A stretch of DNA of 64,000 nt from IMG/VR virus record IMGVR_UViG_3300014205_000200, positions 1 through 64,000 of that record. One strand, given 5' to 3'. Numbering within the stretch: position 1 is the first letter of the stretch; each line of letters starts with the position of its first letter. The position numbers were made by a program, and so were the translations under genes. The notes under the pieces are model-generated. The model worked only from the letters and a program-made list of their open reading frames with translations. It was not told the DNA's origin and made no database searches. Origin of the DNA: a virus. Taxonomy: Duplodnaviria > Caudoviricetes. This document shows positions 1 to 64,000 of this stretch, in pieces.

Positions 1-1
1 C

Positions 2-655
2 AACCTGGTCTCCGGTGAGGTCGAGACCCCCAGCACGTTCTACTACCTGTACCTGCGACCGGCGGTTTCGCCGTCGACGCGGACGCGAGGGACGGTCCGT
101 CACTACGTGCTGCGACTCAGCAGCGTGGCGCCGTCGGCGATCGGCAACTTCCCGGCGCCCGAAACCGGCTTCTTCTCGTTCGAGTACATCTACGTCGGAT
201 GCTTCTACAACGACGCCGCTGGCGACATCCGAGCTTTCCGCCGGGTGGGGGGTCGAACCATCCTGTTGAACGCCCTCAACTCCGTCTCGGCGGCGGCGGT
301 TCCGACGTTGCCGACTCGGCTGCAGCTGCCCTTCAACCTCCCGCTCACGAGCCGGATCGCCAGCGTGATCATCAACCCGGCGATGTTCAGCGGGGCGGCC
401 GGGGCGGCGGAGGGCGACATTGAGGTCTTCCAGGACAACGCGACGCCCGGCTACACGGCCCGGTGGCGGGACCGTTTCATCGCTGGCGGCGTCAGTGAGG
501 AGAGCTGGCAGACGATCGCGATCGACATCCCGACCACCCAGCCGTCCGGCCTACCGGGTGACTGCGAGGCTCGGGTCGGCCAAACCAACCTGACCAACGC
601 GACCTTCAATATCGACGTTTGGCAGACCGGGTGGGTCGAGCAGCTGTCGGTCTAG
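2..655 (+). CDS. 5'-truncated beta-rich virion/tail-associated protein (hypothetical)
   Basis: Frame of ORF 107..655 is open from position 2; lies just upstream of the lysis cassette; no catalytic motif recognised. Confidence 0.45.
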   Translation, partial: NLVSGEVETPSTFYYLYLRPAVSPSTRTRGTVRHYVLRLSSVAPSAIGNFPAPETGFFSFEYIYVGCFYNDAAGDIRAFRRVGGRTILLNALNSVSAAAVPTLPTRLQLPFNLPLTSRIASVIINPAMFSGAAGAAEGDIEVFQDNATPGYTARWRDRFIAGGVSEESWQTIAIDIPTTQPSGLPGDCEARVGQTNLTNATFNIDVWQTGWVEQLSV

Positions 656-696
656 AGCACTTGCGGTCTAGGGGTGCGGACCGGTAGAAACGGGCC

Positions 697-1215
697 ATGA
701 CGAAGTCCGCACTCACCGGCAAGACCCTCCGAGGCAAGATCGATTTCGCGGCTGCGCAGGAGGGCCGGTTGGCGCTCAACCAGCTGGGAAGTTGGAACCC
801 CGACCAGGACGACTACCAGGTCCAGGTCGCGATCCTTCGGCGTCAATTTTGGAACGTCTTGGTGGCGGTCGTGGCGGACTCGACCGACTACTTCATCACG
901 GCGTTGAACCAGACCTTCCGGATCACTTCCGGCATCGGCGCGACCGCGACCACGATCCGCGACCAGCTGATTGCCCGGATCGACGCCGGCTCGCCGACCA
1001 ACCGGCTCGACGCCGCCCTGGTGGACGCCGACGAACTTTCGATCCTCGGTCTCGACGGTGGCGCCGATCTGGCGGTCGTCGGTTCGGCCAACCTGACGGT
1101 CACGTTCGGCATGGAGGCGCTCCCCAACTGGGGGGCGTTCAAGGTCGGCGGTGAAGTGGTGGTCCGAACCGCCGCTGCCTTCAGCGGATCATTCGACGTC
1201 ATCGCTCAGGGTTGA
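697..1215 (+). CDS. hypothetical structural protein
   Basis: 172 aa with coherent composition; Thr/Ala/Gly-rich segment (YFITALNQTFRITSGIGATATTIRDQLIARID) typical of virion proteins. Confidence 0.45.
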   Translation: MTKSALTGKTLRGKIDFAAAQEGRLALNQLGSWNPDQDDYQVQVAILRRQFWNVLVAVVADSTDYFITALNQTFRITSGIGATATTIRDQLIARIDAGSPTNRLDAALVDADELSILGLDGGADLAVVGSANLTVTFGMEALPNWGAFKVGGEVVVRTAAAFSGSFDVIAQG

Positions 1216-1248
1216 TGTCGGGGGGCCCGGTCCTCTACTGTCCCGCAT

Positions 1249-1899
1249 GTGGACGGTTGGTTGGTCGAGCCTGAGTTTCGCAAGCTGACGCCGGACCGGT
1301 ACCACCCCGGCAACCGGCCCGACCGCATCCTCCCGATCGAAGCCTTCGTCATCCACTACACGGCAGCGACCAGAATCCAGCCAGTCCTCAACTGGCTGAC
1401 CAGCCGGGACGAGGTCTACGTCAGCGCCCACTTCGTCATCGACCGCGACGGCACCACCTACCAGCTGGTCCCGACGGACGAGAGGGCGATTCACGCCGGG
1501 GGGCCGACGAGCCGGCTGTACGGGCGCCCCAACGTGAACGGTCGGACGATCGGGATCGAGCTGATGAACGTCGGCTACCTGGTCGAGCGGGCGGACGGCA
1601 CCTACCTGACGGCCCTCGGCACGCCCTACAGCGGTCTCGTCCACACGACCACCCGTCCGCCGCTCCATCCCGTCACGGCCCGTCCTGGGCCATCCAGGCA
1701 CTGGGAGCCCTATCCCGAGGCCCAGCTGGTCGCCTTGGTGGACCTGACCCGTCGCCTGTTTGCTGTTTTCCCGGACGTCCACGCTGACGTCGAGCGCCGG
1801 TTGGTGGGTCATGATGAAGTCGACCCTGGCCGGAAGTGGGACCCGGGCCCTCTATTTCCCTGGTCTGACTACCGGGCTCGCGTTTTGGAGGTCCGATGA
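1249..1899 (+). CDS. endolysin, N-acetylmuramoyl-L-alanine amidase (Amidase_2)
   Basis: IHYTA, SAHFVI, HAG, NGRTIGIE and GHDEV..RKWDPG zinc-amidase motifs; TACTGT 7 nt before the GTG. Confidence 0.92.
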   Translation: MDGWLVEPEFRKLTPDRYHPGNRPDRILPIEAFVIHYTAATRIQPVLNWLTSRDEVYVSAHFVIDRDGTTYQLVPTDERAIHAGGPTSRLYGRPNVNGRTIGIELMNVGYLVERADGTYLTALGTPYSGLVHTTTRPPLHPVTARPGPSRHWEPYPEAQLVALVDLTRRLFAVFPDVHADVERRLVGHDEVDPGRKWDPGPLFPWSDYRARVLEVR

Positions 1900-2315
1900 G
1901 CGGTTGGATCGAAGACCTGTTGAAAGACCGCTACGTCTGGATGACGACCTTCCTGATCTTCGGGCTCCTGCGAGCGTTCGGTCAGCTGGAGGAGCGGACG
2001 TTGCGGACCGACCGGCGAAGGTGGGTTCGGACCGTGGCGGCCCTGTACCGCCGGGTGTTGCCAGTGCTTCCGGAATTCATCGGCACGTTGGCGGTTCTTA
2101 GTGGGACGATCCCTCAGTTCGACCACGACCCGTTCGTGGTTAAGATCTCCATCGGGGTCTTCTGCGGCTACCTGTCCCAGCGGATCCACAAAGTGATCGG
2201 ACAAACGATCCTCGGCGACGACCGAGGTGCTCAACTTCCCACCCGAGTCCGGGTGGAGGCCGATACGGAGCCGACGATCATCGACTCCGGTTCAGAGGAG
2301 GAACGTGATGCTTGA
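1896..2315 (+). CDS. putative holin
   Basis: Overlaps the endolysin stop (ATGA); 2-3 hydrophobic segments and a charged C-terminus. Confidence 0.55.
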   Translation: MSGWIEDLLKDRYVWMTTFLIFGLLRAFGQLEERTLRTDRRRWVRTVAALYRRVLPVLPEFIGTLAVLSGTIPQFDHDPFVVKISIGVFCGYLSQRIHKVIGQTILGDDRGAQLPTRVRVEADTEPTIIDSGSEEERDA

Positions 2316-2688
2316 AAAAATCAGGAATTCGGCAACTTGGAAGTGGACCAAGTGGCTGGTTCTTTCGGCGATCGCAGTCGGGTCGGCGCTGTTGATGTTC
2401 CTCTACGGGAAGAAGACCACCAGCGGCCTGATGCGGTTGGTGGCGGCCCACAACGCCAAGGGGCAGTTGCTCAACACCATGATCGCAGCCCAGCAAAAGA
2501 AGGCGGGTGCGTCTGAGGACGACAAGCAGCGAGTCCAACACCTGAATCGAGCCGACACGCTGAAGATCCAGCAGGCCGACGTGGAGAAGGAGCGCTTGCG
2601 GCTCCTCAGCGAATCGGGCGATCTTGTCCCCGATGCTGACGTTTCCTTGGCTGTGGCTGACAATCGGCGTGCTCGCCGGGCAGGTTGA
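2308..2688 (+). CDS. membrane-anchored coiled-coil protein (spanin-like candidate)
   Basis: N-terminal TM (WLVLSAIAVGSALLMFLYG) followed by a Q/K/E-rich helix; within lysis cassette. Confidence 0.45.
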   Translation: MLEKIRNSATWKWTKWLVLSAIAVGSALLMFLYGKKTTSGLMRLVAAHNAKGQLLNTMIAAQQKKAGASEDDKQRVQHLNRADTLKIQQADVEKERLRLLSESGDLVPDADVSLAVADNRRARRAG

Positions 2689-3148
2689 GCCCGGGCCCTC
2701 AATAGATTGCCGGGTTCAAGCCGGAGGGACTTGGAACACCGGGCCGGCCGACGTCTCGGCTGTCCGGTGCGCCGGTGTGGACGGGTTCTTCGTGCCGTCC
2801 GCCGTCTACCGGGAGCTTCGCCGCCCCCAAGACTCTAAGGTCTATCGGCTACTCGAGCGCGAGCTGGAGCTGTCGAAGCAGGAAACCGAGAGCGTTCGCC
2901 GGGCCGAGCAGGCGGCCAACCGGGTGGCGAACGCCAACCAGGCGGCGGCTGACCTGTGCTTCGCCGGTTGGAAGGACGCGGTAACCGGGCTCGAGTTGGG
3001 TTACCGGAACGTCGTCAAGACGCAAGAGCTACTGGCGGAGGAGCGTCTCCAGGCGGCCAGCCGGCCCTGGTACGAGTCTCCGGTGCTGTGGTTGGTGATG
3101 GGAGCGGCGGCGGTGATCGGCGGGGCGGCGGCGCTAAAGGGGCTCTGA
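2624..3148 (+). CDS. secreted/membrane coiled-coil protein (spanin-like candidate); start uncertain
   Basis: Coiled coil plus C-terminal TM (PWYESPVLWLVMGAAAVIGGAAAL); last gene of the lysis cassette. Confidence 0.45.
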   Translation: MSPMLTFPWLWLTIGVLAGQVEPGPSIDCRVQAGGTWNTGPADVSAVRCAGVDGFFVPSAVYRELRRPQDSKVYRLLERELELSKQETESVRRAEQAANRVANANQAAADLCFAGWKDAVTGLELGYRNVVKTQELLAEERLQAASRPWYESPVLWLVMGAAAVIGGAAALKGL

Positions 3149-3538
3149 CGGGTCTTCGCCGTCGAGCCGCTCGTTCATGGCGTCGATTGCACCGTCGAAC
3201 GCTTCGAGCTTCTGGCTCATCAGCTGGAGCGCGCCATCTAGGTCGGGCGGCATCGGATCAAGAGTCGTCTTGGTGGGGCCGATCTTCATCTTCAGCCGAC
3301 CCGGTTCGCCGTCGGTCTCGATCGGGTTGGCGTCGAAGTGGTCTCGGATCTTCCGAGCGAAGACGCCCCCGGGCGACGTCGACGTCGACAATTCTTGGTA
3401 GAGATCCGGCGGGACGTTCCGGTAGAGCCACCGCTTGCCGTTTTTGAATTCGACGTAGAGGTTCCGGGCCTCCGGCGCATAGCCGATCCGGGCCAGGTTC
3501 GAGCTGACGACGTCGATCATCACGACTGAAGGATTCAT
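3134..3538 (-). CDS. KTSC domain protein
   Basis: VSSNLARIGY...LYVEFKNGKRWLYRNVP...L..S.S.G..F...IRDHF matches the KTSC pattern. Confidence 0.88.
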   Translation of the reverse strand: MNPSVVMIDVVSSNLARIGYAPEARNLYVEFKNGKRWLYRNVPPDLYQELSTSTSPGGVFARKIRDHFDANPIETDGEPGRLKMKIGPTKTTLDPMPPDLDGALQLMSQKLEAFDGAIDAMNERLDGEDPSEPL

Positions 3539-4317
3539 CGTTCCACCTCCAACGTCACCGTCCGGACGTTGGTCCCGCTGGCGGCAAAGGTGCCCTCGGG
3601 GTTCTCGGAGAATCGACCGCCGATCGCCCGGACGGTCTCACGAAAGTTCACCGCCTTCGCGTTGCTTCGAAATTGAGTGCCGGCCGACATGACGCTCACC
3701 AACGGAATGGGAGCGCTCTTCATGCAATTCATCAGCCACATCGCCCGTTCGACATGGTCGATGTCCTGCTGGCCCGAGAACGGAGGGTTCATCAAGATGG
3801 CGTCGAACACGTAGGCGCGGAAGTCGAGACCGCGGTCCAAGAAGTCGGCGCCCAAGAAGACCGCCCTGGGGAAGACCGTCTTCAGATGGGCTTGATTTGA
3901 AGGGTCGGCCTCGCAGTAGAAGATCTGGAGGTCGGGTTGGGCGTACAAAGCGTTTCGGATGAGCGCCCCCCGGCCGGCCGAGGGTTCGAGTAGTCGATCG
4001 CCAGGCTTCAGGTTCAGCTTCTCGACCAGAACAGCCGCGAACGGTTCGGGCGTCTCGAAGAAGTTGAAGTGCTTCTTCAGGTCGACGAAGGCCCCGGTGT
4101 TGATCACCCCTTCGAGCCGCTCGGCGACGTCCTGCTCGTGGAAGACGTGACCCGCTACCTTGCGCGACCACTTGCCCCCCAACGCCTCCAAGACGGTGTT
4201 GACCTTGGAGTAAAGCTTCCGGTCCAGCTGCTGGCCGATCCGAACCGTCGTGCCGTCGACCTTCATACCGGCCAGGACTTCGAGAACCTCGCCGGGGATC
4301 TGAACCTCCCCCCTCAT
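3535..4317 (-). CDS. class I SAM-dependent N6-adenine/N4-cytosine-type DNA methyltransferase
   Basis: LLEPSAGRGAL (motif I) and ILMNPPF (motif IV). Confidence 0.85.
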   Translation of the reverse strand: MRGEVQIPGEVLEVLAGMKVDGTTVRIGQQLDRKLYSKVNTVLEALGGKWSRKVAGHVFHEQDVAERLEGVINTGAFVDLKKHFNFFETPEPFAAVLVEKLNLKPGDRLLEPSAGRGALIRNALYAQPDLQIFYCEADPSNQAHLKTVFPRAVFLGADFLDRGLDFRAYVFDAILMNPPFSGQQDIDHVERAMWLMNCMKSAPIPLVSVMSAGTQFRSNAKAVNFRETVRAIGGRFSENPEGTFAASGTNVRTVTLEVER

Positions 4318-4568
4318 TCGGCGCCTTCTTTCACGGCCCGACGGATCCTGGTGAAGCCGGTCGTGGCGATCGACAGGTTCGCCCGCATGACGGCGTCCTG
4401 AATGTGGCGGATCGCGATCGTCTGGTCGGGTCCGTCGGGCGTGTTGGCCACCACCACCTTGGCGAACTCCTTCGCGGCGTTGCGGATGGCCTCGTAGAGG
4501 GCCGGCTGGTCGGCCTTCGGGGCGTGGTAGGTGAAGAGGTTTTCGAGATCGAGTTTCGGGAAAGCCAT
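4314..4568 (-). CDS. small helical hairpin protein resembling the Tad1/Acb2 hairpin family
   Basis: LENLFTYHAP...YEAIRNAAKEFA...P...QTIAIRHIQDAVMRANLSIA; ATG at 4568 inside the longer ORF 4314..5009. Confidence 0.6.
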   Translation of the reverse strand: MAFPKLDLENLFTYHAPKADQPALYEAIRNAAKEFAKVVVANTPDGPDQTIAIRHIQDAVMRANLSIATTGFTRIRRAVKEGAE

Positions 4569-4699
4569 GGCGTGTTTGTCCTTAGGAGCGACCCGGGCGG
4601 CCGGCCAGTATGGGGCACCGGCCAGCCACCCGGATCGAAAAGAACCTTCGGACACCACCTGGGGGGACCAGATCGGCGGTCGTCGGGTTCGTGTGGGGA

Positions 4700-5269
4700 C
4701 TATCTTCCCCTGAGCTGGCGGAGGAAGTGCAGACGGGGGGTCGGTTTGGCGCCCTCGGCGAAGTGCCGGGCCTGGAGGGTCCGGGATCCGAAGAGCTTCG
4801 CCTTCCCTTCGGTCAGCTGGCCGAAGTCGGCCAACGTCCATCGGACCAGCCGTTGGGCTTCCCCCGGATCGAACGGGCTCCCGGCCGCCAGATCGATCGT
4901 CGAGTCTTGGCTGTCGGGCGTCGATTCGACCAACCGCCAGCGGCAGTAGAGCGGCTGCTCCTCCCAGACGCCGAGGAACCGGACCTCGTCGCCCCAGCAG
5001 AACGGCCACTCGCGATCGGCCACCTGGCTGTCGGGCTCGGGGCCGTTCTCATCGCGGACGCTCGGGTCCCAGCTGATCCACGGGCCGTCAGACCGCTGCC
5101 AGAACACCATCGGCCCCATCCCGCACAGCAGACCGATCGGCCGAGCGGCCTTCAGGAGGGCCCGGCTGGCCGCCAACGGGACGTCTCGGTAGAGGACCCC
5201 CCGACGGATCCGGAAGAGCGTCCGCTCGTCCCAGTCGGCCGGTTCGTCGATCAGCCGATCGGGTCTCAT
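4700..5269 (-). CDS. hypothetical protein
   Basis: 189 aa ORF in a tightly packed leftward operon, overlaps the resolvase stop. Confidence 0.6.
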   Translation of the reverse strand: MRPDRLIDEPADWDERTLFRIRRGVLYRDVPLAASRALLKAARPIGLLCGMGPMVFWQRSDGPWISWDPSVRDENGPEPDSQVADREWPFCWGDEVRFLGVWEEQPLYCRWRLVESTPDSQDSTIDLAAGSPFDPGEAQRLVRWTLADFGQLTEGKAKLFGSRTLQARHFAEGAKPTPRLHFLRQLRGR

Positions 5270-5865
5270 CGGGGAGGACGCTTCACACGCGCGGCCACGC
5301 TCAGGCGCGCCTCCGTGTGGGGCACGTACGGGCTCGTGACGCCGGCCAGCGCCCGGCCGATCTCCAACAGGCCGAAGGCGTCGACGACGTCGTCGTTGTC
5401 GATGTCGAGATCGGGGTGCAGTCGGGCGACGGCCGCCACCATTCGGGCCTTGGAGGCGTTGCCCTGGCCGGAGAGAAACTTCTTCAGCGTGGTGGGCGCC
5501 ACCTCGACGAACTCGGCGTCGGGGAAGTGGGCCAGCAGGGCCGACCGATAGACGCCCCCCAGTTCACCCAGCGAGGGGCCGCCCTTCGAGAAGGCGTACT
5601 GCTCGATGGCGATCAACGGCGAAGGGGTGCCGAGCGTCCGGACTTGCTCGACGACGAACCGGGCGATGGCGTCCCAACGGGCGAACCGCGGGCGGACGAA
5701 CGCGCCCTCGGGTGGTGCGCTGGTTTTCAGTAGCTCGATCGAGACTGGGCCACTTTCGAGCGCGAGCGCGACCGCGAATCCCGCCATCGAGGGATCGATC
5801 CCGACGAACCCCCGAGAACGCGCGTTCTCGGGCGCAACCCTTCGGACTCGGCGGATCTGCTTCAT
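5266..5865 (-). CDS. ruvC: RuvC-like Holliday junction resolvase
   Basis: FVGIDPS, IAIEQY, PTTLKKF.SGQGNASK, NDDVVDAFG; probable start MKQIRR at 5865. Confidence 0.85.
   Translation of the reverse strand: MKQIRRVRRVAPENARSRGFVGIDPSMAGFAVALALESGPVSIELLKTSAPPEGAFVRPRFARWDAIARFVVEQVRTLGTPSPLIAIEQYAFSKGGPSLGELGGVYRSALLAHFPDAEFVEVAPTTLKKFLSGQGNASKARMVAAVARLHPDLDIDNDDVVDAFGLLEIGRALAGVTSPYVPHTEARLSVAARVKRPPR
5814..5829. repeat. 16-bp palindrome GAGAACGCGCGTTCTC, copy 1 (inside the ruvC-like gene, encodes ENARS)
   Basis: Exact; extends to a 22-bp palindrome 5811-5832. Confidence 0.95.
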
Positions 5866-6425
5866 ATCATCCTCGCCGACACCACTCGGGCGACGGCCTC
5901 GACCAGGGCTTCTCGGTAGTAGGGGTCCAGCGCGTCGTCGTCCCACTCGACCACCCCGGGGAGGATCTCGGCCAGTTCACGGTTGATCGATTGGGCGACC
6001 CAAACCGGATCGGCCAGCAGATCGGCCTTCAGGGTCGACGGGTCGACATCGGAATGGAGCGGACAGGCCTCGTAGCGGACGCATTTCGGGCACGCCATCT
6101 TGTTATGGGCCCTGCACCGGCAACCGCACTCTAGCTCGGCGTACTGGTAGGCGGCCGTCGCCGCCTGGTGGGCCGCCTCCGCCCGGGCCTGGTCGAGCAC
6201 CTCCATCGCCGCCGCCACGAAGATGTCCGGGTCGGGCCGGGGGGTGGCGATCCACAAGATGCCGCGACGGGGGCGCGTCTGGTCCTCGCGTAGCTGACTC
6301 GCCATCTCGTCGAAGATGGCCTTCAGCTGGCCTTCCGCGTCGGTTCGACTTTCGTTGGGATCGGGCCGACCCAGTCGGGCTAGTCGCTCCAACCCTCGCT
6401 TCAGGAAGTCCTTCATGCGCGCCAC
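5862..6425 (-). CDS. hypothetical protein with Cys cluster
   Basis: CGCRC..H...CPKC...CPLH; operonic overlaps on both sides. Confidence 0.55.
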   Translation of the reverse strand: MARMKDFLKRGLERLARLGRPDPNESRTDAEGQLKAIFDEMASQLREDQTRPRRGILWIATPRPDPDIFVAAAMEVLDQARAEAAHQAATAAYQYAELECGCRCRAHNKMACPKCVRYEACPLHSDVDPSTLKADLLADPVWVAQSINRELAEILPGVVEWDDDALDPYYREALVEAVARVVSARMI

Positions 6426-7321
6426 GTACCATCTCGGGGCCCGGCGGCGAACAGGATCTCGCCCCGGTACCCGCGGTGCTCGCTGCCGGCCGCCACCCGC
6501 CGGTGGGCCTGGATGGTCTGGATATAGGCGCCGGGGAGCTGCTCCTCCGCCACCATGGCCCAGAGGGTCGACAGGGCCTGAATGTGGCTGCTGGTCGACA
6601 GCACGACCCGGCTGCCGTTTCGGACCGCCTGTTCGACCAACACCATCATGTCGATGAAGTCACCAGCCCGGAACGGCTCGGACGTGTAGCTGACGAACCC
6701 GCTCGACGTCTCCGACAGGTAGGGGGGGTCGAGGTAGAGGGCCGATCGCCGGCTGGGCGATCGGATGGCGGGTCCGATCGTCTGGCTGAAGTCCCCGTAG
6801 TGGACCGACGCCCGGCATTTCTTGAAGAGCCGGCTCGCCTCCTTGATCGGCTCGGGGTCGGGGTGCCAGGCGGCCAGTCGGGCGCCATCCGGCGGAGCGT
6901 TCATGTCGCCCGCGCGGTTGACCCGCCAGAGTCCGTTGAATGCCGTCTGGTTTAGGAACAGGAATAGGGCGGCCAGCCGGGGCGGGTCGGCCTTCTCGCG
7001 GATGCGCGTGCGGGCCAGCGCGTAGAAGGCGGCGGCCCGGGGGGCGTTAAGCCGGATCCGGTTCAGCTCCCGATTGATGTCCGCCAGCGCGCTGATGACC
7101 CCGTGCGGGTCGTCTCGGACCGCCTCGATCGTCTGGGCGACGTCCGGATTGCCGTCGCCCAAGACGGCCTGCTCGATCCGACCCGTCTCGGCCAGCGCCA
7201 AGAAGACGGCGCCGCTCCCGAAGAAGGGCTCGTAGTAGGTGTCGATCTTCTCCGGCATCAACGCGATGATGTGGTCCGTCAGGCCGGCTTTGGATCCGAG
7301 CCATCGAAAGAAGGGCTTCAC
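6413..7321 (-). CDS. Dam-family (D12 class) N6-adenine DNA methyltransferase
   Basis: KPFFRWLGSK, YYEPFFGSGAV, NQTAFNGLWRVNRAG, YLDPPY; GTG start at 7321 is 7 nt after GAAGAT. Confidence 0.92.
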   Translation of the reverse strand: MKPFFRWLGSKAGLTDHIIALMPEKIDTYYEPFFGSGAVFLALAETGRIEQAVLGDGNPDVAQTIEAVRDDPHGVISALADINRELNRIRLNAPRAAAFYALARTRIREKADPPRLAALFLFLNQTAFNGLWRVNRAGDMNAPPDGARLAAWHPDPEPIKEASRLFKKCRASVHYGDFSQTIGPAIRSPSRRSALYLDPPYLSETSSGFVSYTSEPFRAGDFIDMMVLVEQAVRNGSRVVLSTSSHIQALSTLWAMVAEEQLPGAYIQTIQAHRRVAAGSEHRGYRGEILFAAGPRDGTWRA

Positions 7322-7358
7322 GGCCCCCATCTTCCCCCGAGGACGGTGAAGATTCCAA

Positions 7359-7396
7359 ATTTCGGTTTTACCTTGGTCCGCCCGAGGGATTATAAA
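7359..7396 (+). promoter_or_regulatory. putative rightward sigma70-type promoter in the divergent intergenic region
   Basis: ATTTCGGTTTTACC (also found in the early modules), then 17-18 bp, then T(T)ATAAA, 6 nt before ATG 7403. Confidence 0.55.
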
Positions 7397-7402
7397 GGCT
7401 GC

Positions 7403-7789
7403 ATGGCGATCCAAAACAGCGAGCTAGATGCCCGGATGGCGGCCGAGGGCTTTTTGAACCTACGAGCTATCCAGCTCGCGACCGGGTTGAAGCCGTCCAC
7501 GATCAGGCGAGCGGCCGAGAAGGGCGACCTGACGCCACGGCGCGAGGGCGCCTGGGTCTACTACCTGGCCGAGCAGGTCGTCTTCTGGATGGGCCCGTTG
7601 GCCGGTCCCGAGTACGCGCCCAAGCTGGGCGTCACGGTCGCCCGGGCGCACGAGCTGCTGGCCAGCTGGAAGCCCCGACCCCGCAAAGCGGGCCGGCCTC
7701 GGGCGGTCGAACGGTTGGTCGGTCGGCGACGACGGCGCGTCCGGGAAGATGTCGTCGATGCGAATCGTCCCGATCAAAATCCGAAGTGA
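7403..7789 (+). CDS. small excisionase/MerR-like HTH DNA-binding protein
   Basis: FLNLRAIQLATGLKPSTIRRAAEKGDL...WVYY pattern; ATG 7403 in frame with ORF 7103..7789. Confidence 0.65.
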   Translation: MAIQNSELDARMAAEGFLNLRAIQLATGLKPSTIRRAAEKGDLTPRREGAWVYYLAEQVVFWMGPLAGPEYAPKLGVTVARAHELLASWKPRPRKAGRPRAVERLVGRRRRRVREDVVDANRPDQNPK

Positions 7790-10028
7790 GTTAGAGCTAG
7801 ACGCCCAACGGGTCACGCCGGCCGAGGCGAAGCGGCTCCTGTCGGCCTTCAGCTACTCCAACCCCCAGTTCTACAAGCTCCAGAAGATGGGCCGGTGGGT
7901 GGGCAACACTCCTCGGACGATCGAGACCCACCGGGTCATCAAGAACGGCTTCGACGGCATCTCGGCTCTCCACTTCCCCCGCGGGGCGGCGGCCCGACTC
8001 GACCGAGCGGCGGCCGAGCTGGGGATCGATCTGGACTTTCAGGACGATCGGCTGACGCTCGACGACTGCGATTTTGACATCCGGCCGATGGCGAGCCCAA
8101 TCCGGCTCCGGGAAGACCAGGAGGAGATCGTCGAGCAGATCCTCGAGCGCGAGAACGGGCTCGTCCGAGCGGCGACCGGTTGCCTGGCGGGCGACACCGT
8201 TATTGGTGTTCACCGAGGTGGGAAGGGGTTCAAGCTCAGAATCGACCAACTGGTCCATCGCTTCAACGGTGGTCGGATCCAGGGCCGTGCAGGTGCGACT
8301 TGGGATCCCGAGACTCCCACGATGGTGAGGTCTGAAGTCGGAGGGTTCGTGCGACTGCACCAGCTCAAAGGCGCGGTGGTGAGTGGAGTTCGAGAGGTTT
8401 ACGAGGTAAAGACCGCCGGGGGTCGATCTCTAAAGGCGACTCTAGACCACCGCTTCAAAACACCGGCGGGTTGGAGGCGGCTGGGTGAGCTGTCGATGGG
8501 TGATTGCCTTCTAGTCAACATCGGGCGCCCGAAGGCTAAAACCGGGGCGAAGCGTCACTACCGAGTGGTTTGTAACCTCCACCGCCACCCGTATTCGGGC
8601 CGGCGGAATGTCCGGTCGGGTCACTCGGTGCCGCTTCACCGGATCGTCGCGGAAGCGGGCCTAAACGGACTTGAGTTTTCGGAGTTCGTTTCTCGGATTC
8701 GACTCGGGGGGGTTGAAGGTCTGGTGTTCTTGGATCCGAAGGAGTTCCACGTCCATCATCAAGACGAGGATCCGCTCAACAATAGCCCTGAAAACCTGCT
8801 GATTATGAAGGCCGGTGACCATCATCGCCAGCACGGAAAAGAGGGCGGTTGGAAGCACGTCACCGAGCGGGTGGGTGAGGATCCGATCGTTGAGATCCGA
8901 CGTGTCGGCTTCGAGAAAACCTACGATCTCGAGATGGACGGTGAGCCGCGAAACTTCCTTGCCAATGGGATCGTGGTCCACAATAGCGGCAAGACCGAGG
9001 TCGTCCTGGAGGCCATCCGGCGGGCCGCTCAGCCGGCCCTCGTGGTGGTGTGGAGCAAGGCGCTCCTCGACCAGTGGGTGGAGCGGATCCACCAGCGGTG
9101 GGGCTGGCCGATCGATCGGATCGGCCAGATCGGCGGCGGAAAGTTCCGGCTGGGCGACATCACGGTCGCGATGCACCAGTCGATCGCGCCCCGGATCACC
9201 AACCTACGGGGCCTCTTTGGGTTCGTCGCCTGCGATGAGGTTCACCGGTGGGCGGCCAAGACCTTCCGCGAGATCGTCGGCGAGTTCCCGGCCCGGTTTC
9301 GGATCGGCGTCTCGGCCGACGAGCGGCGGAAGGACGGTCTGGAGGACATCACGCGCGACATCTTCGGGCCCGTCCTGGCGGAGGTCGGGCGCGAGCAGCT
9401 GATCCGCGATGGCCGGATCGCCAGCGTAGAGATCTCGGTGGTGCCGACCGGCCACAAAATCGGCCCCGAGATCCAAAAGCAGATCGACGCCGTCCCGTCG
9501 GCCGAGCAGGCGAAGGTGATCGGCGCCAACTACGTGAAGGTCCTGACCGAGCTGGTCCACGACGACGCCCGCAACGATCTGGCCGGCCGGTTGGCCGCCG
9601 CCGAAGCGACGGAGGGCCGGAGCGTGTTGATCTTCACCGAGCGGGTCGAGCACGCGTTCGAGATCGCCCGAGTGGTCAGCACCCGCTACCAAGTCCCCTG
9701 CGGGACGTTGGTCGGCGGCGCGACCAACAAGGCCGCCTTCGAGGAGACACGGGCCCGCCTGTACGAGGGCTCGCTCCGGGTGGCGGTCGGGACCAGTTGC
9801 GTTTACGAAGGTTTCGACGTTCCCCGGCTGGCGGTCGGCATCGTCGCGAGCCCGAGCGCGGCCAACAAGCAGCGGCTGGAGCAGCAGATCGGGCGCCTCC
9901 GCCGACTGTTCCCCGGGAAGCTTAAGGGCCGGCTCTACTACCTGTGGGACGAGGCCCTGTTCCCGAGCCATCTGCGGCGGATTGAAGGCTACTACGGCCG
10001 TCGGTTGGTCAGCGTCTACGGCGAGTGA
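7758..10028 (+). CDS. superfamily 2 helicase (UvsW/XPB/Res-like) containing an intein
   Basis: LREDQEE, AATG|SGKT Walker A, CDEVH, GVSA, EGFDVP, QQIGRLRR; start 7758 (or 7749). Confidence 0.9.
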   Translation: MRIVPIKIRSELELDAQRVTPAEAKRLLSAFSYSNPQFYKLQKMGRWVGNTPRTIETHRVIKNGFDGISALHFPRGAAARLDRAAAELGIDLDFQDDRLTLDDCDFDIRPMASPIRLREDQEEIVEQILERENGLVRAATGCLAGDTVIGVHRGGKGFKLRIDQLVHRFNGGRIQGRAGATWDPETPTMVRSEVGGFVRLHQLKGAVVSGVREVYEVKTAGGRSLKATLDHRFKTPAGWRRLGELSMGDCLLVNIGRPKAKTGAKRHYRVVCNLHRHPYSGRRNVRSGHSVPLHRIVAEAGLNGLEFSEFVSRIRLGGVEGLVFLDPKEFHVHHQDEDPLNNSPENLLIMKAGDHHRQHGKEGGWKHVTERVGEDPIVEIRRVGFEKTYDLEMDGEPRNFLANGIVVHNSGKTEVVLEAIRRAAQPALVVVWSKALLDQWVERIHQRWGWPIDRIGQIGGGKFRLGDITVAMHQSIAPRITNLRGLFGFVACDEVHRWAAKTFREIVGEFPARFRIGVSADERRKDGLEDITRDIFGPVLAEVGREQLIRDGRIASVEISVVPTGHKIGPEIQKQIDAVPSAEQAKVIGANYVKVLTELVHDDARNDLAGRLAAAEATEGRSVLIFTERVEHAFEIARVVSTRYQVPCGTLVGGATNKAAFEETRARLYEGSLRVAVGTSCVYEGFDVPRLAVGIVASPSAANKQRLEQQIGRLRRLFPGKLKGRLYYLWDEALFPSHLRRIEGYYGRRLVSVYGE
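8181..8984 (+). mobile_element. intein (268 aa) with HNH-type homing endonuclease, inserted in helicase Walker A
   Basis: Begins CLAGDTVI, block B TLDHRF, HVHHQDEDPLNNSPENL HNH motif, ends NFLANGIVVHN followed by S. Confidence 0.92.
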
Positions 10029-10053
10029 CCCCCGGGTCCGTCCGACCCGGGGG
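10029..10053 (+). terminator. 10-bp GC stem-loop after the helicase (possible terminator)
   Basis: CCCCCGGGTC-cgtcc-GACCCGGGGG; no U-tract; overlaps a GGGAAGAT motif. Confidence 0.35.
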
Positions 10054-10065
10054 AAGATTCGGGTC

Positions 10066-11115
10066 ATGAGCTGGAAAGTGAACATCGAAGAACGGTTAAT
10101 CCTCAACGGAGGCCGGTACGTTGGGGCCGACGGTCTGGCGATCTACCTCTACCTGCGGGCGACGGTTCGCCGCCGCCCCCGGGTGGAGGTCGAAAGGGTC
10201 GCACTTGCGGCCGGGTGGCAGTTTGTCGCTGTCGACCGGGTACAGATCGCCGACGCCCTCCAGTTGTCGATCTCGACCGTCACCCGGAGGATCACCCAGC
10301 TGGAGACCGTTGGGTGGATCATAGTCGTCCGATCGGGCGGTCGATCGAACGTCTACCTGTTGGGTCGCTGGGGAGCTTGGTTCGTCGACCCGATTCTTAA
10401 AGACTCGGCCTGCCTACCGGAGAACCAAATCACGATGACGCGCGAGATGCTCGAGGGAATTGACCCCACCGTCAGCGAGACGCTGAAGTCGTTCTTGGGG
10501 GCCCCAGGGTCGGTTGAACGGGACGCGGGTGAAATCGCGAATGTATCTGTAGTTGAGGGTACTTGCGATTACGTCCCCGTTTCTGGGAATTCTGGGAATT
10601 CTGGGGATAAGAGAGGAGAGGAGAGAAGGGATCGTCCCGTTCGGAAGATACGGAAGGTCAGAACCGAACCCGAAGCCACACCGGCGGCGGTGCCGGATCC
10701 GCCCCCCGAGAACGCGCGTTCTCGGTTGACGGCGGAGGACCGGGCGCTCCGGACCGCACTTTGGAAACAGGAACACGGGCGGAACGACGAGCTGACGGTG
10801 GACGAGATGGTCGCCGCCTGGCGGTACCTCTACCGCGGTCGGTTCGCGGTCGACGATCCGGAGATGAAGCGAGCGGTCGATCGCAAGCGGGCGGCCGACA
10901 CCTTCCGGCGGTTCGCCACCGCGACGGGCGAGTGGAACCGGACGCGGTCTTTCCTGTTCGAGCGGTTCCTCGGGTGGGCGACCGACTTCGAGGCCCGGAA
11001 GGCCCGGACGCCCCCCAGTTGGTTTCGGATCCTCGATCTGGTGGCCGGACGACCGCCCCCCAGTTGGGCCGCCCACCTGATCGCCGCTCGAGGGAAGATG
11101 GCGAGCGATGAATGA
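10066..11115 (+). CDS. replication initiator-like protein with N-terminal winged HTH
   Basis: VDRVQIADALQLSISTVTRRITQLETVGWI...RSNVYLL wHTH; sits just upstream of DnaB and primase. Confidence 0.7.
   Translation: MSWKVNIEERLILNGGRYVGADGLAIYLYLRATVRRRPRVEVERVALAAGWQFVAVDRVQIADALQLSISTVTRRITQLETVGWIIVVRSGGRSNVYLLGRWGAWFVDPILKDSACLPENQITMTREMLEGIDPTVSETLKSFLGAPGSVERDAGEIANVSVVEGTCDYVPVSGNSGNSGDKRGEERRDRPVRKIRKVRTEPEATPAAVPDPPPENARSRLTAEDRALRTALWKQEHGRNDELTVDEMVAAWRYLYRGRFAVDDPEMKRAVDRKRAADTFRRFATATGEWNRTRSFLFERFLGWATDFEARKARTPPSWFRILDLVAGRPPPSWAAHLIAARGKMASDE
10708..10723. repeat. 16-bp palindrome copy 2 (inside the initiator-like gene, ENARS)
   Basis: Exact. Confidence 0.95.
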
Positions 11116-11308
11116 TCCGAAGGACCAGCAGACGGTGACGTTGGAGGCGCAGGCGCTGATTCGAAAGTTGATCCGCCAGCGACCGCCCGGTGCCGAGTTG
11201 CCCCCGGGCATCTCGGAGATGCTGACCGACCGCGACAGTCAGAACCTCGCCGACGCGGCCGCCCGTCGGGCCCGACGAAACGCCAAGCGGCTCGCCCGAA
11301 AGGGGTAG
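11108..11308 (+). CDS. hypothetical protein
   Basis: 66 aa; GAAGAT-N8-ATG upstream. Confidence 0.5.
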   Translation: MNDPKDQQTVTLEAQALIRKLIRQRPPGAELPPGISEMLTDRDSQNLADAAARRARRNAKRLARKG

Positions 11309-11314
11309 CGGTCG

Positions 11315-12712
11315 ATGGCGAACGATCGGGTGGTCGACTTCGATCTCGCGAACGAGCGAGTCGTGATCTCGACAATTCTGAAGAGCCCCGAGGCGCGGTC
11401 GCGGGTTCGGCGCCAGCTGAACGCTGACGACTTCGGCCATCCGCCGCACCAGGTCCTCTTCCGGGCCACGATGGCGCTCGGGCAGGCCGGCCTGACGTTC
11501 AGCGAGGACACGATCGCCGATCTGGCACGCGGGCACGACTTCGGCGGCTACGCCTACCTGCGGGCCGTGCTGGCCGACTACGAGCCGACACGGAACATCG
11601 ACTACCACGTCGCCCGGGTGCGGGCCGACGCGGTGAAGTTCCGCCTGCTCGGCGAGACGCTGCCCGCCATCGCGGCCGCCTGTGAGGATCCGGAGGCGCC
11701 CCCCGAGAAGGTCGCGAGCCTGCTGACCCACGCGGCCCAACAAGCCGGCCAGGGGGTGCCGCGGTCGAACCTGTCCGGTGATTCGTTGGTGGAGGGCTAC
11801 TACCAGACGCTCCGCTACCGGAGTGCGGTCGGTGGTGTGGTGGAGGGGACGGGTTTCAGCGTGCTCGACAGCTCGTTGATTGCCGGCCTGGGGCCCCGGG
11901 CGATGAGCATCATCGTCGCCCGGCCGGCGCACGGCAAGACGACAATGGTGGCCAACATCCTCCGGAACCGCCTGCTGGCCGGGCGACCGACCTGGTGCGG
12001 CGCTTGGGAGATGGAGCCCGAGGACTACCTGGACAAGATCGTCGCGATCCAGACCAACATCCCGGCCGCTCTGCTGCTGCGCGAGCCCGGTCGGTTGTCG
12101 GGTCAGGAGCGAGACGACGTGATCGACATCGTCGAGCGGTTCCGCGACGAGCGGATCATTGAGTTTCAGAAGAACCCGTTCGTCGACTTGCCGCGGTCGA
12201 AGGACCGGTTCTTCGATTACAACGATCGCAACATGGACATCTTCGAGGCCGAGGTCGAGCGCGCCAGCGGAGCCGGGAAGGCGGTCTTCTTCCTCGACGT
12301 CGTGGGTAAGATGCTGCCGGACCGCCGGCCCGACCCGCTCACCTACGCGACCGTCCGGCTGCGCAGCATCGCCAAGCGGTACGCGGTCCACATCTGCCTG
12401 GTCCACCACCTTTCGCGCGACGGTGCGGAGGGCCGGCCGACGCTCGAGACCATCAAGGGCTCGGGCGCGTTCGAGGAGGAGGCCGACCTGGTGCTCGGAC
12501 TCGATCGGCCGATCCTTCGTGCCAGCCCGGCCAAGCGGGCCAAGACGGAGGACTACCTGGACGTCCACGTGTTGAAGCAACGGAACGGCCCGGCGCCGCT
12601 GTGCGTTCGGTTCCGTTTCCAAGGTGGCATCTTCACCCTGTCGGACGAGCAGCCGATCGATCTGACGATGCTGGAGCGTGAAGACTCCGGCTCGGACCGG
12701 AATTTCGGTTGA
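11315..12712 (+). CDS. dnaB: replicative DNA helicase, DnaB family
   Basis: N-terminal DnaB domain (NERVVISTIL...DDF..PPHQVLF), ARPAHGKTT, HLSR, IKGSGAFEEEAD, KQRNGP. Confidence 0.92.
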   Translation: MANDRVVDFDLANERVVISTILKSPEARSRVRRQLNADDFGHPPHQVLFRATMALGQAGLTFSEDTIADLARGHDFGGYAYLRAVLADYEPTRNIDYHVARVRADAVKFRLLGETLPAIAAACEDPEAPPEKVASLLTHAAQQAGQGVPRSNLSGDSLVEGYYQTLRYRSAVGGVVEGTGFSVLDSSLIAGLGPRAMSIIVARPAHGKTTMVANILRNRLLAGRPTWCGAWEMEPEDYLDKIVAIQTNIPAALLLREPGRLSGQERDDVIDIVERFRDERIIEFQKNPFVDLPRSKDRFFDYNDRNMDIFEAEVERASGAGKAVFFLDVVGKMLPDRRPDPLTYATVRLRSIAKRYAVHICLVHHLSRDGAEGRPTLETIKGSGAFEEEADLVLGLDRPILRASPAKRAKTEDYLDVHVLKQRNGPAPLCVRFRFQGGIFTLSDEQPIDLTMLEREDSGSDRNFG

Positions 12713-13767
12713 GTGTCCGCCGCGAGAACGCGCGTTCTCGGGGGCTGTTGCGTCAGCTCGACGTCCCGGCCCTCTTGGCCGAGTTGAAGATCGACGCCCG
12801 GCGGGCCGGCAACGAGTACCGGGGCCACTGCCCGAACCCCGAGCACGTCCGCCGGCCGGGTCCGGGTAGCTGGCAGATCCGAACGGCCGGCCGGGACGCC
12901 GGTCTGCACACCTGCTACGGGTGCGGTTTCGGGGGCGGTCCTGTTCAGTTGGTCCAGAAGGTCCTCGGGCTGCCGACCTACGGGGCCGCGTTCGACTGGA
13001 TCCGCCAGTTCGTCGGCGAGGTGGTGCCGTCCGGCGCCGAGGTTCGGTTCCGCCGGAAGGAGGTGCCGGTGGTCGAGGTCCCCGAGCTGCAGGTGCCGGT
13101 CGGTACGCTGGCGCTCTGGGCGCATGATCGGACGAAGAACCGAACGGTCGACGCCGCGCTGACCTATCTGGAGGGCCGCGGGTTGGTGTTGGCCGACGTC
13201 GAGCGCTACGGGATCGGCGCGGTGCCGGAAGGCGCGCCCTCGTACGGCGGCCGGTTGATTGTGCCGGTGGTGGTTCGGGATCGACTGGTCGACTTCGTCG
13301 CCCGTTTGTTTGTCGATCGACCGGCGACGGTCCCCAAGGCGTTGTCGGGGCGCCGAGACCAGGGGGCCGTGAAGGAGCTGTCGCTGTGGGGCTACGACGA
13401 GCTGGACCCGGGCGTCCGGGTGGTGCACGTCGTCGAGGGTGTGTGGGGCGCGCACGCGGCCCGGCGGGCCGGATTGCCGAACGTGGTGGCGAGCTGCGGA
13501 TCGGCCTGGAGCCCCGAGCGGTCGGCCCTTCTGGGGGCGTGGCCGGAGATCTGCTTCATCCCTGACGGTGACGCGGCCGGCTCGAAGCTACCCGGCCGGG
13601 CCTCCGATCTGCGGTTTCGCCATCAGGTCCGGGTGGCCGAGCTGCCGGCCGGCCAGCAGCCCGACACCGTCCCGCCCGATGTCCTTCTCGCCGCCGTCCG
13701 GAGCGCGACGGCCGTCCACCTGGCCCCCCTGCCGACCGCTCGGGCGCGCCCCTACGCCGGGAAATGA
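12709..13767 (+). CDS. DNA primase (Zn-binding + TOPRIM)
   Basis: CPNPEH...HTCYGCG zinc site; VVEGVWG and DGDAAG TOPRIM motifs. Confidence 0.88.
   Translation: MSVRRENARSRGLLRQLDVPALLAELKIDARRAGNEYRGHCPNPEHVRRPGPGSWQIRTAGRDAGLHTCYGCGFGGGPVQLVQKVLGLPTYGAAFDWIRQFVGEVVPSGAEVRFRRKEVPVVEVPELQVPVGTLALWAHDRTKNRTVDAALTYLEGRGLVLADVERYGIGAVPEGAPSYGGRLIVPVVVRDRLVDFVARLFVDRPATVPKALSGRRDQGAVKELSLWGYDELDPGVRVVHVVEGVWGAHAARRAGLPNVVASCGSAWSPERSALLGAWPEICFIPDGDAAGSKLPGRASDLRFRHQVRVAELPAGQQPDTVPPDVLLAAVRSATAVHLAPLPTARARPYAGK
12724..12739. repeat. 16-bp palindrome copy 3 (primase N-terminus, ENARS)
   Basis: Exact. Confidence 0.95.
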
Positions 13768-13884
13768 ACGCTGCGATCCCGGTCGGTTGCGGAATAGATG
13801 AAATCGGCGCTTTCCTACCGCCGAAAAGGGCGCTAAAACCGAAATCAATTAGCCCGCCCCGGGCGAAGATGCGGTCGGGGTCGG

Positions 13885-15348
13885 ATGGAGGTCAGGATGG
13901 GATGGTCTGAATATCAAACCCGAATTTTCGAGAGCCTACACAACGGCCAAGGCAACCTGGTGGTGGAGGCGTACGCCGGCACTGGGAAGACGACGACGAT
14001 CGTGGAAGGTCTCAAAGGGACGAGCCCGAGGAGCCGGCCGTTGGCGATCGCGTTCAACCGGTCGATCGCGGCTGAGTTGAAGAACCGGGTTCCTCAGCAC
14101 GTGAACGTCAAGACGGTGTCGGGCGCGGGTAAGTGGGCGCTCCACCGGGCGTTCGGCGAGTTTCCGGTGGTCGAGAATCGCACCGACACGTTCGCCCGGG
14201 AGGCGGTCTCGGCCCGGGGGTGGTTCACCACCGACAAGGACGGCAAGCGGCGCCCTCGGTACGTTGGCTCGATCGTCAAGCTGGTGTCGGCCGCCAAGTC
14301 GGAGGGTCTGGGGCCCGAGGACATCCGGGAGGTCCGGGCGCTGGCGATCGAGAAGGAGATGGACAATCTGACCGTCACGGTCGATGAGCTGACGGGCGCG
14401 GTCTGTCAGGTGTTGGAGGACTGCGAAACCTTCGGCGGTGAGATCGACTTCGACGACATGGCGTGGCTCCCCTACAGGCTGAAGCTCACCCCGCGGTCGA
14501 ACGGAATCGTGGTGGTCGACGAGGCCCAGGACCTAAACGAACCGCAGCTCTATCTCGCCAAGGCGATGGCCCGGCAGGGCGGCCGGGTGGTGGTGGTGGG
14601 CGATCGGCACCAGGCCATCTATCAATTCCGCGGTGCCGGGAAGGGGATGTTCGCCCGGTTGATCGAGGAGCTGGGCGGTGAGCTGTTGAAGTTGCCGGTG
14701 ACGTACCGGTGCAGCCGGGCGGTCGTCGAGCTGGCGCGCCAGCAGGTGCCCGACTTCCAGGCGGCTCCGGGGGCGCCCGACGGCTCGGTGACGCGGTTGC
14801 CGATCGCGAAGCTGCTCAAGACCGCCCGGCCGGGGGACTTCATCATCAGCCGGTCGAACGCTCCTCTGGTGTCGCTGATGAAGGACGCCATCCGGGCTCG
14901 GATCCCCGCCATCATCGCCGGCCGGGACTTCGGGCGGACACTCGAGGTCTTCCTCGACCAGCTGGACGCGCCCGACATGAAGACACTCGTGCGGCGGATC
15001 GAGGAGTACCGCGATCGGGAGACCCGGAAGGCGGCCGAGCTGGAGCGGCCGAGCCTGGGCGAACGGGCGGTCGACAAGGCTGAGGCGTTGCTGGCCTTCG
15101 CCGAAGGCGTCGGGTCAGTCGCGGAGCTGCGGTCGCAGATCGGCCAGTATTTCACCGACGAGGACGCGCGGGACCGGGTGGTGCTGACCACCACCCACAA
15201 GGCCAAGGGTCTCGAGCGGGACAACGTCTACGTGCTGGAGGGGACCTTCGGTCGTGGGATGGCGTATGAGGAGGGCCGAAATCTCTGGTACGTCGCCATC
15301 ACACGGGCGCGTCACAACCTGATCCTGGTCGAGGAGCCGAGGCAATGA
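13885..15348 (+). CDS. superfamily 1 (UvrD-like) helicase
   Basis: AYAGTGKTT, VDEAQD, GDRHQAIYQFRG, TYRC, TTHKAKGLE, YVAITRAR. Confidence 0.92.
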   Translation: MEVRMGWSEYQTRIFESLHNGQGNLVVEAYAGTGKTTTIVEGLKGTSPRSRPLAIAFNRSIAAELKNRVPQHVNVKTVSGAGKWALHRAFGEFPVVENRTDTFAREAVSARGWFTTDKDGKRRPRYVGSIVKLVSAAKSEGLGPEDIREVRALAIEKEMDNLTVTVDELTGAVCQVLEDCETFGGEIDFDDMAWLPYRLKLTPRSNGIVVVDEAQDLNEPQLYLAKAMARQGGRVVVVGDRHQAIYQFRGAGKGMFARLIEELGGELLKLPVTYRCSRAVVELARQQVPDFQAAPGAPDGSVTRLPIAKLLKTARPGDFIISRSNAPLVSLMKDAIRARIPAIIAGRDFGRTLEVFLDQLDAPDMKTLVRRIEEYRDRETRKAAELERPSLGERAVDKAEALLAFAEGVGSVAELRSQIGQYFTDEDARDRVVLTTTHKAKGLERDNVYVLEGTFGRGMAYEEGRNLWYVAITRARHNLILVEEPRQ

Positions 15349-15575
15349 ATGATCCGATCGAAATCTACATGGCGGGCTGGCGCTCCGGGGCCGCGGGTCA
15401 GAAGCTCGAGTCCCCGCCGAACCAGGAGATCGAGCAGGTGCGGCTGCGCGGCTACGTCGACGGCGCTGAGGCGGCCCGGCGGGCCCTCCAGCTGGAGCGC
15501 TCGCAGGCTCGGGTCGCCCGGGGCGGCGAGGTGACGGTCGAGCAGGCGTTGGCGGTGAAGCGGAGGTTGGGATGA
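15345..15575 (+). CDS. hypothetical protein
   Basis: 76 aa; ATGA overlaps on both sides. Confidence 0.5.
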   Translation: MNDPIEIYMAGWRSGAAGQKLESPPNQEIEQVRLRGYVDGAEAARRALQLERSQARVARGGEVTVEQALAVKRRLG

Positions 15576-16165
15576 ACACCGATTTGAATCACGAGACCCT
15601 GACGGCCCTGAAGGAGGGTCGTCTTTCCATCCGGGCCTTTCAGCCACACCGGTGCAGCTACGTGCGACAGATGGCGAGGTGGATCCACCTTAGGAGCGAC
15701 TGGGCCAACCCGAGTTTGGAGATCGCCGACTACGAGCAGATCGTCTTCACGACAATTTGGGAGACGGTCGCCCGATACCGGTACCGGTGTCCCGGCTGCG
15801 TCCGGTCGGCCCGGTCGGCCGACGTTCTCCGGCGTCACATTGAGGCCCGTCACCCGGGCGTTCGGGTCGAGGCCAAGATGGAGATCCACCGCTACGTCCA
15901 CGGCTGCGTCGGCCAGGCGCTTTGGCATTCGGTCCGGCCCTACATGCGCCGGGCCAAGTGGCAGGGCGGTCCTGTACCGCCGGAGTTGGAGGCGCCCGAC
16001 AGGCATCAGCAGGATGCCGCCGAGTTGGCATTTTTGGTGTCGGCCGCCCGAGAGGCGCTGGGTCCCACTCAGGCCCGGGTCTTGGAGGCGTTGGCGACCG
16101 GCCATTCAATCACCTACGCGGGCTCGGCGGAGCTACGCGAATTTTTGAAACGGAGAATCGGATGA
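15572..16165 (+). CDS. sigma-70-like transcription factor with an inserted C2H2-type zinc finger
   Basis: Region-2-like DYEQIVFTTIWETVARY, then CPGC-x12-HIEARH, then region-4-like ALGPTQARVLEALATGHS. Confidence 0.5.
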   Translation: MNTDLNHETLTALKEGRLSIRAFQPHRCSYVRQMARWIHLRSDWANPSLEIADYEQIVFTTIWETVARYRYRCPGCVRSARSADVLRRHIEARHPGVRVEAKMEIHRYVHGCVGQALWHSVRPYMRRAKWQGGPVPPELEAPDRHQQDAAELAFLVSAAREALGPTQARVLEALATGHSITYAGSAELREFLKRRIG

Positions 16166-17226
16166 ACACGACAGCAAAGAAGAAAACCCCCATGAACGCC
16201 GAGCTATTGCGCGCGGAAGCGGTGAAGCTCGGGCTCGAGTCTACCGGCGACGCGGCGGCCCTCGAGAAGGTGATCACCACCTACTACGAGGAGCGCTACA
16301 CCGACCTACTCGAGTGCGAGCTGTGCGGGATGGCCGGCACCGAGGACGCCCCGGCTTGCGTCGGTTGTGGGGTGCCGTTCGCGGCCGTCACGCCCGAGGC
16401 CGAGGTGGTCGACATCAAGAGCGGAAAGGCGAAGGCTGAGAAGCCAGCGAAGGCCGAGAAGCCAGCGAAGGCCGAGAAGCCAGCGAAGGCCGAGAAGCCA
16501 GCGAAGGCCGAGAAGCCAACGAAGCCGGTGAAGGGGCCGAAGGCCGAGAAGGCGGCGAAGGCCGAGAAGGCGGCGAAGGCGCCGAAGGCAGAGAAGGCCC
16601 CGGTGGTCCCGGTCGAGAAGGCTCCGGCCGAAGCCGAGGCCGAATCGAAGGTGGCGCTGGCGACGTTGGAGCTGCAGATCGACACTTTCCGCCAGAACGC
16701 GGCCGAGCTTCAGTGGGATCTCGGGCAGGCGCTGATGCAGATCCGTGACCGAGATCTCTGGCGGGCGAGTGGCGACTACAAGTCCTATGGTGAGTACGTC
16801 GAAGGTCGACACCACTTCACCCGGCGGTACGCCAACGATCTGATCGACGCCTCGCGGACGTTCACGCGTGAGCAGGCCAAGGGGATGCCGATCACGATCC
16901 TGAAGGTGGCCGCCAAGGCGCCAGTCGAGGATCGCCAGCAGGTGTTGGAGGACGCCCGTCGAAACGGGACGTCGACCCGTGATCTCCAAGCCGAGGTGTC
17001 GGCCCGGCGAGCCGAGAAAGGGTTGCGCTCTGAGCGACGTGGCCTCGAGGGAACTATCTTGGTGACCGCTCGCTTGCGCGAGGGGAAGATCGCCGAGGGA
17101 ACATGGGAGAAAGAGGAGAAGAGCGGCGCCCGGTTCGCCCAATTCGTGATCGGCGAAGCGATGCTGCGGTTGGAGGACCACGGCGAGAAGGGCTTCGAGA
17201 TCCGAGTCATGAAGATCGCCAAGTAA
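16162..17226 (+). CDS. Lys/Ala-rich DNA-binding (histone-like) protein with zinc ribbon and helical DNA-binding domain
   Basis: CELCG...CVGCG; (KAEKPA)n; WDLGQAL..IRDRDLWR...SYGEYVEGRHHFTRRYANDLI. Confidence 0.6.
   Translation: MNTTAKKKTPMNAELLRAEAVKLGLESTGDAAALEKVITTYYEERYTDLLECELCGMAGTEDAPACVGCGVPFAAVTPEAEVVDIKSGKAKAEKPAKAEKPAKAEKPAKAEKPAKAEKPTKPVKGPKAEKAAKAEKAAKAPKAEKAPVVPVEKAPAEAEAESKVALATLELQIDTFRQNAAELQWDLGQALMQIRDRDLWRASGDYKSYGEYVEGRHHFTRRYANDLIDASRTFTREQAKGMPITILKVAAKAPVEDRQQVLEDARRNGTSTRDLQAEVSARRAEKGLRSERRGLEGTILVTARLREGKIAEGTWEKEEKSGARFAQFVIGEAMLRLEDHGEKGFEIRVMKIAK
16429..16520 (+). repeat. 18-bp coding tandem repeat (GCGAAGGCCGAGAAGCCA, ~5 copies) encoding AKAEKP
   Basis: Read directly from sequence; degenerate copies continue to about 16620. 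Confidence 0.9.
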
Positions 17227-19814
17227 GCATTCTCAACGCCCAATATGACCCCACCCGGGCCATCATCGAGATCGCCACCCGGGTGGGGCCCGTAGAGGCC
17301 AGCTGGCCGGACTTCTTCTACGTCCGAGCCGCCGAGGCTCAGCGGTTCCCCACGAATTGGTCTGAAGGTATCGAACCCGCCCCGGGCGGCTACGCTCGGG
17401 TGATCTGGCCGGAGAAGATCCGGATGGGGTCCAGCCGGGCGGCTCGATTCCGCTACTTCGACGAAGCGGTCTTCCGGCCTCGTGGGATCGATCCGCTGGA
17501 GGCTGACGTCGATCCGGTGCAGCGGTTCTTGATCGAGAATCCAACCTACCGGCTCGAGGACACCCCCCGGTTGCTCTATATCGACATCGAGACGGAGCGG
17601 ATCACCGACTGGGAGACGCCCTGGAACGATCGGATCCTGTCGGTCAGCTGGCGGTCGGCCGAAGGGGGCGGTCATTTCCGGGCTCCATCGCTGACCGACG
17701 AGGGCGAGCGGGTGATGCTGGCCCAGTTGAAATCCGTCATGGACCGGCACGACATCGTCCTGGCGTGGAACGGTTCTCGGTTCGACTTTCCGATGGTGAA
17801 GAGCCGGATGGCGATTCTTAACGTGCCGTTCGATCCGTCCATCTACCACTGGCTCGATCACCTCCAGATCTTCAAGCGCAGCTACCAATCGACCGACGGT
17901 GACTCGCTGAGCAGCCACGCGCTCGACCATGTGGGCTTCCACGTCTTGGGACGCCGCAAAGTGAAGCTGGAGGAGCGGGCCCGGGAGATCGGCTGGAACG
18001 GTCAGGGCGACCTGATGGTCCGCTGTTGGGAGCACGCCCCCGAGCTGCTGCGGGAGTACAACGACGCCGACGTCGACCTGATGGTGGAGATCGAGGCCAA
18101 GACGCAGCTGGTCTACCTCCACCTGTCGCTCTGTCGGCTCTGCCGGGTACTGCCCGACGAGTGGAGCCAGTACCCGTCGAAGTTGATCGACGGTCGGCTG
18201 TTCCAGCGGGGCCACGCGGCCGGCTACCACTTTCCCAGCAAGCGGAAGGTGGAGGAGCAGCAATACGGCGGTGCCGCCCGGGGGGCGTTCGTCCCCGAGG
18301 CGGTGGTGGGTCTCCACGACAGCGTGGCGGTGGTCGACTACGCGCGGATGTACCCGTCCATCATCCTGACGTTCAACATGAGCCTCGAGACGCTCGATCC
18401 CGATGGCGATCTGCGGGTGCCCGACACCGACCTTCAGGGTCAGCTGACCGGCGGCCTGGTGGCGCGGTTCCGGTCGGCGCCGGAAGGCCACCTCCCGGTC
18501 GCAATTCGAGGCGTCTTGAAGGAACGGAAGCAGTACGAGCAGCGCCGAGCCGGTCTGGAGGTCGGGAGCCCGGCCTGGCGGGACGCCGACACGCTCAGCA
18601 TGGCGTGCAAGGTCCTGGCGAACTCGTTCTACGGGGTCTTGCTGTCGCCCTACAGCCGATATTTCGAGCCGAAGCTGGGCGAGAGCGTGACGTCGGTCGG
18701 CCGCCTGCTGCTGGCCAACACGATGGCGGAGGTGAAGGCGCGGGGCCACAAGTTCATCTTCGGCGACACCGACTCGAACGCCTTCGTCGCGACCGACGAG
18801 CAGGCGAAGGCCATTCAGGACGTCGTCAACCAGGAGATGATCCCGCGCGTGCTGGCCCCCACGGGCGCCCGACCGGGTGAGATCGCGATCGACTACGAGA
18901 AGCGGTTCGCGCGTGTGCTGGTGACGGCCTCCAAGAAGTACGCCGGCCGGTTTGCGGTCTACAAAGGGAAGCCGGCCAAGTTGGACGCTCCGCTGGCGAT
19001 CAAGGGTCTGGAGATGATCCGGTCCGACGTCTGCCCGGCCGCCCGTTCGCTCCAGCGGCTGGCGATCGAGATGGTGCTGGACGGCGAACCCCCGGCGGCC
19101 CTGAGTCAGATGGTCGAGGCCGCCCGGGCGGACGTGCTGGAGGGCAAGGTCGATGCGTCCAAGCTGGTGCTCCGCAAGGCCCTGACGAAGGACGTCGACC
19201 AGTATGAGACCAAGCCGATTCAGGTGAAGGTGGCGGAGAAGATGCTGTCGGAGGGGATGCAGGCCGACGCCGGGAGCAAGATCCCCTACCTGCTGACCCG
19301 AGCGGGCCCGGTCCACCCTTCGGCGCTGAAGGACGAGTCAGAGCTGGATCTGAAGACCTATTGGGATTCGCAGATCTACCCCGCCACGCAACGTTGCCTG
19401 GAGGCCGCGTACCCAGACGCCGGGTGGGACCGGCTCCTGTTGCCGCGTAACTACAACCCCGATCAACCGGATCTGTTCGGCCGGATCCCCATTCGTCCTT
19501 CGGAGCCCGAGAACGCGCGTTCTCGCCCCACCCGGGCGGTCCGGCCCCCTGCCACCCAGGCGATCGTCGCCCCGAGGGTGGTGATCCGGATGGTCGAGCC
19601 GTCGTCGGAAGACCGGGCGGCCGATTTGGCGAAGCGTCTACACCTGCTCATCCAGGCGTTCCCGGGCGACACACCGGTGACGTTGTGGATCTCAGTCCAA
19701 CGACCTGGCGGCTCGGACCGGGTCGAAGTCGACCTGACGTTGCGGGCGGCCCGGCCGGACGAGGAACCACGGTTGGCGGCGGGTCTTCGTGCGCTTGGTC
19801 TAACGTGGGGGTAG
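17103..19814 (+). CDS. polB: family B DNA polymerase with 3'-5' exonuclease; start uncertain
   Basis: YIDIETE, WNGSRFDFP, YNDAD (Exo I-III); DYARMYPS, KVLANSFYG, FGDTDS, KKYAG, IKGLE. Confidence 0.95.
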   Translation: MGERGEERRPVRPIRDRRSDAAVGGPRREGLRDPSHEDRQVSILNAQYDPTRAIIEIATRVGPVEASWPDFFYVRAAEAQRFPTNWSEGIEPAPGGYARVIWPEKIRMGSSRAARFRYFDEAVFRPRGIDPLEADVDPVQRFLIENPTYRLEDTPRLLYIDIETERITDWETPWNDRILSVSWRSAEGGGHFRAPSLTDEGERVMLAQLKSVMDRHDIVLAWNGSRFDFPMVKSRMAILNVPFDPSIYHWLDHLQIFKRSYQSTDGDSLSSHALDHVGFHVLGRRKVKLEERAREIGWNGQGDLMVRCWEHAPELLREYNDADVDLMVEIEAKTQLVYLHLSLCRLCRVLPDEWSQYPSKLIDGRLFQRGHAAGYHFPSKRKVEEQQYGGAARGAFVPEAVVGLHDSVAVVDYARMYPSIILTFNMSLETLDPDGDLRVPDTDLQGQLTGGLVARFRSAPEGHLPVAIRGVLKERKQYEQRRAGLEVGSPAWRDADTLSMACKVLANSFYGVLLSPYSRYFEPKLGESVTSVGRLLLANTMAEVKARGHKFIFGDTDSNAFVATDEQAKAIQDVVNQEMIPRVLAPTGARPGEIAIDYEKRFARVLVTASKKYAGRFAVYKGKPAKLDAPLAIKGLEMIRSDVCPAARSLQRLAIEMVLDGEPPAALSQMVEAARADVLEGKVDASKLVLRKALTKDVDQYETKPIQVKVAEKMLSEGMQADAGSKIPYLLTRAGPVHPSALKDESELDLKTYWDSQIYPATQRCLEAAYPDAGWDRLLLPRNYNPDQPDLFGRIPIRPSEPENARSRPTRAVRPPATQAIVAPRVVIRMVEPSSEDRAADLAKRLHLLIQAFPGDTPVTLWISVQRPGGSDRVEVDLTLRAARPDEEPRLAAGLRALGLTWG
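19509..19524. repeat. 16-bp palindrome copy 4 (PolB C-terminal linker, ENARS)
   Basis: Exact. Confidence 0.95.
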
Positions 19815-19834
19815 GACGCGGGAAGATAGCTCCC

Positions 19835-20401
19835 GTGAGTGAACAAAAACCCACCCGATCGGTGAAGAAAACCTGGGCCGAGGCGCCGGTCGCCCCAGCC
19901 GCCCCCGACCCGGTCATCTACGAACCGGTGATTCGGGGCGTCGTTGACTTAGACGTTCGGGCCACCCACCAGCTTCTGACGTCCGAGCTGCGGTCCGGCG
20001 CCGACGGCATGACGGGCTCGATTCTGATCGGGGCGTTGGACGTCGTGCAGGACCGGCTGATGCAGGCCAGCCGGCTCAAGAACCGGGCCCGGCGCGAGTA
20101 CGAGTTCCACAAGGAGATCTTCTCCGAATGGATGGAGGAGAAGAAGGCGGCTGCCCTGAAGGTCCTTGGCGATAAGAAGGACGCGGGCGAGATCAAGAAG
20201 CAGATCACGATCGACATGGTGGAGGACTTCGTCCGGGTCAACTGGTCCGACGATTACCGCCGAAGGAAACGCGAGATGGCCGACTTTGCGGCGGCCGTCC
20301 ACACACTCGAAGACCTTCACGAGGCCTGGCGGGGTCGAGCACGGACGCTCGGCGACCTGAAGGACCTGGTGATCACATACCGGCCGCCAGAGCGGCGCTA
20401 G
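19835..20401 (+). CDS. coiled-coil protein, UvsY-like recombination mediator candidate
   Basis: Helical KKQITIDMVEDFV...AWRGRARTL; located between PolB and the SSB/RecA-like genes; GAAGAT-N7-GTG. Confidence 0.45.
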   Translation: MSEQKPTRSVKKTWAEAPVAPAAPDPVIYEPVIRGVVDLDVRATHQLLTSELRSGADGMTGSILIGALDVVQDRLMQASRLKNRARREYEFHKEIFSEWMEEKKAAALKVLGDKKDAGEIKKQITIDMVEDFVRVNWSDDYRRRKREMADFAAAVHTLEDLHEAWRGRARTLGDLKDLVITYRPPERR

Positions 20402-20415
20402 AAGGAGACTCCGAA

Positions 20416-21618
20416 ATGGCAACACGATCAGGATATCGCGAGATGGCGACGGGCGGCGGCGGCTGGCTGGACGGGTGGAAGAAGAAGGGCGAGCTGCTGC
20501 ACGTCCTCCACCGCGAAGGGCCGGTGATGCGCCACACCCACAACTTCCGCCAGATTCGGCTGCAAGAGGACCAGTCGGGCGTCAAGAAAACGGTCGGGTG
20601 GCTCCCTTGGAATTGTTGGGAGGAGGAGGGCTATCACCGGGCCCGGCGCCAGGACCAACCGACCGAGGCCAAATTTTGCCCCGGCTGCCGGTTGATCGAA
20701 TACTTCGAGGCTCGAGAGGACCTGGGCGACGACACGATCATCTTCAGCTTCATCGGCACCGGCCGGGAGCGGCGCGACATCACGCTGATCGACTTCGTCG
20801 GGCTGGGGAAGGGTCGTGAGTCGTTCAAAGACAACTTCGTGGCCGAGCAGCAGTTCCTGATCTCGCTCATCACGCCGATCGGCCCGGGCGAGACGCCGGA
20901 GCTGAAGTTCATCAACGAGCGGTGGTCGATGGCGAAGCGGATCCAGGAGCGGGTCGAGACCGACATCAAGCACCTGGGCGAGGACGCCGGGGATCCTTCG
21001 GTGAAGCCGATCGCCTACCTGTGGAAGACCCACACGACCGGCGGCCCGACGGTCGAGCGGTTCGCCGAGGCGAAGATCACCCCGGCGATTCAGAAGCTGT
21101 GGGAGGGCCCACCTCCCCCGTCGGAAGAGTCGTGCCGCCGGGGTGATCCGAATCTGCTGCTGGAGCAGGTCAAGTTGGCGCTGCGGGAAGACCAGGTGGG
21201 CGTGATCCCGCTCGACGACATCTTCGGCCCGGCGATCGAGGAGTACGCCAAGACCAAGTTCCCGCCTGACGAGCAGGAGGAGGTGAGCGAGACCGAGGAG
21301 GCGCCGAAGTCGAGCCGGCGACGACGCACGGCGAAACCGGCGACCGCGACCGATGAGGTCGAGAAGCTGGCGGCCGAGCCGCCCCCGCCGCCCCCGACGA
21401 CGTCCGCCAGGACCCAGCGGGCGGTCCGGCCGACCAAGGCGCCCCCGCCCCCGCCCACGAAGCCGGAGGTGCAGGTGTATGAGTGCCCGGCCTGCAAGGC
21501 CGACTGGCCGGAAGACCAGCCGACGTGCCCGAAGTGTGGCGCCGAGGCGGACGATGGCGCGGCCGAGGCCCCGCCGCCCCCGGCGACTTCGGGTGGGGTG
21601 AGGAAGCCGACTTGGTGA
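20416..21618 (+). CDS. putative single-stranded DNA-binding protein with Pro-rich linker and C-terminal zinc ribbon
   Basis: Position before the RecA-like gene; acidic/Pro-rich tail; YECPAC...TCPKCG. Confidence 0.45.
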   Translation: MATRSGYREMATGGGGWLDGWKKKGELLHVLHREGPVMRHTHNFRQIRLQEDQSGVKKTVGWLPWNCWEEEGYHRARRQDQPTEAKFCPGCRLIEYFEAREDLGDDTIIFSFIGTGRERRDITLIDFVGLGKGRESFKDNFVAEQQFLISLITPIGPGETPELKFINERWSMAKRIQERVETDIKHLGEDAGDPSVKPIAYLWKTHTTGGPTVERFAEAKITPAIQKLWEGPPPPSEESCRRGDPNLLLEQVKLALREDQVGVIPLDDIFGPAIEEYAKTKFPPDEQEEVSETEEAPKSSRRRRTAKPATATDEVEKLAAEPPPPPPTTSARTQRAVRPTKAPPPPPTKPEVQVYECPACKADWPEDQPTCPKCGAEADDGAAEAPPPPATSGGVRKPTW

Positions 21619-23741
21619 ACCGCAAGCCGCGAACGATCCGCGGTCCCAAGATGTCCGACGTTTTGACGATGTTGGCCGGCAAGAGTCGGTTGGCGCGTCG
21701 GATGTCGGACGTCGAGGACTTCACGTCGGTCCCGACGATCTTCCGGTCGTTCAACCGGGCGACGTCGGTCGGCGGGGCGCCGCTCGGTTGCACGTGGCTG
21801 ATCCACGGCCCCCCGGCGGCCGGCAAGTGTTTAGGTCGGGGAACCTTGGTCCTGACGCACGACGGTCGACAGGTGGCGGTGGAGGACGTTCGGATCGGCG
21901 ACGTTCTGCTGGGTCCCGATAGTCGACCTAGGAAGGTGCTGGCGCTCGGTTCGGGTCGAGGTCCGCTCTACCGGATCGAGCCCGAAAGAGGCGAGCCGTG
22001 GGTCTGCAACGACGCCCACATTTTGACCCTTCGGCGGATCTACGACGGGGTGACGACCATCGAGGACGTTCCACTCGAGACCTACCTGAGTGGATCAGAC
22101 ACGTTTCGGGCGGAGCGTCGGCAGTTTAGCGTCGGGGTGGAGTGGGATTGGCAGGGTCGGACTACGGAGCCGTACTTCTTGGGGGCGTGGTTTGGTGATG
22201 GTCGGAAGGACCTGGAGAGTGTCCAGCTCAGCAAGCCGGATCCCGAGATCCGGCAGCTCTGTTGGGAGGTGGCGGCCCGGTTTGACTGCACCGTTACGGA
22301 GTCGGATCTGGACCGGTGTCCGTCGTACCGGATCGTCAATCGGAAGGGAGCCGCCAACCCGCTCCTCGACTGGCTCCGCGAGATGGTGGGGCCTGACGCG
22401 ATGGTCCCGAGGCGGTATCTGCTGGCCAGCCGAAATGACAGGCTGGAGTTCCTGGCCGGCTGGCTCGATACCGATGGTTATCGAGATCGAAGAGGCTACG
22501 AGATCACCCAGAAGAGGAAAGACTACGCGGAAGCGGTCTGTTTTCTGGCCAGGTCGCTGGGCTTCTACGCTTCGATGAAGCGGAAGAAGGTTCCTGGGTA
22601 CGGGGACTATTGGAGGTGCTACATCGCCGGGGCGGTCGAAGAGATCCCGTTGAGAATTGAGCGGAAGCGTCATCGTGCCCGCCCCCAACCGCGGAAGGAT
22701 CCGACCAACACTCGGTTCAAGGTGGTACCGCTCGGTGAGGGTGAGTATTTCGGCTTCACGTTGGACGGCGACGGTCGGTTTCTGATGGGCGACTTCACGG
22801 TCACGCACAACACGGCCTTCATGGTCGGGTTAATCCAATCGGTCCAACGGGTCGGCGGCATCACGGCCTTCATCGACGCCGAGCTGTCGGCCGAGACGAA
22901 GCGGTGGTTCCGCGCCATGGGGGTCGACGGCGATCGGTGCCTCTATTACGGCCGGACCGGTCGGGGGGAGAAGAAGGACCCGATCTCGTACGAGGAGATC
23001 GTCGAGGAGACGGACGGCCTGTTGGAGCGGTATCAGGCCGGGAAGGTGTCGGGCGACATCAAGCCCGGCACGCCGTTGTTGGTGGTGGTCGATTCGATCA
23101 GCAAGATGTCGCCCGCCAGCTTGATGAAGAACATCCGGGGCAAGGACGGCGGCGACGCGCTGCGGGCCGGTGTCGGGCGCCAGCAGGCGCAGATGAACGC
23201 TGCGTGGCTGATCGCGCTCGGGCCCCGGATCGGTGACGACGACATCATCTTCGCCATCATCGCGCACGAGACCGCCAGCCAGGCGTCGGCTGGGGGTGCG
23301 TGGACGCCGGACTACAAGGTCCGGGGTGGTGAGGCGTTGATCTTCGAGGCGATGATGCAGGTCCGGGTTAACTTCGCCGGGTTGGTGAACGACCTGGCGA
23401 AGACGAAGGACGATGAGCGGGTGCCGATGGTGGGGAAGCGGCACCGCTTCCAGATCATGAAGAACAAGCATGGTCCGGCGCTCCAGACGGGGGTGCTCTA
23501 TACCGCCACCGGGGGAGGTCTCTGTCCGGCCGGGTTCGACACCACCCGGGAGCTGATCCACGAGGCGATCGGTCAGCAGGTGGTCGTCGGGCCGGATCCG
23601 AAGAACCTGACGATCGGGTCTCGGTTCGAGTTTGGCGGTCACAAGTTCACGTTGAAGGACTGCTACGTCGACCAGGCCAAGACGGCGTCGATCCTTCACG
23701 AGATCGACTTGGCGCTGCTCGACAAGCGCAAGGGAAGATAG
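21615..23741 (+). CDS. recA: RecA/UvsX-like recombinase containing an intein
   Basis: SVPTIFRSFNRA..VGGAP, HGPPAAGK|T, FIDAE, VVVDSIS, GGEAL; GTG start 21615 overlapping the previous stop. Confidence 0.88.
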   Translation: MNRKPRTIRGPKMSDVLTMLAGKSRLARRMSDVEDFTSVPTIFRSFNRATSVGGAPLGCTWLIHGPPAAGKCLGRGTLVLTHDGRQVAVEDVRIGDVLLGPDSRPRKVLALGSGRGPLYRIEPERGEPWVCNDAHILTLRRIYDGVTTIEDVPLETYLSGSDTFRAERRQFSVGVEWDWQGRTTEPYFLGAWFGDGRKDLESVQLSKPDPEIRQLCWEVAARFDCTVTESDLDRCPSYRIVNRKGAANPLLDWLREMVGPDAMVPRRYLLASRNDRLEFLAGWLDTDGYRDRRGYEITQKRKDYAEAVCFLARSLGFYASMKRKKVPGYGDYWRCYIAGAVEEIPLRIERKRHRARPQPRKDPTNTRFKVVPLGEGEYFGFTLDGDGRFLMGDFTVTHNTAFMVGLIQSVQRVGGITAFIDAELSAETKRWFRAMGVDGDRCLYYGRTGRGEKKDPISYEEIVEETDGLLERYQAGKVSGDIKPGTPLLVVVDSISKMSPASLMKNIRGKDGGDALRAGVGRQQAQMNAAWLIALGPRIGDDDIIFAIIAHETASQASAGGAWTPDYKVRGGEALIFEAMMQVRVNFAGLVNDLAKTKDDERVPMVGKRHRFQIMKNKHGPALQTGVLYTATGGGLCPAGFDTTRELIHEAIGQQVVVGPDPKNLTIGSRFEFGGHKFTLKDCYVDQAKTASILHEIDLALLDKRKGR
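21828..22811 (+). mobile_element. intein (328 aa) with LAGLIDADG homing endonuclease in the RecA-like Walker A
   Basis: Begins CLGRGT; CNDAHILT block B; YFLGAWFGDG and FLAGWLDTDG; ends DFTVTHN followed by T. Confidence 0.95.
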
Positions 23742-23745
23742 GTCT

Positions 23746-23991
23746 GTGCTGACCGACCATCTGAGCGACCGGTTGCGGGTCTTCCTCGCCACCGAGATCG
23801 GCGATCCGATTCAAGCCGAGCGGGCCCTCCTGGCCATCCGGGCCGCCTGGGCGATCCTGCTACCTGACGACGCCGGGGAGGAGAGTGTCCGGTTGTCGTA
23901 CCTGGTGGCCGGTGTGGTCGAGACTGTGACGTTGGGTCGGAAGCTGTCGACCCAGCGGGTCCTCCGGGTCATCCGATCGGACGAAGGTTGA
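23746..23991 (+). CDS. hypothetical protein
   Basis: 81 aa; GAAGAT-N6-GTG. Confidence 0.5.
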   Translation: MLTDHLSDRLRVFLATEIGDPIQAERALLAIRAAWAILLPDDAGEESVRLSYLVAGVVETVTLGRKLSTQRVLRVIRSDEG

Positions 23992-24023
23992 TCGCCCACC
24001 TGGCGGCCGGCTAGGGTGCCGGC

Positions 24024-24425
24024 ATGGCCAAGAAGAAGACCGAGATCGAAGACCCGAAGTCCGTCGAAGGCGAGACCGAGCTTCCCGCCGCCGAGCCTCC
24101 CGCCGCCGAGCCGGCCATCGACGAGCCGATCGTTCCTTCTCCGAGGACCATCCGGGCACCGGCTCCCGCGCAAGAGGCCGATCCGATGGAGTCCTTCTTG
24201 TTGGAGCTGCGTCTCCGGCCGCTCGGTATCGATCCCCGCCAACTGTCGTTCACGATGGGCGTTCCGCTGACGGCCGTCCACACGGCGTTCAACCGGCTGG
24301 AGGCCGAGGGCGCCATCGTCAAATCCAACCGCCTGGGGGCCCAGCTGGTGAGCCTGACGCCCGTCGGGGCGCTCCGGGCCAACGACGCCTTCATGGTGGT
24401 TCAGCGCCGACTCGCCGGTAAGTAG
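24024..24425 (+). CDS. winged-helix DNA-binding protein
   Basis: IDPRQLSFTMGVPLTAVHTAFNRLEAEGAIVK; TAGGGT-N6-ATG. Confidence 0.6.
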   Translation: MAKKKTEIEDPKSVEGETELPAAEPPAAEPAIDEPIVPSPRTIRAPAPAQEADPMESFLLELRLRPLGIDPRQLSFTMGVPLTAVHTAFNRLEAEGAIVKSNRLGAQLVSLTPVGALRANDAFMVVQRRLAGK

Positions 24426-24446
24426 CCTCGCGGGAAGATGGGCCCG

Positions 24447-25559
24447 ATGAAGATCGGGTTCGTGGCGGACGTCCACCTCGGTAACCACATTCGGTTCGGC
24501 GGCGAGGTGAAGTCCTCGATCAATCGCCGGGCCCAGCTGGTGGCCGACACGCTCAGGCGCGCGGGCGAACGGGCCGACCAGTTGGGTTGCTCGACCATCT
24601 ACCTGTTGGGCGACCTCTTCGACACCCACCATCCGATCCCTCAGCTGATCGACTTGGCGCAGCGGTCCATGGTGGGCCCCGAATGGGTCCTGCTGGTGGG
24701 CAACCACGACCAGAAGAGCCCGGCGCCTCGCGATCACGCGATGGCGGCGATGAGCAGGATGGTGGCGGCGGAGCCCAGCCTATCGGTGCCGCCCGGGACC
24801 GATACCGTCTTCTTGGCGATCCCGTTCGGGCCCGGGAGTTCGACCGAGTGGATCCGGAAGCAGGTCGACGTGGTTTTGAAGGAAAAATTTCGGATCGACG
24901 TTTTGCTAATCCACGCCGGTGTGGCCGACGACTCGACGCCGCCCTGGTTGCGGGAGGCGGACGACGCCATCACGGTGGCGGACCTGCACGCCGTCATGGC
25001 GAAGGCGGGGGCCCGGCGGGCGTTCGCCGGTAACTGGCACTCGGCCCAGCGGTGGAAGCTCGAGGACCCGCCGGCCGCCATCTATCAGGTCGGCACGCTG
25101 TGCCCGACCGGCTTCGACAATCCAGGGCTAAACGGCTACGGGCTTTTGGTCATGCTCGACACCGAAACGATGGAGGTCGACGCCGAAGAGATCCCCGGTC
25201 CGCGGTTCGTGAAGGTGTCGAGCGACGACGAGTTGCGGGCCGTCATGGCCGAGTTCGGCAACTTCCCGCAGCGTGAGCAGTACAGCCTGTTCGTCGAGTA
25301 CCAGGCGTCGGTGGACGTGATCGACCCCGTGGCGGCCCGGCTGGGCGCGTTGGAGGCCGAGGGCCTGCTGGCCGGCTGGGAGATCCTCCCCGACCGGTCC
25401 CGATCCGAGAAGACCGCCCGGGAGGCGGCCCAGGCGGCCAGCGGCCAGCAGACGACCGAGGCGGCGTTGGTCGCCTACGTGGAGGCGATGGAGCTGCCGG
25501 CTGATGTGGACCGCGGCCGGGTGTTGGAGCTGAGCCGAGGCTTCCTGGCGGGAAGATAG
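24447..25559 (+). CDS. sbcD: SbcD/Mre11-like metallophosphoesterase nuclease
   Basis: ADVHLG, GDLFD, VGNHD, IHAG, GNWH; start MKIGFVAD. Confidence 0.9.
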   Translation: MKIGFVADVHLGNHIRFGGEVKSSINRRAQLVADTLRRAGERADQLGCSTIYLLGDLFDTHHPIPQLIDLAQRSMVGPEWVLLVGNHDQKSPAPRDHAMAAMSRMVAAEPSLSVPPGTDTVFLAIPFGPGSSTEWIRKQVDVVLKEKFRIDVLLIHAGVADDSTPPWLREADDAITVADLHAVMAKAGARRAFAGNWHSAQRWKLEDPPAAIYQVGTLCPTGFDNPGLNGYGLLVMLDTETMEVDAEEIPGPRFVKVSSDDELRAVMAEFGNFPQREQYSLFVEYQASVDVIDPVAARLGALEAEGLLAGWEILPDRSRSEKTAREAAQAASGQQTTEAALVAYVEAMELPADVDRGRVLELSRGFLAGR

Positions 25560-25564
25560 CGGGC

Positions 25565-25945
25565 ATGAACAACATCTTGAGTCGGTGGGAGGACTGCCAG
25601 AAGGTCGCCGATGACACGGCCGACGAGTGCTCGTTCTGCCATGTGGGGTTTCAGACGGGCGACGTCTCGCTCCTGTTCGGCGAAGTGTCGGTCGCCCCGG
25701 CGGTTCGGTTCTACTGTTGCCCGACCTGCTATGCCCGGAAGGCCGAGTCGGAGCCGCTGATCCCCAGCGCGACGATGGTCTACGTCGAGAACCAACATCG
25801 CCGGCTCGACTTCGAGCAGTTGCCGCCGACCGTTCAGGACCACTTTGCGGAGGCGTTGGAGATCGTGGACCGGATCCACCAGGGCGTTGAGGAGTGGGTT
25901 CGGAAGAACCAGCTGGTGATTCCACCCGAAGGAGCGGTCAGTTGA
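25565..25945 (+). CDS. hypothetical protein with CxxC...CxxC
   Basis: 126 aa; GAAGAT-N7-ATG. Confidence 0.55.
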   Translation: MNNILSRWEDCQKVADDTADECSFCHVGFQTGDVSLLFGEVSVAPAVRFYCCPTCYARKAESEPLIPSATMVYVENQHRRLDFEQLPPTVQDHFAEALEIVDRIHQGVEEWVRKNQLVIPPEGAVS

Positions 25946-27561
25946 TCGTCACCGAAATCAAAGTTGAGGGTTTTATGGGCCACCAGAAGGCCCGGGAGGT
26001 CCGGCTCCCCGACCGGGGGATCGTCGTGCTGGAGGGGCCGAACGGCTCGGGCAAGAGCGCGCTGATCGAATCGGTCGCCACGGCGCTCTGGGGCGAGACG
26101 CTTCGGGGCGAGACGCCATGGCGGACCAAGGAGCCGGGCTCGGTCGAGGTGGTGGCGGACGGGATCGAGTTCCGCCGGTCGGTGACGAAGGCTGGCTCGA
26201 AGCGGGTTGAGGTCGTGACGGCGGACGGTGAGATTCGCCATTGGCCGACCGTCGGGAAGGCTCGCGAAGAGATCGAGGGCATGGTCGGCGCCTACGAGGT
26301 CTGGAAGAAGGTCTCGGTCTTCAGCTCGGACGACGTGTCGCGGTTCAGCACCGCCACCGACGCCGAGCGGAAGCGGCTGTTGGAGGAGCTGCTCGGGTTG
26401 GACCGGTTCGACTTGGCGTTGGACCGCTGTCGGGCGGCCCTCAAGCAGGCGTCGGGGGTGGTGGATCGGATCCGAGCCGACCAGGCCCGGTTGTTGGCGG
26501 TGGCGGAGGGCCGGCGAGCCCGACTAGAAGACGCCCGGGCGGTGCTGGCCCGGGTGGGGGCGGTGCCGCACACCGATCCGGTTCGGTTGGCCGAATTGGA
26601 GGATGGCGCGTCGGAGCTTTCGGGCGCTCAGGCGGACGCGAGGGCGTTGGTATCCAGCTTCCATCAGAAGACCGGAGAGTCCCGGGGAAAGCTGCGGGCG
26701 CTGGAGGCCCGGTTGGCCGAGCTGGGCGACGACCGGTGCCCGACGTGCGAGCGGACGATGAAGGGAGCCGCCCCCCTGCTGGCGCGCCTGAGGGCTGAGC
26801 AGGGGGCGTTGGAGGTCCAGTTGAAGGACGAGACGGACGCGCTAGAGGCCGCCGAAGCGTCTTTCCTGAAGATCACCCGGCTGATCGAGGAAGATACGAA
26901 TTCCCTTCGGGGGTTGCGCGAGGCCGCCCGGGTGGCGGAGGCGGCCCAGCGACAGATCGACAGCGCCAAGGCGACGATCGAACGGCTGGAGGCCGAGCTG
27001 TCGGGCGGTCTTCAGGCGGAGGCCGATGCCGACCAGGCGTTGGCGGCGGTCGAGTCCGAGCGGGCCGAGCTACAGGCGACCGAGGTCGTGCTGGGGCTTC
27101 GGGGCGTTCGGGCGCAGGTGCTCGGGCGCGCGCTCGACGGCATCGAGTCTTTGGCGAATTCGCATCTGGCCAAGATCGCCATCGAGCCGGACTTCCGGAT
27201 CCGGGTTCGTTCGACGTCCGAGCTGAAGTCGGGCCGGACGGTCGACACCCTGTCGGTCGAGGTCGAAGGTGTGGGGGGCGGCCACGGCTACCGGGCCTGT
27301 TCGACCGGCCAGCGACGCCGGATCGATGTCGCGCTCGTGCTGGCGTTCGCCCGAGTGTCGGAGTACGCGCACGCTCGACAGGGCGGGACGCTGTTCTTGG
27401 ACGAGATGTTCGACGGTCTGGACGACTACGGGATCGGGGCCGTCGTGGAGGTACTGGTCGAAGTCGCGCGCGAGCGGCCGGTGGTGGTCGTGACCCACAA
27501 CCCCGGGCTGGCTGGCCGGCTGCGGCCAGTGGCCAGCAGGCTGCTGGAGTTCGGCGCCTAG
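25942..27561 (+). CDS. sbcC: SbcC/Rad50-like SMC ATPase
   Basis: GPNGSGKS, CPTC zinc hook, coiled coil, STGQRRR signature, FLDEMFDGLD, VTH; TTG start 25942. Confidence 0.92.
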   Translation: MIVTEIKVEGFMGHQKAREVRLPDRGIVVLEGPNGSGKSALIESVATALWGETLRGETPWRTKEPGSVEVVADGIEFRRSVTKAGSKRVEVVTADGEIRHWPTVGKAREEIEGMVGAYEVWKKVSVFSSDDVSRFSTATDAERKRLLEELLGLDRFDLALDRCRAALKQASGVVDRIRADQARLLAVAEGRRARLEDARAVLARVGAVPHTDPVRLAELEDGASELSGAQADARALVSSFHQKTGESRGKLRALEARLAELGDDRCPTCERTMKGAAPLLARLRAEQGALEVQLKDETDALEAAEASFLKITRLIEEDTNSLRGLREAARVAEAAQRQIDSAKATIERLEAELSGGLQAEADADQALAAVESERAELQATEVVLGLRGVRAQVLGRALDGIESLANSHLAKIAIEPDFRIRVRSTSELKSGRTVDTLSVEVEGVGGGHGYRACSTGQRRRIDVALVLAFARVSEYAHARQGGTLFLDEMFDGLDDYGIGAVVEVLVEVARERPVVVVTHNPGLAGRLRPVASRLLEFGA

Positions 27562-27565
27562 ACCG

Positions 27566-27865
27566 ATGCCGAAGCGGCCGACCGCCCCCGGGCAGCTGAG
27601 CCTCTTCAAGGAGACGACGATGAACGACGCATTACCGGCCCCCAACGGGGCTCAACCGATCCCAACCGAGGCGAAGGCGCAGGCCGCCCGGGACGCCAAC
27701 CGGGCGCTGATGGACCGGTACGACCAGCAGAAGAAGTGCCTTCAGCGGTTCGTGATCCGCCTTATCGAAAGCGGGGTGGAGAACGGCCTGAGTTCCTCCG
27801 AAGTCGTGATCCTTCGCGAGGGCCTGGAGGTTCTGGGCTGGCTTCCACGGGACGTGAAGGTGTAG
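27566..27865 (+). CDS. hypothetical protein
   Basis: 99 aa, operonic position. Confidence 0.5.
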   Translation: MPKRPTAPGQLSLFKETTMNDALPAPNGAQPIPTEAKAQAARDANRALMDRYDQQKKCLQRFVIRLIESGVENGLSSSEVVILREGLEVLGWLPRDVKV

Positions 27866-27875
27866 AAGATCCGAA

Positions 27876-28637
27876 ATGGCAGCCCGCAAGAAGAAGCCCG
27901 CCCCAGTGCCGACCGCACCCGAGATGAAGATCGTCCTGACGCCGCTCGAGGAACTGCAACGCTGGCCGAAGAATCCAAAGCTCCACGACTGGGACACCCT
28001 CGGGGCGTCGATCAAGCGATTCGGCTTCGTCCAGCCGCTGACGGTCGACGAGGGGACCGGTCGGTTGGTGGCGGGCCACGGTCGGCTCGACATGCTGGCC
28101 AAGATGAAGGAGGCCGGCGAGGACCCACCGCCCCGGGTGTTGGTCCGGGACGACGGCGCCTGGATGGTGCCGGTCATCCGGGGGATCCGGTTCGAGAGCG
28201 AGCGCGAGGCCCAGGACTACCTGCTGGTCGACAACCGGGCGGTCGAGCGCGGCGGATGGGACGAAGGTCTGCTGGCCGCCATGCTGCAAGAGACCAGCAA
28301 GGTTGATGACGGTCTCCGGTCGGTCGGCTTTACCGAGAAGGAGTTGAAGAAGCTCCTGGAGGCGGTCGCCGAGGAGGCGCCGATCATCCGCGACGCCACC
28401 CCGCCCGAGATGCTGAAGGGCTACCTGGCGAACGACGTTCGGCGGATGATGCTCTACTTCCAGGGCGACGTTTACGAACGGGTGGTCGCCAAGCTGGAGG
28501 CCATCATGCACGCCAACCCGCAGCTGGAAGATCACACGGACGTCTTCAACTTCCTGTTGGCCCACTACGAGGCGACCGATGGAACGGATCCAGATCACCA
28601 AGTATCCAAGCGACGAGGGCTGGCTCCGGCATCGTAG
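27876..28637 (+). CDS. ParB/Sulfiredoxin-like N-terminal domain protein
   Basis: PKNPKLHD...SIKRFGFVQPL.VDE.TGRLVAGHGRL...LLVDNR..ERGGWDE.LLA. Confidence 0.88.
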   Translation: MAARKKKPAPVPTAPEMKIVLTPLEELQRWPKNPKLHDWDTLGASIKRFGFVQPLTVDEGTGRLVAGHGRLDMLAKMKEAGEDPPPRVLVRDDGAWMVPVIRGIRFESEREAQDYLLVDNRAVERGGWDEGLLAAMLQETSKVDDGLRSVGFTEKELKKLLEAVAEEAPIIRDATPPEMLKGYLANDVRRMMLYFQGDVYERVVAKLEAIMHANPQLEDHTDVFNFLLAHYEATDGTDPDHQVSKRRGLAPAS

Positions 28638-29179
28638 GGTCTCGGAGGACGACTACGATCTGGTGATCGACCGGCCGGCCGCCCTCTACGACGGCGACCA
28701 GCTGGTGGCCGTCTACCGGCCGCTCGACGGCGCGGCTTCGTTGATCCCGCTCCTGCGCACCGTCCGGTACCAGAATGCCCGGCAGCGTCTTCACGAGCGG
28801 GATCGTCAACCAGACGAGCGAGCTGACCTACCACTACGACGCCGGCAACTTCCACGGAGCGTGGAGCTGCATGATGGCGCTCAGCTACGACACGGAGGGT
28901 GGCAATCTGGTGTTCCCCGCCTACCGGATCGCCCTCAGCGTGGAGGAGAACCGGCTCTTCATGTTCAACGGCTCGGAGCTGCTCCACGGCGTCAGCCACA
29001 TCAAGAAGCGGACTTCACGCGCCTACCGGTACTCGATCGTCTTCTACGCCCTGGAGGCGATGAAGCACTGCCTCGAGCCCTGCGAGGAGGTGAAGCGGGC
29101 CCGCCAGTCCGACATCGTCCGGGCCCGGCGGACCCCCGAGGAGCGGCTGGTGGCGTTACGGAGCGGGCGAAAGGGTTAG
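28579..29179 (+). pseudogene. TET/JBP-family 2OG-Fe(II) dioxygenase, frameshifted and apparently internally deleted
   Basis: N-part in frame 28579 up to RTVRYQ; catalytic part in frame 28775 (PGSVFTSGIVN, HYDAGNF, GGNLVFP, LLHGV, RYSIVFY). Confidence 0.78.
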
Positions 29180-29180
29180 C

Positions 29181-29528
29181 ATGACGGCGATCTTCTACTT
29201 GTCGGACGTCCGGTACGGCGGATGGCCGACCTTCACCGCCCACCTGGCGCTCTCGCTCCAGCGCGCGGGCGACAATCCCCGGATCTACAAGATCGGCGCC
29301 ACGACGGAGGGCCGGGCCCGGCCGTTCGGTCGGGGGTTGAACTACCGGAACCTGAAGCTCCCAGCCGCGGTGGAGATCTGCCGACAGATCCCCGCCATCG
29401 TGGCGGTGGCGGCGCCGAAGTTCATCGAACCGGCGGTCGCGCTCCTGGAGGCGGGCGCGACGCTGGTGGTCCATGACCCGACCGAGTCCGGACGAGAACG
29501 CGCGTTCTCGGGGGTGCTGGTCGGGTAG
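29181..29528 (+). pseudogene. TET-associated DNA glycosyltransferase, truncated N-terminal fragment
   Basis: FYLSDVRYGGWPTFTAHL...LVVHDPTE recalls TET-neighbouring GT-B proteins; only 115 aa, and the similarity stops at the palindrome (29494). Confidence 0.55.
29494..29509. repeat. 16-bp palindrome copy 5 (at the truncation point of the glycosyltransferase)
   Basis: Exact. Confidence 0.95.
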
Positions 29529-29565
29529 GGACCCGGGCGCCCCCGAGAACCGCCAGGAGGATCGT

Positions 29566-29739
29566 ATGCCGAAGATGATCTACATGGTCCTGACCGACCC
29601 TCAATTCAACGTCTTGAGCGACGCCCTTCAGTCCGCCGTCGCCGGCATCGGCGCGGGGGGCGGCGACTTCGAGTGGTCTCCTCGGACGGAGCGGGTGGCG
29701 AGCGAGCTGGCGACGGGGTTCCGTCGCAGAAGGCGATGA
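29566..29739 (+). CDS. hypothetical protein
   Basis: AGGAGG upstream of ATG 29566. Confidence 0.45.
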   Translation: MPKMIYMVLTDPQFNVLSDALQSAVAGIGAGGGDFEWSPRTERVASELATGFRRRRR

Positions 29740-29921
29740 AGCCTGTCCGTGGCGCGGTCGTGGACCTGACCGGGTTGGAGATCCGAACGGTGCTGAAGGC
29801 AGCGGAAATCCTTCCGTTGATCGACCCGGACTTCGCCCTAGGTTTCTTCACCCCCACCGAACGGGCGGCGTTCCGTCGGGCGCAGGGTGTGCTTCGAGCC
29901 GCCGCAAAGGAGTTGAAGTGA
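29736..29921 (+). CDS. hypothetical protein
   Basis: ATGA overlap chain. Confidence 0.45.
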   Translation: MKPVRGAVVDLTGLEIRTVLKAAEILPLIDPDFALGFFTPTERAAFRRAQGVLRAAAKELK

Positions 29922-30310
29922 TGCGGACCGTCAAGCTGACGATCGAGTTGGACCTCACGTACGACGGGATGTCGGGCGTCCATCGGCGCGACATCATCGC
30001 GGCCGTCGACGACTACCTGGAGGGCAGCTTCCAGGAGAGCCTGAAGAAAGGCCTGGGCGCGCTCGCGACCCCGGCTCGGATCGGTCTCCGGATCCGGTCG
30101 TCCGAGGGGAAGATGGGGGGGCGAATGAAGGGCCCACGCTACCCACTCGAACTGACGGCGGCCGAGTATCACTACGTCCGGGCCTACGTGGAGGCCGAGC
30201 ACGAGATCGGCATGACGAACCGCTCGTCGGACAAGTTGGTGGCCGGTCTGCTGGACAAGCTCCGGCGGGCGTGGTCCGCCGGGTCGTCGAGGCGGCGAAG
30301 CCGGAGGTGA
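29918..30310 (+). CDS. hypothetical protein (possibly two genes; internal GAAGAT motif before ATG 30124)
   Basis: ORF track plus internal motif. Confidence 0.4.
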   Translation: MMRTVKLTIELDLTYDGMSGVHRRDIIAAVDDYLEGSFQESLKKGLGALATPARIGLRIRSSEGKMGGRMKGPRYPLELTAAEYHYVRAYVEAEHEIGMTNRSSDKLVAGLLDKLRRAWSAGSSRRRSRR

Positions 30311-30311
30311 A

Positions 30312-30698
30312 GTGGTGAACGACCAAGAAGAAGCGGCGCTCCTGCGAGAGCGTCTGCGTGAGACCACCCACGCGGCCGCCCGGGTGGCGGAGCAGCTGGC
30401 GGACGCCCAACGGGATGCGGAGCGCTATCAGGCCCGCTGTCGGGCGCTGGAGCTGCGGCTCGAGGCCGTCCAGCTGGCGATGAGCCCGAAGTACGACCAA
30501 GCGCGGCTCGGGCTCCACATGGCCCGGCCAGAGTGGTGGGAGGCGATCGACCGTCTGGTGGCCGGGCCGGTCGCCGAGCCGGTCGCCGAGCAGCCGACCC
30601 TCGGGTGCCTTCACCTGGCCGACAGCTGGACGCCGGCCTCTGACCTGAACGATGTGCCGTGCCCGGTGTGCGGGCGGTTCTACGTGGACGGGCCCTGA
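30312..30698 (+). CDS. coiled-coil protein with C-terminal CxxC
   Basis: 128 aa. Confidence 0.5.
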   Translation: MVNDQEEAALLRERLRETTHAAARVAEQLADAQRDAERYQARCRALELRLEAVQLAMSPKYDQARLGLHMARPEWWEAIDRLVAGPVAEPVAEQPTLGCLHLADSWTPASDLNDVPCPVCGRFYVDGP

Positions 30699-30701
30699 CC
30701 G

Positions 30702-31499
30702 ATGACCCGGCGGCTGGTCTTGTGGGAAGGCCGATCGTGGATCGACGACGCCCCGGTGGTGTTGATCGGCACCCGGGCGCTGTCGCCGAGCGTCGTGAAC
30801 CGCAAGACAGGCGACATCGTCCACACGTGGATCCTTCGCTCGGACCGGCGGCCGGCCGAGGCCTGGCGTGAGGGGCAGGACGCTTCGGTGTGCGGCGACT
30901 GCAAGCTGCGGGGCGATCCCGAGGACCCGGGGTCGCGGTCCTGCTACGTCCACCTGGGCCACCTGGGGAACCTGTGGAACGCCTACCGGGCCGGTTCGAT
31001 CCCCTACCTGACGGAGGACCGCCAGCTGGCCGGTCTGGTGGGCGGCCGGGTGGTGCGGATCGGCAGCTACGGTGACCCGCTCGTCCTTCCGTTCGACGTC
31101 ATCCGGACCATCATCAGCCCGGCCCGGGCCCACATCGGCTACACGCACCTCTGGCGTCACCCGGGCGCCCGGGGGAAGCGTCACTATCGGCAGCTCCTGA
31201 TGGCGTCGGTCGACACCGAAGCCGAGCAGGTGGCCGCCCGGGCGGCCGGGTGGCGGACCTTCCGGACGACCTTCCGTTCGTTCGGCGCCCCGAAGGAGCC
31301 GCCGCTCGGGGACGAGATCGTCTGCCCGGCGTCCGACGAGGCTGGTCACCTGTCGACCTGCGAGCGCTGTCGGCTCTGCAACGGCGTCCAGAAGCCCCGC
31401 CACGGCGTGGCGGACCGGCGGCGCAGCATCGTCATCCAGGCCCACCACAGCCCCAACGCCTACGCGACGATGCGGTCCCGGTTGGCGATCGTCCGGTAG
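30702..31499 (+). CDS. conserved Cys-rich phage protein (gp88-like / radical-SAM-like)
   Basis: NRKTGD, VCGDCKLR, CYV, VRIGSYGDP, GYTHLW, MASVD, GWRTFR, CPAS, CERCRLC. Confidence 0.55.
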   Translation: MTRRLVLWEGRSWIDDAPVVLIGTRALSPSVVNRKTGDIVHTWILRSDRRPAEAWREGQDASVCGDCKLRGDPEDPGSRSCYVHLGHLGNLWNAYRAGSIPYLTEDRQLAGLVGGRVVRIGSYGDPLVLPFDVIRTIISPARAHIGYTHLWRHPGARGKRHYRQLLMASVDTEAEQVAARAAGWRTFRTTFRSFGAPKEPPLGDEIVCPASDEAGHLSTCERCRLCNGVQKPRHGVADRRRSIVIQAHHSPNAYATMRSRLAIVR

Positions 31500-31518
31500 C
31501 GGGGGGAAGATGGGCGTG

Positions 31519-31770
31519 ATGACGAACCCACCCACCACCCCAGAACCACCGGTCGAGCCGGCCCGACCTTCCTTCGAGGTCGCGCTCGCGGCCCTGCTGA
31601 ATCACTACAGTCGGGAGACCGAGAGCGGCACGCCGGACTTCATCCTCGCCACCTACCTGAACGACTGCCTGGCGGCCTTCAGCGTCGCGACCCGGGAGCG
31701 GACCCGCTGGTACAACCAGTCCGGGACCGAGCTGGGGGTGCCGGAGACCCGGACCGAGCCGGCCCGATGA
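31519..31770 (+). CDS. conserved hypothetical phage protein
   Basis: LLNHYSRE..SGTPDFILA.YL..CL.AF; GAAGAT-N7-ATG. Confidence 0.6.
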   Translation: MTNPPTTPEPPVEPARPSFEVALAALLNHYSRETESGTPDFILATYLNDCLAAFSVATRERTRWYNQSGTELGVPETRTEPAR

Positions 31771-31979
31771 TCGTCACCGTCCTGTTGATCCTGTCGGTCG
31801 CCAGCTACTCGCTGCTGATGATGTGGATCGGTCGCCAGCTGGCCCTCTACGAGGAGCAGGACCGGGTCGTCGTCTTCTTGAACCGGATGGCGCGCGAGCA
31901 TGACCGCGACGGCACGACCCGGTCGGCCTCGCTCCTCCGGGAGGCGGCGAACCGGATCGGCGGCGAGCAGCACCGGTGA
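31767..31979 (+). CDS. small membrane protein
   Basis: N-terminal TM; its TGA stop overlaps the palindrome. Confidence 0.5.
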   Translation: MIVTVLLILSVASYSLLMMWIGRQLALYEEQDRVVVFLNRMAREHDRDGTTRSASLLREAANRIGGEQHR

Positions 31980-32200
31980 GAACGCGCGTTCTCGCCTCGG
32001 GGGAACGCGAGCCGGTCAGCTGTCCGGTTTGCCTCGGACCGATGCCGACCCGGTCGCTCATGTGTCGGGCCTGCGGGCGGTCGTACGACCGATCGGCCCA
32101 CCGGGAGGGTTCGGTCGCGGAGGTGATCCGGTGGGCGGCCGGCCGGTCTCGGCGGGCCGAGCGGGAAGCAGCTGGGCGTGGGGTGGGTGTGCCGCGATGA
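31976..32200 (+). CDS. small zinc-finger protein
   Basis: CPVC...CRAC; begins inside the palindrome. Confidence 0.4.
   Translation: MRTRVLASGEREPVSCPVCLGPMPTRSLMCRACGRSYDRSAHREGSVAEVIRWAAGRSRRAEREAAGRGVGVPR
31978..31993. repeat. 16-bp palindrome copy 6 (overlaps a TGA stop)
   Basis: Exact. Confidence 0.95.
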
Positions 32201-32296
32201 GGCGAAGTGCCTTGAGGAGATCTGGGGCATCGGCTTCGAGAAGGTCTCGGTGACGGAGCTCGGAAGCGAGGGCCTCGCGGCCCAGAAGGGGAAGCG

Positions 32297-32503
32297 ATGA
32301 TGAAGTTCACAGCGGAGATCTACATGGAGACCCGGCGATGCCGTGCGTGCGGCCGGTGGTGGGCGCTGGAGGACGGCGCTGGAGGCGATTGCCCTAAGTG
32401 CAAGAGCGCCTACGTGGATGGCCTGCGCGAGCAACTCAAGGCAGCTCGCCGCACGAACGCCGGCCTGAAGGGCGCCTTGGCCCGGGCGAAGGGGAAGCGA
32501 TGA
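32297..32503 (+). CDS. small zinc-ribbon/coiled-coil protein
   Basis: CRACG...CPKC. Confidence 0.5.
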   Translation: MMKFTAEIYMETRRCRACGRWWALEDGAGGDCPKCKSAYVDGLREQLKAARRTNAGLKGALARAKGKR

Positions 32504-32703
32504 AGATCACGGAGGCGATGCTCAACGATCTGCGGACGGCGGTCCGCGATGGACGACCATGCGTGTTGGACCCGGAGGAGGTGCTGGCCCTCCTCGACGA
32601 GCGGAAGGCGCTTCGGGAGGCGGTGCGTTCGTGGCGAGACCAATGCGGGATCACGCAGGACGAGGGGTCCGTCGCCCTCGCCCTCGGGGAGGACGAATCA
32701 TGA
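32500..32703 (+). CDS. hypothetical protein
   Basis: ATGA overlap chain. Confidence 0.45.
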   Translation: MKITEAMLNDLRTAVRDGRPCVLDPEEVLALLDERKALREAVRSWRDQCGITQDEGSVALALGEDES

Positions 32704-32861
32704 GCGGAGCGAAGACGGGTGCGGCTGGCCTGGCCCTGCAAAAGGTCGAGGCATTGGAGAAGCGCGTAGCGGGGCTGGAGCAGCGCCTGGCGCGGTACGA
32801 ACTCGCCTCGCTGGAGCGGACGGAGCGGCGCGTAGCGGAGAGAGAGGCGGGCCGAGCCTAG
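32700..32861 (+). CDS. short coiled-coil protein
   Basis: ATGA overlap chain. Confidence 0.4.
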   Translation: MSGAKTGAAGLALQKVEALEKRVAGLEQRLARYELASLERTERRVAEREAGRA

Positions 32862-32992
32862 GCCGGTAGTCGGTCCTATCCCTGCGGGTTACGTGTTGTG
32901 GAATGGAGAAGCACGAGGCACGGTTGGAAGCCTGGCAGCGCGACCGGAGCGGGGTTGGCCGGCCGGTGGAAGTGGCGAAGGAGTAGTTATCC

Positions 32993-33796
32993 GTGCTGAC
33001 GATTGGATCTCTCTTTGCCGGCATCGGCGGGCTTGAGCTCGGGCTCGAGTGGGCCGGGGTCGGCGAGACCCGCTGGCAGGTGGAGATCGATCCGTACTGC
33101 CGGCGTGTCCTTGAGCGGCACTGGCCCCAGGCGGAGCGCTTCGAGGATGTGACCGCGTTCGGCGGTCGGCCGGCAGACCTGATCTGTGGCGGGTTCCCGT
33201 GCCAGGACCTGTCAGTCGCCGGGAAGCAGAAGGGGATCGACCATGGAGAACGATCGGGGCTCTGGCGCGAGTTTGAGCGTGTCGTGGGGGCAGTCCGGCC
33301 AGGGTGGGTGGTCGTGGAGAACGTTGCCCACACTTGGCGAAAGTGGGTGCCCCGTGTGCGGAGCGATCTGCACCGGCTCGGATATGCCAGCGTGCCGCTT
33401 CGAGTGCGAGCCAGTGACGTCGGGGCGTGGCACGAGAGGTCCCGGGTCTTCGTTGTTGCCGACGCTCACGGCATCCTCCTACGGGAGCAACAAGGGCGGC
33501 GGGGCGGCGGGGCGCCTTGGGGTGGAGCGCTTGAGCTTGCAGTCGCTCGCGCGAAGGGGGCTGATACCGACCCTCACTCGACACGCCGCCACGAAGGGGG
33601 CGGGGGAGTCACGGTTTCGCGAGGGCGGCCCCAGCCTCAACACGGTGATCGGTGGTGGGCCTCTGAGCCCGATGTGGCTCGAGTGGTTCATGGGCTTCCC
33701 GGACGGGTGGACCGAGCCGCCGCCCTAGGAAACGCGGTGGTGCCTCAGGCTGCGATGGCGGTGGGGCACTTCATTCAGAGCATGCGAGAAGACTGA
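32993..33796 (+). CDS. C5-cytosine DNA methyltransferase (alpha-type polypeptide)
   Basis: SLFAGIGG (I), GGFPCQDLS (IV), VENV (VI), HERSRVFVVA (VIII), LGNAVVPQ (X). Confidence 0.92.
   Translation: MLTIGSLFAGIGGLELGLEWAGVGETRWQVEIDPYCRRVLERHWPQAERFEDVTAFGGRPADLICGGFPCQDLSVAGKQKGIDHGERSGLWREFERVVGAVRPGWVVVENVAHTWRKWVPRVRSDLHRLGYASVPLRVRASDVGAWHERSRVFVVADAHGILLREQQGRRGGGAPWGGALELAVARAKGADTDPHSTRRHEGGGGVTVSRGRPQPQHGDRWWASEPDVARVVHGLPGRVDRAAALGNAVVPQAAMAVGHFIQSMRED
33186..33728 (+). CDS. nested out-of-frame ORF, putative beta subunit of the C5 methyltransferase (start may be ATG 33384)
   Basis: LLPTLTAS...LIPTLT...LSPMWLEWFMGFPDGWT (motif-IX-like), entirely inside the alpha gene in another frame. 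Confidence 0.6.
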   Translation: MAGSRARTCQSPGSRRGSTMENDRGSGASLSVSWGQSGQGGWSWRTLPTLGESGCPVCGAICTGSDMPACRFECEPVTSGRGTRGPGSSLLPTLTASSYGSNKGGGAAGRLGVERLSLQSLARRGLIPTLTRHAATKGAGESRFREGGPSLNTVIGGGPLSPMWLEWFMGFPDGWTEPPP

Positions 33797-33816
33797 CTTC
33801 GCCACGCAAGGAGGGG

Positions 33817-34053
33817 TTGATGGCTAAGCGGATGTACCTGATTCGGGTTGAAGTTGGCGATACGCCTCCGTCGGAGTGTGGGGCGTGCCCATGGTTGCAT
33901 CACGAGATCGACTGGTCGGCGCACTGCGGCGTCTTGAAGCAGAAGGTAGCCAACGGCGAGCCCGGGCGGCTACCAACCGGCCCAAGGCTTCAAGAGTGTG
34001 TCGATTCAGAGTGGGCCTATCTTGAGCACGGCGGCGAGACGTCTGAGGTTTGA
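33817..34053 (+). CDS. Cys-rich hypothetical protein
   Basis: CGACPWL...CGVL...RLQEC. Confidence 0.5.
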   Translation: MMAKRMYLIRVEVGDTPPSECGACPWLHHEIDWSAHCGVLKQKVANGEPGRLPTGPRLQECVDSEWAYLEHGGETSEV

Positions 34054-34077
34054 TATTCGCCACGATGAAGGAGGAGC

Positions 34078-34300
34078 GATGGACACGCAAGCTCGGATAA
34101 ACATCCTTTGGGGTGACAACCTGAACGACCTCAAGAGCACGCACCGAACGATGATGCACGTTCTTGATGCAATGATGGGCGAAATCCGCGAACTTCGGGC
34201 CGAGGTTGAGACCCTCAAGAAGTGCGGCCAGTCGTTCTCCCTTCATCGCGCGATCCTCATCTTCTCAACGGTTCTCAGTAGACCCCTAGCGCAGATCTAG
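34078..34300 (+). CDS. hypothetical coiled-coil protein
   Basis: GGAGG upstream of ATG 34078; lower GC. Confidence 0.4.
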
Positions 34301-34655
34301 GTCCCGCGTGCGCTGCGTTAGCGTGTGATTGCCGCTGAAACTGAAAGTCCACCGGAAGCCCCGTGACCGATGACAACCACATCGAGTAGGCAACGCACAT
34401 CAGCGACCACCGGGTGGTGTCGACAGGGAACAACTGATCGAAATCCCCATCCTCAAGAATCAGTCGAACGTCGACGTCCCGGAATGTCCGGCGCTCCAGC
34501 GCCGACCCAACAAGGAAGCAACCAAGCCCCCCATGCGCGCGGTTGATCGTCGCGCAAGCCAGATCTAGGCTGAAGGCATTAGGGGCCGGCAGCCAATCCC
34601 TCCGCCAGGACGGCTTCTCTTCTTCACTCATGGCTAATCTCCAGTTCTCAACGGT
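34262..34655. repeat. 11-bp direct repeats TTCTCAACGGT (34262-34272 and 34645-34655) flanking the nucleotidyltransferase gene
   Basis: Read directly from sequence. Confidence 0.8.
34275..34631 (-). CDS. minimal nucleotidyltransferase (pol beta superfamily)
   Basis: FLVGSAL...FRDVDVRLIL...VDFQFQ. Confidence 0.78.
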   Translation of the reverse strand: MSEEEKPSWRRDWLPAPNAFSLDLACATINRAHGGLGCFLVGSALERRTFRDVDVRLILEDGDFDQLFPVDTTRWSLMCVAYSMWLSSVTGLPVDFQFQRQSHANAAHAGPRSALGVY

Positions 34656-34718
34656 CTCCCGTCATCCGTGCTCGCCGCTGTGCCCGCGCGGTCGGGTGCA
34701 GACCATGCTGAGAGGTCG

Positions 34719-34940
34719 ATGAAGAAGCAGATCTATCTGGTGACGAAGTGGACTCCGGTCTACGAGAGCGTGGAGGCGGTGGCGGCCTTCGAGTTGAAGC
34801 GTCAGGCGGAGGTCCATCGAGACTTCCTGCGTGCCCAAGAGGAGAAGAAGAAGTCGATCATCGACGTCGTGATCAACGTCGAGCCGGTCCCCTACACGCG
34901 GGCCCGGCCGTCGGTGGCGAAGAAGAAGCCGACCCGCTGA
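34719..34940 (+). CDS. hypothetical protein
   Basis: GAGG upstream of ATG 34719. Confidence 0.5.
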   Translation: MKKQIYLVTKWTPVYESVEAVAAFELKRQAEVHRDFLRAQEEKKKSIIDVVINVEPVPYTRARPSVAKKKPTR

Positions 34941-34958
34941 CGAGGGAAGATTCAGGGC

Positions 34959-35270
34959 ATGAAGCAATGCCGACTCTGCCCCTGGAAGGTCTCGACCGAC
35001 CCGACCCAGATCCCCAACGGCTACTCGGAGACCGCCCACCGGGCACTCCGGAGTACGATCGCCTCCCAGGGGACGTCGTTCCCTCCCCTGCGGATGATGG
35101 CCTGCCACGAGACGCCCGTCGGGGCCGAACGGGCGTGCGCCGGCTGGGTCAACAACCAGCTGGGACCCGGGAACAACATCCCGCTCCGGCTGGCCGCCCT
35201 CCGGGGCCTGATCGAGCCCTTCGAGGTTGAGGGCCCGCAGCACGAGCGGTTCGAGGACACGCTCCCTTGA
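34959..35270 (+). CDS. Cys-rich protein, DUF6283-like
   Basis: CRLCPW...MACHET...CAGW; GAAGAT-N7-ATG. Confidence 0.65.
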   Translation: MKQCRLCPWKVSTDPTQIPNGYSETAHRALRSTIASQGTSFPPLRMMACHETPVGAERACAGWVNNQLGPGNNIPLRLAALRGLIEPFEVEGPQHERFEDTLP

Positions 35271-35467
35271 AGACCGAGGTCGGAGACCTGACGGAGCCGG
35301 AACGACTTGCGGATCTTGAGCACGCGATCGTGGTGGCGGCTCAGGCGTTGGTAGAGGTTCGGTTTACCGACGTTTCGGCGATCGAGGCCTACGGGGTGCT
35401 GTACCGAGCGGTGCAGGCCTACAACGCTTTCGTGGCCGAGATGAAGAAAGAGGGAGACGATGCCTAA
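35267..35467 (+). CDS. hypothetical protein
   Basis: Overlap chain. Confidence 0.4.
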   Translation: MKTEVGDLTEPERLADLEHAIVVAAQALVEVRFTDVSAIEAYGVLYRAVQAYNAFVAEMKKEGDDA

Positions 35468-35705
35468 GAAGCCGAGTGCCGAGACGGAGCTGAGGAGCCG
35501 GGCGAAGCAGAAGCCGTCGAATTGGAAGTCGTCCCCGGAGGCGACGGTGAGTGAGCCGCTCAAAGCCTGCCCGCACTGCGGTGACACGCGCGAAGGTTTC
35601 GGTTTTAATGTCCGCAAGGCCAAGTGCCAGGCCTGCGGAAAGCGGGTTCGGTTGGACGGAACCGAGGCGGTAGCGACCCGTCGTGAAGGAGAAGATGAAG
35701 TCTAA
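35460..35705 (+). CDS. small zinc-ribbon protein
   Basis: CPHCG...CQACG. Confidence 0.5.
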   Translation: MPKKPSAETELRSRAKQKPSNWKSSPEATVSEPLKACPHCGDTREGFGFNVRKAKCQACGKRVRLDGTEAVATRREGEDEV

Positions 35706-35907
35706 GACGGACGACCGGCAGGTTCGCCGAGTTTGCGGGCAGCACCATCTCCGGGGCTGCACCAGCAAGACGCGCCAGACCTTGCGGTTGATGGATGCCC
35801 TCACAGGAGTCGTGCCGGCGACCATTCAACCGATCGACCTCCCGGGCGGCGAACGTTGGCGAGTTCTGTTGGTGGAGCTGAACGTCACGGACGTCGAGGA
35901 GGCTTGA
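35695..35907 (+). CDS. hypothetical protein
   Basis: GGAG upstream. Confidence 0.35.
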   Translation: MKSKTDDRQVRRVCGQHHLRGCTSKTRQTLRLMDALTGVVPATIQPIDLPGGERWRVLLVELNVTDVEEA

Positions 35908-35958
35908 TTCCGATATCCCCTTGCAGCAATCGAATGGGTCCGGTACCGTTTCGGCACT

Positions 35959-36948
35959 ATGGGAGACGATACAGCGCCCGATCCGAAGCGGCGCCGAGCT
36001 GGCCGGCCGATCGGTGGACGGAAGATCGATGACGCGCTCCGGGCCCGGATGGTGGCCCTCTACCGGCTGACGCCCGGGAAGGCGACGCCGGTGTGGCGCG
36101 CGCTCAAGAGCGAGGGCATCGAGGTCTCGATGTCGACCGTCACCCGGATGTGGCTCGACGGCCAGCGCAACTATTCGGTGGAGCCGATCCGCGACCAGCT
36201 GCGGCGCGAGGGCCTGTGGGCCGATGACCCGACCGACAAGCTGGCGGCCCGGTTGGTCGTGAGCGAGCCGATGAAGGTCCGGAAGGGCCGACGCATCCGG
36301 CGGGCGGTGGTGCTGAAGCTCGGCGACGAGGAGAGGGAGCGGATCCAGGCCGAGCAGGCCCGGCTGGCGGTCGCTCAGGCGAAGGTCGACGCCGAACGGG
36401 CGGACCTGAAGGCCGAGCGCGAGGCTCTCGAGCCCTACCGGGAGGCGGCCGAGCGGGTCGTCGTCGACGCCGTGAAGGAGCGGAGCCGGGAGGCGTTGGT
36501 CGCCCGGTCGGCCGTCAACGTCGCGATGGGCCAGCTGGGCAACCTAGGGTTGGTCGGGCCGGCTATGAACGAGCTGGCGCGGTCGATCGGTCAGAAGATC
36601 GGCCAGCTGGCGGCGTCCGGTCAGGTGACGGTGGCGGATGGTCTGCGGTTGCTTGACCGCTACGCGCAGACGACCTGGCGGATCCAGCAGATGGCCCACA
36701 AGGCGATGACGATGATGCGACTGCACCTCGGCGAGCCGGGGGAGATCGTCCAGATGGTGGCGCCGGTCGGGGCCGACGGCGTGACGGACGACGATCTGAA
36801 TGCCTTGATCGAGGAGCTGGGGGTCGAGGGCCTCCAGCAGGCGATCGCCGATCTGGCGGCCGGGCGCGGGACCGAGCTGGCGACCAAGCTACTGAACCTT
36901 CAGTGGCAGCGCCAGGAAGGGGTGACCGGTAGACCGGAGATTCATTGA
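35959..36948 (+). CDS. terminase small subunit candidate (N-terminal HTH + coiled coil)
   Basis: HTH-like RARMVALYRL...VWRALKSEGIEVSMSTVTRMW; long helix; lies just upstream of the TerL ATPase. Confidence 0.55.
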   Translation: MGDDTAPDPKRRRAGRPIGGRKIDDALRARMVALYRLTPGKATPVWRALKSEGIEVSMSTVTRMWLDGQRNYSVEPIRDQLRREGLWADDPTDKLAARLVVSEPMKVRKGRRIRRAVVLKLGDEERERIQAEQARLAVAQAKVDAERADLKAEREALEPYREAAERVVVDAVKERSREALVARSAVNVAMGQLGNLGLVGPAMNELARSIGQKIGQLAASGQVTVADGLRLLDRYAQTTWRIQQMAHKAMTMMRLHLGEPGEIVQMVAPVGADGVTDDDLNALIEELGVEGLQQAIADLAAGRGTELATKLLNLQWQRQEGVTGRPEIH

Positions 36949-36959
36949 AGGGAGGAGGC

Positions 36960-37127
36960 GATGGAACGGACAGTTGAGCAGATCAGGTTGGAGCTGGAGG
37001 AAGCGGCCCTCCGGCACGCGATGGGTGGTGGGTCGGCAGACCTGGACCGCCTGGCGCGCGAGCTACTGACGCGGGTTCAGCAGGACGCCACGGGCGACCT
37101 GGTGTTCGAGGCCTTGGAGGCGGCGTG
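36960..37127 (+). CDS. hypothetical protein (55 aa)
   Basis: GGAGG before ATG 36960; TGA overlaps the GTG of the TerL ATPase gene. Confidence 0.45.
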
Positions 37128-38018
37128 ACGGCAGTCTTGAACGTGAACGATCTCGATACCGAGCGGCTCCGGGATCTCCGGCGGTCGCTCGGTATCGGGC
37201 TCAAGATGGGCCGACTCCGGATGACGACCAGCCACACGGCCTTCACCGAAGCGGTCGTGGCTGATGAGAAGGGTCGGCCGATCCGATCCGCCAGCATCCA
37301 CCGGATCTGGGACGCTCACTTTGAAGCCTGCCGGGCGGCCGGGCTCTACTGCGCGATCGTCGCCCCCTTCGGCCACGGCAAGACGGTGCGGAACATCGTC
37401 AGCCGGGCCAGTTACGAGATCGGGCGGGACGTGAACCAACGGATTAAGCTCGTCAGCTCGGTCGACAACAACGCCAAGCACCGCGTGATGGCGGTCAGCA
37501 GCATCCTCAAGAAGGCGGCCTACCGTCGCCTTTACCCGCACGTGCGCGAGATGACGGCCAAGGAGGCGCGGACCAGCGGCGCCCCGAAGGAGTGGACGCA
37601 GCACAGCATCTACCTGAAGCGACCCGGCTTCTCGATCGACCCGACCCTCCAGGCGTTCGGCGTCCTCGGCTCGGGCGTCGGTGCCCGGTGCGACGGCTAC
37701 TTCTTCGACGACGTGGTGGACTTCCGGAACACGCTCGAGAAGCCGGCCCTTCGGGAGAAGGTGATCGACGCGATCGACAACGTCTGGCTGTCGCGACTCG
37801 AGCCCTGGGGGTGGGTGATGTACGTCGGGACGCCCTGGCACGAGTCGGACGCGACCCACTGGATCCTGAAGCAGAAGGGCTGGTCGATCCTGTGGCAGAA
37901 CATCAAATCCGACTTCAGCTGCATCGAGCAGAAGGTCTACAACCCTCCGCCCAACTACCCGATCCCGGCCTACAGCCGGGTCGTTGGCGACTCGATCAAG
38001 AGCGAGCGTTGGGTCTGA
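37125..38018 (+). CDS. terL: terminase large subunit, N-terminal ATPase half
   Basis: APFGHGKT (Walker A), GVLGSGVGARCD, YFFDDVVD (Walker B), VGTPWHESD (motif III); stops before the nuclease domain. Confidence 0.9.
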   Translation: MTAVLNVNDLDTERLRDLRRSLGIGLKMGRLRMTTSHTAFTEAVVADEKGRPIRSASIHRIWDAHFEACRAAGLYCAIVAPFGHGKTVRNIVSRASYEIGRDVNQRIKLVSSVDNNAKHRVMAVSSILKKAAYRRLYPHVREMTAKEARTSGAPKEWTQHSIYLKRPGFSIDPTLQAFGVLGSGVGARCDGYFFDDVVDFRNTLEKPALREKVIDAIDNVWLSRLEPWGWVMYVGTPWHESDATHWILKQKGWSILWQNIKSDFSCIEQKVYNPPPNYPIPAYSRVVGDSIKSERWV

Positions 38019-38044
38019 CGGCGAGGTGGTGGGCTGCTGACCTC

Positions 38045-38060
38045 GAGAACGCGCGTTCTC
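38045..38060. repeat. 16-bp palindrome copy 7 (26 nt after the TerL ATPase stop, abutting a GGGAAGAT motif)
   Basis: Exact. Confidence 0.95.
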
Positions 38061-38076
38061 GGGGGAAGATGGGGGT

Positions 38077-38427
38077 ATGGAACGAGGATCGTGCCTGACG
38101 CTCACCGCCCTGGTTAAAGCCCTGGAGAAGTTCGACCCTGACCAGGTGGTGTCGGCCGGGTTCGGTTCCGCGGATTCGTATCGGGGCTATTACGAAGATC
38201 TCGCCTTTGCGCCCGGGCGCGAGACGACGGTTCGCCAGATGATGATGGTCGCCCGGGCGGCGGAAGGTCAGACCTTCGAGGCCTACAAGGGCGGAAGCTA
38301 CCGGGCCACCGGGGAGACGCTCTGCTGGTTGGCCGACTGGGGTAAGTTGGGTGAGCCGCTCACGTTGGAGCGACTCCTGTCGATGGTGCTCGGTCCGATC
38401 GTTCCGCCCGAGAAGTCGGAGGGTTGA
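38077..38427 (+). CDS. conserved hypothetical phage protein
   Basis: SYRGYYEDLAF...TFEAYKGG; GAAGAT-N6-ATG. Confidence 0.6.
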   Translation: MERGSCLTLTALVKALEKFDPDQVVSAGFGSADSYRGYYEDLAFAPGRETTVRQMMMVARAAEGQTFEAYKGGSYRATGETLCWLADWGKLGEPLTLERLLSMVLGPIVPPEKSEG

Positions 38428-38753
38428 CGATGGAGTCCGAATTCCAAACCGAGCGGGAGGCGGAGCGGACCAGCTATCGGGTCTCGACCGGCGACGTCAT
38501 CCGTCGGGCCCTGATGGAGTTCTTTGCTCGCGAGGGTTGCCCGGTCTCAACCGAGCCCGGGCCCGACACCCCGATTCCGCGCGGCTACCCCGGGACGCCG
38601 GTTCCACGGCCGCCAGTTGTGTCCGTCCTGCCCGGGCGGGAGGAGCGATTGGAGGCGGAGCGTCGCCGGCTGATGGCGCTGGCGAACGACGATCCGGCCT
38701 TCGGGTGGGACTTGAAGCGAGTCGAACTGCAGCTGGCCAGTTTGGAGGAGTAG
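38424..38753 (+). CDS. hypothetical protein
   Basis: 109 aa, overlap chain. Confidence 0.45.
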   Translation: MTMESEFQTEREAERTSYRVSTGDVIRRALMEFFAREGCPVSTEPGPDTPIPRGYPGTPVPRPPVVSVLPGREERLEAERRRLMALANDDPAFGWDLKRVELQLASLEE

Positions 38754-39067
38754 TCATGACCGCAATCAACAGCCCTTCTGAGGTGTCGTCCGTCGACTAC
38801 GGCCCGGTGCAGGCGCGCTACTGGGACGTGACCGACGAAGTGCTGACGACGATGGCGGACTGTCTGGGGGTTCGTTGGCCGGACGAAGAGGCGGCGACGA
38901 TCCGCCACTACCTGGCCGCTACCTTTCAGGAGGTGACCCAGGGGAAGATGGGGGCGACCGACAGCCAGGACCCCGGGCGTAGCGCCGACCGGGTCTGCCG
39001 TTGCTTCAGCCCGGGCGCCTCGGCCGGGGGTCAGTCACCGGGGCGACCTGAACCCAACGGGGGATCG

Positions 39068-39307
39068 ATGAAGAAGGTTTGCGACGGCGGCCCGACGGTG
39101 GAGTTCGGATCCGGCGTGGCGACGATGGAGTGGTACGAGGCCCGGGCGTGCGAGTGGGCGCTGGACCGGGCGGGTTGAAGCGTCCAGCGGGCGGCCCGGA
39201 TGCTCAACATCGGGCGCGCGACCCTGTACCGCAACATTCGGCGGTACGGTTTGGAGCGGTTGGTGGTTCGCGTTCGTCCGGTTCCTTCGCCGGCCTCGGG
39301 TGAGTGA
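39068..39307 (+). pseudogene. Fis-type HTH protein interrupted by an in-frame TGA (39176-39178)
   Basis: TMEWYEARACEWALDRAG*SVQRAARMLNIGRATLYRNIRRYGL. Confidence 0.72.
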
Positions 39308-39530
39308 CGATGCGGGCGTGACGGCCCGATCGCTCGTGCAGGCACTCCGTCGCATCCCGTCCGTCGTCGAGGTTCAGACCTTCGATCGCCCGGCCGGCGG
39401 AGTGGAGGTTCGGCTCTGGGTCTACGAGGGCCCGGGGCCGACCGACCTGTGGTTCGGCCAGCTGGCGGTCCGCCACCTTGGCCTCGAGCTGGCCAGCTTC
39501 GATCTCTACCGGATCCCCCGGGTGGACTAG
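39300..39530 (+). CDS. hypothetical protein
   Basis: 76 aa. Confidence 0.45.
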   Translation: MSDDAGVTARSLVQALRRIPSVVEVQTFDRPAGGVEVRLWVYEGPGPTDLWFGQLAVRHLGLELASFDLYRIPRVD

Positions 39531-39534
39531 GGCC

Positions 39535-39550
39535 GAGAACGCGCGTTCTT
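39535..39550. repeat. 16-bp palindrome copy 8 (15/16)
   Basis: GAGAACGCGCGTTCTT. Confidence 0.85.
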
Positions 39551-39586
39551 GTTTAGTCCACCCGTCCGAAGGGAAGATGGGTGCCG

Positions 39587-39826
39587 ATGAGCAGCCCCGA
39601 CGACGAGAAGGTCAACCACCCACCGCACTACGGCGGCGACACCACCTACGAGGTGATCAAGGTCCTGGACGCCTGGCAGATTGGGTTCACGCTCGGCAAC
39701 GTGGTCAAGTACGTCGCCCGGGCGGGGAAGAAGGGCGACGAGTCATCGTTGGTCGATCTCAAGAAGGCGGCCTGGTACCTGGCGCACGAGATCGAACGAC
39801 GGGAGAAGGCCGAAGCTGGTCGGTGA
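39587..39826 (+). CDS. DUF3310-like protein
   Basis: VNHPPHY...EVIKV...GFTLGNVVKYVARAGKKG...DLKKAAWYL. Confidence 0.85.
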   Translation: MSSPDDEKVNHPPHYGGDTTYEVIKVLDAWQIGFTLGNVVKYVARAGKKGDESSLVDLKKAAWYLAHEIERREKAEAGR

Positions 39827-40443
39827 TGGACCATCGCCGCTACCGGCCGCCCTTCTGGAAATCCAAGGACCGGGGCCCGAACGGCCGTCGGCTGTGCCGC
39901 CAGTGCGGGACCGAGGTACCGAAGGGCCGGCAGACCTGGTGTAGTAAGGCGTGCGTCGACCACTACACCGACCGGACGCCGGCCGGGTTCCGGAAGGCCG
40001 TCCTGGACGCCTCGGACGGCCGGTGTGCGCTGTGCGGGTGGGATGTCCGCTGGTTGATTGCGCGGTACGATCGGATCCTGAGGCGTCAGTCGCGGCTCGT
40101 CGGCCGGTGGTTCGATCGGGAGCAGGCGGCTCTCCGGCGGGCCCTCCGCCATCCGGGCCGCCGTCACCGCCCTCGGTCGTACCCCCGGCGGTGGTTGGGC
40201 TCGTGGTTGAGGGGGTGGCTCGCCCGACGGGGCGTCGACCTGTCGCGGTCGCTCCTGGAGGCCGACCACACGGTCCCGCTGATCGAGGGCGGGGACTTCG
40301 GTACCGCCAACGGTCGGGCGCTCTGCCGGCCCTGCCACAAGGCCCAGACGGCCGATCTGGCGAAGCGTCGGGCGGTCGGGCGGACGAGGCCCCGGCGGGT
40401 GCGCTCCTGGGGGGCGGGGCAGGGGGGAAGATCGAATCCATGA
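39826..40443 (+). CDS. HNH endonuclease with N-terminal zinc finger
   Basis: CRQCG...WCSKAC; CALCG; EADHTVPLIEGG...NGRALCRPCH. Confidence 0.85.
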   Translation: MDHRRYRPPFWKSKDRGPNGRRLCRQCGTEVPKGRQTWCSKACVDHYTDRTPAGFRKAVLDASDGRCALCGWDVRWLIARYDRILRRQSRLVGRWFDREQAALRRALRHPGRRHRPRSYPRRWLGSWLRGWLARRGVDLSRSLLEADHTVPLIEGGDFGTANGRALCRPCHKAQTADLAKRRAVGRTRPRRVRSWGAGQGGRSNP

Positions 40444-40655
40444 AGGCGATCAAAGGTATTCAGGTGGACGTCTACCCCGACCGGAGCGCGACCGGTTGGA
40501 ACTTCCTGGTTCAGCGCGAGGCCCCGACGCCGGAGGGCGAGCCTCACCTGAGCATGAGCGGGCACGCGGTCGAGCGGGCTCACGCGCTCGCGATGGCGGA
40601 GCGGATGGCGAAGGTGCTACGACTTGAGCTACGGGGCTTCGGGGTGAAGCTGTGA
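40440..40655 (+). CDS. hypothetical protein
   Basis: GAAGAT-N7-ATG. Confidence 0.5.
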   Translation: MKAIKGIQVDVYPDRSATGWNFLVQREAPTPEGEPHLSMSGHAVERAHALAMAERMAKVLRLELRGFGVKL

Positions 40656-41224
40656 TGGAGCCGCTCGACCGGCTGAAGGACATGATCTCCCGAGTGGGCT
40701 TCAGGGACCTGGTGTTGAGCGAGGGAAAGAAGGCGCATCAGGGTGTCCGGTTCTCAACCGACGACGACGGGCCGGGGATCGTGGTCTCGGCGGCGGGAAC
40801 TCGTTCCGTCGGTGGTGAGATCCCGGAAGGGATCTGCGTCGTCGACGTGGACTACGCTCTCTTTTGGCCCGAGCAGTGGGGCCTGCTGTCGGCCCGCAAG
40901 CTCGAGACGCTGACGGTCCAGAGCCCTCACGGGATTCATCTCTACTACCAGCTCCCCGAGCCGGCGAAGCGCATGTTCCCCTACCGGGTCGTCGATCTGA
41001 TGAACAGCCGGCTCGTGATGGGGACCGGGGGTGTGGTGCAGTCGGGCGGTGGCCCGACGAAGCGGTCGGTCGACTTCCTGGGGGTGGGGTGGATCGTCAT
41101 TCCGCCATCGCCCGGCTACATCCTCGTCAACCCGAGCCCGATCGCCCGGCTACCGCTCCCGATCGCCCGGTCGGTGTTGGGGGCCTTCTGGGACGATCGG
41201 GGAGCGTCGATGTGGTGGCGGTGA
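40652..41224 (+). CDS. bifunctional primase-polymerase (Prim-Pol) N-terminal-like domain
   Basis: VVDVD, TVQSPHGIHLYY, VDFLGVGWIVIPPS. Confidence 0.65.
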   Translation: MMEPLDRLKDMISRVGFRDLVLSEGKKAHQGVRFSTDDDGPGIVVSAAGTRSVGGEIPEGICVVDVDYALFWPEQWGLLSARKLETLTVQSPHGIHLYYQLPEPAKRMFPYRVVDLMNSRLVMGTGGVVQSGGGPTKRSVDFLGVGWIVIPPSPGYILVNPSPIARLPLPIARSVLGAFWDDRGASMWWR

Positions 41225-41292
41225 CGGCCTTCCGGATCGTCGCCCTGGCGGCCATCTTCAGCTACGCTCTGTGGGCGTTGCTGAGGTGATGG

Positions 41293-41520
41293 TTGCCGTC
41301 GATACGATCCACCCCGACCTGTCGCCGCCTTCGCCGTCGTCGCATCCGGACGATGGAGAAGGACCCCTGGTCGGGCGTCTACCAGCCGGGCGACTGGCGG
41401 TGGACGACCGAGCGATGTGGCGCCATGGTGGACGAAGCCGGACAGGAGTGCCCGGCCTGCGCGGTCGGCCTTCAGACGGACGATGACCAACTGATCCCCG
41501 AGATCGACCCGACCGGGTAG
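41293..41520 (+). CDS. small zinc-ribbon protein
   Basis: RCG...ECPACA. Confidence 0.4.
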   Translation: MPSIRSTPTCRRLRRRRIRTMEKDPWSGVYQPGDWRWTTERCGAMVDEAGQECPACAVGLQTDDDQLIPEIDPTG

Positions 41521-41538
41521 CGGGGGGAAGATGGTCCC

Positions 41539-41757
41539 GTGATGGAACCAGAGTCCCCCTGTCTGCATTGTGGCCAGCTGTTGGCCGGGCTGGCGCTCGT
41601 GCGCGAGTGCCCGATCTGCGCGATGGTGGGCTTGTGCCGGGCCTGCCTGGAGGAGCACGAGGGCGACTGCCAGGTGGGGGACGATCCCGACGTAGCGGTC
41701 GATCCCGGGCCCGACGGCGCGGACGAGCTGGACCACGACATCTGGGAGGTCGAATGA
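41539..41757 (+). CDS. small Cys-rich acidic protein
   Basis: CLHCG, CPIC, CRAC; GAAGAT-N6-GTG. Confidence 0.55.
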   Translation: MMEPESPCLHCGQLLAGLALVRECPICAMVGLCRACLEEHEGDCQVGDDPDVAVDPGPDGADELDHDIWEVE

Positions 41758-41966
41758 TCGACCCTGAAGCGCAGGAAGCGTGGGACCGCCAGGTCGCCCA
41801 CATGAAGTCGGTCGGCCAGTTGGATCCGTGCCCGGATGGGTCCTACTTCTGGCACGTAAGCGGCCAGGTGTGGCACGTGAAACCTTCTCTAAGCCTGAAG
41901 ACGATCGTCTGGCATCTTCATCGGTCGGCGGTCGAACCGACGCAAGAAGGTGGCTTGCAACCGTAA
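41754..41966 (+). CDS. hypothetical protein
   Basis: ATGA overlap. Confidence 0.4.
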   Translation: MIDPEAQEAWDRQVAHMKSVGQLDPCPDGSYFWHVSGQVWHVKPSLSLKTIVWHLHRSAVEPTQEGGLQP

Positions 41967-41990
41967 CGTTCTGCCCTTCATTCTCGGTGC

Positions 41991-42521
41991 ATGACGGAGG
42001 ACATCCGCCCCCCGCCGTTGACGCCCGTCGAGGAGGCGGCGATGGATCCGCGTGCTCGGTTCCGTTTGATCGAGCAGCGCCACCAGCAGGTCTTCCGGTC
42101 CCACTCGGGCGGTCCGGAGGCGGTCCTGGCCGCCTACCACTACGCGACGATGTACTTCCTGCGCGACACCGGCTTCCTGCTGGCCGAGTTGAAGCGGGCC
42201 TGGCAGGCGTTGGATCTGAAGGCACCGGCCGGGTCGCGGGAGGCGCCGAGTGCCCCGGTCTACGTTCAGGGTCCGGTGCCGGTCCTGCCTCCTAGGCCTC
42301 ATCAACCCAGCCAGCCGGTCCCGACGATGAAGCGGCCGGTCTCGGGGCCGACTCCGCCGCCGCCCCGGTACCCGCCCCCGCTGCCGGTCGATTCGGAGCT
42401 GATCAGCCGCATCAGCCAGGCGGTCGCGCGGGAGATCACCGGGCACCGGCAGATCGAGAGCGACGACGTGGATGAGCTGTTCCGCGAGCTTCAGGGGCCG
42501 GACCCGTCCGACGTGGAATGA
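41991..42521 (+). CDS. Pro-rich hypothetical protein
   Basis: 176 aa; TGA stop overlaps the palindrome. Confidence 0.55.
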   Translation: MTEDIRPPPLTPVEEAAMDPRARFRLIEQRHQQVFRSHSGGPEAVLAAYHYATMYFLRDTGFLLAELKRAWQALDLKAPAGSREAPSAPVYVQGPVPVLPPRPHQPSQPVPTMKRPVSGPTPPPPRYPPPLPVDSELISRISQAVAREITGHRQIESDDVDELFRELQGPDPSDVE

Positions 42522-42535
42522 GAACGCGCGTTCTC
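42520..42535. repeat. 16-bp palindrome copy 9 (overlaps a TGA stop, abutting a GGGAAGAT motif)
   Basis: Exact. Confidence 0.95.
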
Positions 42536-42572
42536 GGGGGAAGATGGCGTCGATGTTGTTAGAGGGAGTCGG

Positions 42573-42785
42573 GTGAAGGTGAATTCCACATGCTCGGTCT
42601 GCGGAGCGCCGGTCCAGATCGGCGATCGGATCTTCGTCTTGGTGACGGAGGACGGGCCGACGATCTCCCACGGGTGGTGCTTCCAACACCGGAGCTTCGG
42701 CTTCGAGCCCGACCAGAACCCAACGCTCCTCCACGCGCTCGAGGCCCGGGCCCGGTTGGCCTACGACCAGACGGGGGAAGCGTGA
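42573..42785 (+). CDS. small zinc-finger protein
   Basis: CSVCG...HGWC. Confidence 0.5.
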   Translation: MKVNSTCSVCGAPVQIGDRIFVLVTEDGPTISHGWCFQHRSFGFEPDQNPTLLHALEARARLAYDQTGEA

Positions 42786-43180
42786 ACCGCGGGCACGTCG
42801 AGGTCGTGGCGTTGATCCAGTGCGCGGCCGAGGTCTGCCTGGCGGCCCTGCAGGAGAGCGTGGGCCGGAAGCTCCTCCGCGCCCCGGTGCGGCCGGACGT
42901 CTACTACGGGTGCGTCATGAAGGCGGTCGGGCAGATCGATCTGGTGTTGCGGGTCCAGTGGGGGGCGGCCGGGATGCGGGCCGGCCCGATCGCGCTGGCG
43001 GTCCAGGCGGTCGACCTGCTGCGGCTCGGGATCACGATCGCGAACGCCAACCCGGCCGACGACTGGCTCCCCGTCCTGGTCCGCCGGGCCCATCAGCTGA
43101 CGGTCCTGGCCGGCCGGGGGAAGATGGCGATCGATGGCCCGACGAGACCCGACCGCCCTGCCGATGATGAGGAACGCTAG
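42782..43180 (+). CDS. hypothetical protein
   Basis: GTG overlap with the previous stop. Confidence 0.4.
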   Translation: MNRGHVEVVALIQCAAEVCLAALQESVGRKLLRAPVRPDVYYGCVMKAVGQIDLVLRVQWGAAGMRAGPIALAVQAVDLLRLGITIANANPADDWLPVLVRRAHQLTVLAGRGKMAIDGPTRPDRPADDEER

Positions 43181-43523
43181 CCTAGCGGCGGACCAGTACC
43201 GAGGCCTGGCGGCCGACTGGCACTTCGTCGTCTGCCGGTGTGGGTCCCGCTACCGGGTGGTCGGCCGAGCGGTCTTGGTTCGGCGAGAGGGTTGCCCGAG
43301 ATGCGGGCCCGACCCGGAGTGGCGCTACCGGTCGGCTGTCCGCCATCTGGTGTTCGAGGTCGAGTACTCCGGCGCCCCCGATCGGCTGGGTCGGCGTCAC
43401 GCCACCGTCCGGTGGGTCGAGCCCGGCAGCGGTCTTGAACGAGGCCAGGTCTTCTTCGGCTTCCCGGAGGAGATCGAGGCCCGGCTGCCCGGGCGGCGGG
43501 TTGTCGTCGAGGCGATCCGCTGA
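43134..43523 (+). CDS. hypothetical protein with zinc ribbon
   Basis: CRCG...CPRCG; GAAGAT-N8-ATG. Confidence 0.5.
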   Translation: MARRDPTALPMMRNASLAADQYRGLAADWHFVVCRCGSRYRVVGRAVLVRREGCPRCGPDPEWRYRSAVRHLVFEVEYSGAPDRLGRRHATVRWVEPGSGLERGQVFFGFPEEIEARLPGRRVVVEAIR

Positions 43524-43541
43524 CGAGGGAAGATGGGGGTC

Positions 43542-44537
43542 ATGACGGAACCCCGCTTCCATACGCTCACCCGCGAAGGCATCACGGTCAAGGTCGTGGC
43601 CGACAACCGGAACCCGGCCGGCAGTCGGCTGACGACGCTGGCCTGCACCTATCCGCGCTTCATCCACTCAGAGGTGATGACCCACCGGGTCTTCAGCCGG
43701 AATGCCGCCAGCTCGCGTGCGATCCCGACCCGGGCCCTTCAGGACCGGGTCTGGAAGGACCCGGCCGCCCCGGTCTTCTGGGGCGCCGAGCAGAAGGGGA
43801 TGCAGGCCGAAGGCGAGCTGTCGGACGAGGAGGCGGATCGCCGGTCGGTCATGAACCGCGACGGCGGGTATGAGGACCTTACGCCTCGTCAGTACGCGCA
43901 GCAGCGGTGGTCGACCGCCCGGTTGGATATGCTGCGGGCCGCCCGTGAGCTGAGCGACCTAGGGAGCGCCCACCCGGATTGGAAGGGGGTCGGGCTCCAC
44001 AAGCAGCTGGCCAACCGGCTGATCGAACCCTGGATGTCGATCACGACCCTCATCACGGCGACCCACTGGCGGGGCTTCCTTCACCAACGGGCCCACCCGG
44101 CGGCGATGCCGGAGTTCCGCGTCCTGGCCGAGTTGATCGGGGAGGTGCTCGAGACCCGGGCGCCGGTTCAGCTCCGGTTTGGTGAGTGGCACTTGCCGTT
44201 CGTCCTCGATGCCGAGAAGGCGAACGACGTCCCGGAAGGCGCGGCCGGCTTCCGCCACCCGCTGGTGCGGATCTCCACCGGCCGGTGTGCTCGGGTCAGC
44301 TACCTGAACCACGAAGGCGTCAGCCGGCCGGACGAGGACCGGGCGCTGGCCGATCGGTTGGAGCACGCCGATCGACCGGAAGAGCCCGGGCACTGGAGCC
44401 CGTTCGAGCACCAGGCCACCGCGCTGAGCCCGTTCGGCGCGGTGCCGAACCCGACCGCCCGGTCGCTCCACGGCAATTTCCATCCGAGTTGGATCCAGCA
44501 CCGGAAGCTCTTCGAGCGCGAGAACCAGGAGGGGTGA
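43542..44537 (+). CDS. thyX: FAD-dependent thymidylate synthase (ThyX-like)
   Basis: PRFIHSEVMTHRVFSRNAASSRAIP, HKQLANRLIEPW, RCARVSY, HWSPFEHQA. Confidence 0.85.
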   Translation: MTEPRFHTLTREGITVKVVADNRNPAGSRLTTLACTYPRFIHSEVMTHRVFSRNAASSRAIPTRALQDRVWKDPAAPVFWGAEQKGMQAEGELSDEEADRRSVMNRDGGYEDLTPRQYAQQRWSTARLDMLRAARELSDLGSAHPDWKGVGLHKQLANRLIEPWMSITTLITATHWRGFLHQRAHPAAMPEFRVLAELIGEVLETRAPVQLRFGEWHLPFVLDAEKANDVPEGAAGFRHPLVRISTGRCARVSYLNHEGVSRPDEDRALADRLEHADRPEEPGHWSPFEHQATALSPFGAVPNPTARSLHGNFHPSWIQHRKLFERENQEG

Positions 44538-44623
44538 TGGGGCGATCGCGATCTTGGTGAAGCTATGCCGGGAGGTGAGGCGATGAAAGACTGGTACGAC
44601 AACACGCCGGATCGGGGGCCGCA

Positions 44624-44857
44624 ATGAAGGAGTTGTACTGGCACTGCCTTGAGTGCGGAGCCAACGATCCCGTCGAGCCCACGGGCGGCACGGAAGAGTA
44701 CGTGCTGGGCGACCACGAGCCGTGCATCACATGCGGCACTGGGACCGCGCACGTGATGACGATCCGTCTCGGCGCGGCCTATGAGCAAGGGCGCGCGCTC
44801 GGCATGAGCATCAGAGATGCGTGGGCGCGCGCCCGGCAGATGGTGGTGCGAGCATGA
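44624..44857 (+). CDS. small zinc-ribbon protein
   Basis: HCLECG...CITCG. Confidence 0.5.
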   Translation: MKELYWHCLECGANDPVEPTGGTEEYVLGDHEPCITCGTGTAHVMTIRLGAAYEQGRALGMSIRDAWARARQMVVRA

Positions 44858-45183
44858 AACGCGAAGAGCTTCGTGACCCGATCGATCGGTTGTTGGCCTG
44901 GTTCTATCGCCGGCAGATCGAGGCCGGAGAGGTGACGTTGATGTTCTCCGGGGATCTTCGGCAGCTCGTCGGGATGGCGTTGGACCTGACGACGATGCCG
45001 GAGGACGGCCCGGCCCGCCCCGGGCGGGAGGTCACCACCCGATGGTTGATCGTCGGGGCCGTTCCGGCATCCTCGAAGGTCGAGCTGGAGTCGATCCCGA
45101 AGTGGCGAGGCCGCTACTGGCGGCTCCGGTGGGCGGTTCGGCAGCGGTGGGCCGATGCCCGGGCCCGGTTCGCTCGTGAGTGA
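44854..45183 (+). CDS. hypothetical protein
   Basis: ATGA overlap. Confidence 0.45.
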   Translation: MKREELRDPIDRLLAWFYRRQIEAGEVTLMFSGDLRQLVGMALDLTTMPEDGPARPGREVTTRWLIVGAVPASSKVELESIPKWRGRYWRLRWAVRQRWADARARFARE

Positions 45184-45574
45184 GACGGCGCTCGACTGGT
45201 TCCGGCTCAGCCCCAGCAACCCGGCTTTCGTTCGCGTCGACCCCGCCACCGGCCGGCTGGTCGGGCGGGCGGACGAACGCGAACAGGCCGCCTACCTCGC
45301 CCAACCGGCCCGCCATCCGGCGTTCCGCCAGCCGGTTCGGGTCGGGGCTTTCTTGATCGACCTCGCCACCGGCCCGGGCGCCTGGCTGGGGGGTGCCGGG
45401 TTCTAGGCCCGGTCCGCGGCTGGAGGCAAGGCTCCGCCCGGGGCTGCAGGTCGTCTCGGGGGATCCGGGTTGCCCGCTTGGGGCCCGGCCGGGCGCCGGA
45501 CAGGGTGGGACCGCTGAGGAGCCGGGCCCGGGGTCCCTGAGGCTGGCGAACCGGCGGGCCGCCCGGCCGGGTAG

Positions 45575-45659
45575 CCCAACCCCGAGTAGCCCTCCGGTTT
45601 TGACGATTGGTACGATTTCGGTTTTACGGAAACGATTTCGGCGCTATGCTCTCTTTATG
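45575..45659 (+). promoter_or_regulatory. repeated promoter module 1 (TTTACG-17-TATGCT, leaderless ATG)
   Basis: CCCAACCCCGAG...TCCGGTTTTGACGATTGGTACGATTTCGGTTTTACGGAAACGATTTCGGCGCTATGCTCTCTTTATG. Confidence 0.85.
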
Positions 45660-45911
45660 AACCGAACGCTGCACCTCGAAGGCTACGAACCGAATTTCGC
45701 CGGGCTCGACTCCTGGGCGTTTCACACGCGGAAGGCCGAGAACGCTCGAATCGAGATCGCCCACTTCAAGGGCCGGCTCGAGGAAGAGTACGCCAACCAG
45801 CGGGCCCGGGTGCCGGGGGCCGGCCGGATGATCCAGCTGGTGCTGCTGAAGCTGGCCAGCGCGCACGAGGCGGCGGCCGATGCCGAGGAGGCGCTGGCTT
45901 GGTTGAGCTAG
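45657..45911 (+). CDS. early-type hypothetical protein
   Basis: Starts 6 nt after TATGCT of module 1. Confidence 0.6.
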   Translation: MNRTLHLEGYEPNFAGLDSWAFHTRKAENARIEIAHFKGRLEEEYANQRARVPGAGRMIQLVLLKLASAHEAAADAEEALAWLS

Positions 45912-45914
45912 GCC

Positions 45915-45930
45915 GAGAACGCGCGTTCTC
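45915..45930. repeat. 16-bp palindrome copy 10 (intergenic)
   Basis: Exact. Confidence 0.95.
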
Positions 45931-46006
45931 GGGGGAGGGGTGAGCCTCTCCCCCGGGGGCCGAGTGGGGCGAGTGAGCCTCAGAGGAAGAGGGGAAGGAA
46001 CGACAA

Positions 46007-46411
46007 ATGAGCGGAGGAGATTTGCTTCACGTCTACACCACCACCCGGCCGGACGGCTCCGAGAGCGCCCACACGGCGGTCTTCCAAGAGCCCGACGACA
46101 CGATCAAGGTCTACACCTCGTCCGGTCCGGTGATCGTCATCCGACCCGACGGCCCGGTGGTTCAGATCCTGAGGGACGCCGGCCTGGCGGCGGAGCCGGT
46201 CCTGAACGCCTCCGCCCGGCGGGCGGCCGAACGGACCCAGGCCCGGCGGTCAACCGGGCTGGTCGCCCGGGAGGCGCTGTCGGCCCGGCTGGTCGAGCGC
46301 GGGGTCGACACCTTCGAGGCGTCGCTCGATGAGCGCGGGTGGGTGGTGGTGGCGCTTTCGCCTGCGGAGGCTGGCCGGCTGGGCGACCTGCTGGGGAGGG
46401 AGGATCGATGA
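46007..46411 (+). CDS. hypothetical protein
   Basis: 134 aa; AG-rich upstream. Confidence 0.55.
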   Translation: MSGGDLLHVYTTTRPDGSESAHTAVFQEPDDTIKVYTSSGPVIVIRPDGPVVQILRDAGLAAEPVLNASARRAAERTQARRSTGLVAREALSARLVERGVDTFEASLDERGWVVVALSPAEAGRLGDLLGREDR

Positions 46412-46731
46412 ATACCGAAATCGAGATCGGTGCCACCCCGTACGACGAGCCGTGTGCCCAGGTGGGGGAGCCGGGCTACGAGGAGCGGGCCCGGGCCGAG
46501 TGCCGGGTGTTCATCCGGCAGATCCGTCGGGCGATCGGGCCCGAACCGGCGGGCGCCCGGTTGGTAGTGCGCTCGCATTCGCACGACTTCGGCCTCTACC
46601 AGGAGGTCGGGCTTCGGTTCGACGACGATGACGAGGCCCAGGCGCGGTACGCCGCCAAGCTGGAGGACAGCGTCCCAGACCGGTGGGACGAGACCGCCCG
46701 GATCGAGCTGGGCTTGGAGGTGGGCGCGTGA
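46408..46731 (+). CDS. conserved hypothetical protein
   Basis: IGATPYDEPCAQVG...RAECRVFIRQ...HDFGLYQEV. Confidence 0.6.
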   Translation: MNTEIEIGATPYDEPCAQVGEPGYEERARAECRVFIRQIRRAIGPEPAGARLVVRSHSHDFGLYQEVGLRFDDDDEAQARYAAKLEDSVPDRWDETARIELGLEVGA

Positions 46732-46861
46732 AGGCCAAACTACGGTGGGGCCCGGCCCTCCTGCTGTGCCCAGTCGCCGTCTTGGCGTTCGCTTGCCAGT
46801 ACGGCCCGGTCGTCAACCAGGCGATCATCCTTTTACGAGCCCTGTTGAACGGGAGGTAGCG

Positions 46862-47293
46862 ATGAAGACGTACGGGTACAACGGGCTGGCGGGGTGCGTG
46901 GCGCAGGTGAAGAACCGGGAGACCGGCCGGCTGGTGGGCCTTTACCGTAACGACCAGGCCGATCTCGACGACGATGACGGTGCGTGGTCGACCGTCTGCG
47001 AGCCGCACGGGATGCTGGTCAACCACGCGACGCTCGCGCTCGCCAGGAGCCACCTGGCGGCCCCGGGCGATTGGTGTGAGGACTGTGCCGCGCTCGCTCG
47101 CGATGGACAGGTGGCGGACGGGACGGTGTCGGTCACGTCGACCGCGCCCGAGAAGGCTCTTGAGTTCTGCCGGACGCGGCTCGGGATCTCGCCGGCCCGG
47201 ATCGGGCGCCTGACGGACGCCGGCCCGGTGTCGCTCCCCGGCTTTCCGCCCGGCACCCGCCGGTTCGTCATCAGCCTGGTCGAGCGCGCCTGA
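46862..47293 (+). CDS. hypothetical protein
   Basis: GGAGG upstream; W.TVCEPHG...WCEDC. Confidence 0.55.
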   Translation: MKTYGYNGLAGCVAQVKNRETGRLVGLYRNDQADLDDDDGAWSTVCEPHGMLVNHATLALARSHLAAPGDWCEDCAALARDGQVADGTVSVTSTAPEKALEFCRTRLGISPARIGRLTDAGPVSLPGFPPGTRRFVISLVERA

Positions 47294-47299
47294 GGACCG

Positions 47300-47374
47300 C
47301 AACCCCGGGCCACCCTCCGGCTTCTACGATTGGTACGATTTCGGTTTTACGGCCTCCGACTTCGGAGGTATGAT
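47300..47374 (+). promoter_or_regulatory. repeated promoter module 2 (variant; TTTACG-17-TATGAT, no ATG at +6)
   Basis: Same 5' part as module 1; spacer replaced by inverted repeat CCTCCG-actt-CGGAGG. Confidence 0.7.
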
Positions 47375-47457
47375 GGGGGGTCAGGTTGGTTCCCGTTCGT
47401 CGCCAGGCGGCCCGGCTCGCCCGGGCGGATCCGGGCCCGGGCGGTCGCCCCCCGGGT

Positions 47458-47542
47458 CCCAACCCCGAGCAGCGCTCCGGCTTCGACGATCGTTACGATT
47501 TCGGCTTTACGAGAACCATTTCGGCGCTATGCTCTCTTTATG
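47458..47542 (+). promoter_or_regulatory. repeated promoter module 3
   Basis: Near-identical to module 1 with several substitutions. Confidence 0.85.
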
Positions 47543-47722
47543 AAGAACGAAGTGCGAGTCGAGACGGTTCGAATCATCCTCACCGAGGAGCAGAAGAAGG
47601 CGATTGCCTTCGGCGAGGACGTCATCCTGGCCTACTGGAAGACGGTCAACACGGCCAAGGGTCGCCGGATGGTCAAGAGCGTCGAGAAGAAGCTCTACTA
47701 CATGCGGCTCGGGCTGGCCTAA
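47540..47722 (+). CDS. early-type hypothetical protein
   Basis: Starts at the module 3 ATG. Confidence 0.6.
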   Translation: MKNEVRVETVRIILTEEQKKAIAFGEDVILAYWKTVNTAKGRRMVKSVEKKLYYMRLGLA

Positions 47723-47811
47723 GGCCCGGGCCTCGGGCCCCCCTCGGGGGGCCGGTTCGCCCCGCCTGGGTCCCGTTGGGACGCCGGGTTGTGGCGGTCC
47801 GTGGTCGGGCC

Positions 47812-47825
47812 GATAGCATGCTATC
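47812..47825. promoter_or_regulatory. 14-bp palindrome GATAGCATGCTATC (partial copy GCAGCATGCTATC near 48916-48928)
   Basis: Read directly; upstream of modules 4 and 5. Confidence 0.4.
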
Positions 47826-47871
47826 CGATCCGGGCCGGCCGGTTGGGGGACCTTGGGGGAGGCCGTTCCTA

Positions 47872-47954
47872 CAACCCCGAGCGACCCTCCGGCTTTGACG
47901 ATTGGTACGATTTCGGTTTTACGGAAACGATTTCGGCGCTATGCTCTCTTTATG
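47872..47954 (+). promoter_or_regulatory. repeated promoter module 4
   Basis: Near-identical to module 1. Confidence 0.85.
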
Positions 47955-48203
47955 AAGAGCAAGTGGGGCAACGAGAAGCGAGAGCGAGAGAACGGCCGGT
48001 TCGCGGTGTCGGAGGCGTGCGACTGCTGTGGCAAGGGGACCGGTCGGGATTACTGCACCGACGATGAGGTCTGCGGTGGCACGGACGGCCCGGGGTTCTT
48101 TCTCTGTGCCCGGGCACGGTGCCGGGCGAAGGTTGAGGGCCTGGGGGTCGAGGAGCGGCGGGTGCTCTACACGGCCCAGCGGGCGGCGAACCGGGCCCGC
48201 TAG
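47952..48203 (+). CDS. early-type Cys-rich protein
   Basis: CDCCGK...CTDDEVCGGTDGPGFFLC; starts at the module 4 ATG. Confidence 0.6.
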   Translation: MKSKWGNEKRERENGRFAVSEACDCCGKGTGRDYCTDDEVCGGTDGPGFFLCARARCRAKVEGLGVEERRVLYTAQRAANRAR

Positions 48204-48250
48204 GCCCAGACGACGGAACCGGGCCCGCTAGGGCCCAGAAGGAGAACGAG

Positions 48251-48583
48251 ATGAACGAGACCGCCAAGACTGAGGCCTACGGCTACGAGATCCTGTACCG
48301 GGGCCAGTGGGTCATGGACGCCGGTCCCCGGGCGGCGGACGCCTACCGGCTGGCGCTCCAGCTCAGCGCCCACTACGCCCACCCGGGTCTGGTGACCCTT
48401 GTCCGCATGTGGGCCACCACCCGGCCGGGCGAGCGCGCGGTCTGGATCCAGCGCCCGGTGGCGCTCTTCGTGGCCGGTCGCCAGCAGACCGGCGACCGCA
48501 GCTGGCAGTCCTTCCGGACGCCGGCCCCCGCCCCCGCCCCCCTGTCGGCCCGGTGCTTCTGGGCGGAAGTGAGGTGCTCGTGA
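48251..48583 (+). CDS. hypothetical protein
   Basis: GGAG upstream. Confidence 0.45.
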   Translation: MNETAKTEAYGYEILYRGQWVMDAGPRAADAYRLALQLSAHYAHPGLVTLVRMWATTRPGERAVWIQRPVALFVAGRQQTGDRSWQSFRTPAPAPAPLSARCFWAEVRCS

Positions 48584-48885
48584 TCCGCCCGCTCGACCTG
48601 AGCCCCCGGGGGTTCCTTCCCGTCCGCCCGATCTCGCCGGCCGAGACCGACCCGCTGCGGGCGGTCCAGCATGGCGCCAGCTGGTGCCCGCCCGAATTCC
48701 AGGCTGACCTTGGGCGTGCTCTGGCGGAGGCCAGCCGGGTCGCCGGCTTGCTCCGGACCCACCGGGAGGCCGACCGGGTTCTGGCCTGGCTGGGGCATGA
48801 GGGCTACGGCCCGCTGACCAGCAAACGGCTGACCGTCGAGTGCCTGCTGGTGGAGGCCTGGTTCCCCCACCGGATCGTCCGCTAG
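48580..48885 (+). CDS. hypothetical protein
   Basis: GTGA overlap. Confidence 0.4.
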   Translation: MIRPLDLSPRGFLPVRPISPAETDPLRAVQHGASWCPPEFQADLGRALAEASRVAGLLRTHREADRVLAWLGHEGYGPLTSKRLTVECLLVEAWFPHRIVR

Positions 48886-48963
48886 CGGTCCCGGGCGGTC
48901 CGCCGGGCCCGGTCGGCAGCATGCTATCGGGGGCGGTGGGCCGACGCCGTGGGACCGCCGGGT

Positions 48964-49048
48964 CCCAACCCCGAGCGACCCTCCGGTTTTGACGATTGGT
49001 ACGATTTCGGTTTTACGGAAACGATTTCGGCGCTATGCTCTCTTTATG
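48964..49048 (+). promoter_or_regulatory. repeated promoter module 5
   Basis: Near-identical to module 1. Confidence 0.85.
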
Positions 49049-49324
49049 AAGAACGAAGTGGTCAGCGAGGCGGTAAAGGTGTGCAGCGAGGCGGTTCGGG
49101 CGATTGACGCCCTCCGCGCCAGTGAGCGGTTCACCCCGTTCGCGGGTTGGTACCGGGGCGACCACGCGAAGGCCCGGACGGCGGTCCGCCGGGCGGTCGA
49201 GGCGGTCGAGGCGATCGCCAGCTCGGAGGAGGAGAAGGAGCTGTGCCGCCTCTTCCTGGCGGCTCTTCGGAAGAAGGCTCCGCTCCCCGGTGAGCTTCGG
49301 GCCGCGCTCGTGAGGGAGGTCTAA
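49046..49324 (+). CDS. early-type hypothetical protein
   Basis: Starts at the module 5 ATG; first codons MKNEV are the same as in the module 3 gene. Confidence 0.6.
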   Translation: MKNEVVSEAVKVCSEAVRAIDALRASERFTPFAGWYRGDHAKARTAVRRAVEAVEAIASSEEEKELCRLFLAALRKKAPLPGELRAALVREV

Positions 49325-49498
49325 GATGCGGTACGTGATTGTCGACGGACAGGTTCTCCCGGTCGGGACCCCTGAGGAGCACCGGGCCGCCCGACTGGCG
49401 GTTGAGGCGGCCGGGCTCTTCTCGGCGGAGGTTTACGAGGGACCGGTGGCGACGGGCCTCCGGGTGTTTTGCTTGGCCCGAGTGGCCGGAGGTGCGTG

Positions 49499-49897
49499 GT
49501 GAACGACTACATCGGTCGAAAGAAGGAGTGCGTGATGATGGAACAGTGGAAGGCCCGGTTGTTGGCCGAGATCGATAAGGAGAGCAACGAGCTGTCGAGG
49601 CTGAACGCTCGGCACGGCCTAGAGGGGTGGCTGAATTCTTTCTGGCTCTTCGAGGAAGCCGTCGTCTGCGAGACGAAGGTGGAGCACTACAAGGCCTTGT
49701 TGCTCGCCCTCAACAAGGGTCGGATCTCGAAGAGGGAGGATTTGGCCGACTACTTGGAGCGCCTCGTCGAGCAGATGCTCGAGTGGCTTCCCGTGCGGTC
49801 TACCGACCCGGTGGCGGTCGCGATTGACGTCTATCGCCACAAGGGTCGTGAACGGTTCGTTCAGTTCATCCGCGTCTTGCTGAAGGAGGAGAGCTGA
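49499..49897 (+). CDS. helical hypothetical protein
   Basis: GGAGG upstream of GTG. Confidence 0.5.
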   Translation: MNDYIGRKKECVMMEQWKARLLAEIDKESNELSRLNARHGLEGWLNSFWLFEEAVVCETKVEHYKALLLALNKGRISKREDLADYLERLVEQMLEWLPVRSTDPVAVAIDVYRHKGRERFVQFIRVLLKEES

Positions 49898-50202
49898 TGG
49901 ACTGTCCGGAGTGCGGGGGCGCTGGCCAGCGATGCGTGAAGCTCCTCGGCGCCACCGATCCGGTTGATGGCCCGGTCGACTGTGGGCGGTGTGGCGGAAC
50001 CGGCCAGCTGAGTACGCGCGTTCTCGCCGATCCGTTCTCCGTCCAACCGATGCCGGGCCAACCGGCCTACACGCTCGAGGAGGCCGCCCGGGTGTCGGCT
50101 CTGGTGGAGTCGGCGGCGGAGGCGTCCGACCGCTACGGCGACGACGAGCTAGAGTACTGGGCGAGTCAGATGCGGCCCAGGCCGCGGAGGAGGGGATCGT
50201 GA
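49897..50202 (+). CDS. DnaJ-type CxxCxGxG zinc-finger protein
   Basis: CPECGGAG...CGRCGGTG. Confidence 0.6.
   Translation: MDCPECGGAGQRCVKLLGATDPVDGPVDCGRCGGTGQLSTRVLADPFSVQPMPGQPAYTLEEAARVSALVESAAEASDRYGDDELEYWASQMRPRPRRRGS
50010..50025. repeat. 16-bp palindrome copy 11 (15/16, coding)
   Basis: GAGTACGCGCGTTCTC. Confidence 0.8.
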
Positions 50203-51056
50203 GATCGAGAGATGTGGTCGACGCCTTGATGTTCTGCTTGATGCTCGCCGGATGCGCGCTCGCGATGACGATGATCGGGTGCGCCGAACCGGCCCTGGTG
50301 GTCGGGACCTTCAACGTCCGGTACGACACCGAGCAGGACGGCCCCGACGCTTGGTCGGCCGGCCGGCGACACCGGGTCGAGCTGGCGATCCGGGCGCTCG
50401 ACCCCGACGTGATGGCGATCCAGGAGCTGCTGCCTCGCCAGCTCGAGGAGCTGCGGGCCGATCTGGCGGACGGCTGGCTGCTTGAGTCGGCCGACGCGGG
50501 CGGTTCGCCCCAGAGCAACGCGATCCTCTACCGGGGCGCCCGACTTCGGCTGACCGGTGTCGAGCGTCGGTGGCTGGGCCCCGACCCGACCATCCCGGGA
50601 AGCCGGTGGGGCGACGCCTACCCGCGGGTCGCTCTCCGGGCCTCGCTGGTCGACCGGCTGACCGGCGAGGCGTTCCGCTTCACCGCGACCCACACGAACG
50701 GCGGAGGGCCGGCCGGCCGGGCTGAGTGGGACCAGCTGATGAAAGAGTTCGCCCCCCAGCCGGGCGACATCCTGGGGGGCGACTTCAATGAGCTGTGGGG
50801 GCCGAACGTTTGGGGCCTCGCCCCTGGGGGCCCTCGGGCGCGTGAGGCCGGCTGGGACGACCTGGTGGGGCCGGCGACCGCACCTCCGGCCGGCTGGTCG
50901 GGCGGGCCGCCCGGTGCCGCCTGGGATCCGACCGGCCGAGTCGACTGGCTGGTGGGTGCCGGGTTCGAGGTCCTGTCTTCGACGGTGGCGCCGATCCGGG
51001 TCGACGGCCGGGCGTGTTCGGACCACTGGCCCGTGACTGCGACGGTGGTCCGATGA
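50199..51056 (+). CDS. endonuclease/exonuclease/phosphatase (EEP) family protein with putative lipoprotein signal
   Basis: TFNVRYD, DVMAIQE, THT, GGDFN, RVDWL, SDHWPV; N-terminal hydrophobic stretch ending LAGC. Confidence 0.85.
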   Translation: MRSRDVVDALMFCLMLAGCALAMTMIGCAEPALVVGTFNVRYDTEQDGPDAWSAGRRHRVELAIRALDPDVMAIQELLPRQLEELRADLADGWLLESADAGGSPQSNAILYRGARLRLTGVERRWLGPDPTIPGSRWGDAYPRVALRASLVDRLTGEAFRFTATHTNGGGPAGRAEWDQLMKEFAPQPGDILGGDFNELWGPNVWGLAPGGPRAREAGWDDLVGPATAPPAGWSGGPPGAAWDPTGRVDWLVGAGFEVLSSTVAPIRVDGRACSDHWPVTATVVR

Positions 51057-51436
51057 TCGCCGAGGACGTGCGGGGGTTCTTGCGACGGAATCGGGGCGAG
51101 TGGTCGACGACCGAATTGTGGGCCGAGTTCGACTTCAGGGTCTCGAGGGACGGGCTCTGCGATTCCCTGGCGAGGTTGGAGCGGGCCGGCCTGGTCGCCC
51201 GGCAACTCAGCCCGGGTGGCAAACATCCCTACCGATGGTCCTCGACCGAAGCCGACACCCGGCCGCCGCTTACGCACGATCTCCATCCAGCGGACGGTCG
51301 CACGCGGGAGCAGGTGTGGGATTCGATCCAGCGTTTTTGCGACCGTCTCCGGGCCGCTACTGGCGTGGTCGATGTTCGTGAGGGGAAGATGGCGTCGGAT
51401 GAAGACAAGCCTGAGCGTAGAGGGGCCGACGGTTGA
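51053..51436 (+). CDS. winged-helix protein
   Basis: WSTTELWAEF...LCDSLARLERAGLVAR...YRW. Confidence 0.55.
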   Translation: MIAEDVRGFLRRNRGEWSTTELWAEFDFRVSRDGLCDSLARLERAGLVARQLSPGGKHPYRWSSTEADTRPPLTHDLHPADGRTREQVWDSIQRFCDRLRAATGVVDVREGKMASDEDKPERRGADG

Positions 51437-51812
51437 AGACGGCCCGGTAGAGATCGTGGGGGTCAGCCGAGGGTCGTGGACGATCGTCCCGCACCAACCC
51501 GAGCCTGACCCCTACGCTGAGTTGCTGCGACTCGTAGACGATCCGGATCTGGTCGCACTCGCCCCTGAGTTGACGCCGGCCGATCGGGCCCGGTTCCTGT
51601 TGTCCGGGATCCGGCAGGCCGCCCGGGGCGGTCCGAAGCGAGTTCCCCACCCGGGTGCGGTGCCGATCGTCGAGGCGGCCCGCCGGTTCGTCGAGACGAT
51701 CAACCGGATCAAGCCACCACTCGAGACGATGAAGTCCCTTCAAGACGAACCGGTCGACCCCGCCAGCTGGTCGGAGCTGGCGAAGCTGGCGAAAAATGAG
51801 GAGCCCGAATGA
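51399..51812 (+). CDS. hypothetical protein
   Basis: GAAGAT-N8-ATG. Confidence 0.45.
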   Translation: MKTSLSVEGPTVEDGPVEIVGVSRGSWTIVPHQPEPDPYAELLRLVDDPDLVALAPELTPADRARFLLSGIRQAARGGPKRVPHPGAVPIVEAARRFVETINRIKPPLETMKSLQDEPVDPASWSELAKLAKNEEPE

Positions 51813-52003
51813 CGCAAGCCGAGAAGTCCCAGCTGGCCCGAGAGATCTTCCTGATGCGGTTGGCGTCGCTTCCTCCGGGGGAAGGGCTCCAGCAGCACCG
51901 CCAGCAGATCGACGACGAGGCCGAGCTGGCCGCCTACGCGGTCGAGTCGTTGGCGATTTCGTTGGACGTCTACGGGGAGCGGTCGGATGCCGGCGGCGAG
52001 TGA
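51809..52003 (+). CDS. hypothetical protein
   Basis: ATGA overlap. Confidence 0.45.
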   Translation: MTQAEKSQLAREIFLMRLASLPPGEGLQQHRQQIDDEAELAAYAVESLAISLDVYGERSDAGGE

Positions 52004-52107
52004 TCTGTACCTGAGCTTCTGGATCTTCGCCTCGGGCTTTTCGGCCGGGATGGCGACCGTGGTGGGATTGCTTCTCTACGCTCTCTTCCGTACCAATATC
52101 GGAATCG

Positions 52108-52917
52108 ATGTCGATCCCGATCAAGCTCGCCCCCCTACCGCTATGGACCGACCGTTGGGACGAAGCGGCCCTGAGGGAACGGCATCGTCGCAACCCTCGC
52201 CAGTTCGCCCGGGGGTTCTTCATGCAGGCGATGGTCGACGGCGAGAACACGTTTCCGTCGTTCGAGAAGTGCCGCCAGCCGGGCCTAGTGCTCGGCGATC
52301 TGATCCGCAATAGCTGGCCCTGCTTCACGGGCGTGGACCTGTCGTCGACCAAGCGACCCGGAAACGCGATCGTCACCGTCAAGCTCGACCCGATCCAGAA
52401 GCGACGCTTCCCGGTCGACATTCGGTTCGGGCGCTGGCGATCGAACGAGCTGTGCGAGGCCATCCAGCAGGTCAACAACCAGTTCCACCCGGCCGTCATC
52501 ATGGTCGAGAACAACGGCTACCAGGAGTCGCTGATCGACTGGGTGGGCGACCAGAAGAACCGGTTCGACTTTTGGATGAAGGTCGAACCGACCACCACCA
52601 CGAGCGGCACCAAGGCCCACGCCGACATCGGGCTCCCCGGTTTGGAGGTGGAGTTCGCCCACGGTGCCTGGTCGATCCCCTATTCGGAGTACGAGCACCT
52701 GACGGGCGGGGAGGGGATCGGTGCCACGAACGAGGACGAGGACGAAGAGGACGGCGCGCCCGGAACGCTGCACTCCGACTGGCGGGCCCGCCAGTGGGCC
52801 CGATGGGACTATGAGTTTCGCCATCACCCGATGGCGGCCACCAACGACGGCGTGATGGCGACCTGGTTCGCCCGGCAGGGGATCGAGCTATATAGCGGCT
52901 ACCTCCAGCCCGGGTGA
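52108..52917 (+). CDS. terL: terminase large subunit, linker + C-terminal RNase H-fold nuclease half
   Basis: LPLWTDRWDEAALRER...FARGFFMQA linker; FTGVDLSS, IMVENNGYQ, NDGVMATWFA acidic triad. Confidence 0.85.
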   Translation: MSIPIKLAPLPLWTDRWDEAALRERHRRNPRQFARGFFMQAMVDGENTFPSFEKCRQPGLVLGDLIRNSWPCFTGVDLSSTKRPGNAIVTVKLDPIQKRRFPVDIRFGRWRSNELCEAIQQVNNQFHPAVIMVENNGYQESLIDWVGDQKNRFDFWMKVEPTTTTSGTKAHADIGLPGLEVEFAHGAWSIPYSEYEHLTGGEGIGATNEDEDEEDGAPGTLHSDWRARQWARWDYEFRHHPMAATNDGVMATWFARQGIELYSGYLQPG

Positions 52918-52931
52918 GAACGCGCGTTCTC
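52916..52931. repeat. 16-bp palindrome copy 12 (overlaps the TGA stop of the TerL nuclease half)
   Basis: Exact. Confidence 0.95.
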
Positions 52932-52954
52932 GCCCCCGGGGGGAAGATGGGGGC

Positions 52955-53446
52955 ATGGTTGATGTGATGGTCTTCGGGGTCGCGTTGGTGGCGATCGGGT
53001 TCGCGGTTGTCCGCTTGTTGAAGCGGGTCCGGTCGGACATTTGGCTGGGCGACCTGTGCTACATGCGGCGGTGGAAGTTTATGCCTGAGCGGTGGCCCGG
53101 GTTCCGGGTCCATCAGATCCTCCTGCCCGACACCGATCGGGAGCTGCACGATCACCCGTTCTCGTTCGTGTCGTTCGTCCTGTGGGGCGGCTACTGGGAG
53201 GAGCGGCCGAGTGGGCTGGGCTACGGAACGGTCCGGGCGTGGCATGGCCCGGGGTCGCTTCTGTTCCGCCGGGCCGAGGACCTTCATCGGCTCGACTTGA
53301 AGCGGCCGGCCTGGACGTTCGTCTTGCGTGGCCGATATCGGCGCGAGTGGGGCTTCCTCACCCGTGACCGCGGGTGGGTGCCTTGGCATCAGTTTCGATC
53401 GGTTGCCGATCCGGCGCCCGGCCGGGCGGAAAGCAGCTTTCGATGA
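52955..53446 (+). CDS. cupin-fold protein with N-terminal TM
   Basis: YMRRW, HQILLPD.DRELHDHPF.FVSFVL.GGYWEE, DLHRL, WTFV..G...REWGF. Confidence 0.7.
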   Translation: MVDVMVFGVALVAIGFAVVRLLKRVRSDIWLGDLCYMRRWKFMPERWPGFRVHQILLPDTDRELHDHPFSFVSFVLWGGYWEERPSGLGYGTVRAWHGPGSLLFRRAEDLHRLDLKRPAWTFVLRGRYRREWGFLTRDRGWVPWHQFRSVADPAPGRAESSFR

Positions 53447-53889
53447 GTCCGGTCTTCGACCTCACGCACGCGCTCACGCTCTGGCGCCCGGTCGCGAGCG
53501 CGATGGTGCACGGGCCGAAGCAGATCGAGAACCGGGGTTGGGCGCCCCCGATGAAGTTCCTCGATCGTCGGATCTGGATCCACGCCGGATTGCGGTGGGA
53601 CGAGCCGCTCGCCGACTTCGTGAGGGCCCGATGGCCCGAGGTCGACCAGACGCCGAACCCGGGCGGCTACATCATTGGGCACGCCCGGATCGCCGGGTGG
53701 GTGTGGCGCGAGAAGGAGCCGAAGGTCGTCGGTCTGGCGACGCCGGATCTGATCGACTCGCCGTGGTTCATCGGGCCCTACGGCTGGCTGCTGACCGAAC
53801 GAACGCCGTTGTACCGGCCGGTGCCGGCTCAGGGACATCAGAAGCTTTGGCTGGTTGATGCCGCCACTAGGGCGCGATGCCGCCACTAG
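53443..53889 (+). CDS. ASCH domain protein
   Basis: LTLWRPVA..MVHGPKQIENRGW...IWIHAG...GYIIG...GPYGWLL...PVPAQGHQKLW. Confidence 0.85.
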   Translation: MSPVFDLTHALTLWRPVASAMVHGPKQIENRGWAPPMKFLDRRIWIHAGLRWDEPLADFVRARWPEVDQTPNPGGYIIGHARIAGWVWREKEPKVVGLATPDLIDSPWFIGPYGWLLTERTPLYRPVPAQGHQKLWLVDAATRARCRH

Positions 53890-53895
53890 GGCGCG
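53858..53895 (+). repeat. perfect 19-bp tandem duplication ATGCCGCCACTAGGGCGCG x2
   Basis: Read directly from sequence. Confidence 0.9.
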
Positions 53896-53943
53896 GCTTC
53901 CAGCTTGGTTGACGGTCTGTCGGCTATCTGGTCTTGATGGCGC

Positions 53944-54495
53944 GTGGACGTCGTCAACAACGACCGGGTGTCGCTCTCGAGCCCCCAGGTGGTCGAGTTG
54001 GAGATCCTGGTCGCGTCCGACGCGCCTTTCACCTACCAGGTCACGCTGCCGACGCCGGTCAACGGCGGCTCCCGAACGTTCTCGGTCGAGACCGGCGCCG
54101 ATCCGCTGACGACCGACGAGGTGGCGGCCCTGTTGGAGACGGTTCTGTTCAACGAGCAGACCCCCTACGCGGTCTCGCGCGCGGGCCCGGTCATCGTCTT
54201 GGTCGGTCCGCTCGGCTTCACCTTCGAGGCGCAGCCGGGCGATCGGCTGGAGGCCCGGGTGGTGTCGGTTGGCTATAGCGGCCAGGACCTGTCGACCGGC
54301 CGGCAGATCGGGACCTGCAAGGTGATCGAGTGCCGGAACCTGTCGACCGGTCGGATGCGGCAATACTACACGCGCGACCGCGACGGAGTGGTGCTCTATC
54401 GGTGGGACGTCCTTCTCCAAGAGGAGAACACGTCCAACTATTTCGAGGTTCAGGCGGACCAGATCCTGACCCTAATCGAGAGCGCTCCCTTCTGA
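53944..54495 (+). CDS. hypothetical, possibly virion-associated protein
   Basis: 183 aa, beta-rich. Confidence 0.5.
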   Translation: MDVVNNDRVSLSSPQVVELEILVASDAPFTYQVTLPTPVNGGSRTFSVETGADPLTTDEVAALLETVLFNEQTPYAVSRAGPVIVLVGPLGFTFEAQPGDRLEARVVSVGYSGQDLSTGRQIGTCKVIECRNLSTGRMRQYYTRDRDGVVLYRWDVLLQEENTSNYFEVQADQILTLIESAPF

Positions 54496-54510
54496 CGGGA
54501 AGATGGGGCT

Positions 54511-54879
54511 ATGGCGATCAAGAACTGCGTGATCTGTGGGAAGCCGATTCCGGCCTCGTTCGGCCCCGAGGCGGTCATCTGCTCGGTTGTCTGCTCGACC
54601 GTGCTGTCCGAGACGAAGGAACGTGAGCGGGAGATCGAAGCCGACGTCCGGGAGGCCAACCGGGCGACGCTCGAAGACGACGAGCCGGCCGATGGCGAGC
54701 GGGCCGAACCCCAATCGGAGATCCCAGTTTGGATCGAGAACGCGGTCCTGATTGCCCAGCTGGCCGAAGCCCTGGCGGTCTGCGCCGACCCGAAGGTCGC
54801 GAGTGAGATCCTGTCGGTCCTGAGCGGCCGGGTGGCGTTTGCGCAGTCGGCTGCCAGCCGGGCGGTGAAGGGATGGTGA
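54511..54879 (+). CDS. hypothetical protein with N-terminal zinc finger
   Basis: CVICGK...CSVVC; GAAGAT-N6-ATG. Confidence 0.55.
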   Translation: MAIKNCVICGKPIPASFGPEAVICSVVCSTVLSETKEREREIEADVREANRATLEDDEPADGERAEPQSEIPVWIENAVLIAQLAEALAVCADPKVASEILSVLSGRVAFAQSAASRAVKGW

Positions 54880-55094
54880 TCCACCAGTTCCGCATGCCGA
54901 TCATGTTCCCGCTGGGGGAGCGTGGGAGTGAGGCCGATCGGAAAGACCTAGAGCAGCGAGCCGAGGTGAAGATGATGACCCAGATCTTCGACCAACGATA
55001 TCGCCCGTTGGTCGAAACCTTCACGGTGAAGTGGAGTTCAGGTCGGGCGCTCGGGGAAGCGACGATGATGGGCGAGAAGGAGGGCGACGAATGA
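54873..55094 (+). CDS. hypothetical protein
   Basis: Overlap chain. Confidence 0.45.
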   Translation: MVIHQFRMPIMFPLGERGSEADRKDLEQRAEVKMMTQIFDQRYRPLVETFTVKWSSGRALGEATMMGEKEGDE

Positions 55095-55459
55095 AGGCGC
55101 AGTACACGATGGGGATCGATCAAGACGGCCGGCGTCGGTGGTACGCCGAGGGCCTCGAACTAAAGGCGTTGCCGATTGAGTTCGCCCTCAAATTCGAGGC
55201 CACATGGCCGATCGGTACCCGGGTGGTGGTCGAGATGCCGGGCCCGGGTGATGATCGCCTGGAGCGGCGGTTCCGCGCCCTGTTGGAGAAGAAGGTGTCG
55301 CCGGCCGATCGGAAGCAGCCGTTGTTCGAGGAGGCGTTGAACCGGGCGGTCGGCGCCATGATGGAGGGCAACGAGAAGGCCCGGAATCGGTTCGAGGCTC
55401 GCTTGATCGAGCTGGGGCTCGCCGTCGAGCAGCCGGACGGTGTAGATTCGGAGCTATGA
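55091..55459 (+). CDS. hypothetical protein
   Basis: ATGA overlap. Confidence 0.45.
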   Translation: MKAQYTMGIDQDGRRRWYAEGLELKALPIEFALKFEATWPIGTRVVVEMPGPGDDRLERRFRALLEKKVSPADRKQPLFEEALNRAVGAMMEGNEKARNRFEARLIELGLAVEQPDGVDSEL

Positions 55460-55962
55460 ATTTCGGCGATGACGCGATCGGGCGGGCGGTTGAGGCGAGC
55501 TTTCGGGCCAACAAGGCGGGGGTCGCCCCCGGGTCGCACAAGAACCGGGCCGACCCGTACGACGTGCGACAGCACCAGGCCGACCAGGTGGGTGACGCTC
55601 GCGACCCCGATGTCTGGAAGCCGGTCATGACCTACTTCGACTTCCACTGGTTTGAGCCCGCGCACCTGACCGCCCGGGTGGGGCCGATCCGCTACACGCC
55701 GAGCGATCTCCCCGATGTGTTGGACCAGTACGGCCGGCCGGTGAAGATCGAAGGCATCCACCTCGAGAAGCCCCACGAGGTCGGCCAGTGGCGGAACGAC
55801 CTCCAGTCCGACAGCTGGCGGGTTCCGGAGCAGCTCAAGATGGCGTTCACCCACCACGATCTGGCGACGCTCTACCGAACCCCCGAGCAGTTCTACGACT
55901 TCTTCATGGGCCAGATCCGGAGGCTCCGCGCCCAACGGGCCGGTCTGGTCCTTCCGCGCTGA
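55456..55962 (+). CDS. hypothetical protein
   Basis: 168 aa; ATGA overlap. Confidence 0.55.
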   Translation: MNFGDDAIGRAVEASFRANKAGVAPGSHKNRADPYDVRQHQADQVGDARDPDVWKPVMTYFDFHWFEPAHLTARVGPIRYTPSDLPDVLDQYGRPVKIEGIHLEKPHEVGQWRNDLQSDSWRVPEQLKMAFTHHDLATLYRTPEQFYDFFMGQIRRLRAQRAGLVLPR

Positions 55963-56003
55963 ACCGCTATCCGGGGGGCGCCCGGTCGGTGTAGCTTCGT
56001 CCC

Positions 56004-58091
56004 GTGGAAAACGTCGATCTCTCCTTTGGCGGCACTCGGTTTCCGAGGGCTCAGGAGGTGCGTCGCTACCTGTACGGTTCGGGATCGCAGGGACTCAGCC
56101 CGCGGTTCCGCCATCTGCACCGGCTCGACACCTACTACCGGGGCCAGGAATACGACGGGTTGAAGTACACGTGGGATGGGTTCAACGCGGACGACGCCGA
56201 GGGGCTCTCGGCCAAGAGCGCGACCCCGTTCGGCTTCAGCCGGATGGACATCCCACTTCACGCCAGGAAGCCTTCGATCAGTCTTCGGTTGACCCCGTTG
56301 GTGGTCGAGCGGTTCACCGATCTGCTGTTCAGCAACGAACGCAAGCCGAAGATCCGAGTCGAGGATGACCCCGACAGCGAGGACTTCCTGAAGGCGGTCG
56401 TCGAGCAGGCTCACTTCTTCCGGTCGATGGTGGAGGCCCGGAACTACGGCGGGGCGATGGGATCGGCTCTGGTTACGGTTCACCTTCGAGAGGGCCGGTT
56501 CATCTTTAAGGCGCACTCGCCCAAGATGGTGCAGGAGGTCGTCTGGAAAGACGCGGACCTTCGGATCCCCGAGGGGGTGTTGATTCAGTACCAGTACTTC
56601 GAGGGCCGCGAGATGTTGGACTCGAAGACCGGGGCTCCGACCGGCCAGGTGAAGCAGGTCCCCTTCCTGTTCCGCCGAATCATCGACGACGAGATGGACA
56701 TCACGTTCAAGCCCACCGAGATCGTCGGGGGCGAGCTGCCGAATCCCGAGGTCGATCTCCTGAAGACCTACCGCCACAACCTGGGCCGCTTCCCCGGCTT
56801 CTGGATTCAGAACCTCCCGTCGAGCGAAGACCTCGATGGTCTGTGCGACGTCGACAGCCTCCACGAAGACATGGAGGTGATCGACCGACAGATCAGCCAG
56901 AGCAATTCCGGTCTTTTGAAGAACCAGGATCCGACGTTGGTGATCGCTCGTGACCGGAAGAACGTTCAGTTCGGCATCCCCCTGCGGAAGGGTTCCGACA
57001 ACGCGCTCGAGGTCGGCACCGGCGGTTCGGCCCAGTACCTGGAGATCGGCGGCGCCGGCATTCAGGCCGCAGCTGAGTTCGTTCGATCGATGAAGAACGC
57101 CGTGTTGGACAAAGCGGGCGCCGTCATCGTGGACCCGGAGAAGATCAGCGGGGCGGCCCAGAGCGCCAAGGCGATCGAGTTCATCTACGGTCCTATGCTG
57201 GCCAAGGCAGATCGGCTGCGGGACCAGTACGGCGAGGCGATTATCGAGTTGCTGACGATCGTCCTGCTGCTGGCGCGCGAGTTCAAGAAGCCGACCAACT
57301 ACCAGGGCAACGTCGAGCCGCGATTCAAACTGACCAACCGGGTGGAGATCGACGACGAGTCCGGTGAGATTCTGTCGTCGGAGCCACGCGATCCGGGGGC
57401 GGGCGAGCGGGTGACGCTCAAGTGGGGTGCCTACTTCTCCAAGACGCCGACCGACATCCAGTCGGAGGTCGGCACCCTGTCGGTCGCCAAGCAATCGCGA
57501 ATGATCGACAACGAGACGGCGGTGCGGATGTGCTGCGAGCTGTTGGGTATCGATGATGTCGATGCCGTCCTCGAGCGGCTAGAGACCGATCGCCAGCAGG
57601 ACAGCCTGATCGCCAGCGACGCTGAGGGCGGCGGGTTCTATCCGGTGGCCGAGCCGGCGGACGGCGGTGAGGGCGACGAACCGGCCGATGAAGGCGGGGA
57701 GGTGCCCCCGGGCGGTCCTGAAGCCCCGGATCCGGGCCCAGGTGAGGCGTCGCCCGACGGCGCCCCCGCGGCCGAGCCCGACATGCAGGCGAGGGCCCAG
57801 GAGATCTTGGACCGGCACAAGGAGCTGGCCGACCAGCCGGCCGAGGCCGGGGGTGCCGATCTGGCGTCCATCGTGGGGAAGTCGGGGGACCGGGAGTACA
57901 ACGGTGCCCAGATCGCCAGCGCGATGGAGGTGGTCAAAGGTGTCGCCGCCGAGGAGATCCCGCGGGACTCCGGCATCGCCTTCTTGGTCATCATGTTGGG
58001 CCTCACCGAGTCGGCCGCCGAGGCCGTCATGGCGGAGGTCGGGAAGTCGTTTGTCGCCAAGGCACCCGCTCCGCCTCCGTACGGCGGGTAG
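56004..58091 (+). CDS. portal protein with acidic linker and extra C-terminal helical domain
   Basis: YYRGQEY, VERFTDLLFS, FPGFWIQN.PS..D.DG, QSAKAIEF.Y, W..YF...P; upstream of head genes; TAGCTT-N6-GTG. Confidence 0.82.
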   Translation: MENVDLSFGGTRFPRAQEVRRYLYGSGSQGLSPRFRHLHRLDTYYRGQEYDGLKYTWDGFNADDAEGLSAKSATPFGFSRMDIPLHARKPSISLRLTPLVVERFTDLLFSNERKPKIRVEDDPDSEDFLKAVVEQAHFFRSMVEARNYGGAMGSALVTVHLREGRFIFKAHSPKMVQEVVWKDADLRIPEGVLIQYQYFEGREMLDSKTGAPTGQVKQVPFLFRRIIDDEMDITFKPTEIVGGELPNPEVDLLKTYRHNLGRFPGFWIQNLPSSEDLDGLCDVDSLHEDMEVIDRQISQSNSGLLKNQDPTLVIARDRKNVQFGIPLRKGSDNALEVGTGGSAQYLEIGGAGIQAAAEFVRSMKNAVLDKAGAVIVDPEKISGAAQSAKAIEFIYGPMLAKADRLRDQYGEAIIELLTIVLLLAREFKKPTNYQGNVEPRFKLTNRVEIDDESGEILSSEPRDPGAGERVTLKWGAYFSKTPTDIQSEVGTLSVAKQSRMIDNETAVRMCCELLGIDDVDAVLERLETDRQQDSLIASDAEGGGFYPVAEPADGGEGDEPADEGGEVPPGGPEAPDPGPGEASPDGAPAAEPDMQARAQEILDRHKELADQPAEAGGADLASIVGKSGDREYNGAQIASAMEVVKGVAAEEIPRDSGIAFLVIMLGLTESAAEAVMAEVGKSFVAKAPAPPPYGG

Positions 58092-58130
58092 CCGTTGCCA
58101 CCCGGTCGTGGGGATCGGTATAGTGCCGAA

Positions 58131-58709
58131 ATGGGCAACCGATTCCGCGACTGGGCCAACGCAGGGAGCGATGACAGCGTCGATCTCACCTCTCGTCTTC
58201 GCCGTTCGGCCCCGGTCGTCCAGGCGGAACCGGTCCCGCCGCCGTCCCCGGTCTTCCGCCCGCAAGAGCCCCAACCACCAGCTCAGCAGCTGGTCGACCC
58301 TCGTGGCTTCACGGCCGGAAGCCGGCCGATCGTCGGGATGTCGCAGCCCCGGCCGGACGGTCGGATGCAGGGGGTCTTCACGACTCCGGTGCTGGAGACC
58401 TGCTACATCGTGAAGGCGGGTGGCCACGACAGCTACAAGGAGCTGATGGCCCAGCTGCCCGATCTGACGAACGGCCAGGACTTCTCCGATGGCGTCGACG
58501 CGATGGCGCTCCCCGGCATCCCGGAGTTCGCCGAGATGCGGGATTGGACCGACGGTGCCCGGTACTACACGGGCGCGACGGACCGTCGGGCGAAGGAGTC
58601 GCTCGGCGACGTGATTCAGCGTCGCTACGGCGACAATGTCGGCAACATCCGGCAGTCCCGGGCATCCCGGATCGCCTCGACCGGATCGCCTCCTAATCGG
58701 AACCGCTGA
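58131..58709 (+). CDS. hypothetical protein
   Basis: TATAGT-N6-ATG. Confidence 0.55.
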   Translation: MGNRFRDWANAGSDDSVDLTSRLRRSAPVVQAEPVPPPSPVFRPQEPQPPAQQLVDPRGFTAGSRPIVGMSQPRPDGRMQGVFTTPVLETCYIVKAGGHDSYKELMAQLPDLTNGQDFSDGVDAMALPGIPEFAEMRDWTDGARYYTGATDRRAKESLGDVIQRRYGDNVGNIRQSRASRIASTGSPPNRNR

Positions 58710-59803
58710 TGGCCGGGCCGTCGGATCCAAAGAAGAAGCCCGAGCGGCCGTCGGTGGCGGCCCGGGTCGCCAAGGCGGTGGTCAAGAAGACGGTGAGCCG
58801 GAAGGCGCAGGCGCGCGACAAGCGGGTCGGGCGCGGCAGCTTGGCGGCGAAGCTAATCGGCGCCCACGCGAAGCAGCTCGAACGGCAGATCGAAGTGCAC
58901 GGGGTGGCCGGTCTGGCGCCGTTGTACCGAGATGCGAAGGCCGAGCTGGTGGCCCGGTTGGCCCGACTGGGCGGCAAGTCGAAGCCAAGCCAGGCGGAGA
59001 TCCAAGCGATGATCCGGCAAGCAGAAGCGGTCATCCAGACGCTGGGTGAGCGCCAGGGCGGCGTGCTGAAGGGCGTCAGCAGTCGGGTGGTCGAGATGGG
59101 GGTCGAGCAGGCGGCCGAGGAGTACCGACAGATGAGCCGCCGGATTTCCGGCACGACGCCGGTTCTTGATCTCGAGCGAGGTTCCCAGCTGAGGGGTCTG
59201 GTCCGCGACGTCGACAGCTCGTTGCTCCGGCGCCACAGCATTCAGATCGGAACCTGGACCCAGAATGCCGTGCTGGGGATGGAGCAGAACCTGTCGGTCG
59301 GCTTCATGTCGGGGAAGCCGGTCTACTCGATGATCGAAGACCTGATGGCCGAGAACGGTCTAATGGCGAGCGAGCGCTACAAAGCCGAGCGGATCGTCCG
59401 GACGGAGGGCTCGTTCAGCCACGGGACGGCCCGGTTCAACGCCATCCGCCGGGCGCGGGATGAGCTGGGCGACGAGAAGATGCAGAAGCGGCTGGTCGAG
59501 ACGTTCGACGATCGGACGGGCGACGACTCCTTCCTACTTCACGGTCAGACGGTTCCGGTCGATCAGCCGTTCACCTACAAGTTCAAGAGCCAGGGCTCTT
59601 GGATGGTGAAGCTGTACCAGCACCCGCCCAACCGACCCAACGACCGAGCGGTCGTGATCGCCTGGGATCCGACGTGGAGCGAGACCGATATCGACCGAGC
59701 GTTGACGATCCCCGAGTTGTTGGTCGCACCTCCGACCCGTTGGCGCGCCACCCCGGGGGTGAAGATCCCGCCGGGCCATCGCCCCGGGCGTCCGTACCGC
59801 TGA
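58709..59803 (+). CDS. head morphogenesis / minor capsid protein (Mu gpF / SPP1 gp7-like)
   Basis: KAERIVRTE..., FDDRTG.D...LHGQ, HPPNRPNDR. Confidence 0.85.
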   Translation: MAGPSDPKKKPERPSVAARVAKAVVKKTVSRKAQARDKRVGRGSLAAKLIGAHAKQLERQIEVHGVAGLAPLYRDAKAELVARLARLGGKSKPSQAEIQAMIRQAEAVIQTLGERQGGVLKGVSSRVVEMGVEQAAEEYRQMSRRISGTTPVLDLERGSQLRGLVRDVDSSLLRRHSIQIGTWTQNAVLGMEQNLSVGFMSGKPVYSMIEDLMAENGLMASERYKAERIVRTEGSFSHGTARFNAIRRARDELGDEKMQKRLVETFDDRTGDDSFLLHGQTVPVDQPFTYKFKSQGSWMVKLYQHPPNRPNDRAVVIAWDPTWSETDIDRALTIPELLVAPPTRWRATPGVKIPPGHRPGRPYR

Positions 59804-59841
59804 CCTTGATAGAGACCCGGCCGGCCCTGTAGAGCTAGTGG

Positions 59842-60048
59842 GTGGATCCAGCCAACCGGGATTGGATGCTGGCGCTGGCGGGTGCGATCGAAAGACTCGA
59901 GCGCGATGGCGCCTACGCGAGCGTGACGCTGCTGGTCGACGGCGGCGACATCGTCCGGGTGAAGGTCGAGCGAAGTGCCAAGACGATCGAGGAGCTTGCG
60001 CGGTTCGGCCAGCCGTCGGTAGGCTCCGCCACGAACAAGGGAGATTGA
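59842..60048 (+). CDS. hypothetical protein
   Basis: 68 aa. Confidence 0.45.
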   Translation: MDPANRDWMLALAGAIERLERDGAYASVTLLVDGGDIVRVKVERSAKTIEELARFGQPSVGSATNKGD

Positions 60049-60051
60049 ACC

Positions 60052-60708
60052 ATGGCGATTGATGCGAGCACGATTCGGAAGTGGGCTACGGGCGCGACCA
60101 CCAAGTCGCGGAATGTCGACGCCAAAGGCGACGACGACGAGATGCCCCCTGATGAGGGTGCCGAGGGCGAGGACGAAGAGGGTGGCGATGCCCCTCGGAA
60201 CGCCCTTTGGGCCGGCGAGATGGAGGCCGACGCGGAGATCGACGAGGAGAGCGCGGCCGAGTTGGTCGGGTGGATGGAGGAGAACGAACCCGAGATCGCC
60301 GATGCTCTGTTGGAGCTGGCCGAGAACCTGACGGCCGAAGAGCCCGATCCGCGGATGCTAGGCCACGCGCGTGAGGAGCTGAAGACCGTCAACCAGTACC
60401 TCTCCCCTGAGTACCCCGAGTTGACGCCCGAGCAGCGGTCCGCCATCGACAAGAACCTGTCGATCGAGATGAAGGCGGCCGGGATGCCGGAGCGCGGCGA
60501 ACCCGCCTGGGACATGGCGGTCGCGAAGGCGATCGTCTCGGCCCGGTCCGAGAAGAAGGCCGACGAAGAGGAAGAGGAAGACGAAGAGGGGGCGGAGAAG
60601 AAGAAGCCCAACCCGTTCGCCGAGAAGAAGCCCAACCCGTTCGCCAAGAAGGGTCCGCCGGCATCGGCTGGTGAGAAGAAGCCCAACCCGTTCGCTAAGG
60701 GGGCCTAA
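60052..60708 (+). CDS. acidic protein with three C-terminal KKPNPFA repeats
   Basis: Highly D/E-rich; KKPNPFAEKKPNPFAKK...KKPNPFAKGA. Confidence 0.65.
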   Translation: MAIDASTIRKWATGATTKSRNVDAKGDDDEMPPDEGAEGEDEEGGDAPRNALWAGEMEADAEIDEESAAELVGWMEENEPEIADALLELAENLTAEEPDPRMLGHAREELKTVNQYLSPEYPELTPEQRSAIDKNLSIEMKAAGMPERGEPAWDMAVAKAIVSARSEKKADEEEEEDEEGAEKKKPNPFAEKKPNPFAKKGPPASAGEKKPNPFAKGA

Positions 60709-60711
60709 TCA

Positions 60712-61062
60712 ATGGCGACGGTGAATAGCCCGGGTTTGTTGGCGATCGCGGATGGCGAGCCTGGGCGGGTCCCGTTTGGCGCGCTGGCGACGGTCGATCT
60801 GTTGTACGTCCCTCGTCGGGGCCACACCGTCTCGGCCTACGACGTCGTCGCATCGGCGGCGGGGACGCTTCAGCTTCTTTGGAGGGACTCCTTCGGGAAC
60901 CTTCATTCGCTCGGCGCCCCGGTGGCGCTGACGGCTTCGGGGGCGCTCTTCTACGGGAGTGCTCAGATCAACCGGCCGATCATCGGCCCAATCGTGGTGA
61001 GGTTCGTCAGCACCGCCGGTTTGGGGTTGGTGTGGGCGGCGGCGACGGACGATCTGAAGTAG
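60712..61062 (+). CDS. small beta-rich structural protein candidate
   Basis: 116 aa in the head region. Confidence 0.5.
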   Translation: MATVNSPGLLAIADGEPGRVPFGALATVDLLYVPRRGHTVSAYDVVASAAGTLQLLWRDSFGNLHSLGAPVALTASGALFYGSAQINRPIIGPIVVRFVSTAGLGLVWAAATDDLK

Positions 61063-61069
61063 GTGTCCG

Positions 61070-61984
61070 ATGCCGATCGAGGTCTTGGTGGCGGATCAGC
61101 AACTCACGTGTCAGCAGGTCCTTGCCGCCGAGGGTTCGGTCGAAGCAGCGACCGAGCTGGGCGTTCAGGTGGTCCTGGGTGCGGGTGGTGGTCCTCCTCC
61201 CCCTCCGGCGTACGGCTACGTGAACGCGGTCGAGTTCGACGGCCCGGCTTCGGACGGGGCCAACCAGCGGATGGACACCGGCAAGTCGGAGCCAGGTGGT
61301 CTATCGGCCTTCACGATGATGATGGTGTTCGAGCTGGACGTTTGGCACGGGTCCATCCTGGCCACCCAATGGACCGACAACCCGGCCTTCAATTCGTGGA
61401 TCATCGCTCCGAGTTCGGACGGCGACTACGGCCCCGGATCGAACGGTCTTCGGCTTTGGATTCAGAACGGTGGCGGCATCATCGCCTGCCAGGCGTTGAT
61501 CGACCCACCCCCTGCGGCCGGTACCCGGGTGCAGGTCGTGGTCAGGTACGACGGGTCCGGGGTGGGGAATGCCGCTCGGGCTCGGATCTGGGTGGCGATT
61601 GGCGCCGAGGCGACGCTGACCGAGTATGTGCTGACCTTCTTGGAACCGTTCGGTCCCTCTTCGGTGCCGGCCGCGCTCAACACCAGCACGTCCAACTTCT
61701 ACGTCGGGGGTGGCACCTACTCGACCGCTCGGGCGGTTACGGGTGTGATCTTGGACGCCGCCTACTGGGCGTCGGCGCTGGATCCGACCGACATTGCGGC
61801 CTTGCGGGCGGCGGGTGCGCCGGTCGACCCCGAGACGGTGATTCCGTGCGACTCCCACTGGTGGATGGGCAACGGCGACAACGACGTCGGAACCTTCATT
61901 GAGGATATCGGTGCTGACGGTTTCGACGGCACGCTCGAGACGGGCGGCAATCCGGCCACGGCGCCGGTCATCGTGGCGCTCTAG
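61070..61984 (+). CDS. LamG/concanavalin-like domain virion protein
   Basis: AVEFDG, AFTMMMVF, W.GSILATQW, VVVRYDGSG, FYVGG, WASALDPTDI..L, HWWMG. Confidence 0.65.
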   Translation: MPIEVLVADQQLTCQQVLAAEGSVEAATELGVQVVLGAGGGPPPPPAYGYVNAVEFDGPASDGANQRMDTGKSEPGGLSAFTMMMVFELDVWHGSILATQWTDNPAFNSWIIAPSSDGDYGPGSNGLRLWIQNGGGIIACQALIDPPPAAGTRVQVVVRYDGSGVGNAARARIWVAIGAEATLTEYVLTFLEPFGPSSVPAALNTSTSNFYVGGGTYSTARAVTGVILDAAYWASALDPTDIAALRAAGAPVDPETVIPCDSHWWMGNGDNDVGTFIEDIGADGFDGTLETGGNPATAPVIVAL

Positions 61985-62020
61985 CTTGCAGCCGACCGTC
62001 GGGTTCGTCATGCTGCCCGC

Positions 62021-62215
62021 ATGGCAAACATCCACCCTAAGCTCGCACCCCCTTCCCCCCGTCAGCCGTTCCGGGACGGTCAGGATTGGACCGAAGCCGG
62101 GGCCGCCTACTTGGAGCAGCAGCGGAAGGAGTCTGGGAATCTGCCCGATTCCTCGGACGAAGAGGCCGCTCGGGTGAAGGATTCGACGCCGTACCGAAAT
62201 CTACGCGACCAGTAA
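62021..62215 (+). CDS. hypothetical protein
   Basis: CATGCT-N6-ATG. Confidence 0.45.
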   Translation: MANIHPKLAPPSPRQPFRDGQDWTEAGAAYLEQQRKESGNLPDSSDEEAARVKDSTPYRNLRDQ

Positions 62216-62221
62216 CCCGGT

Positions 62222-62237
62222 GAGAACGCGCGTTCTC
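62222..62237. repeat. 16-bp palindrome copy 13 (intergenic, head region)
   Basis: Exact. Confidence 0.95.
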
Positions 62238-62278
62238 GGCCTTGCAGGGCCGGGCCGGCGTCCTGTAAGGAGGTTCTC

Positions 62279-62470
62279 GTGCCGTCACCTCGTGAAATCG
62301 CTCTTCAGAAGAACGACCGGTCCAAGTTCAAAGAGCCGACCGGCTACTCGCCCAAGGACGGCTGCCCGACCGAGTGCGTGCCGGACGGCAAGTACGTCGA
62401 GTGGGGTAAGAACCCGTTCCGTGAATCCGGAACCGAGCAGCAGGCCCCCAATCCGGGCCAGGAAGGTTGA
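62279..62470 (+). CDS. hypothetical protein
   Basis: AGGAGG upstream of GTG. Confidence 0.5.
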   Translation: MPSPREIALQKNDRSKFKEPTGYSPKDGCPTECVPDGKYVEWGKNPFRESGTEQQAPNPGQEG

Positions 62471-62476
62471 TCCATC

Positions 62477-62683
62477 ATGGCCGACAAAAGCAGCTTTAAG
62501 CAGGGGTCCGGTTCGGAGAAGAGCACCTTGAACGGTCAGGTGTCGAACGGGAAGGACACCTACGACGGGAAGTACAAGGACCCGTCGAAGGAGATGTCGG
62601 AGGCCGAGAAGTGGGGCACCGACAAGCTCCCGGTCGAGAACGGCCAGTTGCCGGCGTCCGGGCTTCGCGGCTTCGGGGGCTGA
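62477..62683 (+). CDS. hypothetical protein
   Basis: 68 aa, hydrophilic. Confidence 0.5.
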   Translation: MADKSSFKQGSGSEKSTLNGQVSNGKDTYDGKYKDPSKEMSEAEKWGTDKLPVENGQLPASGLRGFGG

Positions 62684-62689
62684 ATCTAG

Positions 62690-63079
62690 ATGTCGACCCC
62701 CCAGATCATCCGGTTCGCCGGGGCGGTGACGTTGGAGCCACCTTCGGCGAGCTGCCTGCTGCCGTCCGGCGTCACCGCGATCCCGCTGGACATCCGGCAG
62801 CTCGCTCAGTCGAGCGTCAATCGGGCCCTCCGGGTGAACACGCCGTCGCCCGGGTTCCTCGATCTCTTGGCCAACTCGGGGGTCACCAACCTCCGACAAG
62901 GCCTACTGATTGCCCGCAACGGCATCTTCACCGTGCGGATTACCTGGGCCGGAGGGGTGGACCAGTTGATCCCGCTGTCGGAGTACTGGGCCTTTTCCAA
63001 CCCCCAAACCGGATCGCAAATCACCGCCCTGGCGATTCAGGGCGTCGGCGATCTTGAAATGTTGATCGCGGGCGACTGA
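62690..63079 (+). CDS. putative structural protein
   Basis: 129 aa, beta-rich, in head region. Confidence 0.5.
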   Translation: MSTPQIIRFAGAVTLEPPSASCLLPSGVTAIPLDIRQLAQSSVNRALRVNTPSPGFLDLLANSGVTNLRQGLLIARNGIFTVRITWAGGVDQLIPLSEYWAFSNPQTGSQITALAIQGVGDLEMLIAGD

Positions 63080-63102
63080 GTCGGCCGCAGAAGGAACCGA
63101 AC

Positions 63103-63744
63103 ATGAGCGCGCAGTCCCCCACGATCCGAGAATCTATCAACAATGGCGTTCTTCAGCAGATCGCCGATCTGTGCCGGGCCATCAACCTCGGCGACCTGAT
63201 TGGCGGTATTGGTCAGCAGCTGTTCGCGGCCGGGAAGATCCAGACCGCCCTCTTCGCCGCGACTGGCGCCACCCAGGCGCTGACGTTCGCGCAACTCGGC
63301 ATGGTGCCGCCGACCGACGCGAACTACATCGTCTTGGCCAGCTGCGAAACGACCAACTGCCGGGTGGATGAGTCGACCAAAACCACGACCGGCTTCACGC
63401 TGCTGAACACGACCAACCTCGAAGTCATCAACGTCACGATCATTGAGCGGAACGGTCCGCTCGCCGAGCAGGTCACCGTCACCAGCTCGGCCGGAACGTT
63501 GGCCGCCGCCCCCGACATCGTGTTGGACGTCATCGCGACTGCCGGCACCAGCCTTGGTCGGAAGGTCCTGAAGATCGGCGACAGCAATCTCACGCCCGCC
63601 CCGGGCGAGGTCATCTGGGATGGCGCGACCGGCCTTCGGTTCAACGCGACTGACGCCGTCACGTCCGCCAAGGTGGTTCGGGTTCCTTCCGCCGGGGTGG
63701 TGACCAGCCTGTTGAATCGGGCTCTCGGCCAGCAGGACGCCTAA
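63103..63744 (+). CDS. putative structural (decoration-like) protein
   Basis: 213 aa, Thr/Ala/Val-rich. Confidence 0.5.
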   Translation: MSAQSPTIRESINNGVLQQIADLCRAINLGDLIGGIGQQLFAAGKIQTALFAATGATQALTFAQLGMVPPTDANYIVLASCETTNCRVDESTKTTTGFTLLNTTNLEVINVTIIERNGPLAEQVTVTSSAGTLAAAPDIVLDVIATAGTSLGRKVLKIGDSNLTPAPGEVIWDGATGLRFNATDAVTSAKVVRVPSAGVVTSLLNRALGQQDA

Positions 63745-63758
63745 GGTAAACCTAAGAC

Positions 63759-64000
63759 ATGACGACCGCGATCGATCCGGGGGCCGGTGCCCCGCAAGAG
63801 GCCGCCCCGGTGGGCGCTCCCGGATCATCGCCTCAACCGGCTACCGCGGCAGCTCAACCGAGCCGCGGGGCGAGCGGGAACGACCCGGCGCCAAAGAAGG
63901 CGAGTATCGATATGGCGACCAAGAACAAGCAGCGCGAGCCCTCCGCCGAGGCCGTCCTGTCCCGGGCGCGTCGCATGATGCGCAAAGAACTGAAGCCCTT
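63759..64000 (+). CDS. 3'-truncated Ala/Pro-rich protein, possible scaffolding protein
   Basis: ATG 63759 open to the window end (MTTAIDPGAGAPQEAAPVG...RARRMMRKELKP). Confidence 0.45.
   Translation, partial: MTTAIDPGAGAPQEAAPVGAPGSSPQPATAAAQPSRGASGNDPAPKKASIDMATKNKQREPSAEAVLSRARRMMRKELKP

Follow-up and report, generated by a model that had tools for sequence, protein, structure and literature searches.

The window, by which we mean the whole 64,000-nucleotide stretch of phage DNA that was analysed, carries two plus-strand genes for different parts of a large terminase (TerL). The upstream TerL ATPase-core gene (37125..38018, plus strand, 297 aa) was recognised from its ORF and motifs together with a match to phrog_38 and matches to PDB entries, and the downstream lid-plus-nuclease gene (52108..52917, plus strand, 269 aa) from its ORF and motifs, a match to phrog_38 and a fold match. 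In the translated upstream ORF, Walker A (GHGKT) occupies residues 83-87, Walker B (FFDD) residues 193-196 and motif III (GTPW) residues 235-238; after motif III, the chain runs through a strand and tail at its C terminus (residues 257-297) and stops at the break. The downstream product begins with the segment LPLW...FARGFFMQA and carries the motifs GVD (75-77), VENN (133-136) and NDGVMA (246-251). The coordinates, strand and motifs that the first-pass annotation had given for both ORFs were all recovered. The two ORFs are separated by 14,089 bp and each has its own start and stop, so that both domains do not lie on one polypeptide. The ATPase gene starts with GTG, with GGAGG 4 nt before it, and the Shine-Dalgarno sequence of the nuclease gene is weak (GGAAT).

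Two further plus-strand genes precede the ATPase gene. The first of them (35959..36948) encodes a 329-aa product with an N-terminal HTH and is a candidate small terminase (TerS-like); its match to HTH_32 is weak (E 1e-3, below the cut-off), and we infer the TerS role from position only. Homologues of this gene stand directly upstream of the ATPase-core gene in the related loci L004, L005 and L009 (45%, 28% and 32% identity, respectively). The second, a 55-aa ORF (36961..37128), ends in a stop that shares bases with the GTG start of the ATPase gene (GTGA), an arrangement suggestive of translational coupling between the two. Its homologue in L004 is 75% identical, and L007 has a 55-aa gene ahead of a fused TerL. 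Downstream, the portal gene (56004..58091, plus strand; SPP1_portal at 31.5 bits, cut-off 25.5) lies 3.1 kb past the nuclease gene, in line with the portal earlier placed 3 kb after the second half. It is the first gene of a conserved head module that is syntenic with relatives, and in 10 related loci the portal is 33-48% identical and always downstream of the nuclease gene or the fused TerL. A 16-bp palindrome had been described after each half, and we found the perfect palindrome GAGAACGCGCGTTCTC at 38045..38060, 27 nt after the ATPase stop, and again at 52916..52931, where it overlaps the nuclease stop codon; the downstream copy sits after the nuclease gene, not before it. Each of these two copies is followed by GGGGGAAGATGGGGG and then by the ATG of the next gene. 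In total, 13 copies of GAGAACGCGCGTTCTC are present in the window, compared with 0.05 expected.

Between the halves lies a hypervariable cargo block (38077..52003, plus strand) of about 29 ORFs, most of them without a family match, with four further palindrome copies inside the block and one flanking each end. Family matches identify a DUF3310 gene (39581-39826), ThyX (43533-44537) and an EEP-family nuclease/phosphatase (49989-51056), all on the plus strand and the latter two confirmed. The first-pass annotation had listed about 30 same-strand ORFs including HNH, Prim-Pol, ThyX and EEP. The approximate number, the common strand, ThyX and EEP held, and HNH and Prim-Pol were not confirmed, neither giving a match in the roughly 30 ORFs scanned in and beside the block (Pfam for all but three, PHROGs for ten). 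The same scan gave no recombinase, nor was a homing endonuclease detected at the junction. Only about 5 of the cargo ORFs have a homologue in L004, whose ATPase half is 79% identical, and almost none have one in more distant relatives.

Both halves match the TerL profile phrog_38 of PHROGs, the ATPase half at positions 270-471 (E 4e-18) and the nuclease half at positions 486-628 (E 1e-8), and they are complementary because they cover different stretches of this profile. The ATPase half also matches PDB 8dgc_E (E 3e-8) and 4bij (E 1.6e-7) and, judged by its sequence, 37125-38018 is the ATPase core of a T7-type TerL. Searched as a profile against PDB sequences, the nuclease half gave only chance matches to eIF5B, and a comparison of folds was needed. 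The AF2 model of the nuclease half (pLDDT 82) resembled TerL nuclease domains with Z of 13.5-16.3, with RuvC well below (Z 9.9); the highest value was obtained with the G20c TerL nuclease (5m1k_A; rmsd 2.5 Å over 166 residues, model residues 43-260). The solved nuclease domains align to residues 43-267 only, which form an RNase H-like nuclease with acidic residues D77, E134 and D247, and residues 1-42 belong to the ATPase domain, contributing one of its strands and its two lid helices. The second gene thus encodes the rest of the ATPase domain plus a complete RNase H-like nuclease. The description of the locus as separate ATPase and nuclease genes was accordingly correct as to two genes and incorrect as to a clean division between the domains. 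Neither half matched Pfam at E values up to 1. In a tblastn search of 50,697 cultured-phage records, the sole match of the ATPase half was the TerL of Roseobacter phage CRP-5 (31% identity), the nuclease half had no match, and the clade has no isolate among those records.

We compared both halves with a fused relative, P0101 (546 aa). Its residues 17-260 align with the ATPase half at 40% identity and without gaps, and residues 293-536 align with the nuclease half at 43% identity. The halves are collinear with an intact TerL, as had been anticipated in describing the pieces as complementary with no obvious gap or overlap. The ATPase half continues for 41 residues past its last aligned residue, and on the nuclease chain the alignment begins after about 4 residues. 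AF2 modelling of P0101 (pLDDT 87) shows the unaligned residues 261-292 as a loop (block pLDDT 49-61), with strand 245-251 before it and strand 292-299 after it; helices 310-329 come next. Among 32 fused relatives, the corresponding stretch is between 0 and 41 residues long. According to the model, the break is in a low-confidence loop within the ATPase domain, not at the boundary between the ATPase and nuclease domains.

Relatives in IMG/VR were found by an alignment-based scan with the nuclease half; a pattern scan of IMG/VR with the ATPase half alone gave no relative. Homologues of either half are mostly stand-alone proteins of equal length. Among 227 nuclease-domain relatives, 139 are stand-alone and 60 are fused, and the start and stop positions at the boundary are conserved in the 139 stand-alone homologues. 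The ATPase and nuclease genes are 10.5-18.0 kb apart in 12 IMG/VR records and 13.3 kb apart in one Logan contig, the latter gap being worked out from the record coordinates of two matches. The break for which relatives were sought is hence shared by 13 or more other assemblies, which come from different samples. Five of these far-split records are 96-100% complete according to CheckV, and in each of them phrog_38 matches only the two halves. Across relatives, the arrangement may be fused, split and adjacent, split with gaps of 0.5-8 kb, or split by more than 10 kb, and in one relative the order of the two genes is reversed. Some of the adjacent-split relatives with overlapping ORFs could be frameshift artefacts, which leaves the far-split cases unaffected. 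Some ATPase halves in relatives have an extra C-terminal KTSC domain, with the reading frame continuing past the break.

Residues G85 and K86 of Walker A, D195 and D196 of Walker B and T236 of motif III are invariant in 16 ATPase homologues, and D77, E134 and D247 are invariant in 27 nuclease homologues. In the lid segment of the nuclease chain, L7 never varies, W13 and L22 hardly do, and conservation of the RGF motif is strong. Compared with the nearest relative, dN/dS was 0.28 in the ATPase half and 0.20 in the nuclease half; these values come from the nearest pair only, and a 45%-identical relative was set aside because dS of about 1 makes its ratio unreliable. Both halves are under purifying selection, and the suspicion that either might be a pseudogene lacking conserved residues is not borne out. 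In the G018 lineage, ATPase identity (56-59%) falls well below nuclease identity (84-89%), and this lineage appears to have exchanged one half by recombination. At the G018/L025 locus, the reading frame shifts between the lid segment and the nuclease. TGA recoding was considered for this relative and rejected, its one TGA being an ordinary stop codon.

Complex prediction for the two halves gave a score of 0.85 in each of three runs, compared with 0.01 for the best of 3 controls. Of 80 solved complexes, 58 attained the mark applied to such predictions, as did 2 of 110 mismatched pairs; these rates are approximate here since the alignments were specific to this analysis. At least 89% of contacts are shared between the runs, partner pLDDT is at least 78, and the predicted interface joins ATPase residues 54-61, 79-84, 200-205, 236-249 and 257-283 to residues 1-43 of the nuclease chain. 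The complex model supports predicted binding of the halves through the lid segment, although the score may reflect likeness to solved one-chain TerLs rather than binding.

These observations can be read in other ways. The two proteins might be independent, with the ATPase core alone acting as the motor, comparable to phi29 gp16, and the nuclease acting as a free-standing cutter without a stable complex. Such independence would agree with genes that lie in different gene modules with a palindrome module after each, with their fluid order and distance among relatives, with the swap of one half in the G018 lineage and with the KTSC domain added to some ATPase halves. However, the nuclease chain opens with 42 residues that belong to the ATPase domain and not to the nuclease, and the conserved residues of this lid segment are predicted to pack against the P-loop region. 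Moreover, the pairwise identities of the two halves co-vary overall (r = 0.83, 31 genomes) and each half is present once in 7 of 7 relatives that are at least 90% complete, and we regard independence as quite unlikely. It could also be that a single chain is restored, whether through trans-splicing of RNA, through a split intein or through a regulated 14-kb excision like that of the sigK skin element; the first-pass annotation had offered long-range or trans-splicing as its alternative. Real LAGLIDADG inteins do exist in this TerL family, but they are found at the P-loop, and these the Intein_splicing model detects in the relatives as a positive control for the Pfam search in which neither half matched. 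Split-intein halves would not fit into tails of 41 and about 4 residues, consistent with the earlier remark that no split-intein ends are present. Rfam gave no match in the window at gathering score and none, group I and group II introns included, at E values up to 1 within 1.3 kb of either junction. Neither the repeats nor the recombinase of an excised element of the skin or nifD-element type were seen: the longest direct repeat common to both junctions is 11 nt, compared with a random mean of 11.8, and the ORF scan described above had no recombinase. Nor do the palindromes bracket the block as such an element would require, the second copy standing beyond the nuclease gene. The conserved start and stop positions, the KTSC domain that continues the ATPase frame beyond the break and the reversed gene order in one relative likewise argue against restoration, which we consider highly improbable, and the splicing alternative is not supported.

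The least probable of the readings is artefact or decay, that is, a chimeric assembly or a defective phage with its terL broken by insertion. The record is indeed a metagenomic assembly, classed as linear by IMG/VR and 78% complete (CheckV), but a second contig, 89,312 bp long, carries the same proteins and the same architecture recurs in the assemblies from other samples counted above. Purifying selection and invariant catalytic residues in both halves, and the same-boundary starts and stops of the 139 stand-alone homologues, also speak against artefact or decay. The possibility of another intact terL was also pursued: across all 89,161 bp of the contig, phrog_38 matches the two halves and nothing else, no other TerL family was found in the window's own genome, and no intact copy was found in the five 96-100% complete relatives. 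For the missing part of the 78%-complete genome, it is by these complete relatives only that a second terminase would be excluded.

With two conserved genes and a cut in a loop of the motor domain, the motor therefore most likely consists of two protein chains, and we estimate a probability of about 0.8 that the phage makes a two-chain large terminase. The conserved split, purifying selection, collinearity with the fused relative and the predicted complex with its controls agree with the original proposal of a naturally bipartite motor whose halves would assemble in trans. Regarding physical assembly and motor function, we infer that each gene would be translated separately from its own start to its own stop and that the products would associate non-covalently, by fragment complementation. 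The first 40-odd residues of the nuclease chain would pair with the strand at the C terminus of the ATPase chain and be packed over the P-loop, and the rebuilt TerL protomer would then work as a one-chain T7-type TerL does. The split most likely originated from a cut in a surface loop of variable length, tolerant of breakage, and in this clade the space between the genes would then have turned into a slot gathering fast-changing accessory genes.

TerL is a hallmark enzyme of tailed phages and herpesviruses and is taken as one chain in structural models, annotation and marker-gene phylogenies. According to models of P74-26 and T4, the lid links the hydrolysis of ATP to movement of the DNA. The presence of the lid on the nuclease polypeptide would make this phage a natural experiment on communication between ATPase, lid and nuclease, and the split also raises the question of whether the nuclease must stay tethered during packaging. 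The gap left by the cut would have become a 10-18 kb slot for fast-changing cargo, a point of genome plasticity. Pipelines that seek a TerL of about 500 aa would miss or mis-score the whole clade; neither half of the present TerL has a Pfam match. It is possible, although rather unlikely, that the split is adaptive rather than merely tolerated and yields a modular heterodimer with the force-transmitting lid supplied in trans. If it is, the amounts or timing of the two chains could be set independently, and one half could be exchanged by recombination, as the G018 lineage appears to show. The split might perhaps also avoid showing the intact two-domain TerL surface recognised by Avs-type STAND immune sensors, PDB 8DGC being a complex of this kind.

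The closest known system is the T7-type one-chain TerL (T7 gp19, PDB 4BIJ; PhiV-1 TerL, PDB 8DGC chain E; PHROG 38). The ATPase-core sequence family is common to both, and the nuclease fold, the catalytic motifs and the order of elements (ATPase core, lid, nuclease) are the same. In contrast, here there are two polypeptides, cut before the last ATPase-domain strand and the lid helices, and their genes belong to different gene modules with 14 kb between them; the solved T7-type proteins show low identity, and the nuclease half is undetectable by sequence against the PDB. Interruption of TerL coding by other DNA is itself known. Herpesvirus pUL15 is encoded in two exons, and the intervening DNA includes whole genes. 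In phages, terL is interrupted by group I introns in the Jug phages (PMC12880540) and in Twort (PMC13729910) and by an intein in cyanophage Mic1 (PMC7156551). These spliced cases end as one chain, whereas here no intron, intein or splice signal was found and each piece has a conserved start and stop. In the literature outside subscription journals, we found no description of TerL as stand-alone ATPase and nuclease genes, only intron and intein interruptions. The P2 names 'ATPase/endonuclease subunit' refer to the large and small subunits. The phi29 gp16 protein is a stand-alone ASCE packaging ATPase without a nuclease domain; phi29 has no terminase nuclease, as it packages unit-length, protein-primed genomes, and it needs pRNA. 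The phage studied here differs in retaining a separate nuclease gene, which carries part of the ATPase domain. Essential enzymes encoded in two genes and thought to be reassembled non-covalently include the split NrdA of Aeromonas phage Aeh1 and the T4 gp39/gp60 topoisomerase. As here, a one-chain enzyme is made from two separately translated genes, although what separates the pieces there is a homing-endonuclease gene or a short insert, and here it is 10-18 kb of variable cargo.

The window is the opening 64 kb of an IMG/VR viral contig of 89,161 bp (linear class, CheckV completeness 78%, G+C about 67%), whose + strand holds nearly every gene. The first-pass annotation had claimed that the large terminase (TerL) is divided between two ORFs with ATPase and nuclease motifs, and direct reading of both proteins agreed with this. 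P0001, the ATPase half (37125-38018, +; 297 aa), carries Walker A, Walker B and motif III; P0002, the nuclease half (52108-52917, +; 269 aa), has a conserved N-terminal LPLW...RGF segment followed by three acidic nuclease motifs. A Pfam search of P0001 and P0002 gave no match in either. In PHROGs, they match successive stretches of the TerL profile phrog_38 (positions 270-471 and 486-628, respectively), as expected of the complementary pieces that had been proposed. Nothing else on the contig matches phrog_38, and a search of the contig for four further TerL ATPase families gave zero matches; another intact terL was not found by these profiles.

Fused relatives were obtained by an exhaustive HMMER search with P0002 as query. 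The closest one, P0101 (546 aa), is collinear with both halves: its residues 17-260 align gap-free with P0001 38-281 (40% identity), and its residues 293-536 with P0002 5-260 (43% identity). Among solved structures, the ATPase-half profile hits the T7-type terminases 8dgc_E and 4bij, and the AF2 model of P0002 (pLDDT 82) matches solved TerL nuclease domains with Z of at most 16.3, over residues 43-267 only. Judged by these matches, P0001 and P0002 together correspond to one TerL. In the AF2 model of P0101 (pLDDT 87, pTM 0.86), residues 261-292 form a low-confidence loop (block pLDDT 49-61) flanked by strands 245-251 and 292-299; two helices at 310-329 come next, ahead of the nuclease. The length of the loop stretch ranges from 0 to 41 residues in 32 fused relatives. 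[quoted passage not shown] At residues ~199-228 of P0002 lies a low-pLDDT acidic insertion (NEDEDEEDG...), some 25-30 residues long. In deeper relatives its place is taken by a Cys-rich H..C.C.WC motif, and this position in the window's nuclease is possibly a lost zinc site.

The split is not an artefact. A second contig (89,312 bp) carries the same two proteins, and a search for relatives with the same break, as the first-pass annotation had suggested, found 12 IMG/VR records with 10.5-18.0 kb between the halves and a Logan contig (SRR12404950_19612) with 13.3 kb. In five IMG/VR records that are 96-100% complete, the phrog_38 matches are the two halves only. The nearest relative has its halves (79% and 72% identical) on two contigs of one sample, where other genes adjoin them over at least 9.3 kb and at least 6.2 kb. 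ATPase-half homologues (240-399 aa) all share a common end boundary, and 139 of the 227 nuclease-domain relatives stand alone with a common start boundary, 60 being fused. Neither half looks like a pseudogene: the catalytic residues of both are invariant among homologues, comparison with the nearest relative gives a dN/dS of 0.28 (ATPase) and 0.20 (nuclease), and the two halves co-vary in pairwise identity (r = 0.83, 31 genomes). Both halves are under selection.

Long-range or trans-splicing, which would restore one chain, is disfavoured by Rfam searches giving zero matches in the whole window and, with E up to 1, at either junction. Split-intein ends had been reported missing, and Pfam indeed finds no intein motifs in P0001 or P0002, whereas the same intein model picks up genuine LAGLIDADG inteins (~390 aa) inserted at the P-loop in the ATPase halves of two relatives (L095:433-2418 of record G001; L099:269-2323, minus strand, of record G006), both from genomes with halves more than 10 kb apart (far-split). 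The fused relative P0107 (987 aa) also bears a LAGLIDADG homing-endonuclease intein. Inteins therefore invade this TerL family, but away from the break. No direct repeat common to both junctions was found beyond chance, and no recombinase among about 30 ORFs scanned within and beside the block of cargo genes between the halves.

We infer that the two halves assemble in trans, the nuclease chain complementing the ATPase domain as a fragment. Complex prediction for P0001 and P0002 gave 0.85 in each of three runs, where the best-scoring of 3 controls reached 0.01; this favours the assembly originally proposed, although the pass may reflect likeness only, because one-chain TerLs have already been solved. 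The runs had at least 89% contact agreement and partner pLDDT of at least 78. The mark used is reached by 58/80 solved complexes and 2/110 mismatched pairs, counts that are only rough here as our own alignments were used. In the predicted interface, nuclease-chain residues 1-43 contact ATPase residues 257-283 and the surroundings of the P-loop (79-84), as such complementation would predict.

Among 80 IMG/VR loci and the Logan loci, TerL is fused in 44 and split into adjacent genes in 8 (frameshifts possible in some); the gap is 0.5-1.6 kb in 2, 5.5 or 8.1 kb in 2 and more than 10 kb in 14, window included, with one locus in reversed order and 12 loci unassigned. These arrangements grade into one another as a continuum. 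In the nuclease tree, far-split genomes dominate one 32-row clade (SH-aLRT support 94), within which are nested the fused locus L007, the adjacent L093, L013 and L016, and the reversed L025. The larger tree requires at least 13 changes of split/fused state, so the same loop has been cut or rejoined time and again. L025 (~9885-12428 of record G018; 81,905 bp, CheckV 100% complete) has the order nuclease, TerS-like gene, ATPase, and its lid segment and nuclease lie in different reading frames, as in three other contigs (L021-L023). Compared to L013 and L016, its nuclease is 84-89% identical and its ATPase only 56-59%; one half has apparently been swapped between lineages.

Only about 5 ORFs of the intervening block have a homologue in the 79%-identical relative, and the genes 3' of the nuclease (53944, 54873, 55456, portal, 58709) are syntenic in relatives. 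The block is hypervariable, and the stable units are the TerS-like gene with the ATPase at one side and the nuclease with portal and head genes at the other. The upstream gene is a candidate TerS by position. In one subclade (P0006, P0007, P0009, P0010 and P0012; loci include L003:10001-11083 and L005:10001-11089), the ATPase half continues straight after the break into a C-terminal KTSC domain (PF13619; residues 295-351 in P0009), which may have been added as a module for docking or regulation. Some 1 kb upstream of their TerS-like and ATPase genes, L003 and L005 also have a gene (L003:8388-8621; L005:8694-8972) for an Acb2/Tad1-hairpin protein (PF24729, a family of anti-CBASS/Thoeris sponges), and their cargo block contains a DUF4942 methyltransferase.

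The perfect 16-bp palindrome GAGAACGCGCGTTCTC has 13 sites in the window (5814-62237) versus 0.05 expected, most of them at or close to gene junctions; in the two copies inspected, GGGGGAAGATGGGGG and then a start codon come next. None of the relatives' loci that were retrieved contains the palindrome, which is probably an operator or promoter module particular to this phage.

The wider family, mainly fused, occurs in MAGs of Xenobia, Dehalococcoidia, Latescibacterota, Gemmatimonadetes and Planctomycetales. One fused member (L090; Candidatus Latescibacterota MAG chromosome OZ252228.1, at ~7.01 Mb), which shares 34% identity with the nuclease half, sits in an 8-Mb bacterial chromosome, presumably as a prophage, and offers a lead to hosts of the wider family. 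Literature searches turned up interruptions of terL by introns or inteins only, and no pair of stand-alone ATPase and nuclease genes.
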